From an uncultured archaeon (GTDB lineage: Archaea > Thermoproteota > EX4484-205 > JAAOZP01), in assembly GCA_938045545.1 (NCBI GenBank), contig CALIBN010000010.1, positions 46,240-110,239 on the forward strand: a stretch of DNA of 64,000 nucleotides, written 5' to 3'. The stretch's first letter is position 1. Every line of letters starts with the position of its first letter. Positions 1 to 64,000 of the stretch are shown here, piece after piece. The translations under genes were made by a program, and so were the position numbers. The notes beneath the pieces are model-generated. The model did not search any database and was not told the origin of the DNA. It saw only the letters and a list, made by a program, of their open reading frames with translations.

Positions 1-180
1 CCAACCGCTGAAGTTGGCCAAATATACGTGGAATAATGGGTTTATATGAATGCTGTTAGCCCCGACTCCAAGAGTAAACTGTTTCTCGACCATGGGTGGC
101 GAGTAGAGATTCTGCGACTTTTTTTATCACCTGGATTCACTGTCTCCACAAGAGATTCTATACGGATGTGAAACGGTTTT

Positions 181-1137
181 CTACTCTAATTCCTCCGTGT
201 AAACTCCTTTTTCAACCGTTCTAAGGATCATCGTATGAGCATTCAGATTGCGCAACGCTTCCTCAACGGTGTTCAACGAGCCCTCATCAACCAGTGTAAT
301 GACGCATCCTCCACCGCCTCCGCCAGTAAGCTTAGCACCATACGCGCCGGCTGAAATGCTTGTCCACACCAGGGAGTCAAGCCTACTGTTTGAGACGCCC
401 ATTAGGGAGAGGAGAAGATGGTTTAACGTAATTAGCCTGCCTGCTTCAACCATGTCAGTCTGAAGGAGGCGGCTTATCTTGATTGTGACATCACTTATGG
501 AAGACATAATTATGTTGAAGAGATCCGGTTCCCTCTCCTTGAGGGACGCTACTTTGAGAATCATGTCCTTCGTACTCCGCTCCAAGCCTGAGTCAGCCAG
601 CAGGAATATGCCTTGGCCTGCCTCAAGCTTCTCAATCCCCTTGTCTTTAACGAACAGGATTAAGCCACCCCAGAGTGCTGCCGCCACGTCTACGCCGCTC
701 GGATTAACGTGCGCAACCTTTTCACCCTCCATCGCGAGGCTAAAAACTTTTTCGTCAAAAGGCTTCTCGTAAACCAGTTTGAGCAGAGCGTTGGCCAATG
801 CGACGGATAATGAGGCTGAAGAACCCATTCCAGAAGCGGGGGGAATATCTGAGCTTATGCGGATCCTGAGCCTACCTTTAAAACCTTCTGAATCCCGGAA
901 TACGTCTATGATTCTCGCGAAAGGCTTTAGCTGGCTTGGGCCTGAGAAAGCCCTGCCTATCATCTTCGCAACCCCATACTTGTCTGAGAATATTTCGTGG
1001 GCACCGATCTCGTCGAAAGCTTCAACAGAAACCTTCGAGTAAACGTTTACAGCAGCCACTAGGGCGGGGTGGCCATATACTACGGAGTGCTCGCCGGAAA
1101 TGATTACTTTCCCAGGAGCCTTGCAGACTATTTTCAA
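181..1137 (-). CDS. mvk: mevalonate kinase
   Basis: GHMP motifs PGKVIISGEHSVVYG, PPASGMGSSAS, SGVD, GAKLTGGGGGG; usual rps2-MEMO-mvk context. Confidence 0.93.
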   Translation of the reverse strand: MKIVCKAPGKVIISGEHSVVYGHPALVAAVNVYSKVSVEAFDEIGAHEIFSDKYGVAKMIGRAFSGPSQLKPFARIIDVFRDSEGFKGRLRIRISSDIPPASGMGSSASLSVALANALLKLVYEKPFDEKVFSLAMEGEKVAHVNPSGVDVAAALWGGLILFVKDKGIEKLEAGQGIFLLADSGLERSTKDMILKVASLKEREPDLFNIIMSSISDVTIKISRLLQTDMVEAGRLITLNHLLLSLMGVSNSRLDSLVWTSISAGAYGAKLTGGGGGGCVITLVDEGSLNTVEEALRNLNAHTMILRTVEKGVYTEELE

Positions 1138-1143
1138 CAGTGT

Positions 1144-1989
1144 TCACTTGTAGAAGGCTATTGAAGCGTAACCCACCACACCACCGTAATCGCCTGAAAT
1201 CTCTCCGCTGTTATAGTATTTCAACAGGGCGGATTTAGAGCACCCCATCTCCTTCACGCATGAGACTAGCGCTATAACTGGACCTAGGCCGCAGAGCGAC
1301 TCATAATTGACGGCGACGGAGTGAATCAGCTTCTCGTCCAGCGACTCTATTGCTCTGATGGTCTTCATATCGTTCTCCTCAGCCTCCCCTGCTGGAACAT
1401 AATGGCTCATGTCCGAGCTGGCGATAACGATGGCCTTTTTCCCTTCAAGAGCCCTGGATAAAGCTTTTCCAAGCCTAATATTCCTTTCAAGGTTGAAATC
1501 ATGTATAATTATTGGGATGAGCTTGAACGAGCCTCCGTAGACAAGCTGGAGGAATGGGAGCTGTATTTCAACAGAGTGTTCGAAAGCATGCGCGTGAAAA
1601 TTATCCTCGATGAAGGGCGCTGAGCTGAGCAGCAGGCTCACCGTCTGCCTGTCGACCTCCACGTCACCGAGCGGAGTACGCCAAACACCTTCGCTCATAG
1701 TGGCGAAGCCCGTGGAAGCCATATGGTGGTCGGGCCCCATCACCACCAGCGTTTCCCTAGGACCATGGTTAGCAGCCTCGCTGTATGCCCATGTGGCAGC
1801 CATACCTGAGTAAACGTATCCGGCATGTGGAACCATGAGGCCAAGCAAGCGGGGATCGTACTCTCCGAGAACCGGGATGCTTCCGTATCCCAGTCTCCCC
1901 TTGAAAAGACTTTGAAGCTGCTCTAGGAGTCTCTCCCTAGTACCCTCGTACCAGCTTCCAGCGTACGCTGGCTTTCTAACCCTAGCCAT
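1144..1989 (-). CDS. MEMO1 family protein (AmmeMemoRadiSam protein B)
   Basis: RKPAYAGSWY, PHAGYVYSG, EHSVEIQLPFLQ, SSDMSHY, VVGYAS; start taken at ATG 1989. Confidence 0.92.
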   Translation of the reverse strand: MARVRKPAYAGSWYEGTRERLLEQLQSLFKGRLGYGSIPVLGEYDPRLLGLMVPHAGYVYSGMAATWAYSEAANHGPRETLVVMGPDHHMASTGFATMSEGVWRTPLGDVEVDRQTVSLLLSSAPFIEDNFHAHAFEHSVEIQLPFLQLVYGGSFKLIPIIIHDFNLERNIRLGKALSRALEGKKAIVIASSDMSHYVPAGEAEENDMKTIRAIESLDEKLIHSVAVNYESLCGLGPVIALVSCVKEMGCSKSALLKYYNSGEISGDYGGVVGYASIAFYK

Positions 1990-1990
1990 G

Positions 1991-2629
1991 CTAGACTGTC
2001 CTCGCAGCCTCCTCAATCTGGGTCTCGAAAGCGTGGAAGTTTTCACTCATGCTTTCAGTCGGAGAGAGCACTCCCTTGTTCCTGAGAACCTCCCTTGTCA
2101 GCAGCCAGAATACTAGGGCTAGGGAGCTGCGCCCCTTGTTGTTGGCGGGAATTATAAGGTCTATGTAGGAGCAGGAGTCATCGGTGTCACATATGCCTAT
2201 CACGGGTATTCCGATGAGCGTTGCTTCTCGAATAGCCTTCTCGTCAACCTTAGGGTCTGAAACAAGAATTATCTTCGGAGAAATATAGCCTTCATACTTC
2301 GGGTTAGAGAAGATGCCCGGTGGAAACCTTTCTACAATAGGCTTGAAACCAGTGTACTCGCACATTTTAAGGACCGGTGTTCTCCCATACTCTTTCCCGG
2401 ATACTATTATCACGTCACTTGGCTCATACCTGGAAAGCCCCTTTCCGGCAACCCTAATCTTCTCATCGGTTTGAGCAATCTCAATCAGGTTCAGCCCGTC
2501 AGGCCTAGTAAACCTTACGAAGCGCCTCATGCAGACAGTGCAAACCTTTGTTCCTATGTGGACGCCTGCAGCAATGTACTCCGTCCTCAGAATCAACAGA
2601 CCTTCTCCGCTCCTCTCACTCGTGCTCAT
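1991..2629 (-). CDS. rps2: 30S ribosomal protein S2 (uS2)
   Basis: AGVHIGTK, RFPPGIFSNP, DLIIPANNKGRSSL. Confidence 0.97.
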   Translation of the reverse strand: MSTSERSGEGLLILRTEYIAAGVHIGTKVCTVCMRRFVRFTRPDGLNLIEIAQTDEKIRVAGKGLSRYEPSDVIIVSGKEYGRTPVLKMCEYTGFKPIVERFPPGIFSNPKYEGYISPKIILVSDPKVDEKAIREATLIGIPVIGICDTDDSCSYIDLIIPANNKGRSSLALVFWLLTREVLRNKGVLSPTESMSENFHAFETQIEEAARTV

Positions 2630-2850
2630 TGCCTGTAATCCTCCCCCAGCGATAATCCTCGGGAGTATGAAAGCAGCTCGTCGATATAATCAACATGAGA
2701 AATAAACATTCGCCTGCAACAGATCCTTGTAACGTTGAGAGAGTCTAGCACCTGCTTTGGATCCTCGCCTGAAGCAACCCTACTCTGGTATTCCTCCCAC
2801 AAGTGGCCTATTACCTTGCCGCACGTGAAACATCTAACTGGAAACATCAA
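2626..2850 (-). CDS. rpoN: RNA polymerase subunit Rpo10 (N)
   Basis: PVRCFTCGK...RICCRRM. Confidence 0.98.
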   Translation of the reverse strand: MMFPVRCFTCGKVIGHLWEEYQSRVASGEDPKQVLDSLNVTRICCRRMFISHVDYIDELLSYSRGLSLGEDYRQ

Positions 2851-2861
2851 GCCATAGTCAC

Positions 2862-3275
2862 CTACCTGTAGGACTTCTGGAACCTCCTTCTAGCACCTGG
2901 TCCTCCAAATTTCTTGGGCTCCTTTCTCCGGGGATCTCCAGAGAGGAGATGCCTGTCGAAGCTTCTGAAAATGTTTCTAACAGTGGAGCTCCTCGTCCAC
3001 TGAGTAATACCTCTGGCTAAAGCCTGCATAACCGCCCTGGCCTGCGAAGCATGACCCCCGCCTTCAACCTTAACCTCGACGTCAACATCCTTAAACTGTT
3101 CAGGAAGGAGTTTCAAAGGCGTTAAGGCGAGCATCCTGTAGGGATCGTAAAGCCAGTTTTCAGCGGGGTAACCGTTTATCGTAACGCGCCCGGAACCCTG
3201 CTTAACAACAGCCCTAGCCACTGAGCTCTTAACGGAACCAGTTACAACAAGGGGCAGTTTCCTAGGGGTCGGCAA
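2862..3275 (-). CDS. rps9: 30S ribosomal protein S9 (uS9)
   Basis: GGG..SQA, DPRRKEPKKFGGPGARRRFQKSYR. Confidence 0.97.
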   Translation of the reverse strand: MPTPRKLPLVVTGSVKSSVARAVVKQGSGRVTINGYPAENWLYDPYRMLALTPLKLLPEQFKDVDVEVKVEGGGHASQARAVMQALARGITQWTRSSTVRNIFRSFDRHLLSGDPRRKEPKKFGGPGARRRFQKSYR

Positions 3276-3277
3276 AT

Positions 3278-3718
3278 CTAGTCAGCCTCCGGGACGCTGA
3301 AAAACCCTTTCAAGTCTGAAAGGGTGAAAGAGCTTCTCCCAAGCCTAGAGGCGTCAGCATCCTTAAACCTAACAGCCTCACCCTTAACACTACTCGGCCA
3401 GCCGCAGTAGACTCTGAGCCTTCTAAAGGCCTCCATCCCCTTAGGCTTATCCATTGGAAGCATGCTTTTTACAACGCTCCTAACATAGGTCACTGGGTTC
3501 CTAGGATGCCTCGGCGTATGCTTAGGGTTCCTAACGCTCTTCACCTCCAGGAAGCCCACGTACTCCCTGATGAAGCTGTCCTTTCTCCCAGATACTCTTG
3601 TCTTCTCAGCGTTAACCACGTAAACCCTGTATCCTTCAAGAAGCCTTTTAGCTATGATTGAACACATTCTTCCTAGAACCTGGTCGGTTGCGTCAACCAC
3701 GAGAATCCTTTCAGACAA
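3278..3718 (-). CDS. rpl13: 50S ribosomal protein L13 (uL13)
   Basis: DATDQVLGRMCSIIAKRLL, VVNAEK. Confidence 0.96.
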   Translation of the reverse strand: MSERILVVDATDQVLGRMCSIIAKRLLEGYRVYVVNAEKTRVSGRKDSFIREYVGFLEVKSVRNPKHTPRHPRNPVTYVRSVVKSMLPMDKPKGMEAFRRLRVYCGWPSSVKGEAVRFKDADASRLGRSSFTLSDLKGFFSVPEAD

Positions 3719-4055
3719 TTATTTTCACCCCCGAGCCCTTCTGTTCAACCTCTGCAAACTCGTCCAACCGCATAACCTTGCATCCGGCTGACCTAAGCTT
3801 ATCTAGCGCGGCCGAGGAGAAGGAGAGGGCGGCAACCGTGACACTATGGTTGATCTCCCCCTTGCCTAGGACTTTCCCAGGGACCACTACACGGTCACCC
3901 TGCTTGGTTAAACGCGAAATCTTACCCACGTTTACCTCGGCCATCCTGCTCCTAGGCCTGGACAAAAGGCTCTCAACCCTCCTCCAGAACCTGGAGTCAC
4001 CTGCCGCCTTCCTCACCGAAATCAACACCCTCCTCGCCGCCACGCTTCTCTTCAA
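3711..4055 (-). CDS. rpl18e: 50S ribosomal protein L18e (eL18)
   Basis: VNVGKI, VVVPGKVLGKG, AALSFS; TTG start overlaps the rpoD 3' end. Confidence 0.95.
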   Translation of the reverse strand: MKRSVAARRVLISVRKAAGDSRFWRRVESLLSRPRSRMAEVNVGKISRLTKQGDRVVVPGKVLGKGEINHSVTVAALSFSSAALDKLRSAGCKVMRLDEFAEVEQKGSGVKIIV

Positions 4056-4680
4056 CCTCAGGAAGCGTGAGAGAATCCAGAAGCGTTTTAAACTTATCTC
4101 TCAAAATATCAAGAGCCTGCCTGAAAACCTCTATTGAGGGTAGAGAACCTGTTGATTCAAGCCTGAAAACGAAAGCATCCGGGGAATCCGTGAAGCTGTA
4201 CGTGGCCAGGGAGGCGGGCTGCCATTTAGCATGCATCTTACCCCTTCCAAGCCTAGCTAATGCCTCCAGCCTGAGCTTCCCACCTGGGGGTAGCTTAGTT
4301 ATAGGAATATTGCCGTAGACAGGGTAAACATCCTCATCCCTGCAGACAAGATGCTTGGAGTAAACCGTCAAAGGCGAGTCGCCGGCTGAAACATCTATGC
4401 TCAGCGTGGTGAAACACTTCTCGCTAGAGCCAAGGCACTCCGGGGAATCCATCGGAAGATATTTTCCAGGCGGGGTTCTCAAGGGTATCAGGCCAAGCCT
4501 GTTTGAAAGGACCTCGTCGAACATCGGGCTCGAGTTTTCAAAGATGAAGACCTCGTGAACCGCCAGCGTAGGAACCTCTTCAAGAATAGCCCTTCTTATA
4601 GCGTTTACAAGCGCCTCTGAGCATCCTTCTAGCCTAGCCTCTAGATAATCGTCGCTCAGCTTAAGTATCTTTACATCCAT
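3997..4680 (-). CDS. rpoD: RNA polymerase subunit Rpo3 (D)
   Basis: NAIRRAILEEVP, DEVLSNRLGLIP, GRGKMHAKWQP, ESTGSL. Confidence 0.96.
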   Translation of the reverse strand: MDVKILKLSDDYLEARLEGCSEALVNAIRRAILEEVPTLAVHEVFIFENSSPMFDEVLSNRLGLIPLRTPPGKYLPMDSPECLGSSEKCFTTLSIDVSAGDSPLTVYSKHLVCRDEDVYPVYGNIPITKLPPGGKLRLEALARLGRGKMHAKWQPASLATYSFTDSPDAFVFRLESTGSLPSIEVFRQALDILRDKFKTLLDSLTLPEVEEKRGGEEGVDFGEEGGR

Positions 4681-4797
4681 ATTAACGTGCTATTTTCCCC
4701 GAGAAGGTATTTAAGGGTTAGCTTCAACGGCCATGGGCCGCTAGGCGCTGAAGCCGCTTGAAGAACGCTTATTAACCCCCTTTAGCAGGATGGCCGC

Positions 4798-5193
4798 GTG
4801 AGCACTGAACAGGGGAAGTATGCAGTCGTACGAATATACTCCTCCAGCAACAACACTATAGTGCATGCTACGGATCCAAGCGGCGCCTCAACACTCGCAG
4901 TATCCGCAGCAGGCCAGCATGTTAAAGCTGATAGGCTTGGAGGCAGCCCTTATGGTGCGATGATGGCTGCAAACGCTGTGGCTGGAGCCTTGAAGAAGCT
5001 TGGAATAACAAGCATTAAGGTAAGGGTCAGGGCTCCGGGGGGCATAAAGTCTAGAACCCCTGGACAGGGGGCTCAGGCAGCTATAAGAGCATTAACAAGG
5101 GCTGGCCTAAGGATAATAGCGATAGAGGATGTAACACCAATTCCAACCGACGGGACTAGGAAACCCGGAGGCAGAAGGGGGAGAAGATTCTAG
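4798..5193 (+). CDS. rps11: 30S ribosomal protein S11 (uS11), inverted relative to its operon
   Basis: [43 protein letters not shown]. Confidence 0.97.
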
Positions 5194-5467
5194 CCTTTTA
5201 AGACAGGGTTTAACCTACACGGGCAAATCCATTCTCCACCTGCTTTACCCAGTTTTCGAAACCATTCTTCCTGCAAACCTTTAACAGCAAGACAAACGAT
5301 GCTCGATTGCTTAACCCAGAGTCATAATGCACGCTCAGCCTTACCTATCCTACTACGGTCTATTCAAAACCATCTGTTTAGACCGCTTGGTTAAGCGAGC
5401 TTCGTGAGGAACTTTTACCAACCTTGCCCTCATATCACAGACGGCCTCTTCAATCCCCGAGAGAAAA

Positions 5468-5959
5468 CTAAGCTGCCTTGGCCTCTTCGACTGTCTTAAC
5501 CCTTACGAGTGGTTCTTCCTCTCTAGTGACGAAGTATCCTGGGGATCTTACAATCTGGTCGCCTATCATGATCTTGCCGTGAACTATAGCCTGCCTAGCG
5601 CTGTGAATAGTCTTTGCAAAACCTTTCCTGTAGACGATTGTTTGAAGCCTCCTTTCAAGAATGTTTGAAACAGTCAGTGAGAGAACATCGTCAAGCTTCG
5701 CGTCTTTGCCGACCAAGCCAAGCCTGTAGAGCCTTGAAATAAGCTCAGACTCCCTCTTAACCCTTTCCTCGCCCGTCAGGCTCAGATAAGAGCGGGCTGA
5801 AGCCCTAACACCCCTGAGGAAGGATGCGGCCCTCCAAAGTTCCCTCTTGTTCCTTAAACCATACTCCCCCACGAGTATAAGCTCCTCCGTCAGACGCTCT
5901 TTAACCCATGGGTGTTTCGGATGCAGGATTTTGCTTCTAATCTTACGCGGGTCACCCAT
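5468..5959 (-). CDS. rps4: 30S ribosomal protein S4 (uS4)
   Basis: MGDPRK, YGLRNKRELW, LERRLQT, ARQAIVHG. Confidence 0.97.
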   Translation of the reverse strand: MGDPRKIRSKILHPKHPWVKERLTEELILVGEYGLRNKRELWRAASFLRGVRASARSYLSLTGEERVKRESELISRLYRLGLVGKDAKLDDVLSLTVSNILERRLQTIVYRKGFAKTIHSARQAIVHGKIMIGDQIVRSPGYFVTREEEPLVRVKTVEEAKAA

Positions 5960-5965
5960 TCCTCA

Positions 5966-6442
5966 TCACTTTTTCTCGCTTCCAGAGGACTTCAAAGCAG
6001 CCTTTGAAAAACCAACAGGCCCACCGGTCCTGCCGGTTGTCCTAGTCCTCTGACCCCTTACCTTTAAGCCGAGCGAGTGTCTAACACCCTTCCAAGACTT
6101 AATCCTCATCATCCTCTCAATATCCATCTTCTGAGCCAATTCTAAGTCGGACGTTATCAGATGCTTATCCTCACCAGTTATAGGATCCTTCCTCCTGTTA
6201 AGCATCCAAGCCGGGAGGTTTAGCGACTTAGGGTTGTTCAGGGTTGCCTCTATCCTTGAAACCTCATCATCAGTCAAGTAGCCGAGACGAGTATCCATAG
6301 GTATGTTTAGCGCGATGCATACGGCTCTCGCCGTAGCCCAACCTAAGCCTTTCACCTGTGAAAGACCATCCAGTACTCTCCTCTTACCGTCGCAATCCAC
6401 ACCGGCGATCCTCACTATCTCCTTAAACTCCCTGTTGCTCAT
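5966..6442 (-). CDS. rps13: 30S ribosomal protein S13 (uS13)
   Basis: WMLNRRKD, GVRHSLGLKVRGQRTRTTGR. Confidence 0.97.
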   Translation of the reverse strand: MSNREFKEIVRIAGVDCDGKRRVLDGLSQVKGLGWATARAVCIALNIPMDTRLGYLTDDEVSRIEATLNNPKSLNLPAWMLNRRKDPITGEDKHLITSDLELAQKMDIERMMRIKSWKGVRHSLGLKVRGQRTRTTGRTGGPVGFSKAALKSSGSEKK

Positions 6443-7199
6443 AAAGGCTTAATGACGCTTACCGGAGCCTGGTTATAAACATTATTTCTGGACAACATAG
6501 AAAAAGGAGGGTTAAACCCGGTAACGAGGGTTTCACTTTAGGGGGTTGGAACCAGTATTCCCTCAGTGATTAGCCGCGTGGAAACTGGTTGCTGAACAGC
6601 TTTACATACTTTATCCTTTAAAGGAGTGGCCTCCTATTCCTTCTCACCTTTACAAACTCTTTGCAGAATCTTTGTTTCTCTTTAGAGTCAAATCACACAT
6701 TAAGTGCGCAGCGTGAACCACGTCAGCCCTCCTCACTATCTCGTTGAAGACTTGCTCTTCAGACATATCCTTAGGGTTAAAGACTAAGGTGAAAAACGTG
6801 CTACGCCTGGATTCAGCTCAAACTCGACATCTACCCAGTATTTTTTCCTTTATTCTTCTGGCCACTTCTTTTCCCCAGTACAATGGTAGGATGAAGCCAC
6901 CATAGGGTCTTCCAAATACTTCTCCCACTTCCCGTTAACTAGGTCATTAAGTATTTCATCCCTTTCTTTATGCACCTTCTTCTAAATCCTATTCCTTTCC
7001 TCCTCGCTCTTCGCCTTCTTCAGCTTGGAGCAATATACACCCAGATCTAAAACTGTCTCCACGATATAGCGCGTGCCAGCAGTTCGTATATATCTGGGCC
7101 AAAAGGTCCTATTTCTGGAAATAGAACCTTTTTACAAGAATAAAAAAGGTTTATTACTCGGCTTTTCTTTTTCGGTAAAAGGAGAAGAGAAGAGAGAAA

Positions 7200-7774
7200 A
7201 TGGGCATAAAACTTGATAAAAAAATAATTATTATTGTGTTTAGGCTGCTGGTCTCTAGTTCAGTAATATCCTTCGTAATTACGAGTGTTTTGTGTTACTC
7301 GCTCTGGGGTTACTACTGGAGTAAACCTCCATATCATAACCTTGAATATGGAAATGTTTCATCTTCAAGTTATTGGGCAGTGGAAGACGCTATCTCCGAC
7401 TGGAATAATATACCGATAACGAACCATCCTTCCTTTTATCCTGTAATCTCTGGGCCCCCTCAACACGTTGAAATCCATGACACTTATAACTCCACTGCCT
7501 TATGGGATGGAAAATGTTGGCTATCTCAAACTTCGGAAATATAATTGAGCATGCAATAATCTACCTTAACACCTATTATGTCGATAGTTACTCTTACAAT
7601 AAAAAGAAGTCTTTAGCCTGTCACGAGCTTGGCCATGTTCTTGGATTATACGACGTGGGGCCCTATAATCCAGTAATAATGAATGGATATACTTATTACA
7701 GATACGATGTTTACGGAATTTCCACTCCACAACAAGACGACATAAATGGAGTAGCAGCAATCTATGGGGGATGA
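7200..7774 (+). pseudogene. secreted matrixin-like (metzincin) zinc metalloprotease, split by a frameshift near 7520-7540
   Basis: N-terminal hydrophobic signal in 7200..7544; HELGHVLGL zinc motif, downstream IM Met-turn and DDINGVAAIYG in 7502..7774; the two ORFs overlap. Confidence 0.75.
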
Positions 7775-7780
7775 AGGGGG

Positions 7781-8422
7781 ATGAAGAGGAATAGCTTGAT
7801 AAAATTAAAGTCCGCATCTATTTTGATAGGAATTATCGTCGGATTGCTCAGCAGCCTGGTCACAATCAACCATATCCTAAATCCACAGCATATGATGAAT
7901 AATGCTGAAAACGATGAAACTGAAGATGCGGTTGAGGTAAGTTGGGTAATATATTTCAGCAACTTAAGAGAGCTTGTAACAAACTCCGATGTAATAATTC
8001 TAGGAAAAGTCATCGATGCTAGAACGATTATTAGGACTATTTATGAACCATGGGGTACAAAGGATATAGGGACTGCATATAAATTTGAAGTCGAGCAAGT
8101 GATAAAAGGTGATCTTAGAGTCGGCGAGGTCATAGGATTCGCTCTGAGTGGAGGCATAATTAATGGGAAGCCGAGAATGGTCATAAGAGAGGATCCTTTG
8201 GCGAACGTTGGTGAACGGCTTATACTATTTCTAAAACGCACCGAAGGAGGCTTTGCGATTCAGGGTCCATGGGGAAGATTTATCGTAATTTCAAATAAAG
8301 TGTATTCGTTGGGCGCCATTTATCTGGCTTCGAAAAACTATTCATTGGACGTCAATGGAACCAACCTAGAAGAATTCATAAAAGAAATACAGGTTATCAT
8401 GACAACATTTTACATAGGCTAG
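7781..8422 (+). CDS. membrane-anchored hypothetical protein, partner of the metalloprotease
   Basis: 213 aa ORF, N-terminal TM segment, directly downstream and co-oriented. Confidence 0.7.
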   Translation: MKRNSLIKLKSASILIGIIVGLLSSLVTINHILNPQHMMNNAENDETEDAVEVSWVIYFSNLRELVTNSDVIILGKVIDARTIIRTIYEPWGTKDIGTAYKFEVEQVIKGDLRVGEVIGFALSGGIINGKPRMVIREDPLANVGERLILFLKRTEGGFAIQGPWGRFIVISNKVYSLGAIYLASKNYSLDVNGTNLEEFIKEIQVIMTTFYIG

Positions 8423-8738
8423 TAGCGCGCTAGCAGACTGAGCTCGTAAAAGGCTTCTATAATAGTTTTTCTTCTTCCATGCTTGCCCCTTGGCCAGATT
8501 CGGGCTTTTTGAGCCGCCAAGCGGGTATTCTACCAATGAACTACAGACCCTAGCGTTAACCTTTTTCCTAATGATATTTAAGCTTTCCCTATAATCTTAA
8601 TAGATCTGAATACGAAATATGGTCTAATATCCAAGTTACCCATCATTATATTACTAACTCTATTACAAATAGGGCTAGTTAAAAACCCAGCTGTTCCTGT
8701 TACATCTTGGAAAAATAGTCTTCCGAAGAATATCTGGG

Positions 8739-8963
8739 CTAGCGTACACTATAATATAAAATATAAAATGAGAATTTGAGTGCGATATAAAATGAGAATT
8801 TGAGTGCGCGCTCCCACCAATACTTGTACTCCATCCACCCTCGGAGTATTCTATCCAGTATCTCCTCTGAGGAGAGACGGGAATATTTTTGGAAGGAATC
8901 CATCTTCCTGAAGTATTCTATGGAATCTACGAATCGCTTCTTAAGCTCTGGGTTTATCATCAC
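8739..8963 (-). pseudogene. truncated copy 1 of the repeated KRFVDSIxYxRKMDFF (immunity-like) family
   Basis: N-terminus INPELKKRFVDSIEYFRKMDSF..SSEEILDRI matches 53830..54510; homology stops at GAGTGCGCGCTC (8802-8813). Confidence 0.85.
8761..8808. repeat. 24-bp perfect tandem duplication
   Basis: ATATAAAATGAGAATTTGAGTGCG twice (8761-8784, 8785-8808). Confidence 0.95.
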
Positions 8964-9872
8964 CGTTACTAATCATGAATTCAACTTTTAAGCATAACTT
9001 TTTTAATTTCATGTAAAAGCTTGGTTCCCCCCAATATGTTGTGCAGAAAAGATTGTGTGAAGCTGAGGTTTGGAATACGTGAGATTCAATATCCTCCTTT
9101 ATCTGGTGCACGGGGATTAAACAAACAATGAAACTATGAAGAATGAAGATTAGAGGTGATTGGGAAGAAAAGACAGATAAAAGCAGAAAAGGGTCAGAAG
9201 AAATAAGGTCGTGCTATTCTCCAAGGTGAAGAGTCCGGAAATGGTATCGTGAAATCGGTTGATCTCTTCTTCCGTTGATGGTATTTTTCTTCTAAGCATT
9301 TCCCCGATCTCGGCTAAGGAATAAATTTATTTGGTTCCATTTTCTCAAGAATGTTATGTTATAGATTTATACCACGAAAGAGAACGTTTTTGAAACAAAG
9401 CTTATGATGCTTAAAGAAACAAACAACTCCTAATCTTTAAAAGATTTCAGTAAAATTATAGATTGCCAGATGAACCGCTTAAACTATGGTGAAAACTCTC
9501 CCAAGGATGGATTCATACAAAAGGAATCGTGTAAAAAATTATTGAACATATCAAGGGAAAAATCGGATTTACCTTCATAAGCATTCTATAAGTGACCCAT
9601 AAAAGCCCAATCTGGTCACCGATGTCTCCGAAAGTCATTGAATTAAAAGCTGGGAGACTTAAAGGGGAGCCCTAACCCCAGGGCCTTAGTCGAGAAATGC
9701 CTAGCCTTATGAGACTCTATGGCCTACGAGGATGGACATCGCAATAGACTATGGTGGAAGATCGAGAAGGATAAGGATTTAAGATGGTGTTGACAGAATA
9801 ATGAAAATGTTGCCTACTGAGTGTCACCTCATGATCCCGAGATCCTTCATAACCTTAAGTTAGTTAAAGCAT

Positions 9873-9973
9873 CGCTGGGGACGGGATTCGAACCCGCACG
9901 GCCCAGAAGGGCCACAAGCTTGCTTGAAGAGCTTTTCTCCAGGCTTGCGCCTTGCCAGTTCGGCCACCCCAGC
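9873..9973 (-). tRNA. tRNA-Ser(GGA) with 16-nt intron at 37/38 (9921-9936)
   Basis: Acceptor GCTGGGG/CCCCAGC, anticodon stem CAAGC/GCTTG with loop CT-GGA-G, long variable arm, GGTTCGAATCC. Confidence 0.92.
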
Positions 9974-10088
9974 GCGATATATTGAGGCACGCCCATCTTA
10001 AAAGTTTTTACAACATGCTTACAAAAGGCGTTTTTAAGTTTTAGGAGCGAGTTACGCTTAAATGCAACTTCATGAACATTAGTGATGG

Positions 10089-10350
10089 ATGGTGAACCTG
10101 GAGCTCAGGAAGCGCTTCGTCGATTCGATAGAGCACATTAGGAAGATGGATTTCTTCAAGGACCACTCTAACTTGTCCTCCGTGAAGATCCTCGAAAAGA
10201 TATTCGGGGGGAAATAGACTACGAGTATTGGTGGAAGGAAAAGAGTCCGCGTAAACGAAGGGAGCCAGATTTCTACAAATCCCTACGAGAAAATGATCTG
10301 TATGGACTCATCTTGAGAAAAAGAGTGTATATTCCGAAAGGGGTCTTTGC
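10089..10350 (+). pseudogene. truncated, frameshifted copy 2 of the repeated immunity-like family
   Basis: MVNLELRKRFVDSIEHIRKMDFFKDHSNLSS..., frameshift in G6 tract 10206-10211, continues EIDYEYWW...; ends at GCACGCGCGC. Confidence 0.85.
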
Positions 10351-11710
10351 ACGCGCGCTCCCCCCTCTTCGGGCCTGTAGAGAGACCTGTGGCAGTGCCC
10401 TATTACGCGGATCTCGCTCAGGTCCTTATTCTCTAAAAGTTTCTTCATCATCTCCTTGGGATTCGCATCCATAGGAAGGCCGAGCTCATGGCCGTGGCTA
10501 AACCTTACTACCTTCCAATTCGCTAACTTGACCTTTATCCTTTTCTTCGAGAACCTCCGGAGCATCGTCAGAATCCTTATGGCTTCCACCAATATCGGAT
10601 GCGGGCTATACAGTTGAGGTTCCCACGGTCCCCTCGCAAACGTAAACCTTCTCAGGGTCTTTAAAAACTCGGGAGCGTTTGAATCCGAGCATCCAGACAC
10701 GTACCTCATGCGGGCGCCGAGGTCCTTCAGAAAGTCGAGGAAACTAATGATGTGCGATGCCTTTGGCTTCCCCTCCACGAAGTCGAATACGTCGCCCAAG
10801 AGGACCAGGTGGGTCGGGTGGATCTCCATGAGCCTCCTCAAGCACGGCAGCCAGAGTGATTGGGGGACACCTATGTGTAAATCCCCTACGACCGCTAAGC
10901 AATCATCCTTCTCCAATATCATGTCGTAAACAGGTATCTCATCCAGCTTTCCCTTCTCCGCATACTCTTTGAGCATGACCCAATCGTGCCACGCTATGTC
11001 ATCCGGGTTTTCAGCGATCTGGTTTGGGAACTTAGCTGAGCATGCCTTACAGTTACACTCAATGAGGTCTCTTTCCAGGTCTATGATGCCCACGCCGGAT
11101 GACGTGCCCGCATAAGCATGCCAATTCTTGGCCTCTATTAGCCAAGACATGCCCGCCAGGGAGATTTCAGGGTCTGATTTGTAGAGATCATGCAGGCCTT
11201 TGAGGCCTAAGGCCCCTATCATCAGGGGCTTCGCCCCGATTTCGTATATCTTCACCAGCCCCAGCGAGTAGAGGTCGTCGGCGATTTTAGCCATATCCTC
11301 ATGGACCTCGGCGCCGCGGCTTCTAGCCAGAACGTACTCGGTGGCGTGAAGCCCAACCCTCCTGAAGCCCATTTTCTCCAGCCACTCCGCGTGGAGCGCC
11401 ATCTCTGAAGGGTCTACTCCCTTCAGCAGCGTATCGTTGGTATCCCCTCCTCAACATACTTCATCGTTAGGAGCGTGGCCTCGATCAGATTGGATAAATT
11501 CAAAGCCTTGGAGTACTCGGCGTAAACGGGCATATCCCACCCAATCACCCCATTGAAGTCTCCTTTCTTTGTAAAAGCCCACGGTGAAGTTGAACGTCTC
11601 TTCGGTTAGGAGCCTATCCGGCATTATTGTTGAGAGCAGGATTTGACCATCGAATTCTAGGAAGTTGTGCACTCCTTCCTCTTTAACCCTTTTTATGTTC
11701 TCGCCGTCGC
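10350..11710 (-). pseudogene. TGT/DUF4417-like domain fused to a calcineurin-like metallophosphoesterase (copy A, frameshifted and truncated)
   Basis: CNCKAC...WHD zinc-like motif; MPP motifs GDLHIG, LLGDVFD, SGCSD, SHGH, GHCH; 5' part closely similar to 42250-42590. Confidence 0.7.
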
Positions 11711-12563
11711 CATACTCCAAACGAATATACCGAAATACCAAAACAACATTTTGAAAAACCCTTTTTATACGCATATATTTTTTACTAATGGCCTCATATC
11801 ACTACCCTCTACGATCTAATATTGGAATTGGATTTCTCGGTCTTTATAGAATGCATGCTCAAATCGTTAAAAAAAATAATAATCTTCAAAAAGCATTAAA
11901 ATGTTATCGTTCGCGTTTCTCGGCCCTCCAGTATAGGTATGGAATCCCCTTCTCATAGCAGGGCCAATTCTCGTGCCTCAATTCATAACCCAAACTCACT
12001 ACATCCTTAAGACCCAACTTCCTTCTCAGTAACCTTTTCAATAACCTTCTTGAAAATGAGGATCACAAGGCTCTATTCAAGCGGAGGCGAGCCTTAGATA
12101 AATCATGTACGACTCTAGCATCATGTTCGCCACCAGTTCAACAGCCCTCATGGGGCTCGGAATACCTGCGGAGCTTCTCGGAGCTGTTTTAGCGTGCACG
12201 CTATAAAGCCGTTAGACTTAAAAACTTCGGGTTCAGAATAAAAAAAGAGAAGAGTTGGATAAATGTCCCGTTTGCCATGAGAAGGTAGGAGGTTAGGAAC
12301 AGAAGCTCGAGGATCTCTCCATAATGCTCATCGGCCGTAGTCTGCTAGAGCCATGCATTAATGTCTTACTCTCCTCTCCGGTTTTCTCCTCAGCAATATG
12401 TAGATGGTGTCAAGTATTGCTGGGGATATTAGCCTCTCAACGAGTGTTAGAGGCTTCTCGTCCTAGTATAGCTGGAAGAAGGTATAATGGTCTTTGATAA
12501 AAAAAGGTCGAGAAAACCATGAAACGATGGCCAAATGAAAACTCGCGTAGCAACTAAAGGGAT

Positions 12564-13566
12564 TTAGTGGCTCTTCCACATTTTAGGATATAAGTCTCTG
12601 CTTATCACGACCCTCTCCACGGACACGACTATACCACTTTTAGCCTGCAGAACTTCGTCGGAACTCATCATAAGGGTGCCAAAGCCGACGCACTCACCCT
12701 TCAAAGTTTTTATGCACACAACATCCCCCTTGGAAAGAGGGTGATCTATCTTTGAAACTCCTTTGGAGGCGAGGGGAGCGCCGTGTGCAACAGCCGCCAC
12801 CGCGCTGTCTTTAATATACACTGAGGGAAAGCCTTTGAAAGCGTCTTCAACAGGTTTAACGAGTCTTCTTAGAAGAGTCTCATCACCCTTCTTAGAGTAG
12901 AGCTGCCAGCCAGCGTAGAGCTCTAAAAGAGTTGCCGAAGAATCCTCGTCTAGAAAACCGTCCCTAACCCTTCTGAGTTCAACCATGTGTGCACCCGTGC
13001 CCAGCAGCAGGCCAAGATCATGCAGAAGCTTCCTGATGTACGTGCCCGGCTCGGTGACAACCCTGAAGACGAACCTCCTGTCTGAAACATCCTCCACCGT
13101 AAACCTTACAATAATTCTCCGCCTCAGCGACCTTTTAACGGATGATTTAACCGGTGGACGTTGGTATATTGGGCCAGTCATCTTCTCAACCCATTTCCTT
13201 AAAGCCTTCTCCTCGAATTCCCCGTGTATCTCGCAGACCCCGACATACTCTTTACTCATCATATGCAAGTACTCTATGGTTTTAGTAGCGTCGTTAAGAC
13301 AAACCGGCAGGACACCGGATACGCCGGGATCTCCCCATTGCTTCAAGGGTCCCGGCGTGCCCAGCCTTCTCGGCGTTGAGGATCCTCTTAACGGTTGAAG
13401 ACACGTCGTGGCTCGAGGGCCCCGGAGGCTTATCAAGGTTCACAACCCCCAGCTGCAGAAGCCTGGAGATGCTTCTTTTATCGGGGTGCTCACCGTACTT
13501 CTCGTCGGTTTCACACTCCTCCTTGACAAGCGTCCGGAACCTTACGAAGTCAACAAGCGTCCTCAA
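12564..13566 (-). CDS. cbf5: H/ACA pseudouridine synthase Cbf5, two exons (13566-13344 and 13330-12564)
   Basis: [11 protein letters not shown]...GHAGTL in exon 1; [19 protein letters not shown] domain and YPKMWK in exon 2; removing the intron restores GTLDPGVSG. Confidence 0.95.
13331..13343 (-). other. 13-nt BHB-type mRNA intron in cbf5
   Basis: GGGA-CCCT-TG^A-AGCAAT-GGGG-AG^A-TCCC: outer helix GGGA/TCCC, 4-bp helix CCCT/GGGG, two 3-nt bulges. Confidence 0.9.
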
Positions 13567-13843
13567 ACCTCACGATCTCCCTCATGAATTCTTTCAAGCC
13601 GCTTTTCTCTATGGCCGTCATAACAGTCTCATCCTTAGAGTTCACCCTTATTCTGACGGTTTCAGCAAGGGGCATGAGGTGGAGGATGTTCTTCCTACCC
13701 CTCTTAACACCGTTCAACTCCTTTGGACCAGTTACGATAACACTCGTATCGTCAACGCTGCCTACTATAACGCATTTCTTACCCCTGTCCCTTCCACGGG
13801 TTATCACGCATATTCTTCCTGGCCGCAACACTTCCCTAGGCAT
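13550..13843 (-). CDS. rpl14e: 50S ribosomal protein L14e
   Basis: [36 protein letters not shown]. Confidence 0.95.
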
Positions 13844-13850
13844 CTTCCCA

Positions 13851-14414
13851 TCACCATTTCTCCTCCAAATAGGCTGAGACGGCTAACTTAAGTATTCTAC
13901 CGACTGACTCCTGGGAAAGGCTTCCAGTGTCGATAATGATGTCGTAGATGCTTAAATCATCGATGTTAAACCCATAGTACTCGACGAACCTTTTCCTCTC
14001 CGAGTCCTCTCTAGTAAGTGTTTCAGAAACTACTTCTTCAAAGGGTTTTTTCTCTCTGGCAGCAATCCTTCTGCACCTTTCTTCGAAGGGCGCCTTCAAA
14101 TATATTTTGAAGGATTCGACGCCCCTGGCGAACCATCCTGCGAGAAGACTGTCTAGAACGACCCCTCCGGAGTCGAGCAGTGATAAAGTAACGTTGTCTA
14201 TCTCCCTGTCGAAATCAGGGGATTTCTTGCAGAGCTCTGAGAGCTGGGCAAGAGTCAACCCCTTATTCTCAGCTATCGAACGGAAAACCGAGCCCGTTGA
14301 AACATATCTGAGGTTGAACTGCCTCGCAAGCGGAGCTGCGAAAGTCGATTTCCCAACTCCGTGTAGACCCGTTATTATTATTATCGGGTTTCTCGGCCGC
14401 TTCAACCCCGCCAT
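13851..14414 (-). CDS. cmk: cytidylate kinase
   Basis: GLHGVGKST P-loop, FDREID, RFVEYYG..IDDLSIYD; conserved position. Confidence 0.92.
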   Translation of the reverse strand: MAGLKRPRNPIIIITGLHGVGKSTFAAPLARQFNLRYVSTGSVFRSIAENKGLTLAQLSELCKKSPDFDREIDNVTLSLLDSGGVVLDSLLAGWFARGVESFKIYLKAPFEERCRRIAAREKKPFEEVVSETLTREDSERKRFVEYYGFNIDDLSIYDIIIDTGSLSQESVGRILKLAVSAYLEEKW

Positions 14415-14415
14415 C

Positions 14416-14874
14416 TCAGCCACCCACCCCAAATGCTTTCCTGAAGACCTGCAGGAAGAAGGAGAGGGATATGAAGTACCAGAGGCCGTAGTTCAACTGT
14501 ACCTGCTCGTTTCCACCGTATAGCGATGCTGAGAAGCGTCCGGCTACATCCCCCATGGGTAGTGTGAACCATAGAAGGTAGAATGCTGAAAGCATGATGC
14601 CCATGTTCACGAGCATTGTTTTAAGCTGGAATGAGGAGACCTCCTGCTCAACCTGGGACATGTAGACCTTCTGCTTGTCGAGCTTTTTAAGAAGCTTCTG
14701 ATCCTTAAGCCTGGCTGCGGCGGCACGCTCCAACCTGTATGCTTTCAACTCCTCAGTCTTCAACCTCATCCTTTCAGGGTGTAGGATGAATTTCAAAACC
14801 AAGTGGCCTAGGAGCGAGGCGGTTGCTGAGACAAGCGTCACCGTGACAATTCCACTAACAGGCAATCGCATCAT
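14416..14874 (-). CDS. EMC3/TMCO1 (DUF106, Oxa1 superfamily) membrane protein
   Basis: TM, coiled coil, TM layout with WYFISL; downstream of secY. Confidence 0.8.
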   Translation of the reverse strand: MMRLPVSGIVTVTLVSATASLLGHLVLKFILHPERMRLKTEELKAYRLERAAAARLKDQKLLKKLDKQKVYMSQVEQEVSSFQLKTMLVNMGIMLSAFYLLWFTLPMGDVAGRFSASLYGGNEQVQLNYGLWYFISLSFFLQVFRKAFGVGG

Positions 14875-14974
14875 CCTCCGTGGTAAACGAGTTTAAACCA
14901 TTCTTAGCGGGGTGCTCAACACTACGCGTCATGCTAACTCGTCGGAAAACCGGATGTTAAATAAATGTTTCTGG

Positions 14975-16381
14975 CTACTTGCCAAGCACCTTAAGCAGGC
15001 CGGGATGGGTTTCAATAGTCTCCTCCATTATTAACTGGTAGTACTGCTGAATAATGTCCACCGCCAGCAGGACGCCCATGCCCCCGCCTATGACGGCGAG
15101 CACGTCCCCCACGCCGGCGATAAGCCCGATCGTTAAGCCGCCTAGGAGCGCAACCGTGTTTATGTAGGGAGCTATTTTACTCTCGATTACTCCAGGAGTA
15201 GACCTGAATCCTCTTAGGAAAACGTCTGAGTCAACCAGCTGAGATGAAACCGACTTAGCGTCCATGCCTGAAACCGAAAGCCAAACCATCGACAGGCCTA
15301 GGCTTAGAAGGGCGAGCAGAAGCACGTAGCCTACTGCGCGGAGGGGCTCCGCAGCAACATGCGTGATGCCTCTCGGAGGGTTCACCAGCCAGGCTAAGCC
15401 TGAAACAGGAACATACGTGTTGTTAACAACTTCAACCCTGCCTATGAAGTCAGCCACCGGGGTGTTAGCCAGCCAGGTTCCACTCGCAACATTAGCCATC
15501 AGCTGTATGTTTGAGAAGATTGCCGCCGCGAGAATGACTGGAATGTTTGAAACGTAGAGCAGCCTGATGGGGAAGCCTCTGGAGAAGCCTCTGAAACGGC
15601 CGTGGGAAATCGGAACGTTAATCCTAACGTTTTCAAGGTAGACGAGTAGGAGTATGAACATTACGGTTATGATCAGCTGGAAAAGCGTGGGAACCGCGGG
15701 AGCACCCCTGTAGAAAAAGTCGGCGAGAGGGCTTTGAAGAGAGAAAGCCTTTTGAAAGAAGAAGAGCAGGACTCCCCACATGTAGCCGTCGGGCGCTGGA
15801 AGAGGGTTTAAGCAGCCCAGCCATATTTCCTTAGCGACGCCGGCGAGGATGAACAGGCTTATTCCGCTGCCTAGGCCCCAGCCCTTTTGAAGAGTCTCAT
15901 CCAGAAAGAGGAGGAGAATCGAGGCTATTGAAAGCTGCATTACAGCTATGATTTCAGCCTTCAGGCTCAATTTCCCTAGGGACCCGCTGAAAACAGTTGA
16001 GCCCGCTGAGAAAAGGATGATCAACAAGGTAGCCAGCTTCGTCGCTACCTGCAGCATCCTCCTGTCATACTCGGAGCCGGGGTCGAACCTGATCAAGCCG
16101 GAGCCGGCTAAAAGCTGAACTACGAGGCTGCCTGTTACGAGGGGCCCGATGCCAAGGTGGAGGAGCGAGCCCTGCTGCCCTCCTATTATGATCCTGTATG
16201 ATGCCCATGGGTCAGCCCCTTGGGAGACAATCCCGTAGAGAGGAATATAGCCCATAACCAGGTAGAACGCTAGGATAAGCCCTGTCCACATAAGCCGGGT
16301 GGTGAAGCCAACCTTTCTAGTAGGCGCCTCTATCTGGGGGACGTATGGCTCAATACTCTCCATGGCTTCCAGGAAACCCAT
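14975..16381 (-). CDS. secY: protein translocase SecY
   Basis: LGIGPLVTGSLVVQLL, KGWGLGSGISLFILAGV, PIRLLYVSNIPVIL. Confidence 0.97.
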   Translation of the reverse strand: MGFLEAMESIEPYVPQIEAPTRKVGFTTRLMWTGLILAFYLVMGYIPLYGIVSQGADPWASYRIIIGGQQGSLLHLGIGPLVTGSLVVQLLAGSGLIRFDPGSEYDRRMLQVATKLATLLIILFSAGSTVFSGSLGKLSLKAEIIAVMQLSIASILLLFLDETLQKGWGLGSGISLFILAGVAKEIWLGCLNPLPAPDGYMWGVLLFFFQKAFSLQSPLADFFYRGAPAVPTLFQLIITVMFILLLVYLENVRINVPISHGRFRGFSRGFPIRLLYVSNIPVILAAAIFSNIQLMANVASGTWLANTPVADFIGRVEVVNNTYVPVSGLAWLVNPPRGITHVAAEPLRAVGYVLLLALLSLGLSMVWLSVSGMDAKSVSSQLVDSDVFLRGFRSTPGVIESKIAPYINTVALLGGLTIGLIAGVGDVLAVIGGGMGVLLAVDIIQQYYQLIMEETIETHPGLLKVLGK

Positions 16382-16800
16382 TAGGGTTCACCAGGCTTAA
16401 CAATCCTGCCGCCCTTAGCCTCCACCTTCATCCTTGCCTTCTCGCTAAAGGATGCAACCTTAACAACGTAGGCAGTGGAAACACTCCCTGAACCCAGAAG
16501 CTTAGAATAGCCGAGCGCAGCGAGATCAAGCGTTTTCTCACCTTCTGAAGCCTGGCCACGTGTCCTCCTATAGAGTTCATCAAGCTCCCCGACGTTTATC
16601 TTTTCCCCTTCAACCCTTGGAACCCTCCTTATGAAACCCTTCTCCTTCTCCTCCTTGTAGAACATTAGAAACTTGTGCCCCATGCTGCCAGCCCTGCCAA
16701 CGCCGCCTCGCGATCCTGATTTACGATGCTGGCCTATCTGACCCCAGCCGTGGGTCCTGCTTCCCCGCATCTTCCTCACTTTTCTCAACCTGGTCGGCAA
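16381..16800 (-). CDS. rpl15: 50S ribosomal protein L15 (uL15)
   Basis: RGSRTHGWG...GSRGGVGRAG, KLLGSG. Confidence 0.96.
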   Translation of the reverse strand: MPTRLRKVRKMRGSRTHGWGQIGQHRKSGSRGGVGRAGSMGHKFLMFYKEEKEKGFIRRVPRVEGEKINVGELDELYRRTRGQASEGEKTLDLAALGYSKLLGSGSVSTAYVVKVASFSEKARMKVEAKGGRIVKPGEP

Positions 16801-16933
16801 CTTCTCGGCGAGAAGAGCATTCTGGACTTTTTAACCCTTACCGTTGAGCCCAGTGTAAGTTTTAAACCGGTTTTACACCCTTAGTCCAAGTTAATCAACG
16901 GTCTTAAAAGTCTTCCAGCCTGATCAGGCTCAG

Positions 16934-17425
16934 CTATATCATTCTCCGCAGAATCAAGCCTACTCTGTCTCCCCAGTCGCCCAGTATACCGCCCTTCTTA
17001 ACAGGCTTCTTAACACTTCTCTTAAACCCGCCTTTGGGAGGGGTTAGCCTGAAAACAGGCTTAACAGGCTTAATGGCTTCAGTCGGGGAACTGCTCATCC
17101 AGACTGCTTCAATCAGCTCGTCCAGCGTCCCGTATCCGGTGTATTTTGAAACATTCTCGTCGCTTAAACGCCTGTTTCCCGGAAGCCTGCCTCTTTTCAA
17201 GAGCAGTAAGCGAAGCATGTTTTTATCTACCCTTCCCCAGAAAACATAGTCCTTCACCTTTCTCAGCATGCCTTCAACAGGAGGAGTTAGCCTGACCAAC
17301 GTAGACGAGTTCACCCTTAGAAGCCTAAGCTTTCTCAGCGTGGCGGAAACATCCCTAGTAACGTTAACGGACCCCCTTATCCTAACGACTACTGCGAGCG
17401 GCGGAAGCTTTTCCTCAGCCTTCAA
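16934..17425 (-). CDS. rpl30: 50S ribosomal protein L30 (uL30)
   Basis: VRIRG, GMLRKVKDYV, FRLTPPKGGF. Confidence 0.96.
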   Translation of the reverse strand: MKAEEKLPPLAVVVRIRGSVNVTRDVSATLRKLRLLRVNSSTLVRLTPPVEGMLRKVKDYVFWGRVDKNMLRLLLLKRGRLPGNRRLSDENVSKYTGYGTLDELIEAVWMSSSPTEAIKPVKPVFRLTPPKGGFKRSVKKPVKKGGILGDWGDRVGLILRRMI

Positions 17426-18080
17426 CGCGAGCAGCCTCCGAAGCCAGAAAGCTAGTCGTGTAAAGCCTTTTCAGAGCAAGGTAAGCAGCGGTTACGAACG
17501 AGTGACTGGTGGAGGTTGAGCCCTTAGTCTTAGACCAGACATCCCTTATTCCGGCAAGCCTGAAAAGAGGCTTCGCAGCATCGCCAACAACCAGACCGAG
17601 ACCCTTGGGCCCGGGGAAGAGGGCAATATAGACGCTCCCCGTCTTTCCGAATGTTTTAGAAGGTATTGAATGCAGCTCCCCGCATTTACACTCCCATGAA
17701 CCGCATCCCCTCGGCACAGGTATTATGTTAAGCCTAGCCTTTCTAGCAGCCTTCTCAATCGCGTCCCTAACCTGCTTAGCCTTGGCTGAGCCTATGCCGA
17801 CGTGACCATCCTCATCCCCCACGACTACGAGTGCTCTGAAACGAGTCTTCTCACCAGCGTCGCTCTGCTTTTGAACAGGGCTCATCGATATTACTTCCTC
17901 CCTTATCTTGCGTAGCAGAAGGTCTATCGCCTCAGGCTCCCTTATCTTCAGACCCATGTTGAAAACTTCTTCAACAGATGAAACCCTTCCCTCTTTAATC
18001 ATTCTTATTAAAGGAGTTTCGACGGTGATCTCTCTAACTGCTTCCTCAGGCTCCCCTACCTCATCATCAGACATTTGCAA
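17415..18080 (-). CDS. rps5: 30S ribosomal protein S5 (uS5)
   Basis: VQKQSDAGEKTRF, RGCGSWECKC, LAGIRDVW. Confidence 0.97.
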   Translation of the reverse strand: MQMSDDEVGEPEEAVREITVETPLIRMIKEGRVSSVEEVFNMGLKIREPEAIDLLLRKIREEVISMSPVQKQSDAGEKTRFRALVVVGDEDGHVGIGSAKAKQVRDAIEKAARKARLNIIPVPRGCGSWECKCGELHSIPSKTFGKTGSVYIALFPGPKGLGLVVGDAAKPLFRLAGIRDVWSKTKGSTSTSHSFVTAAYLALKRLYTTSFLASEAARVEG

Positions 18081-18642
18081 CAGCCTCCCTCAGCCTTCTT
18101 TTAACCTCCTCCATTATCCTCGGCATCTCCTCCACCTTCAAACCGGCTTCCACATATCTTGAAAAACCTTCTCCACCGGATTCCTTGAAGAAACTGGATA
18201 TGTGTTCCCCGACTATCCTGCTCTTATCCGGGAGCATCGACTGGTCAACCCTCACCTTGAAGCCCGCGTCCAGAAGCCCGCTGCAAGCAGCGTAAATCCT
18301 TCCACCCTTAGTCGGCTTATGGAGCCCAGCGTCCAGAATACCTTCTGAAACGTTTTTCTTCAAGCATCTTAAGCCAGCTAGGTATGCCGTCAAGTAGGCT
18401 GCAGGAGTATTGTTGAAGCTGAAGGGCCAGCTGTATCTTTTAAGCTCTTGGGAGAAGGCTGAAGCAACCACAAGGTCTCCGCTAGGCTTGCTTGAAACAA
18501 TAGCCACGCGCACATGCTTGTTGGAAACCCTTACGACAACCCTTGGTAGGCCAGATCTCAGAAGCCTCGTTCTCAGATAGTAGTCTGTAAGACCCTTCCT
18601 GCGGCGCTTAAACTTAACCCTGTAGGATGCCGACCTAGCCAT
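18067..18642 (-). CDS. rpl18: 50S ribosomal protein L18 (uL18)
   Basis: YRVKFKRRRKGLTDY, NTPAAYLT. Confidence 0.96.
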   Translation of the reverse strand: MARSASYRVKFKRRRKGLTDYYLRTRLLRSGLPRVVVRVSNKHVRVAIVSSKPSGDLVVASAFSQELKRYSWPFSFNNTPAAYLTAYLAGLRCLKKNVSEGILDAGLHKPTKGGRIYAACSGLLDAGFKVRVDQSMLPDKSRIVGEHISSFFKESGGEGFSRYVEAGLKVEEMPRIMEEVKRRLREAVANV

Positions 18643-19073
18643 TAAGCAGCCTCACCCCTCTCCTTAAGCGAAGCAATATAGTTCATCAAAACCCTCCTGC
18701 TTGGGAACGCTCCCCCCTTAACCATCAGGTAGAGCCTCCTGTAGAAGCTTCTTGAAACAACCCCCTTGTCTCGAAGCTGTTTGAGAAGCCTTCGCTGAGC
18801 CCTGACTTTCTCAACCCATGTCACCGTCATCCGAGCACCCTTTGCACCCTTCCTTCTTCCCGGGCCTCTCCTCCCGCTTCTCGCCCTAACCCTCCCCCTG
18901 CTTGGGGTTGAAGGAGGCCTTTCCCTTATAACTCCACTTTTAATAAGCCTCCTGACATCAGCCCTTGTGACAGCATCCTCAACCTCTTCAATCCTAGCCG
19001 GGTCTATCCAGATTCTCGACTCCCCGACCTTCAGGATGTCTGCAGCCAGTCTCCTAACAGTCTTAACGCTCAA
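18642..19073 (-). CDS. rpl19e: 50S ribosomal protein L19e
   Basis: RLAADILKVGESRIWIDP, GPGRRKG, YLMVKGG. Confidence 0.96.
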   Translation of the reverse strand: MSVKTVRRLAADILKVGESRIWIDPARIEEVEDAVTRADVRRLIKSGVIRERPPSTPSRGRVRARSGRRGPGRRKGAKGARMTVTWVEKVRAQRRLLKQLRDKGVVSRSFYRRLYLMVKGGAFPSRRVLMNYIASLKERGEAA

Positions 19074-19076
19074 CCC

Positions 19077-19505
19077 CTAACCCTCCTCAGCCTTCTCGAT
19101 AATCTTCCTCTCGTAGTTCGCAATGACGAAGCCCTTGGAGGAAGCCTCCTTTGCAAGAGCCTCCTTAAGCCTTCTTCCGAGCCTTGAGGAGAAGACCAGT
19201 ATCTTACCCTCAGGAGAGCCTGCTTTCTCCAAGTCGCGTCTGGAGGAGATTAAGACTGGTTTTAGCCCTGAAGGATGAAGGCCCCTCGCCCGCCTTGGCG
19301 TGCCGTAACCGATGCTGACTGTCTTAGGCCAGCCCTTCACGCTAAGCCTCATCTTACTGTCCTTCCCTCTCGGCCTACGCCAGTTTTCACTAAGCCTAGT
19401 ATACCTCCAGCTCTCCTGTCTGACGAACAAGGGCTTTGCATCCTTCCGCTTCCTCCTCGCGTAAAGCAGCTTCTCGGCTTCAGTAGTCATCTTCACTTCC
19501 TCCAT
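19077..19505 (-). CDS. rpl32e: 50S ribosomal protein L32e
   Basis: FVRQESWRY, WRRPRGKDSKMR, GLHPSG. Confidence 0.96.
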   Translation of the reverse strand: MEEVKMTTEAEKLLYARRKRKDAKPLFVRQESWRYTRLSENWRRPRGKDSKMRLSVKGWPKTVSIGYGTPRRARGLHPSGLKPVLISSRRDLEKAGSPEGKILVFSSRLGRRLKEALAKEASSKGFVIANYERKIIEKAEEG

Positions 19506-20062
19506 AATCCTTTCTCAACAATATATATGCCGTCAACGTAGACCCTTGGATCCTTATCCTTAATCTTGGTGGCTAGTTCAAACATCGCTGCAACCTGAGT
19601 TACCTCGTTCTTGTCTAGGCCCGTGACAGTGATGTCTTGACCTGAAACCTGAACGTTAACGTTTGGAAAAGGTATTTTGAAGAGCCTAGGAGACTTCTCA
19701 CCCATGAAATTATGTATGGAAACTGTTCCCGTAAGCTTGTCATACTTAACCGTGACGGGGAAATGAGAGTAGACGATCTTCAGCCTAACGATGTATCCAT
19801 GGAGAACACCTTCAATCATGTTCCTAATCAGTTTCGCAACAGTTCCAACCCTCGCCTTAAACCTCTTACCCTTGTTGACGCTGAAAACGTTAAGAACGTT
19901 TCCCTCTAGAACAAGCTTCAAACCAGTGTGAGAGAAGTCTCTAGAAAGCTTCCCGAGGGGGCCTTCAACAGTCACCGTTGAATACTGGAGGCTTATTTTC
20001 ACACCGTCAGGCACTTCCACGGTTGCGACATGCATAGCCGACTCTACAGCGCTAGTAGACAT
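19493..20062 (-). CDS. rpl6: 50S ribosomal protein L6 (uL6)
   Basis: [23 protein letters not shown]. Confidence 0.96.
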
Positions 20063-20444
20063 ACGCGATCAACCTTCCTCCGATCTTCCTGCTCTTAGCC
20101 TCCGAATGCGTCATTAAACCAGAAGGTGTTGAAATGATTAGAAGCCCAACGTTGAAAGCCGGGAGAAACATTTTCTCAAACTTCTCAATATCCCGGTAGG
20201 ATGTGGGGAACCTGGGCTTAATCGCCCTACACTTGTTAATTCTCCCCACAAGCTGGACTCTGAAGAAGCCTGCCTTACCGTCATCTATAAACTCGAACTC
20301 GCCTATGTATCCGGATTGTTGAAGTATCTTTAGCACGTGACCTATAAGGTTTGAAGCAGGGGAGATTATGCACTCCCTCTTCCTGCGTAGGTCAGCGTTT
20401 TGAAGAGCCGTTAACGCGTTTGCCAAAGGATCATTAAGAGTCAT
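20052..20444 (-). CDS. rps8: 30S ribosomal protein S8 (uS8)
   Basis: [28 protein letters not shown]. Confidence 0.97.
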
Positions 20445-20456
20445 TCATGCAGCACC

Positions 20457-20618
20457 CTAATTATACTTCTTGAAGCCCAGCAGCGGAGCAACCTCTCTGA
20501 AGCAATGTCTACAATAGTTCAAGCCGTACTGTCTAATTATAGGCCCATATGAGCCGCACCTCACACAGGGCCTAGAGCCCTTTCCGAATGTCCTCTTCTT
20601 AGGGGTTTGACGAGCCAT
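20457..20618 (-). CDS. rps14: 30S ribosomal protein S14 (uS14)
   Basis: GSRPCVRCG...CRHCFRE..GFKKY. Confidence 0.96.
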
Positions 20619-20619
20619 T

Positions 20620-21159
20620 TCAGACAACCTCCAGGCCAAACCGCTGCCTCATAAAGTTAATCGCCTCCTCCTTAGTTATCCTGTGAACCCTGCCTACGCT
20701 GCTCCTCCGGCGCCTCCTATACATGACGCGGAACCCTGGCCTGCAAAGCTTAACGCAAATATCCATGCCTAGCACACCTATCTTAGGATCATACTTAACC
20801 CCTGGAAACTGGATATGCTCTTTTACACCGAAGCTGAAAACTCCGTTCTGGAAGCTGGATGCCTTCACCTTCCTGCCGACAGCTGTGAAAGCCCTCTCGA
20901 GAAACTCTTCAGCCCTACTGCCCCTGAGAGTCACTATTGCAGCAATGGCTTCACGCCTCCTTACGCCGAATTCCTTTATTGTTTTCCTAGCCCTTCTTTC
21001 AGCAGGCTTCATACCGGTTAGGAGCGTTAAAACTTGCTTAGCCTTCTCCAACGGCTCACCAGGCTTCCCCGGAGAAATGTTGACCACGACCTTCTCAATC
21101 ATTATTCTTCTCATAGGATTTCCCTGTTCTCTCTTCTCCTCTAGAACAGTTTCAGCCAA
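20620..21159 (-). CDS. rpl5: 50S ribosomal protein L5 (uL5)
   Basis: [30 protein letters not shown]. Confidence 0.97.
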
Positions 21160-21863
21160 GGCTTATCCCTCCCAACAACCATCACGTAGTCCCTAACCGT
21201 GCTTATCTCACTTCCGTCTCCAAGGGAGAGCTTGACGGCACTATCCCTCAGCAGGCTTGACTCTGAGATTTTTCTAACGGTACCTATGGCACCTGTATGC
21301 TTACCCATGAAAACATACCCGAGAACACCCTCAGAGAGAGGAGCCTTGTCCAGAATAGTTCCCTCCGGAACCTTTACAAGAAGCGAGCCTCCTACGTTCA
21401 GAGACCAATCTTCCGTTTCAAAGGTTCGCCCATCCTCGGTTGCAAGCCTCAGCCTACCCCTGTAAAGATATTTCTTGTTAATCCTGCATATCTTCATGGA
21501 CGCCTCCTCCTGCGGGATTTCAACCGGGATAAGCCTACTCTTCTCGTCGACGAGGACCCGGTAGTGTTTACCCAGCTCCTTCACGCTGACGACATCCATA
21601 AGGCCGACTGGAAACTTGTAGGAAGTCCTCACAACCCCGTCTACAAGAACCATCGAGTGGCTTATCACATACTTCGCCTCCCTACCTGTCTCAGCCATTT
21701 TCAAAATATCTCTGACGAGAACCTGTAACGGCAGGGACATTTCGAGACGGTGTGGACCCGGCTCGGGACGAGTGACGAACTTCTTCTCCTTAACGCTGGA
21801 AACCTGCATGACGGGTGGCGCAGCATACCTCTTTAAACTCTTAGACCCTCCTTTACGAGCCAT
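21141..21863 (-). CDS. rps4e: 30S ribosomal protein S4e
   Basis: PGPH, VDGVVR...FPVGLMDV, GKHTG. Confidence 0.96.
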   Translation of the reverse strand: MARKGGSKSLKRYAAPPVMQVSSVKEKKFVTRPEPGPHRLEMSLPLQVLVRDILKMAETGREAKYVISHSMVLVDGVVRTSYKFPVGLMDVVSVKELGKHYRVLVDEKSRLIPVEIPQEEASMKICRINKKYLYRGRLRLATEDGRTFETEDWSLNVGGSLLVKVPEGTILDKAPLSEGVLGYVFMGKHTGAIGTVRKISESSLLRDSAVKLSLGDGSEISTVRDYVMVVGRDKPWLKLF

Positions 21864-22200
21864 TTTCCGACGCCTCCTTAACGGGCCTACGCTTCCTCTC
21901 TATCGCGCGCCGCCTCCATTCATCCTTATCTTCAACCTTCACAAGTATTACTGAGCTCAACGGTATGGGTATTAAGCGCTGCTCGCCGCGAGCATTCTCA
22001 CGATATACTCCTGAAACATAGACACGGCCCCTCACCCTGTCAACCCTGTTCACATCACCCTCCACACCCTTATAGTCACCCCTGATTATCAGAACCCTGT
22101 CTCCGGCTCTAACAGGCAGGCTTCTGAAACCATACTTGCCTCTGAGCTCACGGCTCAGATGAACGGAGGAAGACCTGTATAACAAGTGTCTCTCGTTCAT
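21853..22200 (-). CDS. rpl24: 50S ribosomal protein L24 (uL24)
   Basis: LSRELRGKYGFRSLPVRAGDRVLIIRGDYKG. Confidence 0.95.
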   Translation of the reverse strand: MNERHLLYRSSSVHLSRELRGKYGFRSLPVRAGDRVLIIRGDYKGVEGDVNRVDRVRGRVYVSGVYRENARGEQRLIPIPLSSVILVKVEDKDEWRRRAIERKRRPVKEASENGS

Positions 22201-22206
22201 TCACCA

Positions 22207-22644
22207 TTACACCACCGACGAGGCTAGTGCTGAAAGCTTAGGCCACAGGTCCACAGCCTCCTTTGCAACAGGGCCCTTAACCTCAGTACCCTTCAGGTCT
22301 CCCTCAGGCGTCATAAGCACAGCAGCATTATCCTCGAAAACAACCCTCAACCCGTCTCTCCTTCTGATCGGGAAACGCTGCCTAACTATTATCGCCTTCA
22401 TAAGCTTGTTCTTAAGGTCGGGAGCCCCCTTTTTAACAGAGACCGTCACCAGGTCGCCAACCTTAGCCGAGGGTAGACGCCTAAGCCGTCCCCCAGACTT
22501 AGCCACTTGAACAATCCTGAGAAGCTTAGCACCAGAGTTGTCAGCGCAGACAAGGTTCGCGCCGACGGGAAGACCTCTAGAGCCTCTTAGCCTATACTCT
22601 AAGATACCCCTTGCAGAAACTGCTCTGGATTTCTTCACGGCCAT
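22207..22644 (-). CDS. rpl14: 50S ribosomal protein L14 (uL14)
   Basis: CADNSGAK, FEDNAAV, GPVAKE. Confidence 0.97.
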   Translation of the reverse strand: MAVKKSRAVSARGILEYRLRGSRGLPVGANLVCADNSGAKLLRIVQVAKSGGRLRRLPSAKVGDLVTVSVKKGAPDLKNKLMKAIIVRQRFPIRRRDGLRVVFEDNAAVLMTPEGDLKGTEVKGPVAKEAVDLWPKLSALASSVV

Positions 22645-22645
22645 G

Positions 22646-22969
22646 CTACTTCACCTTGCCCAGCACCACGAAGTGCACAGTTTTGCTCAAAGGCCTGCTC
22701 TCACCTATTATAACTCTATCCCCAGTCCTGGCAGCGATGCACGGAGGATTGTGAGAAGGTATTCTGCTTCTCTTCCTCATGTAACGCTTATACTTCGGAA
22801 CATACTGGAGATACTCCCTCATGACGATCACCGTGTTCCTCATCCTGTCCGAGACGACAACACCCTCTAGCACACTCCCCCTAATCCTCACGCCCCCGTG
22901 AAACGGACACTTCTTGTCACTGCACTTTGTTTCAGGAGGAGAAACCTTAAGCTCCTTGAGAAAACTCAT
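22646..22969 (-). CDS. rps17: 30S ribosomal protein S17 (uS17)
   Basis: CPFHG, KYKRY, ESRPLSKT. Confidence 0.97.
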   Translation of the reverse strand: MSFLKELKVSPPETKCSDKKCPFHGGVRIRGSVLEGVVVSDRMRNTVIVMREYLQYVPKYKRYMRKRSRIPSHNPPCIAARTGDRVIIGESRPLSKTVHFVVLGKVK

Positions 22970-23235
22970 GGGTCAACCCTCCAGGTTCTTTCCTCGGGCC
23001 TGAAAGCAATCGATGCCCCGTTAATAGCAACCTCCGTGCCGCCAAGTTTGAAAAAGAACCTCTTATTATGCTTAGGTATTGTTAGACGCCTGCCTCTTCC
23101 AGATATTATGGTGAAAGTATTCTTCGTCTCCCAGACAACCATGCCTGAAGCAACAGTTGAGCCACTGCTCAAATCCACGACCCTAACCTGCAGACCGTTC
23201 AGCTCATGGTATGCAAGGTTACTTGGAGTCCTCAC
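22966..23235 (-). CDS. rnp1: RNase P protein subunit Rpp29/POP4
   Basis: HELNGL, ETKNT, RPEER; canonical position between rpl29 and rps17. Confidence 0.9.
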   Translation of the reverse strand: MRTPSNLAYHELNGLQVRVVDLSSGSTVASGMVVWETKNTFTIISGRGRRLTIPKHNKRFFFKLGGTEVAINGASIAFRPEERTWRVDP

Positions 23236-23438
23236 TTGCCCTCCTCCTCCTTCTCAACAGTAAGTATTCTCGCGATCGCTCTCTTCAACTCCCTTACTAT
23301 TCTAGTGTTCTCCTCTAGCCCTGAGGCAGTCCTCATCCTCGCCATCATAAGCTCGTTTCTAAGCTCCTGGAGCCTCTTAAGCCGTTCCTCTCTAGACATC
23401 GACCTTATTTCACTCGCCTTTAGCCTCGCCAACTTCAA
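23232..23438 (-). CDS. rpl29: 50S ribosomal protein L29 (uL29)
   Basis: EIRSMS, ELRNEL, KRAIARILT. Confidence 0.95.
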   Translation of the reverse strand: MKLARLKASEIRSMSREERLKRLQELRNELMMARMRTASGLEENTRIVRELKRAIARILTVEKEEEGK

Positions 23439-24060
23439 CGACCTCCTTCGGAACCTCTATTATTTGAACCTCATCTGGGAAGGATGCTTTACGGAGAATC
23501 TTAACCTTAACCCCTATCAGGCCCTGCGGCAAAAGAACGCTCGCCTTCCCGGTTTTCACATGCTTAATAGCCGGATCCCCGGCTGCAGGCAGATAGCCGT
23601 ACGTAAACTTTTCAAACCTGCTTCTGTCAGTCGCCAGCTTACCGGCTATCCTTATCTCGCACCCGACGGCTCCGGCTGCAACTATCCTGCGTAGAGCAAC
23701 CCTGGCAGCCCTACGGTATTTAACACCCCGCTCCAGAGCCCTGCATATCATTTGCGCAACCAGCTGGGGCTCAAGATCAGGGTTCTCAACCTCAGCCACG
23801 TTAACCTGGGGGTTCTCAAGCCCAAAATTTTTCTGGAGGGCGTTTTGAAGCTCCCTTATGCTCCTCCCGTCCGGTCCTATCACTGCACCTGGTTTACTAG
23901 TGTATATTGTGACCACGAGGCCCATTGGGACATTCATCAGCTTAACGCCATTATAACCGGCCTCCTTCAAATACTCTCTTAGGAAATCATCAATTTTCTG
24001 GTGTAGCTTCCCGAACTCGAGAACCCTCCTGTAGAAAATCGCTTTCCGCCGTGCCGACAT
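23410..24060 (-). CDS. rps3: 30S ribosomal protein S3 (uS3)
   Basis: KH domain PGAVIGPDGRSI, GAVGCEIRIAGKL, GLIGVKVKI; start at ATG 24060. Confidence 0.96.
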   Translation of the reverse strand: MSARRKAIFYRRVLEFGKLHQKIDDFLREYLKEAGYNGVKLMNVPMGLVVTIYTSKPGAVIGPDGRSIRELQNALQKNFGLENPQVNVAEVENPDLEPQLVAQMICRALERGVKYRRAARVALRRIVAAGAVGCEIRIAGKLATDRSRFEKFTYGYLPAAGDPAIKHVKTGKASVLLPQGLIGVKVKILRKASFPDEVQIIEVPKEVVEVGEAKGE

Positions 24061-24061
24061 T

Positions 24062-24538
24062 TCAACCAGCCTCCTCCACAGCCAGGGCCTCAACGTGAGT
24101 AAGGGTTTCAAACCTTGGCGTAGCCCTTCCGAAGGCCCTGGGAATATACCTTTTCAGCTTCCTACCGCGGTGTACGACGATGCCAGTTATCTTCATCCTC
24201 TCCGGCGATAATCCTTTAAACTCAGCATTAGCCTCGAGCTGCGACAGCAGCCTGAGGAAGAACCTGGCTGCCTTAACGGGATACCTCCCGGAGTCGGCCT
24301 TTAAAACCCCCCGTCTATGGGGAACCTTCTTCCTATACCTTTTAAAGGGTACAGGGAGCCTTTTCTCTGCAACCGCCTCCAGCCTCTCCCTGGCCTCCGG
24401 GATCCTTAAACCTTTTATAGCTCTTGCCAGTTCAACCGAGTGTTTAGGAGAGATTCTAACCTCTCTAAGGCTGGCCTTAGCCGAACGGGCCCTGTCCACC
24501 TCCACCAGACTGTATTTGAAGCTTGGCAAACTTAACAC
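24062..24538 (-). CDS. rpl22: 50S ribosomal protein L22 (uL22)
   Basis: ISPKHS, GRYPVKAA, PRAFGRAT. Confidence 0.96.
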   Translation of the reverse strand: MLSLPSFKYSLVEVDRARSAKASLREVRISPKHSVELARAIKGLRIPEARERLEAVAEKRLPVPFKRYRKKVPHRRGVLKADSGRYPVKAARFFLRLLSQLEANAEFKGLSPERMKITGIVVHRGRKLKRYIPRAFGRATPRFETLTHVEALAVEEAG

Positions 24539-24644
24539 CCTTTGGCTCGCGGGAGCAGGACAGCAATATGTACCAACTATTAAATATTTTGCCCGTTATA
24601 GGCAATACTTAAATCCTAGGATAAAGTAGCTTTAGCGATAGAAA

Positions 24645-24875
24645 ATGAGCAAGGAGGCGGCTGAAGCCGAGCCCAGCATACGCAGAGCAGTGAACGTGGA
24701 TAAGCTTGAAAGGACTCCTGAAGGATACGTTGCGCACGTCAAGTCGCTTGAAGGACTTCGAAAAATCGCTACAATATTGAAGAAACCAATGGTGTCAGTT
24801 AAGGAAAGTGGAGAATACCTGGTGATAGACGACAGGATAACGTATATTTGGAAAGAGCAGCCTAAGAAGCAATAA
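24645..24875 (+). CDS. small hypothetical protein on the opposite strand between rps19 and rpl22
   Basis: 76 aa ATG-started ORF with protein-like composition and an AT-rich upstream box. Confidence 0.65.
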   Translation: MSKEAAEAEPSIRRAVNVDKLERTPEGYVAHVKSLEGLRKIATILKKPMVSVKESGEYLVIDDRITYIWKEQPKKQ

Positions 24876-24907
24876 GGCGTGCCACTTACCCCAATTTGCA
24901 TTTTTTC

Positions 24908-25318
24908 TTATTTCAACGGCACGTAGGTAGAGGCCTTGCTCGCTCCAACCCCGGGCTTGCCGTGGACAACCCTCTTATTGGTTATCGCGAACTCGCCCAG
25001 ATAGTGTCCAACCTTGTCTAGAGTAATTTCAACAGGTATGAAGTCCTTACCATTGTGAACCTCAATGGTTAACCCAACCATCTCCGGGAGAATAGGCATA
25101 TCCCTCCTGTGTGTCCTTATTCTCTTAGGCTGAACCCCTGTCTGAGCCATCTCAGCCTTAACCCTCCTAATCTTTTCAAGAAGCTTTCGAGTCTCGGGGT
25201 GAAGCCCCCTCCTGAGGCTCCTCCTAATCCTGGCTGGAAGAAGCCTCATCAACTCGTTCATCGAAAGACTGTTCAGCTCCTCCAGAGTCCTTCCCCGGTA
25301 TGCTTGAACCGTAGGCAT
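24908..25318 (-). CDS. rps19: 30S ribosomal protein S19 (uS19)
   Basis: [36 protein letters not shown]. Confidence 0.97.
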
Positions 25319-25389
25319 CCTCAACTATTCGGCGATTAAGGCTATATAACCCTTTTCCCCTATCCCAGCGCAAAGATCTAGGTAGAGTT

Positions 25390-25833
25390 TCACAGCTTGC
25401 GGAGGAGTATTCCATGGAATATGGTTCCCGATGCAGAAGGCATAGCCCCTCTTATTTTAGCGGCCTCCACCATTCTTCGCACCATTTTTTCAACCTCAAC
25501 CGGGCCGTTACGCAAGAAAATGCGGCAGCCAGCCTCGCCAGCTAGGAAAACATCCGGATGCTTACGCACTATAGCCGGAATATTCGTGTAGAGGTCGATG
25601 ATTATTCCTTGCGCCGCACGCGAAAGCATCTTCTCAAAAACATCACCTGACATGAAGATAACAGTCTTGCAAGCGTACCTCAGGACCTCCAGAACTCTCT
25701 GTAGCGTGGAAACACGTGTCTCGCATCCAAGCCGTGGAGAGAATAGGCCCGCTGGAAGTAGCAATATCATTGTGGCAAACCACGAGGTTAATAGGCAGCC
25801 TTGCGAAAACACTGAAGACATGCTGTCGACCTC
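25390..25833 (-). pseudogene. degenerate C-terminal fragment of a uroporphyrinogen decarboxylase/MtaA-family protein
   Basis: VIFMSG..., FLAGEAGCRIF..GPVEVEKMV pattern resembles the URO-D C-terminus; no credible start. Confidence 0.45.
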
Positions 25834-25910
25834 GGCGTGCTAGCGCGCCGTGGCTTTGAAAGCGAGCATTCCACCACAGTAGGTTTAAATCTTCCGACTA
25901 TGTTTAAACA

Positions 25911-26711
25911 ATGAGGGAAATGAGGGGGAGGTTCACTATTTACGAGCAGCCTGAGCTTAGAGAGCCCCTGCTCATACTCGGGTTCAGAGGGTGGGCTGAC
26001 GCTGGAAGAATATCAAGCGGATGCGTAGGCTACTTGGTGAGAAAACTGGGGGCAAGAAGGTTTGGCGAAATGGTTCCAGACGATTTCTACATTCTTCAAA
26101 ACTCTCGGCCATTAGGATGGATTGAAGAGGGCATTATAAGAAGGATAGAGTGGCCCTCTACAGAATTATTCTACTATAAGAATAGTCTTGGAGGAAATGA
26201 TTTGATACTCCTGCTTGCCGACGAGCCTAATTTCAAGCCTAACGAATACGCTGAGGAAATTGTTAATTTAGCAATCTCTTACAAGGTGGGGAGAATATAC
26301 GTGATTGGCGGAGTAATTGCTCCAGAGGCTTCGCCCACAGGGGAACAGCAGGTGGAAGCAGTTGTCGGAGATCCCGGGTTGAAAGCCGAGTTGAAAAAAT
26401 ACGGGATAGGATACGTGACATATGGGAGCAGTAGGCAGCTCGCGCCAGTAGGCATCCACTCGCTTCTCGTGCTCGCCTGCCAGAGAAAAGGTATTGACGT
26501 GGTAAGCCTATGGGGGCGTGCTCCACCCTTTGCCAACATATATCCTAAAAGCATTCACGCAGTCCTTGAGAAACTGGTTGAAATGTTGAAAATAGACCTT
26601 GACCTTGAGGATATTGAAAAGACCAGTAGAGACTACGAAAGGTTGATGGAGGAGGCAGCCAGACAACAGGAATCAAGCGAGAGTAGAAGGCAGCCAGAGT
26701 ATTTCTATTGA
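25911..26711 (+). CDS. PAC2 family (proteasome assembly chaperone) protein
   Basis: LGFRGWADAG, DDFY..RP, IEWP..ELFY, VSLWGRAP. Confidence 0.85.
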   Translation: MREMRGRFTIYEQPELREPLLILGFRGWADAGRISSGCVGYLVRKLGARRFGEMVPDDFYILQNSRPLGWIEEGIIRRIEWPSTELFYYKNSLGGNDLILLLADEPNFKPNEYAEEIVNLAISYKVGRIYVIGGVIAPEASPTGEQQVEAVVGDPGLKAELKKYGIGYVTYGSSRQLAPVGIHSLLVLACQRKGIDVVSLWGRAPPFANIYPKSIHAVLEKLVEMLKIDLDLEDIEKTSRDYERLMEEAARQQESSESRRQPEYFY

Positions 26712-27244
26712 GAAAACTTTTTCAGCAGCCTTCAACTGCCCAATAACCTTTTAACAATTAAATTACAATTAAAAAGTAGCTTTCTTAACAGTAAGGAGAG
26801 CCTTAACATAAGACCAAACAGAAAAATGCCGCAAAGCTTCTTAGCAACCAGGTATTCAAGCCTACCTTTAACAACCTCGTGCTCCCCACCCCCCGACCAG
26901 TATTGGGTAGCTAATGAAAACCTCTGTGAAGCCGTTTAATGCACTACTTCAAAATAGTCCTCAACACTATTCCCTCGTGCGAGATAAGTAACAGTCGCGT
27001 CAAAAGGAATGGTTTACAGCCCATTCCCTTCAACAGGTCAAAAAAACCTCTCTACCTCCTCAGCCTTCAAATGGTTCTTGGGCCCACCCATGTGTAGCTT
27101 TATTGTATTTATTGTAACAACCTCGTTTTCGAAAGGCATTTCAATCCTTAAAGCCTCAAGGAAATATTTGTCCAAACCTTGGAAAAAAGGAAACCGGTCT
27201 GTATAGTGCTGCAAGACGTTTCTCCAAGGTAGCGTTGCTAGCGC

Positions 27245-28042
27245 CTATCCTTCGATTTCTGTTGCGCTTGGTTCGTTCTCATAGGCTGTTTGCCACTGCA
27301 CGTGACCCGTGTAGCTTATTGTAGTACTGCCTAAGTTCCCTATGACAAGCGTGTGGTAGTGGTACCGATTGTACGGCGGATACAGTGAAATGCTTGCATG
27401 GCCTCCGTATACTAGTGTGCCATGGGCGGTTCCAGGATCGACATTATAGTCAATTACACCAATGAATAATGGTCCGTTAGAAGGCGACCAGTCTACTATT
27501 ACGTTGACACGCACAAGGGTATAGCCACCATACTCGTCTCCATATCCCGGCGCCAAAGTGCCTCCTATATCGAATGTTATGATCGCATCTATACTTGCAT
27601 CAGCTAACTCAAACACTTCCCATATGATGGGGCGTTTGTAGCCCCCCTCGTACTCCACGTATCCACTGTATACTCCAAATTTTAAAGACGCTATGGGTTC
27701 TCCAGGCTTCAAAGAATCTATGTGAAACGAAAGTTTAACCGGTTTTGGAGGATTTAATGCTGACCGTTCCTTCAGCAGTTTTCTAACTTCATTCGGCATA
27801 CCTCCAATTATTTTAAAGGTTATGAAATACTTGGATGATGGAGTACGGAGGATATTATTTCTGATAACCGTTGGGTTAATGGCACGCTTTTCGATAAGCA
27901 GTTCTCTCGCGTTGCCCGAGGACAGTTTTCCTCTGGATACTGGGAGTGTAATTATTTCAGGGGGGTTTGCATAGATAATTAAGATGCTAGATAACATTGT
28001 TAGAATTATTAATAGTTGCAATAACTTTAACTTCCCCACCAT
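27245..28042 (-). CDS. secreted hypothetical protein
   Basis: 265 aa, signal-peptide-like N-terminus, beta-rich Gly/Tyr C-terminal half. Confidence 0.7.
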   Translation of the reverse strand: MVGKLKLLQLLIILTMLSSILIIYANPPEIITLPVSRGKLSSGNARELLIEKRAINPTVIRNNILRTPSSKYFITFKIIGGMPNEVRKLLKERSALNPPKPVKLSFHIDSLKPGEPIASLKFGVYSGYVEYEGGYKRPIIWEVFELADASIDAIITFDIGGTLAPGYGDEYGGYTLVRVNVIVDWSPSNGPLFIGVIDYNVDPGTAHGTLVYGGHASISLYPPYNRYHYHTLVIGNLGSTTISYTGHVQWQTAYENEPSATEIEG

Positions 28043-28567
28043 ACTCCCACCGTGCTATTAATGAGTCAATATCACTTATAAATTTTTTTTAAAAGTTGTA
28101 AAAAATGCTGCTGATTTAAACATATGTTCAGAAAAAATACTCTATCAAAAGTAGACTTAAATAGAGTGAGAATAAAAAAGCGAATACATTTATGCCGGGA
28201 CTGAGAAAACAACCCCGATGTGGATCTAGCCGGAGAGTTCAGCAATATCCGCAATAAGTCAACGAACTCGCTTCTCCCTGGCATTTAATGGTATCGCTCC
28301 CTTTCAACTTCTTTAAGCAATTTTTCTGCCTAGTTCCGCAATAACCACCTTTAGGTAGCTGAATTCCCCTAGTGCGCCAGTTCCACACCCATTTTTAATT
28401 TTGATCATTACCTTTTCCTCTGTAACTCCTCCCAAGTGATCAATCATCTTACAATTTACTTTTTGATTCTAATTCTATAATCTTTTTTCTATCAATAGCT
28501 TCTAAGCACATTTTATCAATAATATGTCACGTGCTCAAATCCAAGCACTCCCACCTTTTTTATGCTT

Positions 28568-29617
28568 TTATTGGCTTATTACCCACGTGTTCCCCATGCT
28601 ATCGGCAGGCAAATATTTTTTCTGTCTAGGTTTAAAGGCTAGTAAAGCAATTCCTGCGATTGTCATGATGAGGCCTATGCTTGCCATGACGCTGCCAATT
28701 ATCTTCCCCCCGAAGATTGTTGAGACAGTTGTTTTCTCCTGCCATTCTAGTGCCGCATGGATAATTATTTTTTCATCTACATCTTTTAAAGGGTTTTCAA
28801 CGACGAAGCATACGCTGAACGCTGAGCCCACCTGGTCTTCTGTTAGCGAGATGTTGAAGCTTGAAGAGTTGACGTTCTCCTGCTCAAGTATGACAGTGTA
28901 GTTTTTGCCAGCAAGCCAATTCCAATAGTTAGGATACGTCATAACGTAGAAGTTGAACCTGTTTCCATTCATCTCCGTAGCGTTGCCCCTGAGCCTGAAA
29001 TCCTTGGCCTCTTCGATTAAAACCTGAGGGGGTGAAGCCACGTAGTCGGTGCAATCTGTTCTCGAAGATCTCTCAATCCAGCTGATCGTTGAGTCAACGA
29101 AGACCGTTGGCTCTACTCCCGGCTCATGTTCCTCAACGACAAAATAGATCGCGTCGGGCAGGTTTTCCTTCAAGGCTATTGAGAAGTTGATGCTAACTGA
29201 GGTTTTACCCTTCTCCTCGAAGTAAGCCTTGTAGGATAAGCCTGCTTTCCATAGGTCGAAGTTAACACGGTCGAAAACGTAGAAGTTGAAAGGCTTCTGG
29301 GGGGATGATTGTTCAACTGCATTCACTGTTATCACGAAGCCCCTTTCCTCCCCGGAGAAAGGAGGCGTGGCCCCCCAGCATGCCTCGTACTTCAAGGGGG
29401 TTTCCACTCTGAGAACCTTTTCGACAAGTTTCTCGCTGACAGTTTTCCATCCGGCTGAAACACTTAGGGTTTCCCCTTCAACCAGTGTTCGGCTTCTAGG
29501 CTCCCAACCGACATCTGCCGGAACAATTATCGCGGTGAAGACCCCAACTGCGAACAGTATTAAACCCGCTATAAACGCTATTTTTTGAATAGGATTAGTC
29601 AAATTCCACTCGATCAT
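28568..29617 (-). CDS. membrane protein with N- and C-terminal TM helices and two repeated beta domains
   Basis: Internal repeat FNFYVFDRVNFDLW..G..Y / FNFYVMTYPNYWNW..G..Y and IYFVVE / VCFVVE. Confidence 0.7.
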   Translation of the reverse strand: MIEWNLTNPIQKIAFIAGLILFAVGVFTAIIVPADVGWEPRSRTLVEGETLSVSAGWKTVSEKLVEKVLRVETPLKYEACWGATPPFSGEERGFVITVNAVEQSSPQKPFNFYVFDRVNFDLWKAGLSYKAYFEEKGKTSVSINFSIALKENLPDAIYFVVEEHEPGVEPTVFVDSTISWIERSSRTDCTDYVASPPQVLIEEAKDFRLRGNATEMNGNRFNFYVMTYPNYWNWLAGKNYTVILEQENVNSSSFNISLTEDQVGSAFSVCFVVENPLKDVDEKIIIHAALEWQEKTTVSTIFGGKIIGSVMASIGLIMTIAGIALLAFKPRQKKYLPADSMGNTWVISQ

Positions 29618-29744
29618 GTTTAAAGTCTCGATATAAATTTTTCTCGGCCGCATTAAAGTATTCAACGCTTTCGAAGAACACATTGCGTAATAAAGGTGAA
29701 CAACTGGAAGAAGATCCCCAGCGAGGAAACTTTGGTACACTTGT

Positions 29745-30491
29745 TTATGCCTCTAGTTCCCCGATCTTCCCGAGGAAGACCAAGTCTAAGCTATATGCTT
29801 CAGCCTCCTGAAGATTTACCGAGCCTGTTTTCAAGAAGCCCCTCAGCTCCTCGGATATTCTCTCAGGATTGTTAACTATGAGTTTCCCAATGTTCTCGTT
29901 GAAAGCCGGCATTAAAAGTATTTCAACAGCGTTTTTTAGCAAGGCCTTAACCCAGACAGGTATCACATACCTGTAGCCGAGATCATCGAGAAGCTCTACA
30001 GCCGGGTGGAAATGCCCGACTACGACTCTCCTAACATTGTCCCAACCTTTCTTTTCGAGAATAGTGTCAACTCTCTTATGACCATGCGTGAAGAGAACAC
30101 CATTAGCCAATAATCCGTCAGGATCCATTAGCTCAACCCCCTCCGGCAGGACAGCATAAAGATCCCCGTCGTGGTTCCCGGGAACAATCCCAACCCATTC
30201 AAACCTGCTAACTATTATTCGCATGAACTCTGGGATCTCCATCCACTCAAGCCCTCGAGGGCCGTATACAGTGTGCTTCAAGTCTCCAAGGATTAAGAGC
30301 CGACTAGCAGACGTTTTCTCAGCAAGGCTTAAGATGCGCGTAAGGATCCTCTTGGTTAGGCTCGGAAGCTTGATTCCCTTAAGCCTTATCTCACCCTCAT
30401 AACCTATATGCGTATCTGCAATAACTAGTGTTTCTCCGGCAAGTAGAGCCGGCTCGCCTTTAATAAGCTTAAATCCTCTTCCCGCGTTCAA
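29745..30491 (-). CDS. calcineurin-like metallophosphoesterase (archaeal ICC-like)
   Basis: ADTHIG, LGDLKH, PGNHD, THGH, GHFHP, MPAFN. Confidence 0.9.
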   Translation of the reverse strand: MNAGRGFKLIKGEPALLAGETLVIADTHIGYEGEIRLKGIKLPSLTKRILTRILSLAEKTSASRLLILGDLKHTVYGPRGLEWMEIPEFMRIIVSRFEWVGIVPGNHDGDLYAVLPEGVELMDPDGLLANGVLFTHGHKRVDTILEKKGWDNVRRVVVGHFHPAVELLDDLGYRYVIPVWVKALLKNAVEILLMPAFNENIGKLIVNNPERISEELRGFLKTGSVNLQEAEAYSLDLVFLGKIGELEA

Positions 30492-30510
30492 GACCAAGGT
30501 AATAAGCGGG

Positions 30511-30921
30511 ATGATTGAAGATAAGGATAGCGTTGACAAGATGCCTGAGGAGATAGCTAGGCTTCTTAAGACTCAGGGTATGACACGTGAGTGCGAGGAG
30601 AAGATCATAAGTGCTTTCGGTGAAAGAGGCAGAAGAGCCTTGAAGACAGTTGTTTCAAAAAGGGTGAAGAAGTACGTTCTTCAGCCTTCGAACAGGATTA
30701 GGTGGATTATCGTTGGCAGGGAGGAGGAGTACCTCGTTATCCCGCTGGTGAAGTATTGTTCTTGCCGCGATTTCTTCTATTACATAATGAACGGAGAAGC
30801 ATACGCCTGCTATCACCTTCTGGCGCAAATAATTGCTGAGTTCTCGGGATTATATGACGAAGTAAGAGAATTAGACGAGGTCTATGATAGGGTTATTGCT
30901 TCAAGGCTCTTCATATACTAG
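30511..30921 (+). CDS. SWIM zinc finger protein
   Basis: CSCRDF...CYH. Confidence 0.8.
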   Translation: MIEDKDSVDKMPEEIARLLKTQGMTRECEEKIISAFGERGRRALKTVVSKRVKKYVLQPSNRIRWIIVGREEEYLVIPLVKYCSCRDFFYYIMNGEAYACYHLLAQIIAEFSGLYDEVRELDEVYDRVIASRLFIY

Positions 30922-31076
30922 AGCCTACAGCTTGAAGAGACTCTCGTGGCTCAGATTAATAACTAACCTAGCACTTTTCAACAACTATTGAAAAAACTGT
31001 TACTATTGCGAGGCGAGTGAAGGATCAATGGGCTGGAGAAGAAGACCCCATGAATGGTTTCAAGAGTATTCATATA

Positions 31077-31757
31077 CTAGCACGGATGTAGACGGAATAT
31101 CTCGTAAGTCAGCCAGGCCGCCACCGTCCAGGCTGCTAAAACACCGTCGTAGACTGAAACCTTCTCCCCCGTCACGCTCCATATTTCATCAGAGGGTCTT
31201 CCCCTAGGGTAGGCTCCGATTAGGAAGCATGTTGGAACACCGTCTTCTGAAACACTCTTAACGTAGTCTCGGATTTCAACCATCCTGCCAACATGTGTGA
31301 AGAGTATTCTACGAGGGTACTCGTCTAAAACCCTTAAAGCATCCTTTTTAGACACTGTTTCCATAAGGATTCTTCCACCCGGGCTCAGGATTCTGCCTTT
31401 GGAGAGAAGCTTCTCCATCAGCCCTATGAAGTTCCAGTAGGTCGCTGGAAACCTTATTCTCTCCCTCGGGACAATCCATTTTCCGGCTACAGTGTGCACC
31501 ACCACCCCTAGTTTCCCAGCCCTGTAGACCGGGGAGTCTGAAACTATTTTAAGACAGGTGTGTAAAATATCCGGCCGGCCTCTTTTCCAACTGTTTTCAA
31601 GCCTAAGAATAGCCTTATGGTGGATGCTTCTCTCAAGCATTGTTTCCAAGGGATTTTTACCCTTTTTAACAGCGTTTTTAACAACCTGCGGGTGGGCGGC
31701 AATCTCCCTGGGAACAAGCTCGAGACTCGAGTCGAAAAAGCATATGAGACTCTTCAT
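31077..31757 (-). CDS. nep1: rRNA pseudouridine N1-methyltransferase Nep1/Emg1
   Basis: SLELVP, RGRPDILH, RFP..Y..FIGLMEKLL, IGAYPRG. Confidence 0.92.
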   Translation of the reverse strand: MKSLICFFDSSLELVPREIAAHPQVVKNAVKKGKNPLETMLERSIHHKAILRLENSWKRGRPDILHTCLKIVSDSPVYRAGKLGVVVHTVAGKWIVPRERIRFPATYWNFIGLMEKLLSKGRILSPGGRILMETVSKKDALRVLDEYPRRILFTHVGRMVEIRDYVKSVSEDGVPTCFLIGAYPRGRPSDEIWSVTGEKVSVYDGVLAAWTVAAWLTYEIFRLHPC

Positions 31758-31819
31758 CCCTAGTCCTCCCCCTGCTAAACCTTATAAAACCTTTGCTTCC
31801 AGAGGGAGACTGAAGACTG

Positions 31820-32248
31820 TTGGAGGCTGTTCACGTTAAGGCGGTTCCGGCGGACATTCTGATAGAAAGGATTGCAGAATACCTTAGGGAGAACGTTAAA
31901 GAGGTAAATCCCCCTAAGTGGGCTCTTTTCGTTAAAACAGGTAGCCACAGGGAGAGGCCTCCGGATCGTTTAGACTGGTGGTATGTTAGAGCCGCCTCGA
32001 TACTCAGGAGGCTTTACATAAAGGGCCCGACGGGTGTTTCAAGGCTAAGGAAAGCATACGGAGGCAGGAAGAAATACCCGATGAGGAGGGCGCATAAGGT
32101 TAGGGCAGGTGGAGCAGTAATCAGAAAGATTCTTCAGCAGCTTGAAGCAGCAGGTCTCGTCAGCAAGTCGAACAAGGGCAGGTGGCTCACGCCGAAGGGA
32201 GTCTCACTCCTGGACAGGCTGTCCCGTGAGGCTGTTGGAAAAGGGTAG
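31820..32248 (+). CDS. rps19e: 30S ribosomal protein S19e
   Basis: VKTGSHRERPP, WWYVRAASILR, LQQLEAAG. Confidence 0.97.
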   Translation: MEAVHVKAVPADILIERIAEYLRENVKEVNPPKWALFVKTGSHRERPPDRLDWWYVRAASILRRLYIKGPTGVSRLRKAYGGRKKYPMRRAHKVRAGGAVIRKILQQLEAAGLVSKSNKGRWLTPKGVSLLDRLSREAVGKG

Positions 32249-32256
32249 TTGAAGAA

Positions 32257-32568
32257 ATGAGTGAGGACGAGGAGATTGCAAGAATACTTGAACAGCGGCG
32301 TAGACAGATGGAGAAGGATCTTGAGGAAAGAAGGCGTAGGCAGGAGGAGCAGACGGTTATAAAGACTTTAAGCAGGATTGTCTTCACTCCGGAGGCTAGG
32401 AGCCGTTTGAACAATCTCAGGCTGGTTAAGCCCCAGCTTGCAGAACAGGTTGAAAAATACCTTATAGCTCTGGCGCAACAGGGTAAGCTTAAAATACCTG
32501 TTGAAGACGAGTATTTGAAGGAGGTCTTGGAGAGAATATACTTGTCTTCAAAAAGAGGAATGAGGTGA
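32257..32568 (+). CDS. PDCD5-like DNA-binding protein
   Basis: TPEARSRLNNLRLVKP..A..VE..LI.LAQQG. Confidence 0.92.
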   Translation: MSEDEEIARILEQRRRQMEKDLEERRRRQEEQTVIKTLSRIVFTPEARSRLNNLRLVKPQLAEQVEKYLIALAQQGKLKIPVEDEYLKEVLERIYLSSKRGMR

Positions 32569-32574
32569 GGAGAA

Positions 32575-32730
32575 CTGGCTAGAAGCAAGACAGTTGGGAA
32601 GAAGCTACGCCTGCAGGCTGAGTTGAAGAGATCCTATTCCGTGCCAACCTGGGTAATAGCTAAGACACGTGGGAAAGTCAGGTTCACGCATCGTTGGAGA
32701 AACTGGAGAAGGAGCAGGATCAAGCTTTAG
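32575..32730 (+). CDS. rpl39e: 50S ribosomal protein L39e, CTG start (absent from the ORF track)
   Basis: ARSKTVGKKLRL...VPTWVIAKT...RNWRRSRIKL; in-frame TGA three codons upstream; SD-like GAGGTGA. Confidence 0.93.
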   Translation: MARSKTVGKKLRLQAELKRSYSVPTWVIAKTRGKVRFTHRWRNWRRSRIKL

Positions 32731-32741
32731 GGTGGTCGGCT

Positions 32742-33011
32742 ATGAGCAGTAAGGCTGAGGAGACTGTTTTCACAATAAATCTTTCAAGAGTCAAGAACGC
32801 ACCCTTCCCGGATAGGCGTGAGGTTGCTATTCGAAAGATCCGAGAGAAGGCTTCCAAGGCTTTCAAGGGTAAGAGAATAATCATGGGGAGTGATTTGAAT
32901 GAGTATGTTCACTCCAACCTCGGGAGGGTTTTGAAGGGTCGTCTGAGGGTTCTCGCCGTAGTTAAAGAGGACGAGGTTCTTCTAAGGCTCCAGAGTCAAG
33001 GTCAGCGATAA
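32742..33011 (+). CDS. rpl31e: 50S ribosomal protein L31e
   Basis: FTINLS, R..AIRKIR, LNEY; position between rpl39e and eIF6. Confidence 0.85.
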   Translation: MSSKAEETVFTINLSRVKNAPFPDRREVAIRKIREKASKAFKGKRIIMGSDLNEYVHSNLGRVLKGRLRVLAVVKEDEVLLRLQSQGQR

Positions 33012-33014
33012 GTC

Positions 33015-33683
33015 ATGGAAGTAGCAAGGGCCTCGATCTGGAAGACTCCCTTCATAGGAGCCTACTCAAAGGTCTTCGGGGTTAACGCTGTGGTCAATAA
33101 GAACGCGCCCCAGGGCTTCCTGAGGAGGCTTAGGGATTTTCTAAGAGTTGACTCGATAGCGTTGACAAACATAGGCGGTGTTCACGCTGTCTCGTCGATG
33201 ATAGCGGTGAATTCGAACTTCATAATCGCCCCGGACACTGTTGAGGATGAGGAGCTGAGGGAGCTGGAGTCGCTTGGAAAGGAGATAATGAGGGTTGAAA
33301 GCAGGCTTAAAGCATGGGGGAACATGATGATTCTCTCAGATAAGGGAGCGCTTTTCTCGACGAGGGTTCCAAGGAGCGAGGCTAAAGCGATAGTTGACTT
33401 CCTCGGGGTCGACTATGATTTCGCAAGCCTTGCCAACTATGTTGCGATAGGTGCTCTCGCGGTACCCGGTGAGGAGCTCTGCTTCGCCTCCAGGCTTCTG
33501 TCAGAGCGGGAGAAGAGGACTCTGGGAGACGTTTTGAAGCTCAGGGTTTACACGGTGTCGGTTAACGACGGGCTGGCTTTCATAAGGCTCGGAATGCTCG
33601 CAAGCCCATATGGGGTGCTTGTTGGAGAATCTACAACCGGGGCTGAGCTTATGAACATATCCTTAGCACTGAAAAGTTTTTAA
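33015..33683 (+). CDS. eif6: translation initiation factor aIF6
   Basis: PFIGAY, AWGN, SVNDG, VGESTTGAEL. Confidence 0.9.
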   Translation: MEVARASIWKTPFIGAYSKVFGVNAVVNKNAPQGFLRRLRDFLRVDSIALTNIGGVHAVSSMIAVNSNFIIAPDTVEDEELRELESLGKEIMRVESRLKAWGNMMILSDKGALFSTRVPRSEAKAIVDFLGVDYDFASLANYVAIGALAVPGEELCFASRLLSEREKRTLGDVLKLRVYTVSVNDGLAFIRLGMLASPYGVLVGESTTGAELMNISLALKSF

Positions 33684-33707
33684 CAACCCCCGTCTCCAGG
33701 CTCAGGC

Positions 33708-33914
33708 ATGCCCCTGTTTAAAGTGAAAGGCGTGTTTAGAAAGCCTTTGAGGGAGATCCCGTTCTCCATAAGCGTGGAGGCTCCTTCAGCGAAGATCGCC
33801 CTGGAGAAGACCTACTCCATGATAGGGAGTAGGCATCGTGTTAAAAGGGAGAATATTAAAATACTTAGCTTAGAGGAGGTTAAGCCTGAAACCGATGAGC
33901 GAGGAGGAGCTTAG
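33708..33914 (+). CDS. rpl18a: 50S ribosomal protein L18a/LX (eL20)
   Basis: ALEKTYSMIGSRHRVKR. Confidence 0.92.
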   Translation: MPLFKVKGVFRKPLREIPFSISVEAPSAKIALEKTYSMIGSRHRVKRENIKILSLEEVKPETDERGGA

Positions 33915-34311
33915 GAAAGCCATAACTGAGCTCAGGTCGTTCGAAACCATTATGGAGGAGCTTAGGTCGAGGTACCAGCTTGTAGTGGCATCTATAAACG
34001 ACCTCCAGGTTTCCAAGTCCGCCCTAGAAGAGATTTCTAAGGCGGGCGAGGGTGTTGAGCTTTTCCTGGACATAGGTGGAGGAGTCTACGGTAAGGCGGT
34101 TTTAAAAGACACTAACAGGTTTCTCGTAAACACCGGGTCGGGAATACTTATTGAGAGAAGCCTAGAGGAGACTCTTAAAATGGTTGAGAAAAGGCTTAGC
34201 GAGCTGAACGACGCGCGTGGATCCATAGAGACCCAGATGAGCAATCTCCAAGCCAGGATAGAGGAAAGCAGGAGCAGGGTTCAACTGCTTTACGAGAAGC
34301 TTAGGAAATAG
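33895..34311 (+). CDS. pfdA: prefoldin alpha subunit
   Basis: Coiled coils flanking IGGGVY...VNTGSG hairpins. Confidence 0.9.
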   Translation: MSEEELRKAITELRSFETIMEELRSRYQLVVASINDLQVSKSALEEISKAGEGVELFLDIGGGVYGKAVLKDTNRFLVNTGSGILIERSLEETLKMVEKRLSELNDARGSIETQMSNLQARIEESRSRVQLLYEKLRK

Positions 34312-35219
34312 TGCTCCTGATGAAGGTAGGCGAGCTTTTCAAGTCTCTCGTGGAAGCTGTTTCAACAAGGCCCCTCAGTCGCGAGAAGATCGAAGAGATT
34401 CTTGACGACTACGGGCTTAAACTCATCATCTGCGACGTGGCCCTTCCGCTAGTCGACGAGTTGAAGAGGACGCTTGCTGAAACCCTTGAGGGCCGGAGGA
34501 CTCCTCTTTTCGACAGGGATGCTGTTAAGAAACTCGTCGAACAGGAGTTGACACTTTTCCTCTTGAAAACGCTGGGCGATAGTCAGATCGACCTTGTCGA
34601 GGAGGCGCGGAAATCGCAGAAACCCTTTAAACTTCTTTTCATAGGCGTCAACGGTGTTGGGAAAACCACGACGATAGCTAAGGTTGCACACATGCTTAAG
34701 GAGAACGGTTTAAGCGTCCTCTTGGCTTGCAGTGACACTTTCAGAGCCGGGGCGGTTGAACAGCTAGGCCAACATGCTAGGGCGCTTGGACTGCCGATGG
34801 TTTTCAAAAAATACGGCTCAGACCCTGCGAGCGTAGGCTTCGAAGCGGTTCACCAAGCCTCTAGAAAAGGTGTGGACGCTGTCCTCATAGACACCGCTGG
34901 GAGAATGCATACCGACATAAACCTTATGGATGAGCTTAAGAAGATTAAGAGGGTTGTCGAGCCTTCATACACAATACTTGTCGTGGATGCTTTAACAGGC
35001 AACGATGCTTGGAACCAGGCTGCAGACTTCAGCAGCCACGTCGGCTTCGACGCAGTTATACTGGCTAAGTTCGACGCTGACGTTAAGGGAGGGGCTGCGC
35101 TCTCAGTATCCTTCATATCCAAGAAGCCCGTCATATACGTTGGAACAGGGCAGAAATACTCCGACCTTAAAAGGTTCAACCCTAAGGAGTATGTCAGCAG
35201 CCTAATGTCGCTTGTCTAA
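34311..35219 (+). CDS. ftsY: SRP receptor FtsY
   Basis: GVNGVGKTTTIAK, DTFRAGA, DTAGR, AKFDADVKGG, GTGQ. Confidence 0.96.
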   Translation: MLLMKVGELFKSLVEAVSTRPLSREKIEEILDDYGLKLIICDVALPLVDELKRTLAETLEGRRTPLFDRDAVKKLVEQELTLFLLKTLGDSQIDLVEEARKSQKPFKLLFIGVNGVGKTTTIAKVAHMLKENGLSVLLACSDTFRAGAVEQLGQHARALGLPMVFKKYGSDPASVGFEAVHQASRKGVDAVLIDTAGRMHTDINLMDELKKIKRVVEPSYTILVVDALTGNDAWNQAADFSSHVGFDAVILAKFDADVKGGAALSVSFISKKPVIYVGTGQKYSDLKRFNPKEYVSSLMSLV

Positions 35220-35265
35220 CACTGGGGGAAAAGAATATATCCATGCTTCCCGATTTAAACCCGGC

Positions 35266-35451
35266 ATGGGGCTTACGGACAGGGCTAGAACAATGGTTAG
35301 AGTGCTGAAGCTCAGCGAGAAACCCGACGTGTCGGAGCTGAAGCTGTCGCTAAAGATCTTTCTAATCGGAATCCTTATAGTCGGGGGAATGGCGTTCGTA
35401 GTGCATATTGTCGCTTCGCTCCTCCAGCTGACGGGCGTGAAGCTCGGATAA
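35266..35451 (+). CDS. secE: SecE/Sec61-gamma
   Basis: RVLKLSEKP motif plus one TM helix; between ftsY and spt5. Confidence 0.88.
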   Translation: MGLTDRARTMVRVLKLSEKPDVSELKLSLKIFLIGILIVGGMAFVVHIVASLLQLTGVKLG

Positions 35452-35467
35452 CGGGTTGTGAAGCAGG

Positions 35468-35944
35468 ATGAGCAGGAATAAAGCTGCGGAGCCAAAGTTT
35501 TTCCTCGTGAGAACATCCATAGGTCAAGAGATGTCTTCAGCCCTCATGATTAAAAACAGGTGTGAAGTCGAGGGTCTTCCGATTCATTCTGTAATAGTCC
35601 TGCCGGGTTTAAAAGGCTATATTTACATCGAGGCCGACTCCCCCTTCCCGGTTGAAGAGGCGATAAGGGATATTAAGCATGTTAAAAGGCGGGTTCAGGG
35701 CAGTCTCAGCGTCGACGACCTTAAAAGGTATTTCGAGGAGAAACCGGTTGTTACAGAGATTAAAGTAGGAGATATTGTTGAGATAGTTGGGGGCCTGCTT
35801 AAGAAGAACCGCGCCAGGGTTTTAGAGGTAAACCCTGAGAGGAACGAGGTTACGGTGGAGCTAGACGGCGCCGTAGCCCCGTTTCCGATAACGCTTAAAA
35901 TGGACAGCGTAAGGGTTGTTGAAGAGGGTCAAGGTAAGCTTTAA
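35468..35944 (+). CDS. spt5: transcription elongation factor Spt5
   Basis: TSIGQE, LKGYIYIEA, KOW GDIVEIVGG. Confidence 0.95.
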   Translation: MSRNKAAEPKFFLVRTSIGQEMSSALMIKNRCEVEGLPIHSVIVLPGLKGYIYIEADSPFPVEEAIRDIKHVKRRVQGSLSVDDLKRYFEEKPVVTEIKVGDIVEIVGGLLKKNRARVLEVNPERNEVTVELDGAVAPFPITLKMDSVRVVEEGQGKL

Positions 35945-36022
35945 ACCGGTTTACCAAGGCTTGAGTCCTTAGGAAATATTTTTAAGGCTTGCAGGAGCCT
36001 CACGCCTGAAAGGTGTTTAAAA

Positions 36023-36514
36023 CTGGCTAAGAAGACTCTCAGTCTGATAGTGGAGGGCGGCAACGCTTCACCCGGGCCACCCTTGGGTCCAGCCATAGGC
36101 CCCCTAGGGATTAACGTTGGGGCCGTGGTGGCCAAGATAAACGAGGTTACGAAAGAGTTTAAGGGGATGAAGGTCCCGGTTGAGCTCGAGGTGGATACTG
36201 ATACGAAGCAGTTCATAGTTACTCTTAAAACCCCCACCACCTCGGCTCTGATAGCTAAGGAGGCTGGGATAGACAAGGGGTCTGGAACACCCGGCAAGGA
36301 GACTAAGGGAAACCTGAGCTTCCAGACGGTTGTTAAAATAGCTAGGATGAAGATGAACGACACCTATTCTAAGACGCTTAAAGGAGTGGTTAAGGAGGTC
36401 CTGGGGACTTGTCAAAGCATGGGTGTGACGGTCGACTCCAAGCCGCCGAAGGAGGTTATTAGGATGCTCGAGAAAGGAGAGTACGACGAGGCTTTAAGCA
36501 GGGAGGGCGCGTAG
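36023..36514 (+). CDS. rpl11: 50S ribosomal protein L11 (uL11), probable CTG start
   Basis: AKKTLSLIVEGGNASPGPPLGPA...GTCQSMGV; SD-like AGGTG upstream of CTG. Confidence 0.95.
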   Translation: MAKKTLSLIVEGGNASPGPPLGPAIGPLGINVGAVVAKINEVTKEFKGMKVPVELEVDTDTKQFIVTLKTPTTSALIAKEAGIDKGSGTPGKETKGNLSFQTVVKIARMKMNDTYSKTLKGVVKEVLGTCQSMGVTVDSKPPKEVIRMLEKGEYDEALSREGA

Positions 36515-36515
36515 A

Positions 36516-37193
36516 ATGTCAGCAACGCTTTCAGTCAGCAAGAGTTCGCTGGAGGATGCATTAAGGAAAGCCGTTTCCCCGGAGCACAGTAGGCCTAGAA
36601 AGTTTCTGCAGAGTGTTGAAATGGTTGTGTGCCTAACCGGGGTAGACCTGTCTAAGACGGATCAAAGGTTCACGGAGCTCGTGGAGCTTCCGCACAGCCC
36701 CTATAGGGCGCAGCCTAAAATATGCGTTTTCACAGACGGCTCCTTGACTACTGAAGCAAAGAATCTTGGGCTAGACATTCTTTCAAGAGAAGCTTTAAGC
36801 AGCATGGCTGGTAAGAAGAAGAACTGTAGGAAAATCGCGCAGTCTTATGATTTCTTCATAGCCGAGGCGCCGCTAATGCCGTTGGTCGGCAGGGTGCTAG
36901 GCCAGTTCCTCGGACCCAAGAACAAGATGCCTATACCGGTTCCACCAGCCTCGTCAATAACGCCGATTGTTGAAAGGCTCAGGAGAAGCGTGCGGCTTGT
37001 GCTTAAATCCAGCCTCGCTGTATCGTGTAAAATAGGGCATGAAGAGATGCCTGTTCAGCAGCTTCTGGAGAACGCTGGCACAGTCCTGTCGACGGTTGAG
37101 AGAAGGCTCCCTCATTCAGGATCAGTGAGGTACGTAGGGTTTAAGACAACCATGGGCAGGATTGTTAAAGCAACAAGGGAGGCTAAGGCTTGA
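36516..37193 (+). CDS. rpl1: 50S ribosomal protein L1 (uL1)
   Basis: RKFLQSVE, YDFFIA, LGPKNKMP, KTTMG. Confidence 0.96.
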   Translation: MSATLSVSKSSLEDALRKAVSPEHSRPRKFLQSVEMVVCLTGVDLSKTDQRFTELVELPHSPYRAQPKICVFTDGSLTTEAKNLGLDILSREALSSMAGKKKNCRKIAQSYDFFIAEAPLMPLVGRVLGQFLGPKNKMPIPVPPASSITPIVERLRRSVRLVLKSSLAVSCKIGHEEMPVQQLLENAGTVLSTVERRLPHSGSVRYVGFKTTMGRIVKATREAKA

Positions 37194-38038
37194 GCCAGCA
37201 GGTTCTTAAGGCAAGGGTTGTTGACGAGATCCTCCGCCTATTAGATTCAAGCAGGACGGTGATGCTCGTCAACACTTTCAGGGTTAAGTCCGTAACGATA
37301 AACGAGGCCAGGAGGAGGCTTAGGGGGAGAGCTATTCTGAAACATGTTAAGACAACGCTTCTGCAGAAGGCTGCTGAGAAAACAGGCTCGCAAGCTTTAA
37401 GAGAATTCTTAAAGAAGCATGCTTCCAAGGGCTCGGTGATGCTGATTGTTTCAAACGAGGATCCATATGTGCTTCAGCAGGAGCTTAAGAAATATTCAAT
37501 AAGGCTGCCTCTTAACGCCGGTGACGTTGTAGACAGGGAGATAGTTGTCCCCGCGGGAAACACTGGTCTTCCAGCCGGCCCAGTGATATCTTCTCTAAAC
37601 GAGGTTGGCCTGCCGACGAGGATTGAAACTGGAAGCATATGGATAACCAAGGACACCGTGGTCGCGAAGCCCGGGGACGTGGTTACGCCGCAACTAGCCT
37701 CTGTCCTCTCGAAGCTTAACATAAGGCCGGTTGAAGCATTCATAAAATCATACGCAGCTATTCACAACGGTATAGTATACAGCGAGGAAGCCCTCTCAAC
37801 AACCTTAGAGGATATTGTGAAGGAACTTTCTAGGAGCGTTGAAAACGCTTTTAAGCTGTCCGTTGCAGCATTCTTCCCGACGCCCGAAAGCCTTAGAATA
37901 ATGCTTAGAGAAGCCTTCTCTAAGGCGGTTACACTAAGCCTTAAAGCATATTACTACGATGAGAACACGGTTAAAATACTGTTGCAGACGGCAAGAGCCG
38001 AGGCACGCCAGCTTGAAGCCGTGGTTGGAAAAACTTAG
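37190..38038 (+). CDS. rpl10: 50S ribosomal protein L10/P0 (uL10)
   Basis: PAGNTGLPAGP, GLPTRIETG.I.I. Confidence 0.93.
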   Translation: MSQQVLKARVVDEILRLLDSSRTVMLVNTFRVKSVTINEARRRLRGRAILKHVKTTLLQKAAEKTGSQALREFLKKHASKGSVMLIVSNEDPYVLQQELKKYSIRLPLNAGDVVDREIVVPAGNTGLPAGPVISSLNEVGLPTRIETGSIWITKDTVVAKPGDVVTPQLASVLSKLNIRPVEAFIKSYAAIHNGIVYSEEALSTTLEDIVKELSRSVENAFKLSVAAFFPTPESLRIMLREAFSKAVTLSLKAYYYDENTVKILLQTARAEARQLEAVVGKT

Positions 38039-38184
38039 ATCCTGGAGTTTTGACGACGTGGCTAAGGGGACGTTTCAACCAATTTAATGCTTAAAGAGGT
38101 TTTAGCAGGCTTAAAAGATGTTTGAAAAGTGAATAAAAGCTTAAAAACACCCCGTGTAAGAATGCTCAGAAAATTCTGAGGTGG

Positions 38185-38487
38185 ATGCTGATGTCTGAAT
38201 ACATCCATGCGGCACTGCTCCTGCATTCCGCGAAGCAGGAGATTACAGAGGATAGGATAAAAGCCATAATGAGGGCTGCAGGCATAGAGCCGGATGAAGC
38301 CAGGATTAAAGTACTTGTCTCCTCGCTTTCAAAAGTGAACATCGACGAAGTACTGTCAGCGCCGCTGGCAATAGGCCCAGTAGCCCCAGCTGCGCCAGCA
38401 GCTCAGCAGGCGCCGGCTGAGAAGAAGGAGGAGAAGGAGGAGAAGCCAGCCGAGGAAATGGCTGGGCTTGGTGCACTTTTCGAGTGA
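38185..38487 (+). CDS. rpl12: 50S ribosomal stalk protein P1/L12
   Basis: [10 protein letters not shown], Ala/Glu hinge, GLGALF. Confidence 0.96.
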
Positions 38488-38789
38488 CAATTCTCCGACA
38501 GTACGAATACCTTCACCCAGCTATAGTCTAAGCTTATGCTGGGAAACGTGTAAGATTTCAGTCGGCGAGCATGTTGAAACATGACTTTTATCTTTTCGTT
38601 TCAGATCTATAGGCAGTATATATTATTTCCTGAGCCCTATAGCCGCCATAACCGGAAACCGGCGGCTGGCTTCTGCTAACAATAGAGTTAACGAACATTC
38701 TAATCAAGTACTCATGCGGCTCACTTATCTCCGGCAGCGGAGGAGTTCGATCTTGATTTTGCCATCCTCCGAATAATTTCTATTTCTAG

Positions 38790-39414
38790 TGTATAGCACT
38801 ATCTTTTTCTGCAAGATTGCACAATATGGTTCCTTGACTACCGTATAGCTCAACCGGCCATTGTCACTTTTTTTGGGTCCAGCTAACATTCGCAAGCGCG
38901 TGAACAGAATTCTCAAACGGGATTAGAACCATCGCATTATCCTCAACCTCTATGCTTTCTATGTTTTTTGTTTATTTCAGCAGAAACGCTTACCTACTGC
39001 ACCTTCGTTTAACATTTCTTTTGCCTTAACATGCTGAGGCAGAAATCTATTTTGAAAGTCAACACCAAAATACAAGCCTCTTTTCCTGGCTTCATCCACC
39101 ATTTCTTTCGCTTCCTTTAAGTTTAACGCTAGGCTTTTCGCAAAAACATTTATGTTCGACTTAATCACATCTAAAGTTATATCTCTATGAGTAAAAGGAG
39201 CGTGCAAACGCTTATCAAATCTAGATCATTTTTACCACATCCTCATGGTTCCTGTAGGCTTTTTGCATTAAATTCTTTAGACAATGATTCAGCCGCCCCT
39301 TTACAATATCGGAAACCGCTACAATTTTAACGAAATCTATCTTCGAGTCGCCGTTGCGTGTATTCTGGCTATTCCCCCGCTTTCTATTATTCCAACTTTT
39401 ATTTCTTTGCTCAC
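38790..39414 (-). pseudogene. decayed Gfo/Idh/MocA oxidoreductase
   Basis: Fragments across frames: IKVGII..GGIARIHA, LALNLKEAKEMVDEA...FQNRF, IEVEDNA...ELYGSQG. Confidence 0.7.
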
Positions 39415-39699
39415 CGTTAGACTAGACACTACCAGACCAGTTAATAAATTAAATGTTATAGCACGCTTACTACCGATATGTTAAGAACCTCCTCTTTTAA
39501 ACGCATGCTAATCTTTCCCTCGCATACCGGGTTGCCGTCTGTGTTTCAACTCCCCATCGAAGTTACCATAACAAGTGGATGAAGAAATAAGAGGTTTAGG
39601 CTGTTTTTCAACCAGAAAAGCCTTGGAAATAGACTCAAAGACAGCCGGCGAGAATGAAAACTTTTTAAACCATCACATTCATTTTTAACTGGAAAACAA

Positions 39700-39790
39700 G
39701 GGCCGATCGTCTAAATGGTTAGGACACCTGCCTGACATGCAAAATGCACAGCAGGCGCAGGAAATTGCGGTTCGAGTCCGCGTCGGCCCA
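39700..39790 (+). tRNA. tRNA-Val(GAC) with 18-nt intron (39738-39755)
   Basis: Acceptor GGGCCGA/TCGGCCC, anticodon stem CCTGC/GCAGG with loop CT-GAC-A, GGTTCGAGTCC. Confidence 0.88.
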
Positions 39791-39924
39791 CTTATCCTCA
39801 TTGCACGCTTTAGTATTAAGAATGGATCTCCATTTCTAAGCACGCGATTTGAAATTGGGGAAACCTTTTTCCAAGGGCGCTTACAGTTATGCTTAAAAAC
39901 TAAATCTCACGACAATATTATGGG

Positions 39925-40663
39925 ATGAACAATCCCGAGCTAGGGAAGCGTTTCATCGATTCAATAGAGTATCTTAGAAGGATGGATTTCTTTAGGGATT
40001 ATTCCAATTTAGCATCAGAGGAGATCCTCGATAAGGATCTTCAACGGCGAGATAACATACGAAGCCCAGTGGTTCGTTGAGAAATGGCCTGGGGGGGAGC
40101 GGAGGAAGGAGAAAGAAAAGGGAGAGACATACGGACAACTTTTGAAGAAGTCATTAGAGGAGCGCGAGGAATACTGGATGAAGGTAAGCGATTCCAGGGT
40201 AGATTTGAGGATGACCCACTTCGACGTCAAGAGAGTTTTTGCTGAGGATGCCGAGACGATTGTGATGGAGGGCATGGGGATAAAGTTAATGGAAAAGCTC
40301 GCCAGGATATCTAGAGGTTTATTTAACCCGATCGACATTAGAGAAAAATGGAGAGAGTGGAAGGGCAGGCTCCCTCCTGAGACCACTCCGCAAGTGAAGG
40401 AATATTTTGATCGCGACCACGGACTTTGGAGCAAGCGCAGCGTATCCTTTAAGTTTAAAAATGAAGAGCATGCCGTGGATTTCTACTGTGAAGGCGATTA
40501 TCTATTGATTGATCTCGCAGTTAAGAAAATAAATGAGCTCATCAAGGATACGGGGTATCAGTATTACTGGCTTCATGACACTGGCTACATCGCCTACATT
40601 GTCCTCTCGGAAGATGAGGCCGAGAAGCTAAGGGAAAGATGTTGGAAGCTCTCCTCGCTTTGA
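39925..40663 (+). pseudogene. copy 3 of the repeated immunity-like family, full length with one frameshift near 40033
   Basis: MNNPELGKRFIDSIEYLRRMDFF... then FDVKRV, LARISRGLFNP, INELIKDTGYQYY, KLRERCWK; aligns end to end with 53830..54510. Confidence 0.85.
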
Positions 40664-42245
40664 GACCTGGGTTTTTCGTACCCGACTATATCCCCTAGAG
40701 TATACTCGATTCCGTTCTCACAACCCGTCTTAATCATCTCATCCATGTCCTTAAGGTATATCGCTATCGGGATTCCGTACTTAGCCTTACTGAAGTCATA
40801 GCCCTTCCATTTGTCCTCCGTGAAGTAACCTCTCAGCTGCCTTGTGCCTTCTTTTATACGCTCATCCGGATAATCATCAGATATCATCGTTGTTTTGGTC
40901 TCGAATATCACCACAACCTCATCCCCGCAATACACAGGGAAATCCGGCCCTATTTTGTGCGGTCCTGAAACCTTAAGCTTATCCTCTGGGATTCCTGTGA
41001 TTTCAGACGCCTCCTTCGTAAGAACCTTTTCCTTTAAATAGGAGTACAACGTATTCCTCACCGATGTCTCCCTCGAGTTTTTAGTTTTATCTTCAAGTCC
41101 TTTGCTGAGAGCATCCTTCAACTTCTCAACTCTCCTCGTTAAAACACGCTTAGGATTCTCCAAGTATATCAGACGATCGGATACTTGCTTGCCTTTCAAG
41201 TATTCCATTCGGATCGTAGCTCATATCCAAAATTTGTCTAAAAGTCTCAATCATTATCTTGGACAAATATCGCCCCTCCCAATTGTAAACTAGTTTGAGC
41301 TCATGCTCCTTTGCCTGCCAGACTTTTATCGTGAAGATTACCGCAGGTCCCTTGTTCCATCTGTCGTAGTGCATATCTTTCTTTAGAGAGATTTCTATCC
41401 TTCCATATTTCACGACAAGCCAGTATTTTCCGTGCGAGAATTCTATGTTGAATGGCATTCTTCCTTCCTTGATCGCCATCCTGATAAACTCGTACGTGGT
41501 GATTCTAGTTATTACTACTTTAGCCACTTCACCATCTTCACAGATATTCCCGGGAAGGTCAGAATCGAACTTCGGTCCATATTCTTTGAAGAACGTTCTC
41601 CCCTTTACCTCAATCTATATCTAGCAGGTTCTTTTCCCAGATACAGTTTAATCTGCTCACTATGTATACGGATCCTTAGATTCTCCTTATGTTTTTTCAA
41701 GATGCATTCCACCCTTAAGCCTTCGAGTTGCTCCTCTCTTTAAATTTCCTCAGCGATTTCTTCACTAACCTCTTCGACTGACTCCTCAGTTCTCTCTTCA
41801 ACTTCCTTCTCAAATAACTCTTCAACCTCCTCAACTACTTCTTCAATCTCCTTCTCAACAAGCCCCTCTTCGACGAGCTCCTCGACTTCTTTAACCTCTT
41901 CTTCCTCCTCAATTTCTTCACCCTCTTCTTTAACTCCTCAACTTCTTCCTACTCTAACGCCCTTTCCTCTTCAACCTCCTCGGTAACCTCTTCATCAACT
42001 TCCTCAACAAACTCTTCCTCTTTTCCCTCAACCTCCTCAACGATTTCCTCAACAGCCTCTCCTTCCTCTAACATCCTTTCCTCCTTAGCTTCCTCAACAA
42101 GTTCTTCAACCTCCTCAACTTTCTCTTCAACCTCTTCGAAGCTCTCAAGGATCTCTTCAAGGGATTCCTCCTCTCCCATTAACTCCTCAAATTTCTCCTC
42201 CAGAATATCGGATTCCTCTATAGGTTCTTCGTATTCCTCGGGCTC
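40594..42245 (-). pseudogene. 3' part of a large protein: Glu-rich linker, middle domain and C-terminal PD-(D/E)XK nuclease-like domain; several stops and frameshifts
   Basis: GPDF...IFETKTT...RQLRGY in 40594..41208; co-oriented contiguous fragments 41150..41527 and 41949..42245. Confidence 0.65.
41745..42240 (-). repeat. Glu/Val-rich low-complexity coding repeat (EEVEE)
   Basis: Repeated TCTTC/CCTCAAC units on the + strand. Confidence 0.85.
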
Positions 42246-42995
42246 TCCTGAAGGCCATTTTCTCCAGCCACTCTGCATGGAGCGCCATCTCCGAAGGGTC
42301 TCCTCCCTTCAGCAACGGTATCGTCGGTATCCCCTCCTCCACATACCTTATCGTCAGGAGTGTGGCCTTGATCAAGTTGGATAGGTTCAAGGCCTTGGGG
42401 TAATCGACGTAAATGGGCATGTCCCACCCGATCACCCCGTCGAAGCCTCCTTTCTTCGCGAAGCCCACAGTGAAGTCGAACGTCTCCTCCGTCAGGAGCT
42501 TATCCGGCATTATGGTTGAAAGCAGAATTTGACCGTCGAATTCGAGGAAACTATGTATGCCTTCCTCCTCAACCTTTTTCACGTTCTCGCTGTCGAGCTT
42601 GGAGATCGACACTATGACCCATCCATCCCTAGGTCCCTCCTCGGCTTCACAGGGTCCTCAAGCGGCATCTCGGGGATTAAACGGGGAAGCGCAATATCAG
42701 GTGGGCTTCGTCTCAAAGACTCCAGCATCAGGCTCAGCTTATAGTATACATCTGCCTCGGGAGGAGTGAACCTGCCGGACTTTACGCAGGCCGGGGCGAG
42801 CGGGCAAGTGCTACATTTAAGAGTTATCCCCATGATCCTCATCTTTCCAGCAATGCATTGGTAGACCAAGCACATTTTCCTCTTGGAAAGATGACACCCG
42901 GCACATAACCCGAGTTTAAGGTAATCGCATTTGCGGCATGACTTTCCACACCTAGGGGGGCCATACGCGATATACATTCTCAGTAAACTCGTCAT
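42246..42995 (-). pseudogene. 5' part (copy B) of the Cys-rich/TGT-like/phosphoesterase fusion gene
   Basis: CGKSCRKC...CAGC...C....C...CSTC....C, probable frameshift near 42640, then LLSTIMPD..GWDMPIYVDYPKALN..GIPTIP..MALHAEWLEKM as in copy A. Confidence 0.7.
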
Positions 42996-43540
42996 CTTTT
43001 CTTTAAAAGTTTTTAAAAAAAGCGCGAGAACGCGCGATTAAAACAATGACCCTTCAGGATAGTTTCTACATTTATTTTCCTTAATATTTTCAGTGCAAAT
43101 TAATGTCTTATTCTTCTCTCCAGTCTTCTCATTAGTATGGAAATTTTGGAAACAAAGGCATCAAGGCCTTTTAATCGCCTTGAGCCTTTTAACGCGCACG
43201 CCACCTATGATGCTTAGCGTAACACGTTACCGTTCCCCCCAGTGCCGGAGGAGGCTTGATGAAAATCCTATGGGTGTCGAACATGCTACTTCTAGGTCCA
43301 CTTTAGAGACGCTGGTCTTCATCCGGTACTCCTTGCGCTGCTAGCGTACGCTAAGAGATATGATTTTGCAGGAGCAGAAGGCGATTCTATGAAAAAACCC
43401 TTTCACCTCCCTTGCCCCTTCCTGTAAGTGCTTGTCAGACTGGTTTACTGCTACAATAATAGGCTTAGAAGGAAAGGAGAACATTGAGCTTAATCTGCCC
43501 AATATTGCTAGCTTTATATAAGATTACTATGGGTGCCATA

Positions 43541-45124
43541 ATGAAAATGGTGATGTGGAGAGAGCCTCCTCTTATGCTTGGGCTGGATCTTGGAACATCC
43601 AGCGTCAAGGCAACGCTGGTCGACAGCAGGGGCTCGGTATTGTTGAGCACGAGCAGACCGTATTCGATTGAGTCGCCTGTTCCAGGATGGTGCGAGCAGG
43701 ATCCTGCTGTATGGTGGAGGAGCGTTAAGGAGGTTGTTCACGAGCTTCTCAGTAAAACCGGGTTCAGCGGGGACTCTGTTTCAAGCTTATGCGTTTCCGG
43801 TCAGATGCATGGAATGATTCTTCTAAACAGTTACGGACAGGTTTTGAGGCCCGCCATAATATGGTCTGACAACAGGAGTAGGAGTCAATGCGTGCAGATT
43901 GAGAATGAGCTTGGAGTAGAAGCGTTGATAGAGATAACTGGGAACAGGGCGGCCACCGGCTTCGCTGCCGTAAGCTTCCTATGGGTCAGGCAGAACGAGC
44001 CGAGGATCGCGGAGGCTGTGAAAACACTGCTTTTCCCAAAGGATTATATTAGGATGATGCTTACGGGTGTTGTCTGCACGGATTTCAGCGACGCTTCAGG
44101 ATCACTGCTTCTCGACATACGTAGAAGACAATGGTCTCAGGAGATCGCGTCCATCTTAGGCATAGGGCTAGACGCTCTCCCCGAGATCAGGTGCTCGCAC
44201 GAGGTTGCTGGAGAACTTACCAGAGGGGCTGCCGAGGCATTGGGCTTAAGACCTGGGACAGTTGTTGCGACAGGCGGCGGTGACTCGATGGTGGGGGCTC
44301 TCGGCTGCGGCGTAACGCGTGAAGGAGTCTGGTCGGTAAACATAGGTACTGGAGGCCAGGTTCTAAGCCCGACGGCTAGGCCAGTGGTGGACATGATGGG
44401 TCGGACGAATACTTTCTGCCACGCTGCTCCAGACATGTGGGTTGTTCAAGGCTCAACGCTTTCAGCAGGCTTATCTCTAAGGTGGTTTAGAGATGCTCTT
44501 GGGGGAGAGGAGAAGCGTCTTTCAGAAGCCTGTGGAATAGATGTTTACGATGTTTTAACCCTGGAGGCCGCTAAGGCACCCCCCTGTTCGAAAGGCCTTG
44601 TCTTCCTACCATACCTGATAGGGGAGAGGACTCCTCACAACGATCCTGCAGCGAGAGGCGTTTTCTTCGGCCTTAGCCTTGCACACGATAAGACGCACAT
44701 GGTTAGGGCTGTCCTGGAAGGCGTGGCTTTCGCACTTAGGGACTGCAAAGAGGTTTTAACAGGGCTCGGGTTGAAACCTGAGAAACTGGTTTTCAGAGGA
44801 GGAGGCTCAGGCAGCAGGCTCTGGAGAGAAATACTGGCTAACATTCTCTCGGAAACCGTTGTGAGCGCTGCACAGCTGAACGATGTTTCCTTCGGCTCCT
44901 GCCTGCTAGCTGGGACTGCCTATGGCTTGTGGAGGGACTTGAACAAGGCATGCGCTGAAACAGTTAAGTATGGCGATTCGTCGAACCCGGATCCCTCGGC
45001 TTCAAAAATCTACGATAAACAGTACCGGCTATACGTTTCCCTATACCATCATCTCAAGCCTCTTTTCCAGCTTCTCGCAGAGCAAGAACAGGCAGCTAAA
45101 GGTCATTCTCCGAGAAGGCTTTAG
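43541..45124 (+). CDS. xylB: xylulokinase (FGGY family)
   Basis: GLDLGTSSVK, SGQMHG, WSDNRS, TDFSDASG, PYLIGERTPH; start codon uncertain. Confidence 0.88.
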   Translation: MKMVMWREPPLMLGLDLGTSSVKATLVDSRGSVLLSTSRPYSIESPVPGWCEQDPAVWWRSVKEVVHELLSKTGFSGDSVSSLCVSGQMHGMILLNSYGQVLRPAIIWSDNRSRSQCVQIENELGVEALIEITGNRAATGFAAVSFLWVRQNEPRIAEAVKTLLFPKDYIRMMLTGVVCTDFSDASGSLLLDIRRRQWSQEIASILGIGLDALPEIRCSHEVAGELTRGAAEALGLRPGTVVATGGGDSMVGALGCGVTREGVWSVNIGTGGQVLSPTARPVVDMMGRTNTFCHAAPDMWVVQGSTLSAGLSLRWFRDALGGEEKRLSEACGIDVYDVLTLEAAKAPPCSKGLVFLPYLIGERTPHNDPAARGVFFGLSLAHDKTHMVRAVLEGVAFALRDCKEVLTGLGLKPEKLVFRGGGSGSRLWREILANILSETVVSAAQLNDVSFGSCLLAGTAYGLWRDLNKACAETVKYGDSSNPDPSASKIYDKQYRLYVSLYHHLKPLFQLLAEQEQAAKGHSPRRL

Positions 45125-46130
45125 TTATGCTATTTTCATACGGCGGCTGTAATATGCCCTTCTCAGTAACTATTCCCGAGATAAGCTCAGGCGGAGTAAT
45201 ATCGAACGCAGGGTTAATAGCCTCAACCCCCTCCACAGTGACAAGCCTGCCAAGAAAACGCGTGACCTCGGAAGGATCTCTCTCCTCAATAGGAATATCC
45301 TGTGGCTTAGTCGCAAGGTCGAAAGTTGACAAGGGTGCTGCAACGTAGAACGGCACGCCGTAGTGCTTCGCCAGAACCGCCAGCGTCAGGGTTCCAATCT
45401 TGTTCGCAACATGCCCGGTTGCAAGAACCCTGTCTGCGCCCACGAGAACCTTGTCAACCATGCTTCTCGACATAACGTATCCAGCCATGGAGTCGCAAAT
45501 CAGCTTAAACGGGACACCGTATTTCCTGAGCTCCCAAGCCGTGAGCCTCGCACCCTGGAGCAACGGCCTAGTTTCAGTGGCCAGCACTGAGATCCTCCTC
45601 CCCTCCTCCCAAGCGAGCCTTATTATCCCGAGAGCAGTACCATACTCCACAGTACCTAGGCCACCCGTGTTGCAATGCGTAAGAATCCTGTCGCCATCCC
45701 TGACCAGTTCCAAACCTTTCCTAGCGATCCTGAGGTTTGTCTCAACATCCTCGTCAGCAATCCTACCGGCCTCCTCGAGAAGCCTCTTCCTTAAATCACT
45801 CACCGTCCTAGCCTTCCCCACCACTCGAAGACACCTGTCTATCGCCCATCCCAAGTTCCTCCCAGTAGGCCTAGCGAGCCTAAGCTCCTCCGCGGCTTTC
45901 AAAATCCTGTTTTTCAACTTCTCGGCATCACTCCCCCTGTACCTTAGAGCCTCAAGAGCAAGGCCGTAGGCTGCGGCAACCCCGATTAACGGAGCCCCTC
46001 TGATCTGCATTTTTCTTATCGCAGAAATCACTTGACGGACACTCGTAAGCCTAAGCCACTTCTCCGAATAGGGAAGCCTGGAGGAATCAAGCGCGTAAAC
46101 CACCCTATTCCTGAAGAATATGCTCCTCAT
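45096..46130 (-). CDS. mtnA: methylthioribose-1-phosphate isomerase
   Basis: IRGAPLIG, RPT..NL, THCNTG, ETRPLLQGARLT, NKIGT, NPAFDITP. Confidence 0.92.
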   Translation of the reverse strand: MRSIFFRNRVVYALDSSRLPYSEKWLRLTSVRQVISAIRKMQIRGAPLIGVAAAYGLALEALRYRGSDAEKLKNRILKAAEELRLARPTGRNLGWAIDRCLRVVGKARTVSDLRKRLLEEAGRIADEDVETNLRIARKGLELVRDGDRILTHCNTGGLGTVEYGTALGIIRLAWEEGRRISVLATETRPLLQGARLTAWELRKYGVPFKLICDSMAGYVMSRSMVDKVLVGADRVLATGHVANKIGTLTLAVLAKHYGVPFYVAAPLSTFDLATKPQDIPIEERDPSEVTRFLGRLVTVEGVEAINPAFDITPPELISGIVTEKGILQPPYENSITKAFSENDL

Positions 46131-46221
46131 TACATCTAAGATAAGCCCAGAGAATTAAAAAAACTTGCGGAAAAACAGTGTCGAAAATCCTTATATCCTC
46201 AAGCTAAAAGAACAACATTAG

Positions 46222-46323
46222 GCGGAGGTCGCCAAAGCCAAGCAGCGGCAAAGCCTGGTCAAAGGCGCGAGGCTTAGGACCTCGTCCCGTAGGGGTTCGT
46301 GGGTTCAAATCCCACCCTCCGCA
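46222..46323 (+). tRNA. tRNA-Leu(TAG) with 17-nt D-loop intron (about 46236-46252)
   Basis: Acceptor GCGGAGG/CCTCCGC, anticodon arm CGAGG-CTTAGGA-CCTCG, long variable arm; removing 17 nt gives the normal GCCAAGCCTGGTCAAAGGC. Confidence 0.9.
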
Positions 46324-46754
46324 CTTCTCAAATAAGCCATACCACGATTTCGTCGTCCCAAAGATCAATATCACCTACCTTTAACTCGTCGACGCTCCTC
46401 CCCAGCTCATAGCCCAAGATGTGTTTGGCCAAACCCTTATCGATCAACTCCTCGCTAAGGTTGTTCAGCAAGTTCATAAGCCTTCGTGAACGAGTACCAC
46501 CATTATTTTGATGGCGCATTCTGACCCTGTTTCGCATATTAAGTCTGTCTGAGGAATGAACGCATATCTAGGCCTACGCCCAACCTTCACCCTGCCTGAA
46601 AGCATGTGAGCGCGCACATTCCACCTCTTAGCCGGAGGTTGCGCACGTATGTTTGAGAGAAAAACCTGGCCGACTATGATCTTGGTTTCAAGCACAATTC
46701 TTTTAGCCAATGAATTAAAAAAACTTTTTAAACGAGGATTAAAACAGAGTATCG

Positions 46755-47699
46755 TTGTCGTCAAGATATGAAGTCAGATTAATACCTGTCGAAGAAAAAG
46801 AAAGATTAATGGATAAATATGGTGAGCGCCTTCTCTACGAGGAGAGAGCAGACATATACGGGTGTTGCGTCAAACTGCTAACCGATGTAAAGTACGTGAA
46901 GGAGCGTTGGGAGGAAAGCTTCTATCCAATGTCGGCACATGTTCGCTCCCATGGAAGATTGATTGTGACAAACGAGACGGATGAGGAGCAAAGCGTGTTC
47001 TATGACCCGCTTTCGAAAACAGCCTTCCTAATCAACGTAGATTATTATGGCTGGGTGAAATCCATTGCCTTGAGTGTTGCAAGCGATATTCTTGAAGATA
47101 GTCATAGAATAAATTCGGTCCACGGCGCGTGCGTGGACGTAGATGGTAAAGGTGCTTGTCTAATCGCTCCCTCTGGAACAGGAAAAACCACTCATACGTA
47201 TGGTCTTCTTAGGCTTAAAGGAATACGTGTCGTATCAGATGACTGGTTTTTCGTCCGCTTAATGGGAGAGCAAGCCATCGCGTTTGCTTCGGAGAAAAAT
47301 TTCTACATACAGGCAGATATCGCAGATAACTGGGGCGAGTATCAAAAACTTGTCGAGAAAGCTGAATTCGATTCGAAAGGCAGAGCCGTAGTAAACGTAA
47401 GATGGGTTGTTGGCAAGGGCAAAATTTTGCAGATGACTACGTTGAAAAAGGCTATACTACTTAAGCGCGATCCGGGGGACAAGACGGTTTTCGACAGGCT
47501 CTCCCCAGAAGAAGCATCCAGCTACATAGAGTCTGTCGACTTCTGTAATCCGCATATGCTTGTAAAGGACGGAAGAAAGATAGATTTAAGAAGGAGATTC
47601 TTTAAAGAATTGTTTAACCACCTAGAGGCCTATATCGTAAATACTGCTGCACCAATTCTCCAAAGCCATAATGCTGTTAAAGAAATTTTAGGGTTATAG
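46755..47699 (+). CDS. HPr kinase/PEP carboxykinase-like P-loop protein
   Basis: VHGAC, APSGTGKTT, VVSDDW. Confidence 0.65.
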   Translation: MSSRYEVRLIPVEEKERLMDKYGERLLYEERADIYGCCVKLLTDVKYVKERWEESFYPMSAHVRSHGRLIVTNETDEEQSVFYDPLSKTAFLINVDYYGWVKSIALSVASDILEDSHRINSVHGACVDVDGKGACLIAPSGTGKTTHTYGLLRLKGIRVVSDDWFFVRLMGEQAIAFASEKNFYIQADIADNWGEYQKLVEKAEFDSKGRAVVNVRWVVGKGKILQMTTLKKAILLKRDPGDKTVFDRLSPEEASSYIESVDFCNPHMLVKDGRKIDLRRRFFKELFNHLEAYIVNTAAPILQSHNAVKEILGL

Positions 47700-47805
47700 G
47701 CTATTCGCGTGCTAACTGATAGTTAATTCAGAGGATGCAGCCGAAAACATTTATATTGCTTAACGGGCTCCTGTAGCGTAAAGGTTGATGGGAAGGAGGG
47801 TCTAA

Positions 47806-49470
47806 TTGGAAGGAGCTTTTAAACAGAAAATTGCTTACTTCTCAATGGAGATTGCATTGTCTAACGATATTCACACTTACAGCGGAGGCCTAGGGGTTCT
47901 CGCGGGCGATGTAGTAAGGTCAAGCGCAGATCTTAACCTTCCCCTGTTAGCGGTCACGCTCGTAAGCAAAAAAGGATACTTTAGGCAAGAACTAACCCGT
48001 GAAGGAAGACAAATAGAGCATACTGATTCTTGGGACCCTTCACAGTTCATGCAACAATTACCTGAAGAAGTTACGGTTAAAATCCAAGGCAGAGATATTT
48101 ACATAAAAGCTTGGCGGTACACGATAAAAAGTGTGTCAGGCTGGGAGGTTCCAGTATATTTTCTGGATACTGATATTGAGGGGAATCTTCCTGAGGATAG
48201 GGAAATAACTTCACTTTTATATGGTGGTGATGAAAGATATCGTATAAAGCAAGAGATTGTTCTAGGAATAGGAGGCGTCAGAATGTTAGAAAAGCTTAAC
48301 GTGCTCGTCCATAAATATCATATGAATGAGGGTCATTCCAGCTTCCTAGCTCTTGAATTGCTGCGTAAATTTGAGATGGATATAAATAAAGTTAGAAACT
48401 TATGCGTGTTCACTACGCACACGCCGGTTGAAGCTGGGCACGATAAATTCTCATACGAGCTTGTTCAAGAAACTTTAGGAGAATTCATTCCGCTAAATAT
48501 CTTAAAAAGCTTAGGTGGACAGGATAGATTGAACATGACGCTTCTTGCACTGAATCTGAGCAACTATGTTAACGGCGTAGCGAAAATGCATGGAATTATT
48601 TCTAGAGAAATGTTCCCAAGCCATAAGATTCACGCGATAACAAATGGTGTCCACTCTTACACTTGGACGTGTGAAAGTTTTAGACGACTATACGATAAGT
48701 ATCTTCCGGGATGGGCGCATGAGCCTGAACTACTTATAAGAATAGATATAGTCCCGAACGATGAAATCTGGCAGGCTCATATGGCAGTGAAGAAAATCCT
48801 AATCGACTATGTCAATACGACGACAAATATTGGCATGGACTATGAAGCTTTAACAATAGGGTTTGCTCGAAGAGCCACAGAATATAAAAGGCATATGCTT
48901 ATATTTTCAGATCCTGAGAGGCTGCGTAGAGTAAACAGCAGAGGAAGAATTCAACTCATCTTTGCTGGAAAAGCCCATCCGAAAGACTATCGGGGGAAGA
49001 TGCAAATCGAAGAACTGTTTAGGTATAAAGAAATGTTTAAGGATGAGATAAAAATAGCCTACTTAGAAAACTATGATATAAACGTTGCGGCCAAACTTGT
49101 TTCAGGGGTTGACGTTTGGCTGAACACGCCTCTCCCTCCGATGGAAGCTTCGGGCACAAGCGGGATGAAGGCCGCTCACAATGGTGTGATAAATTTCAGC
49201 GTCTTAGATGGCTGGTGGGTTGAAGGCTGGATAGAAGGCATTACAGGATGGGCAATAGGTCCCTCTCCAGAAGAAAAAGCATCAATAGAAGAGCGAAAAG
49301 CTAGAGAGCTCAATGATCTCTATGGAAAATTAGAGTATGTAATAATTCCGTCGTATTACAAGCGAAGAGATGAGTGGATACCAATGATGAAAAATTCGAT
49401 AGGAAAAATAGCATCTTATTTCAACAGTCATAGAATGATGCATAGATATGTAACTGAAGCGTATTTATAG
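47806..49470 (+). CDS. glgP: alpha-glucan phosphorylase
   Basis: YFSME, YSGGLGVLAGD, HMNEGH, FARRATEYKR, EASGTSGMKA. Confidence 0.95.
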   Translation: MEGAFKQKIAYFSMEIALSNDIHTYSGGLGVLAGDVVRSSADLNLPLLAVTLVSKKGYFRQELTREGRQIEHTDSWDPSQFMQQLPEEVTVKIQGRDIYIKAWRYTIKSVSGWEVPVYFLDTDIEGNLPEDREITSLLYGGDERYRIKQEIVLGIGGVRMLEKLNVLVHKYHMNEGHSSFLALELLRKFEMDINKVRNLCVFTTHTPVEAGHDKFSYELVQETLGEFIPLNILKSLGGQDRLNMTLLALNLSNYVNGVAKMHGIISREMFPSHKIHAITNGVHSYTWTCESFRRLYDKYLPGWAHEPELLIRIDIVPNDEIWQAHMAVKKILIDYVNTTTNIGMDYEALTIGFARRATEYKRHMLIFSDPERLRRVNSRGRIQLIFAGKAHPKDYRGKMQIEELFRYKEMFKDEIKIAYLENYDINVAAKLVSGVDVWLNTPLPPMEASGTSGMKAAHNGVINFSVLDGWWVEGWIEGITGWAIGPSPEEKASIEERKARELNDLYGKLEYVIIPSYYKRRDEWIPMMKNSIGKIASYFNSHRMMHRYVTEAYL

Positions 49471-49671
49471 AGATTCACATTAGATCATTATTCTCTAAGC
49501 TTAAATATTGCGGGAGGGCCTCAACACGTTGTGTTGTTAATTTTGAAAGTAATCTGATTTATAGTCAAAGCATGGGAATACCAGAATTGCGACCTCTTTG
49601 CACCTTTAATTGGGCAGTGGGTGTAACGCTTTAATAGAAGTGACATATGTGCGTACTTCGTTGAGCCTCAG

Positions 49672-50793
49672 CTAAGGTTGTATCAGGCTTTTAAGAATAT
49701 AATAGTATGCCGGCTTAGGATTATAGGACTCGTCGAAGATCAGGGCTGAACCGTATCCGTTGAAAAACTCTGGAATCCAAGAATAGCGATCTGTGAAACC
49801 CCACATTACGAATGCGGTGCATTTTTCTGAAGAAAGACAAACCATAAGCATGTCACGGTATATTTCTGCTTGTCTGATTAAGTCTACAGATTTAGCGGGC
49901 AGCTTTAACCGAACATCCATTTCTGTAATATGAATCTCTAGGCCCAGATCACTGAGTCGTTTAATGTTGGCTGAAACTTCTTGCGGTGTTGGATAATACT
50001 CTGTGCTAACGTGCATCTGCAGGCCGACTCCGTGTATCGGCACACCTTTTTCCAAGAGACTTTTAACTAAGTTGTAAACAGCATCCGACTTCACGCCCAA
50101 GCCTTCGGCACCATAATCATTGTAAAAGAGAAGCGCCTGAGGATCCGCTTCATGCGCCCACCGGAATACCATCTCAATGTACTCTGGTCCTATGTTTCTC
50201 AGCCAAATAGTTTTCCTCAAAGATCCGTCGTCGTCAACTGCCTCGTTAACCACGTCCCACGCATAAAACCTTCCCTTATAATGGCCAACCACCATGTTAA
50301 TATGATCGTGGAGAATGCTCATCCATTCCTCGCGGCTATAGTTTCCATGCGTAATCCATTCAGGCAGCTGATAATGCCAGACAAGTGTGTGTCCGCGCAC
50401 CTTCATCCCGTTGGCCTCTGCAAAACTGACGATCGCATCAGCCTCGGCGAAGGAATAGACGTAGCGCTCAGGGTGGACTCTTTCAAATTTTAAGGCGTTT
50501 TCAGTTGTCAAAATGTTGAATTCCCTGCTAAGCGTCTCCGTGTATTCCTTTATTCTAAGCTGGTCAGCGCCCACTGCAGCACCAATATAGATACCTCGTT
50601 TCTCAGTTAGCACTTTCAAAGGCGGAACCGCCTGCCGCAACTGCTCTATTTGAGCACTAAGCCTTGAAACCCGCTGCCGCAACTCCTCTACTTCTCTTTG
50701 CTTCATTACGATTCCCAACGCATATCCAACTATGATTCCAGCCAGTAAACCGGCTATTAGGCATTCTTTCGAAAAAGCCAGGCCGCTTCTCAT
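49672..50793 (-). CDS. membrane-anchored GH10 endo-1,4-beta-xylanase
   Basis: N-terminal TM and coiled coil; ENALK, RGHTLVWH, WDVVNE, GLQMH, ITEMD, WGFTDRYSW. Confidence 0.92.
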   Translation of the reverse strand: MRSGLAFSKECLIAGLLAGIIVGYALGIVMKQREVEELRQRVSRLSAQIEQLRQAVPPLKVLTEKRGIYIGAAVGADQLRIKEYTETLSREFNILTTENALKFERVHPERYVYSFAEADAIVSFAEANGMKVRGHTLVWHYQLPEWITHGNYSREEWMSILHDHINMVVGHYKGRFYAWDVVNEAVDDDGSLRKTIWLRNIGPEYIEMVFRWAHEADPQALLFYNDYGAEGLGVKSDAVYNLVKSLLEKGVPIHGVGLQMHVSTEYYPTPQEVSANIKRLSDLGLEIHITEMDVRLKLPAKSVDLIRQAEIYRDMLMVCLSSEKCTAFVMWGFTDRYSWIPEFFNGYGSALIFDESYNPKPAYYYILKSLIQP

Positions 50794-50882
50794 GTTTAAA
50801 CAAATTTATCCAAGGTTAATAAAAATTCTTGTAAGCCATTTTTCGTATTAAGCTTATTAACCGTTGAACCGCTTAATAACCG

Positions 50883-51377
50883 GTGAACAAGATGGTTTTG
50901 AAAGAAGGCGATAGTGCTCCGGATTTCACTCTTCAATCTGACGAAGGTAAAAAGATATCTCTAAAGGATTACAGGGGGAGAAAAGTGGCGCTATATTTTT
51001 ATCCGAGGGACGGTACTCCAGGATGCACTCAGGAAGCGAGGAGATTCAGGGATTTGGCTGAAGAGTTCAGCAGGGAGAACGTTGCAATCATCGGAGTTAG
51101 CATGGATAGTGTCGAATCACATAAGAGGTTTAAAAAGGATAATGATTTGCCTTTCACACTCTTAAGCGATCCGGAAGCCAATGTCATTAAGAAATATGGG
51201 GCATGGGGGAAGAAGAATCTTTACGGCAGGCTTGTTACGGGTGTAGAGAGAACAACGTTCCTTATCGACGAAGAAGGGAAAATAAGGAGGATCTATAGGA
51301 ACATTAAGCCTGAGGAGCATGCTGAAAAATGCCTGCTGGATTTAAAAAGCCTGGGTTCAAACAGGCAGGCATTGTGA
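50883..51377 (+). CDS. bcp: peroxiredoxin Bcp
   Basis: YFYPRDGTPGCTQEA, LLSD, RTTFLID. Confidence 0.93.
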   Translation: MNKMVLKEGDSAPDFTLQSDEGKKISLKDYRGRKVALYFYPRDGTPGCTQEARRFRDLAEEFSRENVAIIGVSMDSVESHKRFKKDNDLPFTLLSDPEANVIKKYGAWGKKNLYGRLVTGVERTTFLIDEEGKIRRIYRNIKPEEHAEKCLLDLKSLGSNRQAL

Positions 51378-51433
51378 AAACAGCCTACGGTGGTTAGACA
51401 GAGTAAGCTCAACAGTCCTCCTACAGAGGGGGA

Positions 51434-52567
51434 ATGGGTTTAATGAAGCCAGTGTCCGAAAAACAGGTGTCTTCGCGGAGGGTCATTCTGCTAGTCGACC
51501 TAGACTATTTCTTCGCGCAGTGCGAGGAAACAAGGAACCCGTCTTTAAGAAACAAGCCTCTGGTTGTATGCGTCTACTCCGGGCGGAGCGGGGAAAGCGG
51601 TGTTGTAAGCACTGCAAACTATGAGGCGAGGAAGCACGGGGTTAAATCAGGCATCCCCATCTCGCTTGCTAAAAAGAGGCTGATGAACGTTGACGCAGTA
51701 TTCCTCCCGGTCGACCACGAGTATTATAACAGGGTTTCAGACAAAGTGATGAGCATCCTTAAGAAGCATGCGGACTTCTTCGAGCAGGCTGGGGTGGACG
51801 AGGCCTATCTTGATGTGAGCGAGAGGGTTGAGGGTGATTTCGACAGGGCTGTAGAGTTGGCCAGGAGGATGAAGGAGGAGGTTAAGAGGAGCATGGGGTT
51901 AACCTGCTCCATTGGCATCGGTCCGAATAAGCTTGTCGCCAAGATTGCCGCTGACTTTCAAAAGCCGGACGGCTTAACAGCTGTTAAACCAGAGGAGGTT
52001 CAAGATTTCCTTTCACCGTTACCGGTCAACCGGCTGATCGGAGTCGGAGTTAAGACTCAGAGCCTGATGGAAAGCCTTGGCATTAAAACAATAGGCGACC
52101 TGGCGAGCTACGATGTTAGGAAGCTAATTGTGCTTTTCGGAGAGAAGCTGGGTGTTTACTTCCATAATGCTTCCCGGGGAATAGACAACCAGCCTGTTAA
52201 GGAGAGGGGTGAGGCTTCATCCATAAGTAGAATAACAACGTTGAAGGAGGATACGCGGAACCTTGAGGCTGTTCTTAAGAAGACGAGTGGGCTTTGCGAC
52301 GAGATTCATGCTGAGCTCTCCCGGCGGAGGCTGAGGGCTAAACAAGTTGGAATAATAGTGATTACGAAAGATATGGCTGTTCATAGTAGGTCGAAAACCT
52401 TGGAACAGCCTACAAGCGACCTGGAAGCTATTAAAAAGAATGTTAGGGATTTGTTTGAAAAGTTTCTGAGGGAGTCGGGGCTTGAAGCCAGAAGAGTAGG
52501 CGTTAGGGTCTCAGGTTTCGTTAAAGAAGAAAGGCAGAAACAGTTAAGGGCCTTCATACCAAGCTGA
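51434..52567 (+). CDS. dinB: Y-family DNA polymerase IV (Dpo4/DinB)
   Basis: VDLDYFFAQCE, TANYEARK.GV, DEAYLD, KPDG. Confidence 0.95.
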   Translation: MGLMKPVSEKQVSSRRVILLVDLDYFFAQCEETRNPSLRNKPLVVCVYSGRSGESGVVSTANYEARKHGVKSGIPISLAKKRLMNVDAVFLPVDHEYYNRVSDKVMSILKKHADFFEQAGVDEAYLDVSERVEGDFDRAVELARRMKEEVKRSMGLTCSIGIGPNKLVAKIAADFQKPDGLTAVKPEEVQDFLSPLPVNRLIGVGVKTQSLMESLGIKTIGDLASYDVRKLIVLFGEKLGVYFHNASRGIDNQPVKERGEASSISRITTLKEDTRNLEAVLKKTSGLCDEIHAELSRRRLRAKQVGIIVITKDMAVHSRSKTLEQPTSDLEAIKKNVRDLFEKFLRESGLEARRVGVRVSGFVKEERQKQLRAFIPS

Positions 52568-52859
52568 GCCTTGTTCATATAACTTGGTTAAATGGCTTGT
52601 CGCGTGCTATCCTATTTTTCTCTCAAACGAGTCTTCGAAGAGGATTCTTCGACCTCGAATAACTATTTGAAACAAGCCGTAAACCAGCATTGGGTTTGCC
52701 ACAGCCCTCTATAGGACCCTTATAAATAACTCCTCTTTCAAAACCTTTTTAACCAATACTCCAATACTTATTGAAGCGCACGCTTAGTTTATTCCTTCCC
52801 CACGCTGGAAACTTGGCCTTAAACGCTTAAATCTCTCATAACTGCTTTAAACAAACGGG

Positions 52860-53213
52860 TTGGGCCATTCCTGGGTTGAGGTTGAGCTGTCTAATATGGA
52901 AAGAACCAGGTCGAAGAAGGTTAAGGCTCTAGTGGATACCGGGGCTAGCCTATCAGTTCTGCCTAAGAGTCTGGCCGACGAGCTTGGAATAGAGGCGGTT
53001 AGCGAAGACAGGGTGATGACGGGGGCTGGAGAAATAAGGATAAGAAGAGGCAGAGCCTGGATAAGGCTGGAGGATAAGGAAAGCCCTTTCGACATATGGA
53101 TCTCCGACATTATAGACAGGGTTCTGATAGGCGTTGTGGTCCTGGAAACCTTCGGGTTTGAAGTCGACCCTACAACGGGAACAATAAGAGAAAAGCCTCT
53201 GCTTCTCTACTAA
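52860..53213 (+). CDS. clan AA (retropepsin-like) aspartyl protease
   Basis: ALVDTGA, LIG..VLE..G..VDP. Confidence 0.85.
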   Translation: MGHSWVEVELSNMERTRSKKVKALVDTGASLSVLPKSLADELGIEAVSEDRVMTGAGEIRIRRGRAWIRLEDKESPFDIWISDIIDRVLIGVVVLETFGFEVDPTTGTIREKPLLLY

Positions 53214-53499
53214 TCTTTGCAGACTGATCATGTGCATGCGCACCACAACCTGATATCTGGGAAAAGGTGCAGGACGATAGAAGAAAAATCAAAAATTGTT
53301 GAATTTGAAAAGGGCTTCTAAATTTAAATCCACCCCGTCTTTTTTCTGGATTTGAGAAAAATGCTGGTCGCCCGTTAGGCATCCAAGTTTAAGTTTTTGC
53401 GCCGCCGCTATAATGCTGTCGGCCATCGGTATTCTATACTTAGCGCGCGTCACTATATATTATTTTATTAGTAAAGCCTTAAATCCTTAAGAAGATTTG

Positions 53500-53605
53500 T
53501 GGGCCCGGAGGGATTTGAACCCCCAACCTACGGGTTATGAGCCCGCCGCTCTAACCTGGCTGCTCCGAGACATGTTTAAATTTTTCTCGTTTAAGCTACG
53601 GGCCC
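53500..53605 (-). tRNA. tRNA with CAT anticodon, likely Ile2, with 31-nt D-loop intron (53560-53590)
   Basis: Acceptor GGGCCCG/CGGGCCC typical of archaeal tRNA-Ile, arm GCGGG-CTCATAA-CCCGT; intron with GCTT/GAGC helix, two 3-nt bulges and CGAGA/TCTCG stem. Confidence 0.88.
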
Positions 53606-53829
53606 TCAAGTTTATTTGACACACTAGGGTAAATAAAAACTTTTCCCTCGTTGTATTTAAGTGCTGAATAACGTGTTTTCCAGTTGCCTCGTCTATTTCA
53701 ACCGATACGCTTTAGGATTCGCAGGCGATGGCCTAAGCGTGCACCGAATTATGAAAAGGGAATCGATTCTTTAAGGTATTAAAGGAGCTACACTTAAAAG
53801 CCTGACTATATAATTATTATCTCAACGGA

Positions 53830-54510
53830 ATGGTTGACTCCAAGCTCAGGAAGCGATTCGTGGATTCCATAGATTACCTCCGCAAGATGGATTTCTTCAA
53901 AGACTATTCTGATTTGTCTTCAGAAGAGATCTTAGAAAGGATCTTCAGTGGAGAAATTAATTATCCGCATAGTTGGTGGTACGAAGAGCCTAGAGTCTTT
54001 TCCGAAAAGCCAGAACCCATACTGCACGGGCCCTCTCTGCTGATAAGCATAAAAGATCATCAGAAATACTGGATGAAGGCAAGCGATTTTGAAATAGATC
54101 GTTTATTGATTCCTTTCGATACTAAAAGGGTTATGAAGGAAAATGCCGAGACTAGCATTGATGATAACATTGGCACGGCCCTCCTTAAGAGGCTCGCAAG
54201 GATATCGAGGGGCGTTTTTCAGCCAACTAATATAAGCTCGATGTGGCTAACGCCCAAAAGATCTAAGTGGCTAGTACAAGAGGTCAGCTTCGATTTTAAG
54301 GGCAAGAGGCATAGCATCGAGATCGTCCTTCAATACGATTACATCGAGGACATGGGCCTCAGGGAGTTGAACGAGCTCATAGAAAAAACTGGATATAAGT
54401 ACTATCAGGTAGAGCAAGACTATATAATCGTGGTCGTGCTGACGAAGGAGGCTGAGAAGTTGGAGAAGGAGAGGGGCTGGAAGTTCGAGTATATTTTCTT
54501 AACCCTCTGA
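53830..54510 (+). CDS. copy 4 (intact) of the repeated immunity-like family
   Basis: 226 aa open ORF homologous to the copies at 8963, 10089 and 39925. Confidence 0.85.
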   Translation: MVDSKLRKRFVDSIDYLRKMDFFKDYSDLSSEEILERIFSGEINYPHSWWYEEPRVFSEKPEPILHGPSLLISIKDHQKYWMKASDFEIDRLLIPFDTKRVMKENAETSIDDNIGTALLKRLARISRGVFQPTNISSMWLTPKRSKWLVQEVSFDFKGKRHSIEIVLQYDYIEDMGLRELNELIEKTGYKYYQVEQDYIIVVVLTKEAEKLEKERGWKFEYIFLTL

Positions 54511-56226
54511 TAGGAGCTCGCACCCCACTTCCACTTTCCTATTCACCAAGTTGAAGTAAACATAGGCTACTATGTAAGCCTTTATATTCTCTCCCTTCTC
54601 AACACCATAGCCCTCTTTACTCAAGTCAAGGCCATGCTCTTCGATATGCTCTTTGTATTCTTTTAATTGCTTCAAACCCTCCCTAATATCATCACCTATA
54701 TTTTCATAAACTCTAGTTGACTTAACCTCTATGACTATGAGGCGACCGTCCTTCGTCTTAAAGACTAAGCCCACCCTCTCATCTGTAACTTTTATGTGGA
54801 CTTCTTTTGCTACAAATTCTGCTCCCTCTAACTCAGAAAGTTTACCGGCATTTACAGCATTTCTAACCAAATCTCTTCCATACTCCCCTAGCTTTGTGCT
54901 AGAAGCTTTCTTTATGCTTTCGATCTGCTCGTCGCTCAGCACTTCCGAGTATAGAAATCTAGGACGAGGTTGAATTACAACGTATCTCAACCATTCAGCT
55001 TTCTTCGGCTCGGTCTCCTCCGGCACGTTGATCTCAAGCGTTTCAGCGCCGCAGAAGGCGTGTCTCCCATTGTCGAAGTATGCAACCAGCTCAAGCTCCC
55101 CTTCCTCAATCTTCTTCCTCAATACCTCAACGTTGTAATATCCGAACATCCTCCTCAGCTCCTCGACCAGTCCAATCCTTCCCCTCTCTCCCACTGGGAT
55201 GTTAAGGTAATACTTCTCCTCCATCTTCCATTCTTGGACTGAAATCGGAATGGTTGACTCATAGTCACCATACTTTATTATCAGCAGGTTTCCTTCGACG
55301 CTTAACGCGGCTTTGTATCCCCCTTTCTCATGTGGGGCTTCTTCGTTGAAAGCGATGCTGAAGTCTCCGTCTTCGTAGAAAGCGAAGTATATCTCAGCCC
55401 CCTCCCTTATGCTTCTCTGCTTGAGCTTCGCTATCATAGATGCTCCATGTCTCTCGCTCCAGCTTTGCGATTTAACACTCTCCAACTCTACCTCCTTCCC
55501 CTCTACGATTAACCCATCCTTCGGGCTGAAGTAGAAGCTCGAATCCTTACACTTAAAGTGCATGGAGTAGTCGTATCTAATGATGCTGATTTTCACTTCC
55601 CTCCCGGCAAGCTCCTTCAAAAACTTCTCCGGAACATTAATATTGAGGATTTCGCTTGCTTCATCCCTCCTACTCGACCATTCGAAAACTTCTCCGTCAT
55701 CTTCTCTTAACACCCTGATCAAGTACAGGCCCTTTTCAAACTTCCCCCTGCACTTTATACGGCCGGACTCAGGTATGGTTTTCTCGAACTCGCCGACGAC
55801 TATCTCCCCGCCCCCTGAGCCGAGAGCTTCCTCCAGCGTCTTCCTCAGTATATTTTCCTCGAGCCCCATCAATTGTGACGTTACCGTCGTTGCGATCATG
55901 CAGTTCCTCAGCCTGCTGTCGGGGTAGTCGAATACCTTCTCAACAACGTTTCTAAGCTTGCTGTTCGCTACCTCCCTATTTCCGCCCGGCCCTCTCAGTG
56001 CCCCATAGTAAAAGTTCCTAAGGACGTTCAGGAGCCATCTCGCAGCGTCGGGCGCGAGCGTGTTAAGGATGTGTTTGAGGAGGTCTTCAACCTCGTTTGC
56101 GAGCTGCATGTCGGGGATGGATTGGCAGAACCCCATTATCTCGAGCTTGAGGGAGAGAGTTGGGTGAAAGTGGTTAGGCCAAGTCCTCCGAGTTGAAAGG
56201 GAAGGGCTATTCTCAAGGCGACGCAA
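54499..56226 (-). CDS. large protein (probably 5'-truncated) ending in a PD-(D/E)XK nuclease-like domain
   Basis: 575 aa open frame; C-terminal KLGEYG...VGLVF...IVIEVKST...KQLKEY; converges on 53830..54510. Confidence 0.65.
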   Translation of the reverse strand: MRRLENSPSLSTRRTWPNHFHPTLSLKLEIMGFCQSIPDMQLANEVEDLLKHILNTLAPDAARWLLNVLRNFYYGALRGPGGNREVANSKLRNVVEKVFDYPDSRLRNCMIATTVTSQLMGLEENILRKTLEEALGSGGGEIVVGEFEKTIPESGRIKCRGKFEKGLYLIRVLREDDGEVFEWSSRRDEASEILNINVPEKFLKELAGREVKISIIRYDYSMHFKCKDSSFYFSPKDGLIVEGKEVELESVKSQSWSERHGASMIAKLKQRSIREGAEIYFAFYEDGDFSIAFNEEAPHEKGGYKAALSVEGNLLIIKYGDYESTIPISVQEWKMEEKYYLNIPVGERGRIGLVEELRRMFGYYNVEVLRKKIEEGELELVAYFDNGRHAFCGAETLEINVPEETEPKKAEWLRYVVIQPRPRFLYSEVLSDEQIESIKKASSTKLGEYGRDLVRNAVNAGKLSELEGAEFVAKEVHIKVTDERVGLVFKTKDGRLIVIEVKSTRVYENIGDDIREGLKQLKEYKEHIEEHGLDLSKEGYGVEKGENIKAYIVAYVYFNLVNRKVEVGCELLSEG

Positions 56227-56310
56227 CTAAAGTTACACATACCAACCATCTCCATGGGAGCGGGGGGTGAGCCTAGAGAGACAATCTGGATGATGTAGGT
56301 TGCGCGCGCA

Positions 56311-56601
56311 TTTTACAAGTGGTTCTCCAAATACGGGAAGAGCGTATGGAGGCCGTTGGCGTGGTCGATGGCAACGATATTCGTAATGTTCATCCTCTTC
56401 GCCTTATCCGGCGGTCAACCGATTGGAGAATACTTCAATAGCCTGAAGCACAGCTTCTCCCTGTTCTTCCAGCTGACCCCAGTGGACTACAGATGGCCGA
56501 TGGGCATCCTTCTCCTAAGCATCCTGGAGAGGATCCTTGGGCTTCTGTTCCCAGCCCTGAAAGTCCTAGCCTTGAGGAGAATGCTCGAGAGAGTTCCGTA
56601 G
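56311..56601 (+). pseudogene. C-terminal fragment of a membrane protein
   Basis: YKWFSKYGKSVWRPLAW...TM...ERILG..LALRRMLER with no start; begins at the TGCGCGCGCA palindrome. Confidence 0.5.
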
Positions 56602-56751
56602 CAAAATGCCATACTCAAACTATTGATTCATAAGTAGACATTTCTTTTCTTGAGCTTTCTTTTCGCTCCAAATTTAGTGCAAATTTTTAAATCGTGGAGG
56701 ACTGATAGATGCATGAAGATCCAAAACTCTTAAGAATAATGAAATCATAGG

Positions 56752-57407
56752 ACGCGTGCGCGCAGAATTGTCGCAGAGGAAAGAATTAATCTTGCCTTAT
56801 CTGATACAAGTTGTCTTAGCATTTTAATGAAATATATGAAATATCTTAATGTTCCGGCCACAATGCTACGATATGCATGGATCTCGTCAAAAACAAAATA
56901 CTCTATACTTGCGATAGATAACCGTTTTTCCAATGTCTTGTATTTATTAGTCGATATTGATATGCCCAAATATTAGTTATGAGTATTGTAGGTGGCTCTT
57001 CTTCAAAACCTTCTCGCGTAAGACGAATAAAATCAAGAGATTCATTACATTTTCCACAGAATACCTTCCTATTTTTTATAATTAGCGACTCTTTGGCATG
57101 GACCGGACATTTTATCCCCCTATATTTATCAAAATCTTTCAAATCCTTACGAAACGTTACATCACCATCGTCAATACCAATAGAAATTTGCAAATTACAC
57201 TCTTTGTTCATATGATAAATTAGTTTAATGAGCCTCCCCATTTGATCTGAACCTAAAGGTTTTCTAGGATAGAAAATTACAGCCACGGTATCATTCCGTC
57301 TTTCCAGCTTTGCTTTTATAGCTGCAATCAAAATTGGTATAATAAAAACGAAGGTTTTTCCAAAGGCGGTAGGAGCGGAAATTATAGCATCTTTCCCATT
57401 AAGTAAA
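56752..57407 (-). pseudogene. internal fragment of a DEAD/DEAH-box (SF2) helicase
   Basis: APTAFGKT, FYPRKPL..DQ, PTILITN, VFDEIHAY, SSAT; frameshifted and cut at both ends. Confidence 0.85.
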
Positions 57408-57657
57408 AGTTTTGGTCATGGCGGTGTCGGTATGACCAAAACTACTTCTACTTCCATCGGTGTGGTCTTATCTACATCGACTTTCAGTTTTCGAGTGTTC
57501 GGTAGGACGATGTACTTGGTTTTCTGGTTCGTAATCGAAGATAAATTTGGTACCTGTTGGCGTTGACTATCCTGCCTCGGTGGAGATGACGACGTTCTTA
57601 CTGACTAGCGCGCACGTTATCACGTTTAACGATAAAATTAAATCAATTGAATGTTTA

Positions 57658-57730
57658 TGGGGGCACTGGGATTTGAACCCAGGTCTCGTGGGCCCAAGCC
57701 ACGGAGCCTACCAAGCTAGCCGATGCCCCC
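57658..57730 (-). tRNA. tRNA-Pro(TGG), no intron
   Basis: GGGGGCA/TGCCCCC, CGTGG-CTTGGGC-CCACG, GGTTCAAATCC. Confidence 0.92.
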
Positions 57731-57832
57731 GGCTGATTTTTTCATAACCTGCAATTTAAAAAGATTTTGTTTCAAAAAATGAGTTATGAGAAGCTCCTAG
57801 ACTTTAAGGAGTTTAATTTGTTACATTCTGAG

Positions 57833-57941
57833 TGCCGGAGGCGGGTCTCGATCCCGCGACCTCCAGATTATGAGTTTCATCAACCTTTTCGGGTTTCTGG
57901 CGCTTTAGCCTCGTAGGTCTAGCCATCTGAGCTACTCCGGC
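57833..57941 (-). tRNA. elongator tRNA-Met(CAT) with two non-canonical introns (57905-57918 and 57876-57896)
   Basis: Acceptor GCCGGAG/CTCCGGC; intron removal gives D stem GCTC/GAGC and anticodon arm CCAGA-CTCATAA-TCTGG. Confidence 0.85.
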
Positions 57942-58063
57942 ACTCCTTTTGTTGAAAGGGGGAACCGGGTTTTAAATTTTTATCCGGGTGACTTTACTGT
58001 TTGACCATTCAAGTCTAAATTCCTATTCACGCTGGCCAACACCGACACCTTTTTCAATCTGCG

Positions 58064-58435
58064 CTAGGCTTGCTCCAGGCCCGGGAACCCGAGTGCTTTT
58101 AAAACGAGCCTTAAGCCTTCTTCAGTAACCTTCTGGCCGGATACGACGCTGCTTCTTTCAGGGTAGATGATGAACCCCTTGTACATTCCCCCCATGTTGA
58201 TGATGTAGAAAACCTGTATTACGAATATTAGCATGTTAAGCTGTTTACTCGTAAGCCTCTCGAGAAGCAGCCTTTCGGTCCTTAAGGATATTGCACATCT
58301 TTTCCTAAGGCTCTCCGCAATACTCTCCCTGTCCTCATCCATAACCGCTACCACATCCGATACTGTTAAGCCCTGCTCCTTAAGATAGTCGTCAACAGCC
58401 TTCTTAAGAGGAATATAATAGCCCGGCAGGCTCAT
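58064..58435 (-). CDS. hypothetical protein
   Basis: 123 aa ATG ORF directly downstream of asnS with host-like codon usage. Confidence 0.7.
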   Translation of the reverse strand: MSLPGYYIPLKKAVDDYLKEQGLTVSDVVAVMDEDRESIAESLRKRCAISLRTERLLLERLTSKQLNMLIFVIQVFYIINMGGMYKGFIIYPERSSVVSGQKVTEEGLRLVLKALGFPGLEQA

Positions 58436-58442
58436 TTCAGCC

Positions 58443-59744
58443 TCAGGGGTAAACTATTGTCTGAGTCCGGGGATAGGGGACTGCGTACTTTATGCTGGGC
58501 AACCGTAGAATATGGGCAAGTAGCCTCTCGAAACCTAGGCCGAAGCCTGAATGGGGAACCGAGCCGTATTTCCTGAGGTCGAGATACCAGGCGTAATCCT
58601 CAGGGTTGTAGCCTGACTCCAATATTCTATTCGTGAGAACATTGTAGTCGTCAATCCTCTGCCCGCCGCCGGTTATCTCGCCATAGGGCCAGACCAGCAG
58701 GTCTGCTGCAAGCACAACCCTAGGGTCTCCGGGGTCAGGCATATGGTAGAAGGCTCTAGTCTCCTTGGGGTAGTGCGTCACAAAAACCGGTTGGCCAATC
58801 CTGGTGGCAATAATCTTCTCCTCCCTCACGCCGAGATCCCTGCCCCACTCTATTTCCACACCACTGTTCGTCAAGAGCTCAACGGCCTGCGTGTAGGTTA
58901 TTCTCTTGAAAGGTTTTTCAAAAGGCTTGAAGCTGGGGTTGAACCTTTCAACATCCTCCCTGTGCTTCTCGTAGAATCTTCTAACAACGTCTGTAAGCAT
59001 GTCCTCTTCAAACTGGAGCAGCTGGTTGAAATCCATGTGGCATGCTTCAACCTCGAGATGCCAGTATTCTGAGAGATGCCTCCTTGTCTTAGACTCCTCG
59101 GCCCTGAAGCTCGGCTGGAAGCAGAAGACTTTTTCAAGGGAGAAAATCGCTCCCTCAAGATAGAACTGTGAGCTCTGAGTCAAGAAAGCCTTATTGTCGA
59201 AATACTTGACTTCAAACATTTTCGCGCCTCCCTCGGTTGCGGCGGTAACTATCGAGGGCGCGCTTACCTCATAGTAACCATGGTCCAGAAGCCATTGCCT
59301 CAACATTGTTGAAAGAGAGGACCTTAGCTTTAAAACAGTGTTCATAGTCCTGCTGCGTATGAAAAGATGGCGGTACCTCCATACGGCTTCCGGAGACATG
59401 TTTCTTCTTAAAGGAGGATCCTCCAGAGAGGGGGACATCACTCTGACGGCTTCAGCCTGAAGTTCAAAACCCCCGGGGGCACGCGCATCTCTCCTGACAA
59501 GCCCCTCAACCATTAGGGAGGATTCTCTCCTAAGCTTCTTAACTTGGTCGAAAACCTGTTCTCCAACCCGGTCCTTCTTGACGACAACCTGCACCACGCC
59601 CGTGGAGTCGCGAATCCTTAGGAAAACCAGTTTGCCGACAGTATTCTTCACGTAGAGCCAGCCGCGGATCCTCGCTTTACCCCCGATCAGGCTGGCTAAG
59701 CTTGCAACACGCTGCTCCTCCACGCCGCAGGATTCAGTGGTCAA
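58443..59744 (-). CDS. asnS: asparaginyl-tRNA synthetase
   Basis: OB fold FLRIRDSTG, LTQSSQFYLE, FRAEESKTRRHLSEYWHLE, GEITGGGQR, PHSGFGLGFER. Confidence 0.9.
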   Translation of the reverse strand: MTTESCGVEEQRVASLASLIGGKARIRGWLYVKNTVGKLVFLRIRDSTGVVQVVVKKDRVGEQVFDQVKKLRRESSLMVEGLVRRDARAPGGFELQAEAVRVMSPSLEDPPLRRNMSPEAVWRYRHLFIRSRTMNTVLKLRSSLSTMLRQWLLDHGYYEVSAPSIVTAATEGGAKMFEVKYFDNKAFLTQSSQFYLEGAIFSLEKVFCFQPSFRAEESKTRRHLSEYWHLEVEACHMDFNQLLQFEEDMLTDVVRRFYEKHREDVERFNPSFKPFEKPFKRITYTQAVELLTNSGVEIEWGRDLGVREEKIIATRIGQPVFVTHYPKETRAFYHMPDPGDPRVVLAADLLVWPYGEITGGGQRIDDYNVLTNRILESGYNPEDYAWYLDLRKYGSVPHSGFGLGFERLLAHILRLPSIKYAVPYPRTQTIVYP

Positions 59745-59833
59745 ATCTACACCATTTCCTACGGCAATCCCTATGAATATAAACGTATCTTGGGGCTAAA
59801 CAGTTTTAACTGAGGGCTGAAGCGTTTCTCAGC

Positions 59834-60769
59834 ATGAGCGGGGAGATAGTTGACTACAGGCTGGAGGGAGTTGAAACCTTCTCGGAGCTTCTGAGAAGAA
59901 TGAGGAGAGGATGGGGGTTTGAGGCAGCGCAGTTTGCCAAAGCCCATGAAATCATGCTTGAAATGGTTAACGACAAGGAATGCGTGAAATTCCTATCCTT
60001 TACTGCAAACATTGTTTCAACAGGCTTGAGAGGAGTCATTGCTGAAATGGTTGAAAAAGGACTGTGCGACGTCATAATAACCACGGGCGGGACGTTCGAC
60101 CATGACATTGCTAAGAGCATTGGGAAGTATTACAGGGGAGAATTTATCATGAATGACAGGGATCTGAGGAGGAAGGATACCCACAGGCTGGGCAACATCC
60201 TGATACCGCAGGACTCTTACGGGGTGGCAATTGAATCCTTCACAATACCCCTGCTGAGGGAGATAACGATGGAGAAAAAAATTTTCAGCAGCAGGGAGCT
60301 TGCTGAGGAGGTTGGGAAAAGGCTGAAAGACAGGAACTCGATACTCAGAGCAGCATACGAGAGGAAAGTACCCGTGTACACGCCTGGGCTGGTTGACTCA
60401 GCGTTCGGCACGCAGCTCTTCATATTCTCGCAGACAAACGAGTTCACCCTGAACCTGTTAAAAGACATGAAGGAGCTTTCAGACATCGTGTTCTCCTCTA
60501 GGAAGACGGGTGCACTAATCCTGGGGGGAGGGATAAGCAAGCATCACACGATATGGTGGAACCAGTTTAAAGGAGGATTAGACTACGCCGTGTCTCTAAC
60601 GACAGCATACGAGTTCGACGGAAGCCTATCAGGAGCAAGACTCGAGGAAGCAATAACGTGGAACAAGATTAGGGAGAACGCTGCCATAGCGCTCGTCCAT
60701 GTGGATGTTACACTAGCCCTACCACTGCTCTTGGCAGCAGTCTACGAGGAAAAGGCAAAACAAGGCTGA
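59834..60769 (+). CDS. dys: deoxyhypusine synthase
   Basis: FTANIVSTGLR, RLGNI, GGGISKHH, DGSLSGA..EAITW.K. Confidence 0.94.
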   Translation: MSGEIVDYRLEGVETFSELLRRMRRGWGFEAAQFAKAHEIMLEMVNDKECVKFLSFTANIVSTGLRGVIAEMVEKGLCDVIITTGGTFDHDIAKSIGKYYRGEFIMNDRDLRRKDTHRLGNILIPQDSYGVAIESFTIPLLREITMEKKIFSSRELAEEVGKRLKDRNSILRAAYERKVPVYTPGLVDSAFGTQLFIFSQTNEFTLNLLKDMKELSDIVFSSRKTGALILGGGISKHHTIWWNQFKGGLDYAVSLTTAYEFDGSLSGARLEEAITWNKIRENAAIALVHVDVTLALPLLLAAVYEEKAKQG

Positions 60770-60867
60770 ACTAGCGCAGGGTTCACGAGGGACGTGCAAT
60801 GGTGGGTTCCGCTCCAGCGGTGAACCAGGAGAAATCGTTTAAACCGCCAGTGCAGAGCTAAAGCATA

Positions 60868-61554
60868 CTAAAGTTTCCCTTGGTTCGCATCTAGTCTGAT
60901 GCATGTGAAAAGCATTTGATTCCCCTCTCTGCCGACGCAGGCTATTGCCCCGATTTTTCTGAGCACGTAAGTTATTTTCCGTGACTGACTAACTGGTATT
61001 CCAAGTCTTTCGGAAAGATCTCTATTTGTAAAAGGACGTGGAAGGTCTTCAGGTAGCACTTTCAGTAAATCTGTTTTTTGTTCGAAAACTATTCTTTCTA
61101 AGACGCGGAGCAACCTTCTATCCTCTATGCTCACACCCCTTCTACTCCAGCTTCCCCTCCCGTCGTTACACCACGTTTCTTCCATTTCAATCATTAAAAC
61201 CTCGATGCTGAAGTTGCTTTTCGAGAGTAGGTCCGGTATTCCTACTAATTCGTTGAAAATGTCGGTTAGTCGACCCTTTCTCTGAGACCTTCTCCTACCA
61301 TAGGTTTCTCCAGTGGCCATGGATTTGTAAACAATCCATTTCACCCTGGGTATTGGGTAGACTAGGCGAACCTTATGGTTATCCAGTAGACGCAAGAGCT
61401 TCGGCTTTATCGCTGAAAAATTGGCAACCTGTATTTCAATCAATAGGTCTCCACGCACTATGTCCACTATAAAACCGTCCACACGATCTTCCAGTTTATC
61501 TCCATCAAGAAAGTACCATTTCTTTATTGCAGAGTGAAGCGAGCTTTCTCTCAT
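60868..61554 (-). CDS. hypothetical PD-(D/E)XK-fold protein with C-terminal HTH-like segment
   Basis: ESSLH..IK, IVDIV...IEIQ; start uncertain. Confidence 0.55.
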   Translation of the reverse strand: MRESSLHSAIKKWYFLDGDKLEDRVDGFIVDIVRGDLLIEIQVANFSAIKPKLLRLLDNHKVRLVYPIPRVKWIVYKSMATGETYGRRRSQRKGRLTDIFNELVGIPDLLSKSNFSIEVLMIEMEETWCNDGRGSWSRRGVSIEDRRLLRVLERIVFEQKTDLLKVLPEDLPRPFTNRDLSERLGIPVSQSRKITYVLRKIGAIACVGREGNQMLFTCIRLDANQGKL

Positions 61555-61743
61555 CGAACTGAACGAGTTGTTCGAAACTGAGGACCGACTCATTCTCCTT
61601 ATGGTTTCAGCCCTACGCGATAAAAAGATTCCTAATCCTTCCATTAGGCCAATGGAATAAAGAATATGGGGAAGAAGAGGATTTGCAGCTAGAAAGGGTC
61701 TCAGAACCAATTCCATGGAAAAATTTAAAATCCTTCAAGCAAG

Positions 61744-63060
61744 GTGATTAATGTGTGCAAAGTGAGCAGAATAACCATTTCTAAAACTCGAGACTATTTC
61801 TTGAAAGACGGCGCGAAATTCTTCTATCTTGCAGACACCTGCTGGAGTGCTTTCACTAATCCCACTTTCGAAGAATGGGAGTATTATCTTGAATATAGGA
61901 GAATGCAAGGGTTTAACGTCCTGCAGATAAACATTCTGCCTCAGCATGATAGAAGCCCGTCGGAAAACTATGTCGACCCCTTTGAAACATTTCCTGATGG
62001 AAGGTGGGACTTTAACCGGAGGAACGAGAAATACTTCGACAGGGCGGAAAAGATGGTTGAGATGGTTGTTGAGCGAGGCTTCACCCCAGCATTAGTAGTA
62101 TTATGGTGCAACTATGTTAAGGGAACATGGGGTTCAAAAATAAGCCCGTCTAAGATTATTCCGATGGATGAACTGGAGGAGTATGCGAGCTATGTGGCGG
62201 AAAGATACGGGAAGTATAATCCGATTTTCATAATAAGCGGAGACACGAATTTTGAAACCGGAGACTCCATTGAGTACTATAAGACTGCTTTCGAAATAGT
62301 TGATAAAACATGTCCTGATTCCCTAAAAACTATGCATTTAGCAGGGGGACTATGGCAGGTGCCGGAGACCCTTGTTAAACTACCGAGTTACGATTTCTAC
62401 ATGTACCAATCGGGACACGGGAAGGATGCTCAGCATCTTTCATATGAACTTGCCCAGAGGTTTTACAATATGCCGGTTAAGAGGCCTGTGGTGAATGGTG
62501 AACCCTGCTACGAGGGAATAGGTTCAATCGGATCCTACAGTAAGTACGGGAGGTTCAATAGTTTCGACGTTAGAAAGGCTGTTTGGCAGAGCCTTCTTTC
62601 AGGAGCTAAGGCTGGGGTAACATATGGGGCGCATGGCATATGGTCATGGCAGGGAGAAGGTGAAAACCTAAAGTATCCGGAAAAATATGCTTCAATCTAC
62701 GGTGCTCCTTACTACTGGCGTATTGCCCTACGATTCCCAGGAGCATTCGACGTATCTTTCAGCAAATGGGTTTTTGAAAAATACGATCTCTTCGACATAA
62801 AGCCTGCTAACGAGAGGCTTCTAAACGAAACTGCTGAAATCAGGGTTTCAGAGGGAGAAGGCAAGATAATAGTTTACACCCCCTTCAACACGGATATAAA
62901 ACTAAAAAGTGACGAGTCATACAGTAAGTGGGAAGGGATAGATCTGGAAACAAGAAGAGTCTTTAAGCCGAAAGTTGAAATTACAGAAAACGGCTTTATA
63001 ATAAAAATGACTGAGTTTAACAATGATCTCCTAATAATCGGAAGCCGAATGCGAAGATGA
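61744..63060 (+). CDS. DUF4038/apiosidase-like glycoside hydrolase
   Basis: FFYLADTCW, YRRMQGFN, MYQSGH, PVVNGEPCYE, GVTYGAHGIW. Confidence 0.82.
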   Translation: MINVCKVSRITISKTRDYFLKDGAKFFYLADTCWSAFTNPTFEEWEYYLEYRRMQGFNVLQINILPQHDRSPSENYVDPFETFPDGRWDFNRRNEKYFDRAEKMVEMVVERGFTPALVVLWCNYVKGTWGSKISPSKIIPMDELEEYASYVAERYGKYNPIFIISGDTNFETGDSIEYYKTAFEIVDKTCPDSLKTMHLAGGLWQVPETLVKLPSYDFYMYQSGHGKDAQHLSYELAQRFYNMPVKRPVVNGEPCYEGIGSIGSYSKYGRFNSFDVRKAVWQSLLSGAKAGVTYGAHGIWSWQGEGENLKYPEKYASIYGAPYYWRIALRFPGAFDVSFSKWVFEKYDLFDIKPANERLLNETAEIRVSEGEGKIIVYTPFNTDIKLKSDESYSKWEGIDLETRRVFKPKVEITENGFIIKMTEFNNDLLIIGSRMRR

Positions 63061-63063
63061 AGG

Positions 63064-63260
63064 GTGAGGATTCTTTTCATTGAGCTCCCTAAGGACTTTT
63101 GGTTCCTAATAGGTGACCATTTAGCATCACCATACGGGCATCAGCTCGCAGCCTATCTTGAAAAAGAGTTGAAAACCTGGAGATCGAAGCCCTAGATTGC
63201 AATGCTCAGTCTAGCGATAGAAAACCTGGTAGAACGCTTAGTCAAGCTCCAGGAACATTC
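63064..63260 (+). pseudogene. N-terminal fragment of a B12-binding radical SAM-type protein
   Basis: RILFIE.P......PYG..QLAAYLE...IEALDC across frameshifts. Confidence 0.45.
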
Positions 63261-63779
63261 TGATGACACTGACGTAACCGTTTTTCGTGCACGCCATGTT
63301 CGGCATTGTTCCAGCTTCCCTGAACCCCAGCTTTTTGTAAACGTGGCGTGCCCTAGCGTTCGTAGCATAAACATCCAGAACCAGCAGCCTAAGCCCAATC
63401 CTCCTAGATTCTTCGGTAAGCGTTTTCAGCATTCTTGTGCCGATGCCAAGATCCCTGTATTCTCTAGCGACACCTACGCCGAGGAACCCGACGTGGCTCT
63501 GAGACCCCGTGCCCCGGGTGACCTCGGAGTTTCCAACTACCTTGCCGTCTACCTCCGCCACAACCCCTATGGTCTTTCCTTTCTCTATGTTCGCTAGGAG
63601 ACTGGCAGCCATTCAGCCTCCTCTTCCCTCGTAACCTTCCTGTTTACAGTGATGTTCGTTCCCTCCTCGACCAGCGAGTTAATGAAGCTCATGGGTTCAT
63701 CCAGGTCCTCCTACCTCGGAGACCTTAAGACTAGCCTCCGCCCATCGCTTAATTGAAACTCGCCGAATATTTTCACCAT
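63238..63779 (-). pseudogene. GNAT acetyltransferase with in-frame TAG and frameshift
   Basis: GVAREYRDLGIG, N.RA..VYKKLGF; the 5' part MVKIFGEF...SPR*EDLD lies in another frame. Confidence 0.8.
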
Positions 63780-64000
63780 TTGTTTGCACGCTCCATGATG
63801 AGCGACATCCGAAGCAAAAGAATGGAAGCTTTTAAATTCGAATAAGGCAAAATAATAGCGATCCCGCTGTGAGGAAAGGGTGGTGTGGCTTTGACGGCTG
63901 CAAGGATTGTTACTATTTCTTTTTAAGGCTTTGCCGCGGTTGCTCTTTTAAGATGTGTCTCGTGGCCCAGTGCCAGAGGGGTTTTCAATACACCGGGATA

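Follow-up and report, generated by a model that had tools for sequence, protein, structure and literature searches.

Why does one short GC-rich sequence recur in the spacers and beside the cut genes of an archaeal locus, and is it a site at which DNA is cut or something left where DNA has been joined? The question was raised by a stretch of 64,000 nucleotides (the window), in which the first-pass annotation had seen an alternating purine-pyrimidine motif, TAGCGYGC/GCRCGCTA, at cassette ends and gene-truncation points. All 21 motif strings quoted there were located where they had been placed.

Sequence, enrichment and clade limits of the motif

The alternating motif is real and non-random, and its description can be refined. 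The unit is a 12-letter palindrome, TA-GCGCGCGC-TA or TA(GC)4TA, which before decay reads TAGCGCGCGCTA, and its purine-pyrimidine look is that of transition variants of (GC)4, with 12 transitions and 1 transversion among the copies that carry a single mismatch. Length variants of 10, 12 and 14 nt occur, no conservation of the flanks past the TA was found in 151 sites, and exact copies number 26 in the G008 loci (picked around exact matches) and 1 in the whole of G000. Judged from their letters, the variants are best read as one founder sequence that would have decayed, later through C/T and G/A transitions, and not as a tolerated consensus.

The window contains 21 occurrences of AGCGYGC (9.4 expected), a count reached in 0 of 100 shuffles, and 7 of TAGCGYGC (2.1 expected), a count reached in 2 of 100. 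Sites scoring at least 17 in the 2.03-Mb MAG number 131 outside and 40 inside ORFs and are ~16x denser outside, the mask being a crude one of ORFs of at least 100 aa. GCGCGC is the most over-represented hexamer outside ORFs (306 vs 203 expected under a maximal-order Markov model), and its counts outside and inside ORFs, 154 vs 107, correspond to a density 7.1x higher outside. The alternating CGCGCG is 5.35x denser outside ORFs, AGC-RYRY-GCT is enriched 12.6x (46 vs 18), and the TA-(RY)4-TA class is enriched as well (33 vs 13), whereas the 12 other, non-alternating G3C3 hexamers have outside/inside densities of 0.70-1.44x and show no such bias. Over the whole genome, the enrichment outside ORFs is strong and specific.

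GCGCGC inside ORFs is, by arithmetic on the hexamer counts, about 3-fold below the base-composition expectation, as it would be if CpG-poor codon usage emptied genes of GC runs and the spacers merely looked enriched. However, GCGCGC exceeds the spacers' own Markov background, the remaining CpG-containing G3C3 hexamers are unbiased, a reversed-pattern control yields 0-3 matches per genome, and sister genomes of similar composition hold 1-3 copies. A compositional artefact, already contradicted by the Markov excess, the hexamer controls and the genome counts, has next to no probability.

Within the genus the motif is limited to a single sub-clade, in that 11 genomes of this sub-clade hold 6-54 copies each, while the 6 remaining genomes of the genus hold 1-3 and 9 genomes of other families in the order hold 0-4, counts that come from related genomes and are hence not independent. 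The host group consists of hot-spring archaea, and the genus is Brockarchaeota-like.

Motif sites and homology boundaries

The features of the window are collected in Table 1. Of the 21 sites on the list, 9 are no more than about 12 nt from the point where a homology ends (8802, 10348, 25834, 27230, 39459, 43021, 47706, 52601 and 57606), a proportion that is biased because the sites had been chosen by eye; the site at 46608 is ~26 nt away from such a point, and the other 11 could not be tied to a boundary. The filler that contains 46608-46648 has a truncated gene on one side and on the other a conserved block that resumes at 46645-46661, and contig X7 lacks 46343-46660. The gene labels URO-D-like and PAC2 given in the first-pass annotation were confirmed, while metalloprotease, nuclease and helicase found no Pfam or NCBIfam match. 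The breakpoints at 11709 and 42246 are both ends of paralogue homology and, as had been stated, are free of the motif.

Table 1. Motif copies, fillers and truncated genes in the 64-kb window (positions in nt of the window).
Feature	Position	Strand	Context
Motif copy TAGCGCGTGCCA, score 18	7067-7078	.	DNA absent from five relatives; nearest homology end 6961, 105 nt off
Short form TAGCGCGCTA	8423-8432	.	Immediately past stop codon of ORF 7781-8422; no relative aligns
Motif copy	8802-8813	.	Adjoins truncated end of fragment 8811-8999 (226-aa gene family)
Motif copy	10348-10360	.	Truncation point of ORF 10308-11402; homology ends at residue 350, about nt 10352
Truncated multi-copy family gene	10308-11402	-	Homologues 600-660 aa; weak Metallophos_2 match below cut-off
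14-nt form TAGCGTGCACGCTA	12190-12203	.	Lineage-specific DNA
URO-D-family C-terminal fragment	25390-25821	-	Full length (370 aa) in G009, longer in G007
Deletion joint, filler GTGCTAGCGCGCCGT	25834-25849	.	Filler absent from undeleted relatives
Partial motif	27230-27244	.	Indel boundary with G009; HSPs stop at 27222, resume at 27229
Partial motif TAGCACGCTTA	39459-39469	.	Homology to G009, G007 and G002 stops right there (39458/39459)
GC-rich partial motif	43021-43036	.	End of homology to four paralogous copies (43001-43020)
Motif copy TAGCGTACGCTA, score 18	43342-43353	.	Lineage-specific DNA
Two motif copies (46608-46619, 46641-46648)	46608-46648	.	Within ~85 nt of unalignable filler
CGCGTGCTA	47706-47714	.	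Within replaced tract of ~21 nt; common to G006, absent in G009 and G007
Filler GCGTGCTA	52602-52609	.	~190-nt deletion truncating a gene present in G006, G007, G002 and X7
Motif copy	52774-52785	.	Common to G006, two transitions apart
Motif copy TAGCGCGCGTCA, score 18	53441-53452	.	47 nt past tRNA-Met
Motif copy TTGCGCGCGCAT, score 17	56300-56311	.	In 52.9-57.6 kb island
13-nt GC-rich purine-pyrimidine run	56752-56764	.	In 52.9-57.6 kb island
Motif copy	57606-57619	.	Right edge of island; homology to G006, G002 and G007 begins at 57617-57625

As claimed before, the motif is concentrated in accessory DNA: sites gather in lineage-specific, unaligned DNA, and core intergenic regions are without it. 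Across six genomes, 30 of 38 sites lay in the 18% of positions left unaligned, and a boundary was found within 12 nt at 7 of 30 (null 4.2%). In the G008 loci, for which the comparators were one whole genome and fragments, none of 82 sites was crossed by an alignment (null 35%), and a homology boundary fell at the motif edge in 12 of 82 (null 1.9%, P about 5e-8). Neither set of alignments showed conservation of motif position. The proximity of motif and breakpoint is significant when read from the motif side in relatives but not from the breakpoint side in the window, where breakpoints within 20 nt of a strict site numbered 1 of 19 (G006; random mean 0.66), 0 of 26, 1 of 25, 1 of 24 and 0 of 18, with no excess over random. 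Six of 10 G000/G006 junctions inspected by eye had no motif. Most breakpoints are motif-free, and the earlier remark that the motif does not explain every junction stands.

Dyad symmetry over about one helical turn and an extragenic location would also suit a functional cis-element, such as the binding site of a clade-specific protein, an insulator or a stop signal, that rides with accessory genes and whose link to joints is a side effect of its place in spacers. The TAG that the motif presents on both strands closes an open frame of at least 100 codons at 7 of 131 sites, vs 0.9% of control TAGs, and spacing is modestly clustered (13 gaps of at most 200 nt vs a null mean of 6.9). Against such an element, the motif shows no preferred distance to gene starts or stops, keeps no conserved position, is missing from core intergenic regions and occurs at intragenic deletion joints; its variants show a pattern of decay instead of a tolerated consensus, and the hairpins that a single strand of it could form have low stability (-1.2 to -3.8 kcal/mol), shuffles being as good. 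We consider a cis-element very unlikely.

Joints of known direction and a proposed joining process

Several joints have a direction known from comparison with relatives: those at the URO-D-like gene, at a membrane gene, at the gene of the 600-aa family and at a tRNA, and that of a 224-nt deletion within a gene. In G000 and G006 the URO-D-like gene is cut, and a 15-nt filler occupies the joint. About 190 nt are replaced by GCGTGCTA, truncating a gene whose longer form is kept in G006, G007 and G002, and 197 letters stand at this place in the independent contig X7. The multi-copy family gene, 600-660 aa elsewhere, is cut at the motif; the tRNA is cut in G007 with a 26-nt filler; and an intragenic stretch of 224 nt is replaced by GCGCGCGC, a joint without TA. 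At a second locus, L062, the motif lies at the edge of 2 of 3 collinear gaps, the third being without it. At the URO-D, ~190-nt, tRNA and 224-nt joints, the joint bases are absent from both parental flanks, and in the cases resolved to the nucleotide the undeleted relatives lack the motif at both deletion ends. Segments with motif copies on both sides also occur, and two of them in G008 (370 bp and 850 bp) could be traced to G002, where neither has a motif at either end (2 of 2). Since intact relatives are without the motif at either end, it would have been laid down at the joint and appear with the join. These directions are read from relatives 70-98% identical, and a two-step history, in which an element inserts and then leaves with its flanks, may apply.

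The same undeleted relatives and traced cassettes do not support the earlier wording of the motif as a pre-existing target that is cut, be it a recombinase target, a restriction site or a point of Z-DNA breakage. The cut-and-join system itself, the other part of that proposal, stays the best reading, with the motif at truncation, deletion and rearrangement joints. We give even odds (about 0.5) to the reading, drawn from sequence comparison, that TA(GC)4TA is a constant palindromic filler from a cut-and-join process, laid at illegitimate joints and then decaying by transitions. The motif-carrying events would comprise deletions inside or across genes, joins of blocks that are not adjacent elsewhere, and gene fragments captured into accessory islands; since the motif would survive only where such joining is tolerated, it would come to be concentrated in non-coding and accessory DNA.

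As the first-pass annotation had reported, no responsible enzyme is recognisable, and no transposase, Ku, RT, TIR or TSD accompanies the motif. Among the 17 genomes of the genus there was no match to the DDE_3 transposase (the control search was positive in 5 of 14 known genomes), to Y1_Tnp (PF01797; RAYT), to Ku (PF02735) or to RVT_1 (RT), and the PolX palm gave no match over the cut-off. C5 methyltransferase (PF00145) matched only in G001 and G004, both motif-poor, with none in the motif-rich genomes. The motif does not mark the ends of IS200/IS605-TnpB elements either: the aligned right ends of TnpB copies stop without it, and the number of TnpB copies in a genome bears no relation to that of the motif, with no TnpB in G002 or G009.

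These searches bear on two other explanations. The motif could be the footprint or terminal stub of a TA-targeting cut-and-paste transposon missing from the assemblies, with TA as the target duplication, GCGC/GCGC as the element ends and imprecise excision removing flanks. Excision of Tc1/mariner-IS630 elements leaves a short, fixed palindromic scar, in many cases with TA on both sides and sometimes accompanied by loss of flanking DNA. The motif resembles such scars, the TA-(RY)4-TA class is enriched, the 10-, 12- and 14-nt variants would fit 5, 6 or 7 nt retained per end, and an 18-nt inverted repeat whose outer part is (GC)4TA occurs on a viral-collection contig of unknown origin (L081). However, besides the empty DDE_3 and Y1_Tnp searches, DDE_Tnp_1 gave a single fragment, in G000; none of 565 neighbouring pairs (at most 4 kb apart) shared at least 9 of 12 inner or outer flank bases (0.28 expected); none of the 82 G008 sites is a simple insertion in collinear DNA; those empty sites that can be read, like the 224-nt joint, are without TA; and no intact or miniature element was seen, with no candidate in G008 despite its just 20 contigs. 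A transposon footprint is thus an unlikely source.

Similarly improbable is a symmetric, integron-like site of a site-specific recombinase, at which one-copy circles would integrate and cassettes would be deleted, inverted and shuffled by recombination between copies. In the G008 islands 1-4 copies lie in nearly every spacer that separates genes or operons, among them the POR operon, an oxidoreductase and three PIN toxins, copies bound segments on both sides, and where different genomes share a block edge each has its own copy with different DNA past it, as such a site would have it. In contrast, the two traced cassettes are motif-free in G002, deletion joints carry the motif where undeleted sequences do not, and no empty site was found to hold exactly one copy. 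Known recombinase sites are far longer than this 12-bp motif, and tyrosine integrase (PF00589) matched in 10 of 17 genomes with no relation to how many motif copies they hold; G024, with 54 copies, has no match.

If the motif is instead a constant filler, some activity would add, or ligate in, a (GC)4 piece that is constant and self-complementary and often comes with TA, and two tailed ends would pair via (GC)4 and then be sealed. A raw end in G or C could pair directly, giving a joint without TA on that side, and other pairing registers could give the (GC)3 and (GC)5 forms. No chemistry shown so far accounts for the constant length or for the TA on either side. More tentatively, the sub-clade may possess a dedicated joining pathway in which broken or incoming ends are capped with a self-complementary linker of fixed sequence, (TA)(GC)4, whose synthesis would use either no conventional template or one that is built in, so that any two ends can be paired and sealed. 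The same chemistry would then produce deletions, rearrangements and the stitching of captured gene fragments and cassettes into islands, a new route of double-strand break repair and gene acquisition that signs the genome.

Known systems and biological meaning

Cyanobacterial highly iterated palindromes, HIP1 (GCGATCGC) among them, are described as short, GC-rich, limited to lineages, far above expectation and of unknown function (PMC5861425, PMC4390886). The motif is likewise a short GC-rich palindrome, lineage-limited and far above expectation. However, HIP1 has more than one copy per gene, inside genes, whereas ORFs are about 16x depleted of the motif, which amounts to ~130 copies per 2 Mb, shows no positional conservation and is located at joints; the hyper-abundance of the HIP1 class, coding DNA included, is not seen here (131 outside, 40 inside). 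The HIP1 analogy made earlier does not hold for distribution, since HIP1 abounds within genes.

REP elements are 20-40 nt long, have conserved heads and are accompanied by a Y1 transposase. Like REP/REPIN sequences the motif is an extragenic, GC-rich, clustered and strain-variable palindrome, but its unit is 12 nt, its flanks are unconserved and the RAYT is missing. Integron attC sites span 57-141 nt and travel with the cassette. The islands resemble integron arrays in that accessory genes, toxin-antitoxin genes among them, are separated by a repeated palindromic site, yet the traced cassettes have no motif at their source and the motif occurs at intragenic deletion joints. Linear replicons of Borrelia are telomere-resolvase mosaics with short purine-pyrimidine palindromes at fused or exchanged ends and many gene fragments; the link of such palindromes to joined ends is shared, but the flanks of the motif are not inverted repeats. 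Known end-joining fillers (N/P nucleotides) are variable in sequence or copied from nearby DNA. The joints described here likewise combine a deletion with extra bases absent from both parents, but unlike known fillers they carry the same palindrome hundreds of times, in genomes without a Ku match.

End joining in archaea without Ku is poorly understood, and, if correct, the reading of the motif as a constant filler would point to a chemistry of end joining or insertion whose product is fixed and which, to our knowledge, is known from no organism. Annotators of these MAGs can use the motif as a flag for the ends of pseudogenes and the boundaries of islands. Motif-rich genomes measure 1.8-2.3 Mb vs 1.2-1.5 Mb for motif-poor ones, with G012, G025 and G001 as exceptions, and since motif counts track genome size, this suggests that the joining process is tied to growth of the accessory genome. 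If the constant-filler reading holds, every copy would be a dated record of one illegitimate joining, pristine copies being recent and transition-decayed ones old, and how fast genes are lost, DNA is rearranged and fragments are captured could be read directly from the genomes of these uncultured archaea.

Form, abundance and clade distribution of the motif

The first-pass annotation held that the strings TAGCGYGC and GCRCGCTA mark cassette ends and gene cuts in accessory DNA, and every string that it quoted was present where it had been placed. The window has 21 copies of AGCGYGC compared to 9.4 expected, a count reached in none of 100 shuffles, and 7 copies of TAGCGYGC compared to 2.1 expected (reached in 2 of 100 shuffles). 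For the whole genome carrying the window (G000), ORFs of at least 100 aa were masked (1726 ORFs, 83% of bases), a crude mask that leaves small genes, RNA genes and pseudogenes in the non-ORF class. Under a maximal-order Markov model, GCGCGC was the most over-represented non-ORF hexamer (306 compared to 203 expected), followed by GTGCGC/GCGCAC and GCGTGC/GCACGC. The density of GCGCGC was 7.1-fold higher outside than inside ORFs and that of CGCGCG 5.4-fold higher; the other 12 G3C3 hexamers ranged from 0.70- to 1.44-fold, and with these values a compositional artefact, in which CpG-poor codon usage would strip genes of GC runs, is scarcely credible. The enrichment is specific to AGC-RYRY-GCT, found 46 times outside and 18 times inside ORFs (12.6-fold): with its four central bases left free this frame was 1.4-fold denser outside ORFs, and other spacings gave 0.8- to 2.2-fold; TA-(RY)4-TA was found 33 times outside and 13 times inside. 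Across 151 sites there was no conservation beyond the flanking TA.

In an unbiased count of non-ORF 12-mers of G000 with at most two mismatches to TAGCGCGCGCTA, the exact sequence was found once and a single mismatch 13 times, as 12 transitions and one transversion. Mismatches at core positions were mainly transitions and those in the TA flanks mostly transversions. Since transitions dominate the core mismatches, the purine-pyrimidine alternation is a remnant of (GC)4, left by pure decay or partly by tolerated degeneracy. The alternation pointed out in the first-pass annotation is seen, and beneath it stands one founder sequence with (GC)4 as its core. Sites were then scored by rewarding GCGCGCGC, with half-reward for transitions and the TA flanks added. 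In G000, 131 sites scoring at least 17 lie outside ORFs and 40 inside, and the 131 were not enriched at contig ends (10 within 500 nt compared to 10.0 expected).

The motif is confined to one sub-clade of the genus. Counts of TAGCRYRYGCTA in its 11 motif-rich genomes, which are related MAGs and hence non-independent, were 54 (G024), 45 (G008), 36 (G002), 31 (G007), 25 (G006), 22 (G009), 21 (G010), 15 (G000), 12 (G012), 8 (G003) and 6 (G025). Six other genomes of the genus had 1-3 each, nine genomes from three other families of the order had 0-4 each, and the reversed pattern, used as a control, was found 0-3 times per genome. Among genomes in which SecY was found, the motif-rich ones are those whose SecY is at least 81% identical to that of G000. 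Most motif-rich genomes are also larger (1.8-2.3 Mb compared to 1.2-1.5 Mb), G012, G025 and G001 being exceptions. Some genomes hold pristine copies, others decayed ones.

A palindrome stands at joints whose undeleted counterparts are without it

The window (C10:46240-110239) is part of an assembly of 2,027,007 nt in 51 contigs that is 92% complete, and contains six tRNA genes and a ribosomal-protein/SecY block; an Rfam scan of the window showed nothing besides tRNAs. Among public SecY records, the closest (76-99% identity) come from MAGs whose titles read Candidatus Brockarchaeota, Thermoproteota or Nitrososphaerota. When it was compared with five other genomes of the genus, the window divided into conserved blocks and variable islands, listed below with other features. 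The excess length of three tRNA genes presumably represents introns; in G000, tRNA-Pro (57658-57730) is free of inserts, and a contig from another study (X7) carries 18 additional letters after 57692. The final 128 nt of C10 (window 63873-64000) recur unchanged as the ends of C11 and C42, apparently through a fork of the assembly graph at a repeat close to a tRNA-like sequence. Partial tRNA-like duplicates of window 46222-46446, 53511-53605 and 57684-57771 are found elsewhere in the genome (C9, C42, C47, C16) and resemble remnants of attachment sites from elements that integrated next to tRNA-Leu, tRNA-Met and tRNA-Pro. In addition, a 226-aa gene family with no match in Pfam or NCBIfam recurs in fragments that correspond to its first ~150-190 nt, and relatives also carry many copies.

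Coordinates of features in the window and, where a contig is named, elsewhere in G000
Feature	Position	Remark
Conserved blocks	1-6961, 12562-25366, 28390-38495, 43471-52601, 57618 onward	Five-genome comparison
Islands varying among genomes	6961-12562, parts of 25.8-28.4 kb, 38.5-43.5 kb, 52.6-57.6 kb	Five-genome comparison
Long tRNA genes	9873-9973, 39700-39790, 57833-57941	91-109 nt compared to 71-nt model
226-aa family, full gene	53830-54510	
226-aa family, fragments	8811-8999 (-), 10050-10240, 39885-40047, 53824-53985	
TnpB (Cas12f1-like_TNB) genes	C4 (whole 3.5-kb contig), C24:14855-15851, C24:20447-21443, C29:46837-47563	Conserved 3' end and right-end region

At the joints described next there is a short palindrome of constant sequence, and the undeleted or unrearranged counterparts are without it; the direction of the events was inferred from relatives at 70-98% identity. 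A URO-D-family gene is 370 aa long in G009 (PF01208, 47 bits), and only its C-terminal part is left in G000 and G006. The sequence of G007 continues through the region deleted in G000, and in both G009 and G007 the deleted stretch is without the motif at its two ends. The joint itself reads GTGCTAGCGCGCCGT in G000 and a different GC-rich filler in G006, with GCGCCG common to both. At 52601, GCGTGCTA replaces about 190 nt of a gene kept in G006, G007 and G002, and the independent X7 contig has 197 letters compared to 30 in G000. The stop codon of a gene for a Y-family DNA polymerase with IMS, IMS_C and HhH domains (51434-52567) lies 34 nt before this joint. The ORF at 10308-11402 belongs to a family of 600-660 aa elsewhere, and its match ends at residue 350, the place of the motif at 10348. 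This multi-copy family (window 10358-11709 and 42245-42595; C16:33421-34562) has a weak Metallophos_2 match below cut-off; G007 has up to 7 matches and G008, G024 and G010 none, and the copies within the window are truncated. A tRNA that G009 and G008 have intact is cut in G007, where 26 nt with (GC)4 join it to the promoter region of tRNA-Pro.

In G008, exactly GCGCGCGC stands in place of 224 intragenic nt (C43:11778-12003 of G000). A second G008 locus is collinear with C7 of G000 save for three gaps, which measure 0.7, 1.8 and 11 kb on the G000 side, with the motif directly at the homology edge in two of the three, and two further genes lose homology at the first base of the motif. Segments of 370 and 850 bp that are motif-flanked in G008 were traced to G002, where they lie within other DNA at 96% and 93% identity with no motif at either end; a joint of these traced segments truncates one small ORF in G008. 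In G006, the block that G000 has on C40 is linked by a pristine copy to the one at window position 52890. Where the C40 block ends, G000, G006 and G009 carry separate copies that differ in their distance from it and in the DNA beyond, a pattern repeated at a TruB block, the tRNA-Pro flank and a GH10 gene end. A symmetric recombination site, at which copies already in place would recombine, is improbable: the deleted URO-D stretch and the traced segments carry no motif at their ends in the relatives.

In window-syntenic loci of six genomes, purine-pyrimidine runs in conserved coding DNA align across genomes without TA flanks and are chance occurrences. Of sites scoring at least 17 in these six, 30 of 38 lie in DNA aligning to none of the other five, which makes up only 18% of positions; for 7 of the 30 the nearest homology boundary is no more than 12 nt away (null 4.2%), and for 14 no more than 40 nt (null 9.9%). 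For G008, 20 loci (128 kb) picked around exact motif matches, with 26 exact copies, were compared with the whole G000 genome and with fragments, hence partial sequence, of other relatives. None of 82 sites was spanned by an alignment (null 35%), in 12 a boundary fell within the motif or right at the edge (null 1.9%; binomial P of about 5e-8), and 14 had one within 4 nt (null 3.0%). From the side of the breakpoints in the window, a site scoring at least 16 lay within 20 nt in 1 of 19 (G006), 0 of 26 (G009), 1 of 25 (G007), 1 of 24 (G002) and 0 of 18 (G008), comparable to random non-coding positions (0.7-1.0). Six of 10 G000/G006 junctions inspected by eye were without the motif, and many joints in G000 hold only partial copies below the score threshold. 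Overall, the earlier observation is real and sharper than it was described, and it is tied to cut and re-joined DNA from the motif's side, but most joints are without the motif, which is the mark of one joint class and not of every joint. At the level of contigs, X1 and X2 showed no strain-level variation at joints. That TA always stands on the non-homologous side was unconvincing in a hand tally (about 5-6 vs 3).

Known systems, enzymes and viral matches

The motif resembles several known systems and fails a tested defining feature of each. Like HIP1 it is a lineage-specific GC palindrome, like attC arrays it separates accessory genes, and like end-joining filler it is extra DNA at joints. 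It is similar in location to REPs. A cis-element, such as a binding site for a clade-specific protein, an insulator or a stop signal, is very unlikely with sites that no alignment spans in G008. In shape it is similar to Tc1/mariner footprints, and a transposon footprint, left behind by excision, is an unlikely reading. Across 17 genomes of the genus IS630-type DDE_3, Y1 TnpA/RAYT, Ku and RVT_1 gave no match and PolX palm nothing over cut-off, at completeness values (70-94% within the genus, 57-94% across the order) for which 'not found' falls short of absent. Ends of MITE or IS elements or another repeat element were rejected, with no flank conservation and common inner or outer flanks in 0 of 565 pairs of neighbouring copies. 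An RNA or hairpin function was likewise rejected; four copies fold as DNA at -1.2 to -3.8 kcal/mol, no better than shuffles. G000 has six TnpB matches; the motif is not an end of these elements, whose right ends are without it. Among the 17 genomes, tyrosine integrase was found in 10 and TnpB in 8, both unrelated to motif counts, and C5 methyltransferase in only two, both motif-poor. A 364-aa Metallophos-like gene was rejected as the responsible nuclease, since G008, G024 and G010 do not have it and motif-poor genomes do.

Two 14-mers match 35 and 14 viral contigs, nearly all at a single site; a viral source was rejected, as no blastn match was found between viral contigs and archaeal loci. 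A 2671-nt viral-collection contig (L122) has two large ORFs (278 and 464 aa) and the same 14-mer near both ends; by our reading it is CRESS-like, the repeated 14-mer is probably the terminal overlap of a circle, and it is unrelated to the archaeal motif. Another such contig (L081:14040-14168, GC 0.49) has three motif copies in its terminal 115 nt and had no blastn match to the archaeal loci; two of the copies form the outer parts of a perfect inverted repeat of 18 nt with a 14-nt loop. A motif-dense island of G008 (C4:196000-208000) carries a 2-oxoacid:ferredoxin oxidoreductase operon that is only 71-72% identical to the G007 and G009 copies, along with an FAD oxidoreductase and genes for three PIN-domain toxins.

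In the literature, supplements lying outside the search, no mention of the 12-mer was found, nor of GCGCGCGC in connection with archaea and intergenic DNA, and the matches listed for 'filler DNA' with archaea and deletion included no archaeal junctions; we found no published precedent in print.

End-capping as a model for the joints

We infer that the motif is produced by the joining step, and end-capping by a (GC)4 piece is the model that accounts for the most observations. This piece, self-complementary and usually accompanied by TA, would be added or ligated to DNA ends; two ends capped in this way would pair and then be sealed to give TA(GC)4TA. Thermophilic polymerases are reported to make palindromic repeats de novo in vitro. 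A raw end with a terminal G or C could pair directly, giving a joint without TA on that side (as at position 139 of locus L058 and 2431 of L063), and shifted pairing registers could give (GC)3 or (GC)5 (examples are window 8423 and position 4277 of L062). Joins of multiple fragments would leave the 60-150-nt segments between clustered copies. Selection would afterwards spare these scars only in dispensable DNA.

Follow-up and report, generated by a model that had tools for sequence, protein, structure and literature searches.

Decayed copies of a nuclease and small-partner gene module in a hot-spring archaeon

Gene remnants in the window

The stretch of DNA analysed (the window) comprises 64,000 nt from the genome of an uncultured archaeon (contig CALIBN010000010.1). 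An initial annotation, made from the nucleotide sequence, pointed to two gene pairs in which a small gene overlaps tail to tail with a large gene on the opposite strand. These two modules are real, but both are relics and not working modules; remnants of a third are also present. Small genes belong to a family termed c2; a second, co-directional family of small genes is termed D. The features are as follows.

6698–11708, strand not assigned: third module region, fully decayed (GC 0.40–0.42)
6698–6895, minus: D-family relic
8793–8960, minus: c2 N-terminal relic
10089–10229, plus: c2 N-terminal relic
10356–11708, minus: TGT-like/metallophosphatase pseudogene
39700–39791, plus: tRNA-Val (ARAGORN), 134 nt upstream of small gene copy 1
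39925–40663, plus: small gene copy 1, c2 subfamily B, a pseudogene in two frames (39904–40080 and 40013–40663)
40594–41220, minus: large gene 1 fragment with a type-B PD-(D/E)XK domain (GPDF...FETK...QLRGY) and a run-on tail
41150–41739, minus: large gene 1 fragments, beta-domain part, in two other frames
41740–42308, minus: Glu-rich remnants in two frames
42187–43037, minus: remnant of a Cys-rich/TGT-like/metallophosphatase partner gene, in two frames
53499–53572, minus: tRNA-Met, 258 nt upstream of small gene copy 2
53830–54510, plus: small gene copy 2, c2 subfamily A, intact, 226 aa, a predicted cytosolic partner/inhibitor of the nuclease
54499–56109, minus: large gene 2, a 536-aa orphan C-terminal fragment of the giant family (open frame to 56226)
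54502–54912, minus: PD-(D/E)XK nuclease domain, residues ~400–536 of large gene 2
54940–55800, minus: beta-rich middle domains, residues ~104–390 of large gene 2 (AlphaFold2 model)
55819–56109, minus: helical bundle, residues 1–97 of large gene 2, common to all giant-family members

At copy 2, the small gene is intact and the 12-nt overlap is as first described. Small gene copy 1 spans 739 nt, not a multiple of three, and a frame change is required at about 40035–40036. One extra base is present there relative to intact homologues (the tblastn alignment splits at 40035/40037), and contigs of two runs show no indel at the site. Its convergent partner, initially taken as one large gene, is broken up into five or more separate frames within 40594–43037. 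The frame at 40594–41220 has 47% identity to residues 2198–2372 of a giant protein (locus L024) and a match to HSDR_N that does not reach the cut-off (E = 0.0049). The fragments at 41150–41739 show 60% identity to residues 2051–2198 of the giant and 43% to residues 2022–2063. The 70-nt overlap with the small gene is correct as measured; it arises, however, from a C-terminal run-on beyond about 40684, where homology to intact relatives stops. The Glu-rich linker also noted at first is the stretch at 41740–42308, which corresponds to the acidic part, ~400 aa long, at the N-terminus of “type II” large proteins. The remnant at 42187–43037 covers the N-terminal 280 residues only (72% and 63% identity to residues 14–281 of L018:8422-10386).

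The stop of a 575-aa open frame (54499–56226, minus strand) falls within small gene copy 2, with an overlap of 12 nt. The small gene product is modelled with high confidence by AlphaFold2 (pLDDT 92.7), with no match to solved folds or Pfam families. Large gene 2 is 5′-truncated: its 536 aa display homology from residue ~1908 of a 2379-aa relative, and upstream of it there is no remnant of the giant’s upstream parts. In its AlphaFold2 model (pLDDT 89.3), residues 102–182 resemble PHS018 (2glw; Z = 7.6, rmsd 3.5, 77 aligned). The codon at 54769–54771 specifies Gly in place of the catalytic Asp, which is present in all 16 of the other type-A rows with a residue at that position; no variant of this codon is found in contigs of the runs compared. 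In the third region, translation of the pseudogene shows an in-frame stop and a scrambled stretch.

The nuclease domain and its small partners

A model-based comparison confirms the predicted PD-(D/E)XK fold of the large-protein C-terminal domain, as initially proposed. VIA-align 2 with the large gene 2 model gives NucS (2vld) as a match (Z = 7.8, rmsd 2.4, 90 aligned). Further matches over residues ~384–536 (Z = 5.6–7.4) are mostly PD-(D/E)XK or endonuclease-like, e.g. AF1548, Hjc and Exo5. Foldseek lists SfsA (probability 0.98) and EndoMS (0.95), and a profile search against solved structures yields the Card1 REase domain (E = 7.9e-4); Pfam scores of the nuclease C-termini are under the curated cut-offs. 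The best structural matches, NucS/EndoMS, SfsA, Hjc and AF1548 (Z = 7.2–7.8, Foldseek 0.95–0.98), have the D...E-x-K core in common with the domain described here. They are, however, stand-alone repair or resolution enzymes, lacking giant scaffolds, partner genes and hypervariability. A Q-L-x-x-Y helix follows the core here; this motif is typical of RecB/Cas4-type members.

Between copies 1 and 2, the large C-termini resemble each other only in the region of the nuclease motif (28% across 79 aa, E = 1e-6), in agreement with the first description. The D...(D/E)xK motif is kept in 8/8 of the further large C-termini inspected that are members of the family. A catalytic residue is lost in 4/17 type-A rows, i.e. 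the window copy (D to G) and P0084, P0085 and P0089 (K to E), of which P0089 is an apparently full-length protein.

The two small proteins belong to one family (38% identity over 209 aa, E = 3e-39), and an alignment of 43 c2 sequences displays the conserved blocks and the variable-length segment after GEI that had been described from the two copies. On inspection, this alignment shows no signal or membrane segment in the small partner. A convergent, nuclease-tipped large-family gene lies directly behind the small gene in 25 of 28 c2 loci examined within the same genus. The pairing is more than chance. In the 21 pairs whose C-terminus is readable, the two genes overlap by up to 70 nt or lie up to 60 nt apart. 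The other flanks are unrelated housekeeping genes. Several loci show an orphan-antidote pattern, an intact small gene whose large gene is decayed or absent (L016, L017, L022, L029, L027:5898 and, in the source genome, C16:10488).

Other nuclease variants of the source genome carry the D gene, which lies directly downstream of nuclease-tipped genes on contigs C22, C9 and C1. Contig C9 has the tandem order large C-terminus, D, large C-terminus, D; orphan cassettes with a tightly linked small partner, as anticipated, do exist and also occur in tandem. D is present in 16/17 genomes of the genus, 14 of 26 D open reading frames come directly after a nuclease-tipped gene, and a 4-nt overlap is seen in 6/15 scored nuclease/D pairs. 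By sequence comparison c2 and D are unrelated (hhalign probability 0.15%), and Pfam has no model for either.

Partner and nuclease vary together. Subfamily A of c2 accompanies nuclease class A in 11/11 loci and subfamily B accompanies class B in 10/10 (together 21/21). The Mantel correlation is 0.68, with 0/5000 permutations as high, a covariation that does not prove contact because linked genes co-diverge by shared descent alone. On a nuclease tree of 35 rows, partner family (c2 or D) changes 3 times, compared with 11.2 for shuffled labels (0/500 shuffles as low as 3).

Among distant bacterial c2 relatives, 11 of 33 scanned (chosen mostly for greater length) carry LRR, WD40, HEAT, TPR or Kelch repeats as fusions; LRR repeats are listed among immunity families by Zhang et al. 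(2012, PMC3482391). The sole bacterial homologue with a readable neighbourhood has GNAT, DUF2442 and redox neighbours and no nuclease.

The large scaffolds

Full-length large genes encode either membrane proteins of ~2,100–2,380 aa (the giants) or soluble, acidic proteins, the latter from genes that follow a TGT-like/metallophosphatase gene. Pfam gives zero families in the four longest giants, and no known secretion, trafficking or processing domain is found in the giants. In 4/4 giants analysed, the middle ~1,000 aa contain 7–8 N-glycosylation sequons and the C-terminal ~1,000 aa contain none, where 2.8–3.4 are expected for each. Genome-wide, observed/expected is 1.0 and only 3/139 comparable proteins have none. 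This distribution supports surface exposure. By simple hydropathy the C-terminal ~1,000 aa may be located inside, as 3 helices in L024 would have it, or outside, as a ~45-aa hairpin in L023 and L047 would have it.

The acidic type II form is without a membrane segment and adjoins cytoplasmic-type enzymes, which fits an intracellular role better. The gene upstream encodes ~620–650 aa with a TGT-like barrel and a CxCxxC zinc motif; one such protein, L018:8422-10386, matches PADLOC TGT (E = 1.1e-8) and Metallophos_2 (E = 1.3e-5), with no match to solved TGT sequences. In this it is like DpdA-type TGT systems. Unlike them, it combines the barrel with a Cys-rich N-terminus and a calcineurin-like phosphoesterase in one protein, and no other Dpd gene is seen.

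Different C-termini are found on one scaffold, and C-terminal classes recur across giant, acidic and orphan forms. Orphans in the source genome have only 36–47% protein identity to its giants in the part common to both, less than a recent exchange of cassettes would leave.

Interpretation and relation to known systems

Variable nuclease C-termini, co-directional D partners and a tandem orphan array constitute a polymorphic-toxin architecture. A C-terminal cassette (small beta domains and the PD-(D/E)XK nuclease) occurs in three settings. It terminates giant polytopic membrane proteins of ~2,100–2,380 aa, whose outside region measures ~1,000 aa; it terminates soluble proteins that have an acidic N-terminus of ~400 aa and are encoded after the Cys-rich TGT-like/metallophosphatase gene; and it is found as truncated stand-alone fragments. 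One small, predicted cytosolic protein of the c2 or D family is encoded tightly against each nuclease variant, and may bind and block its cognate nuclease like an immunity protein or antidote. In conflicts between related archaea, the giant form would present or deliver its nuclease on the surface of the cell; export, toxicity and neutralisation would all be part of such a role. We tentatively favour the reading of the window copies as decayed orphans of this polymorphic nuclease system. Counting against it are the absence of known secretion or trafficking domains, the convergent c2 gene (atypical for an immunity gene in polymorphic toxin systems) and the occurrence of one fold in every C-terminus found to date, in contrast to the mixture of unrelated toxin folds in classical systems.

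A rather unlikely alternative is intracellular defence of a toxin–antitoxin-like kind. The nuclease would act inside the cell that makes it, attacking invading DNA or serving as an abortive-infection effector, with the small protein as antitoxin-like brake and the N-terminal parts as sensors or regulators (a giant membrane sensor, or the acidic protein with a TGT-like DNA-modifying partner). The soluble type II form and its neighbour with a DpdA-type TGT match and a metallophosphatase domain point in this direction, as do the possibly cytoplasmic C-terminal region of L024, with 3 predicted helices after its outside region, and the structural matches to Card1, Can2, Hachiman HamA, McrC and SduA (Z = 5.6–6.2). 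Typical of defence genes, too, are the multiple copies in each genome, the fast decay, the confinement to one genus and the islands of low GC. However, no PADLOC model matches the nuclease, small or giant proteins, and no methyltransferase or other gene for self-marking is present in giant-type loci. A cytoplasmic nuclease switch would have no obvious use for an outside domain of ~1,000 aa rich in sequons or for a C-terminus free of them, and tandem arrays of orphan C-termini and partners are the mark of polymorphic toxins, not of known defence systems.

The large outside domain and polytopic anchor of the giants, the confirmed nuclease fold and a partner lacking signal or membrane segments would also suit a housekeeping surface or secreted nuclease, serving extracellular DNA scavenging, DNA uptake or biofilm remodelling, whose small protein is a barstar-like safety inhibitor inside the cell or an export chaperone and not half of a weapon-and-immunity pair. 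This is improbable: a deep split of the nuclease into two classes, each with its own partner subfamily, a choice between unrelated partners, orphan arrays, frequent pseudogenisation and absence from all 24 genomes searched outside the genus are not expected of it. It is very improbable that nuclease and small gene form a selfish cassette, homing-like or addiction-like, that spreads without host benefit by insertion at gene ends or next to tRNA genes. Copies do lie at many chromosomal sites between housekeeping genes, many are relics, and modules are low in GC. A tRNA is found within 600 nt upstream of the small gene in 5/28 loci, including both window copies, against a background in c2 loci of about 1 per 26 kb, but 23/28 have none nearby. 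The flanks examined contain no integrase, transposase or terminal repeats, and phage and plasmid collections give no match. The site of copy 1, after the L1-L10-L12 genes, is shared by a second species (L017), which suggests vertical inheritance.

Barnase–barstar and colicin E/Im are nuclease toxins with dedicated protein antidotes. By analogy with these and with Wolbachia CinA/CinB and CidA/CidB, a tightly co-inherited binding protein would protect the nuclease producer. The nuclease-like domains of CinB and CidB (7esz, 7esy) are PD-(D/E)XK and match the domain described here (Z = 6.0–6.2), as does CdiA-CT (4g6u, Z = 6.2). The partners, however, have no sequence relationship, gene order and biology differ, and the likeness would be functional.

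As described in Zhang et al. (2012, PMC3482391), CdiA-CT/CdiI and Rhs systems share with this one a huge conserved body with a variable C-terminal REase-fold nuclease, a small partner gene against the toxin end (here D, co-directional with the 4-nt overlap), truncated orphan C-terminus/partner cassettes, also in tandem, and a partner that tracks toxin type. The archaeal system differs from bacterial polymorphic toxins in several ways. No T5SS, T6SS, T7SS, PrsW or RHS domain is detected in its proteins, nor any other known one for trafficking or of the repeat type, and its scaffold is either polytopic and membrane-bound or acidic and soluble. The c2 gene is convergent, the C-termini found to date have one fold, the partners are outside Pfam, and the genomes searched place the system in a single archaeal genus. 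Predicted archaeal polymorphic toxin systems have been described (Makarova et al. 2019, mBio, as cited in PMC8416519). These and VARTIG of Thermococcales, as presented there, similarly have a long first protein with a hypervariable C-terminal part and matched variable neighbours; they are read in that source as conflict or self/non-self systems and are experimentally uncharacterised. VARTIG as given there differs in its Ig domains, membrane-protein partners and lack of a nuclease.

The nuclease system is lineage-specific, confined among genomes searched to one Brockarchaeota-type genus of hot-spring archaea. The proposal of a polymorphic toxin–immunity-like system holds for its architecture, its covariation and a second partner in the canonical co-directional position, although the window copies themselves are decayed. 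With variable PD-(D/E)XK C-termini on conserved giant and acidic scaffolds, the polymorphic architecture is much better supported than could be seen from the window, and the gene pair recalls, by analogy, the toxin-and-antidote cassettes that bacteria use against rivals.

The two modules of the window

The window is chromosomal, carrying genes for ribosomal proteins, SecY, SRP and tRNA synthetases, and its closest proteins are publicly named Candidatus Brockarchaeota or Thermoproteota. Each module pairs a gene of a small-protein family (termed c2, with subfamilies A and B) with a large gene on the opposite strand. The features, including the tRNA gene upstream of each module, are as follows.

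39700-39791: tRNA-Val gene; module 1 begins 134 nt beyond it
from 39925, + strand: small gene copy 1 (frames 39904-40080 and 40013-40663), a homologue of copy 2
between 40594 and 43037, - strand: large gene 1, in at least five separate frames
53499-53572: tRNA-Met gene; module 2 begins 258 nt beyond it
53830-54510, + strand: small gene copy 2, an intact 226-aa open reading frame

Two convergent modules with related small genes had been described in the initial annotation, and this is borne out. The small proteins display 38% identity (E = 3e-39), and the end of small gene copy 2 overlaps by 12 nt that of a 575-aa open frame at 54499-56226 (- strand), termed large gene 2. The large C-termini share 28% identity over 79 aa, in the nuclease-motif region only (E = 1e-6). 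Small gene copy 2 is intact, but copy 1 is frameshifted and large gene 1 is broken up. Copy 1 has one extra base relative to intact homologues, at about positions 40035-40036, which changes the frame; no indel is seen there in the contigs of two public DNA runs, which belong to the same study and one of which may have supplied this DNA.

The remains of large gene 1 consist of the first ~280 residues of a TGT-like gene, Glu-rich remnants and a type-B nuclease cassette in three frames. Copy 1 is thus the wreck of a type II layout (an acidic, soluble form of the large protein, described below). Its site, behind the L1-L10-L12 genes, is also filled in another species (locus L017), again with a fragmented large gene, here next to an intact small gene. 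Large gene 2 has a gene call of 536 aa, with homology starting at residue ~1908 of a 2379-aa relative, and no trace of a giant body was found upstream of it. It is a stand-alone C-terminal form. The best-supported reading of the window is that it holds two decayed orphan copies.

At 4 of 7 loci in this genome and at 1 of 21 in relatives, a tRNA gene precedes the small gene by no more than 600 nt; with only 5 of 28 loci, a general rule of tRNA-targeted integration is unsupported. Between the modules, a 7.2-kb interval from tRNA-Leu to tRNA-Met (46242-53572) has a lower GC content and contains HPr-kinase-like, phosphorylase-like, GH10, peroxiredoxin, DinB-type polymerase and aspartyl-protease genes. 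One public contig fuses position 46339 to 53501, with just 22 nt on one side, and both tRNAs show depth spikes. The joint was considered as a sign of an excisable element and set aside; it is treated as a tRNA-related assembly effect.

Positions 6698-11774 form a low-GC (0.40-0.42) graveyard of the same nuclease/partner system. A relic of a second partner family (termed D, see below) is found there, together with the N-terminal remains of two c2 genes, one on each strand, and a TGT-like/metallophosphatase pseudogene that is interrupted by an in-frame stop codon and scrambled over one stretch. A separate observation concerns the ribosomal protein S11 gene at 4798-5193, which is on the + strand between the S13/S4 genes and the RNA polymerase subunit D gene. 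Those neighbours are all - strand genes, and the arrangement resembles a local inversion in a cluster that is normally co-directional.

Large proteins and their nuclease tips

The large proteins display three architectures. The giants, which are intact in relatives (2339 aa, L023; 2379 aa, L024), show on sequence inspection an N-terminus of about seven membrane helices that obeys the positive-inside rule. This is followed by a middle region of ~1,000 aa, a second hydrophobic cluster, and a C-terminal region of ~1,000 aa tipped by the nuclease. The two intact giants have a common body, and their C-terminal ~170-440 aa fall into deep classes that are also found on other scaffolds. The type II form is a protein of ~720-850 aa; an N-terminal stretch of ~400 residues, extremely rich in Glu, precedes the cassette of beta domain plus nuclease that the giants also carry. 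The gene preceding it encodes a product of ~620-650 aa in which a Cys-rich N-terminus is combined with a TGT-like barrel (PADLOC TGT, E = 1.1e-8, with a CxCxxC motif) and a calcineurin-like phosphoesterase (Metallophos_2, E = 1.3e-5). In the third architecture the C-terminal fragment, 556-599 aa long, stands alone. Several C-termini combine more than one nuclease class in a mosaic.

Two partial giant genes are present at contig edges in this genome, C51:1-4947 (L035) and C22:2-4288 (L032), one without its 3′ end and the other without its 5′ end. A single giant gene split between the two contigs is ruled out, as the overlap of ~690 aa is just 78% identical. These are therefore two different partial genes, so that the genome contains two or more giant paralogues or strain variants. 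An orphan C-terminal fragment on another contig (C9:2371-3114, L033) has two successive sets of nuclease motifs (GPDF...VELK and VD...VEVK) and has the look of a chimera joining class B with class A pieces.

The 536-aa product of large gene 2 was modelled with AlphaFold2 from a 24-row alignment (pLDDT 89.3). The model shows a helical bundle (aa positions 1-97), beta domains (104-390) and an alpha/beta domain (400-536). The best structural match of the alpha/beta domain is NucS (2vld; Z 7.8, rmsd 2.4, 90 residues aligned), and most of its other matches, at Z 5.6-7.4, are enzymes of restriction-endonuclease-like type. Foldseek gives SfsA (probability 0.98) and EndoMS (probability 0.95), and the family profile matches the REase domain of Card1 among solved structures (E = 7.9e-4). 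Pfam matches (SfsA RE, PDDEXK_9, HSDR_N) are all under the curated cut-offs. The PD-(D/E)XK fold proposed at the outset for the C-terminal domains is thus upheld, the model predicting a restriction-endonuclease-like core.

The nuclease motif is D...E-x-K followed by Q-L-x-x-Y. In large gene 2 a Gly replaces the catalytic Asp, with the E and K retained; Asp is present in 16/16 of the other type-A rows with a residue at that position. The Gly codon shows no variant in contigs of the two public DNA runs. Large gene 2, being truncated and having Gly at the Asp position, is therefore probably both a truncated and a catalytically dead copy. Three other rows have Glu in place of Lys. The D...(D/E)-x-K triad is present in all six type-B rows and in the fragment of window copy 1.

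Two small partner families

This genome has 16 c2 matches, with only three intact genes: window copy 2, C16:36666 and C16:10488. Elsewhere in the genus, 13 of 16 genomes have the family; none of the 24 genomes searched from other genera does. Adjacency of the small gene to a nuclease-tipped gene, first seen in the two modules, extends through the genus: at 25 of the 28 loci examined (7 in this genome and 21 in relatives), a large-family gene lies on the opposite strand directly behind the c2 gene. The loci without a convergent large gene are L016 and, in this genome, C16:10488 (relics only) and one on C17. Among the 21 pairs with a readable C-terminus, nine overlap, by up to 70 nt, and the widest gap is 60 nt. 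The remaining neighbours have unrelated housekeeping roles (SufBD/SufC, exosome, RNA polymerase subunits, Trm56, eRF1); thus the unit is a gene pair and no larger island.

The c2 subfamilies match the two deep nuclease classes without exception (11/11 and 10/10), and c2 and nuclease sequences covary (Mantel r = 0.68; 0 of 5000 permutations as high). Such covariation would be expected under cognate binding and equally under simple co-inheritance.

The AlphaFold2 model of c2 (pLDDT 92.7) has a helical N-terminal part and a C-terminal helix-on-sheet domain; only the variable insert after GEI and the last four residues are poorly predicted. There is no convincing match to a solved fold. The best Foldseek match has an E-value of 4.9e-3 and a TM score of 0.14, and VIA-align 2 gives at best Z 2.7, to NTF2/cystatin-like rolls, which is too weak to use. 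Searches of Pfam, NCBIfam and PADLOC yielded no family for c2, a sequence search of solved structures was empty, and an atlas search gave unnamed clusters only.

A profile search yielded 547 cluster representatives related to c2 at E = 1e-3 or better, many of them bacterial proteins of ~195-200 aa aligned over their full length. The relatives are without a Pfam family, and the records examined are all hypothetical except for one "HEAT repeat domain-containing protein". Among 33 relatives scanned, picked mainly for greater length, 11 have the c2 domain fused to LRR plus Cu_amine_oxidN1, WD40, HEAT, TPR or Kelch repeats. The only bacterial locus that could be read (L031) has no nuclease neighbour, and the bacterial homologues gave no match in plasmids or phages.

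Nuclease-tipped genes of this genome that are without a c2 neighbour are followed by a co-directional gene of the D family (168-238 aa). These are the 1428-aa partial giant on C22, the type II gene on C1, and genes on C9, where two C-terminus/D units are in tandem. D is present in 16 of 17 genomes of the genus, and a nuclease-tipped gene directly precedes 14 of 26 D open reading frames; a 4-nt overlap was recorded for 6 of the 15 pairs scored. Pfam offers no family for D, and distant homology between c2 and D is ruled out (hhalign probability 0.15%).

On a tree of 35 nuclease domains, partner family is strongly clustered, changing 3 times versus 11.2 times with shuffled labels (0 of 500 shuffles as low), and c2-paired and D-paired clades occur in both deep halves. 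The D pairing is more telling as evidence than the c2 covariation. In this genome the c2-paired nucleases are all truncated, broken or mutated; the D-paired ones retain the catalytic motif. D proteins also occur as tandem-duplicated fusions of about 400-510 aa (L038, L039, L043, and matches of 405-516 aa) and D genes as adjacent pairs (L049, L052), reminiscent of poly-immunity arrangements.

Relation to known systems and site of action

As in polymorphic toxin systems (Zhang et al. 2012), a large conserved body carries a variable C-terminal effector of a toxin-type fold, here REase/PD-(D/E)XK, and there are orphan C-terminal cassettes with partners: window copy 2, the 556-599-aa forms and the C9 array. 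The initial likening to such a layout therefore stands for the conserved body, the variable C-termini and the orphan cassettes. Immunity genes in those systems are downstream and co-directional; D conforms to this, whereas c2 is convergent in 25/28 loci, a layout already called atypical at the outset. As regards secretion or delivery domains in the large genes, Pfam finds no secretion/trafficking or releasing-peptidase domain in 14 large proteins, and the ~7-helix N-terminus is without a detected family, showing no Pfam match to PrsW and no obvious PrsW-like motif by eye.

Type II toxin-antitoxin systems are single operons of small genes. The c2 pairs are convergent instead, with an effector that tips a protein of 536 to 2379 aa; the D pairs are operon-like, yet the toxin is still giant. 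As regards restriction-modification, no methyltransferase gene adjoins the modules, and c2 itself has no Pfam match and Foldseek methyltransferase rows with TM scores of only 0.13-0.17. Dpd 7-deazaguanine DNA modification involves a DpdA TGT together with other dpd genes; the observation here is the match of the TGT-like domain.

The best-supported reading is a polymorphic nuclease system, in which the small proteins would act as cognate inhibitors. In 4/4 giants (L023, L024, L038, L047) the middle region has 7-8 N-x-S/T sequons where 5.0-5.8 are expected, and the C-terminal ~1,000 aa have none versus 2.8-3.4 expected each (about 12 in total). Three stand-alone fragments likewise have none. 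Genome-wide, observed/expected sequons are 1.0, and zero sequons are found in only 3 of the 139 proteins for which 2.5 or more are expected. As the sequences are related, this pattern is a hint and not a test. It would fit an outside, glycosylated middle arm, and possibly a C-terminal half that also meets the glycosylation machinery and avoids sequons as an exported effector might. Hydropathy after the arm (three helices in L024, a hairpin of ~45 aa in L023 and L047, a single stretch of ~31 aa in L038) is compatible with either location of the C-terminal region.

Intercellular delivery of the nuclease by the giant form is a tentative reading, given slightly less than an even chance. The fullest version of it is rather improbable: an archaeal contact-dependent system, perhaps a one-membrane analogue of CdiA, in which a polytopic giant with a ~1,000-aa glycosylated arm would export its sequon-free ~1,000-aa C-terminus, nuclease tip included, into neighbours, and two unrelated new immunity families would protect the producers. 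One of these families is antisense-convergent, and toxin and immunity transcripts would therefore collide. An intracellular defence or toxin-antitoxin-like role is somewhat less probable. For some copies at least, the solubility of the type II form and the enzyme encoded beside it speak for such a role. Smaller shares go to a selfish cassette and to a surface nuclease that has a housekeeping function and is kept in check by a safety inhibitor. The delivery, intracellular and housekeeping readings have a nuclease effector with a specific protein brake at their core, and this core is most likely overall.

REase-fold toxins, orphan cassettes and immunity proteins of repeat or NTF2 type are established in bacterial polymorphic toxin systems (PMC3482391). 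Archaeal systems appear as predictions in Makarova et al. 2019, as cited by Makarova et al. 2021 (PMC8416519), according to whom no archaeal polymorphic toxin system had been characterised at that time. A word search of the Brockarchaeota description (PMC8065059) gave no occurrence of toxin, immunity or nuclease. The new elements here are therefore the scaffold and partner families, the convergent partner gene and the single-fold effector repertoire; supplementary tables of the surveys cited might list the families.

Polymorphic toxin systems are central to kin competition in bacteria; in archaea they exist only as predictions. The present lineage offers a compact and testable case, in which a single nuclease fold with many variants is joined by two new, confidently modelled partner families and a giant membrane scaffold without a known secretion domain. 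Bacteria, moreover, encode hundreds of unannotated c2 relatives. If the nuclease acts within the cell, the system would be a type of defence missed by current catalogues (PADLOC, Pfam). If the partners are specific nuclease inhibitors, they would represent new immunity folds and a route into the cell-cell conflict of uncultured hot-spring archaea.
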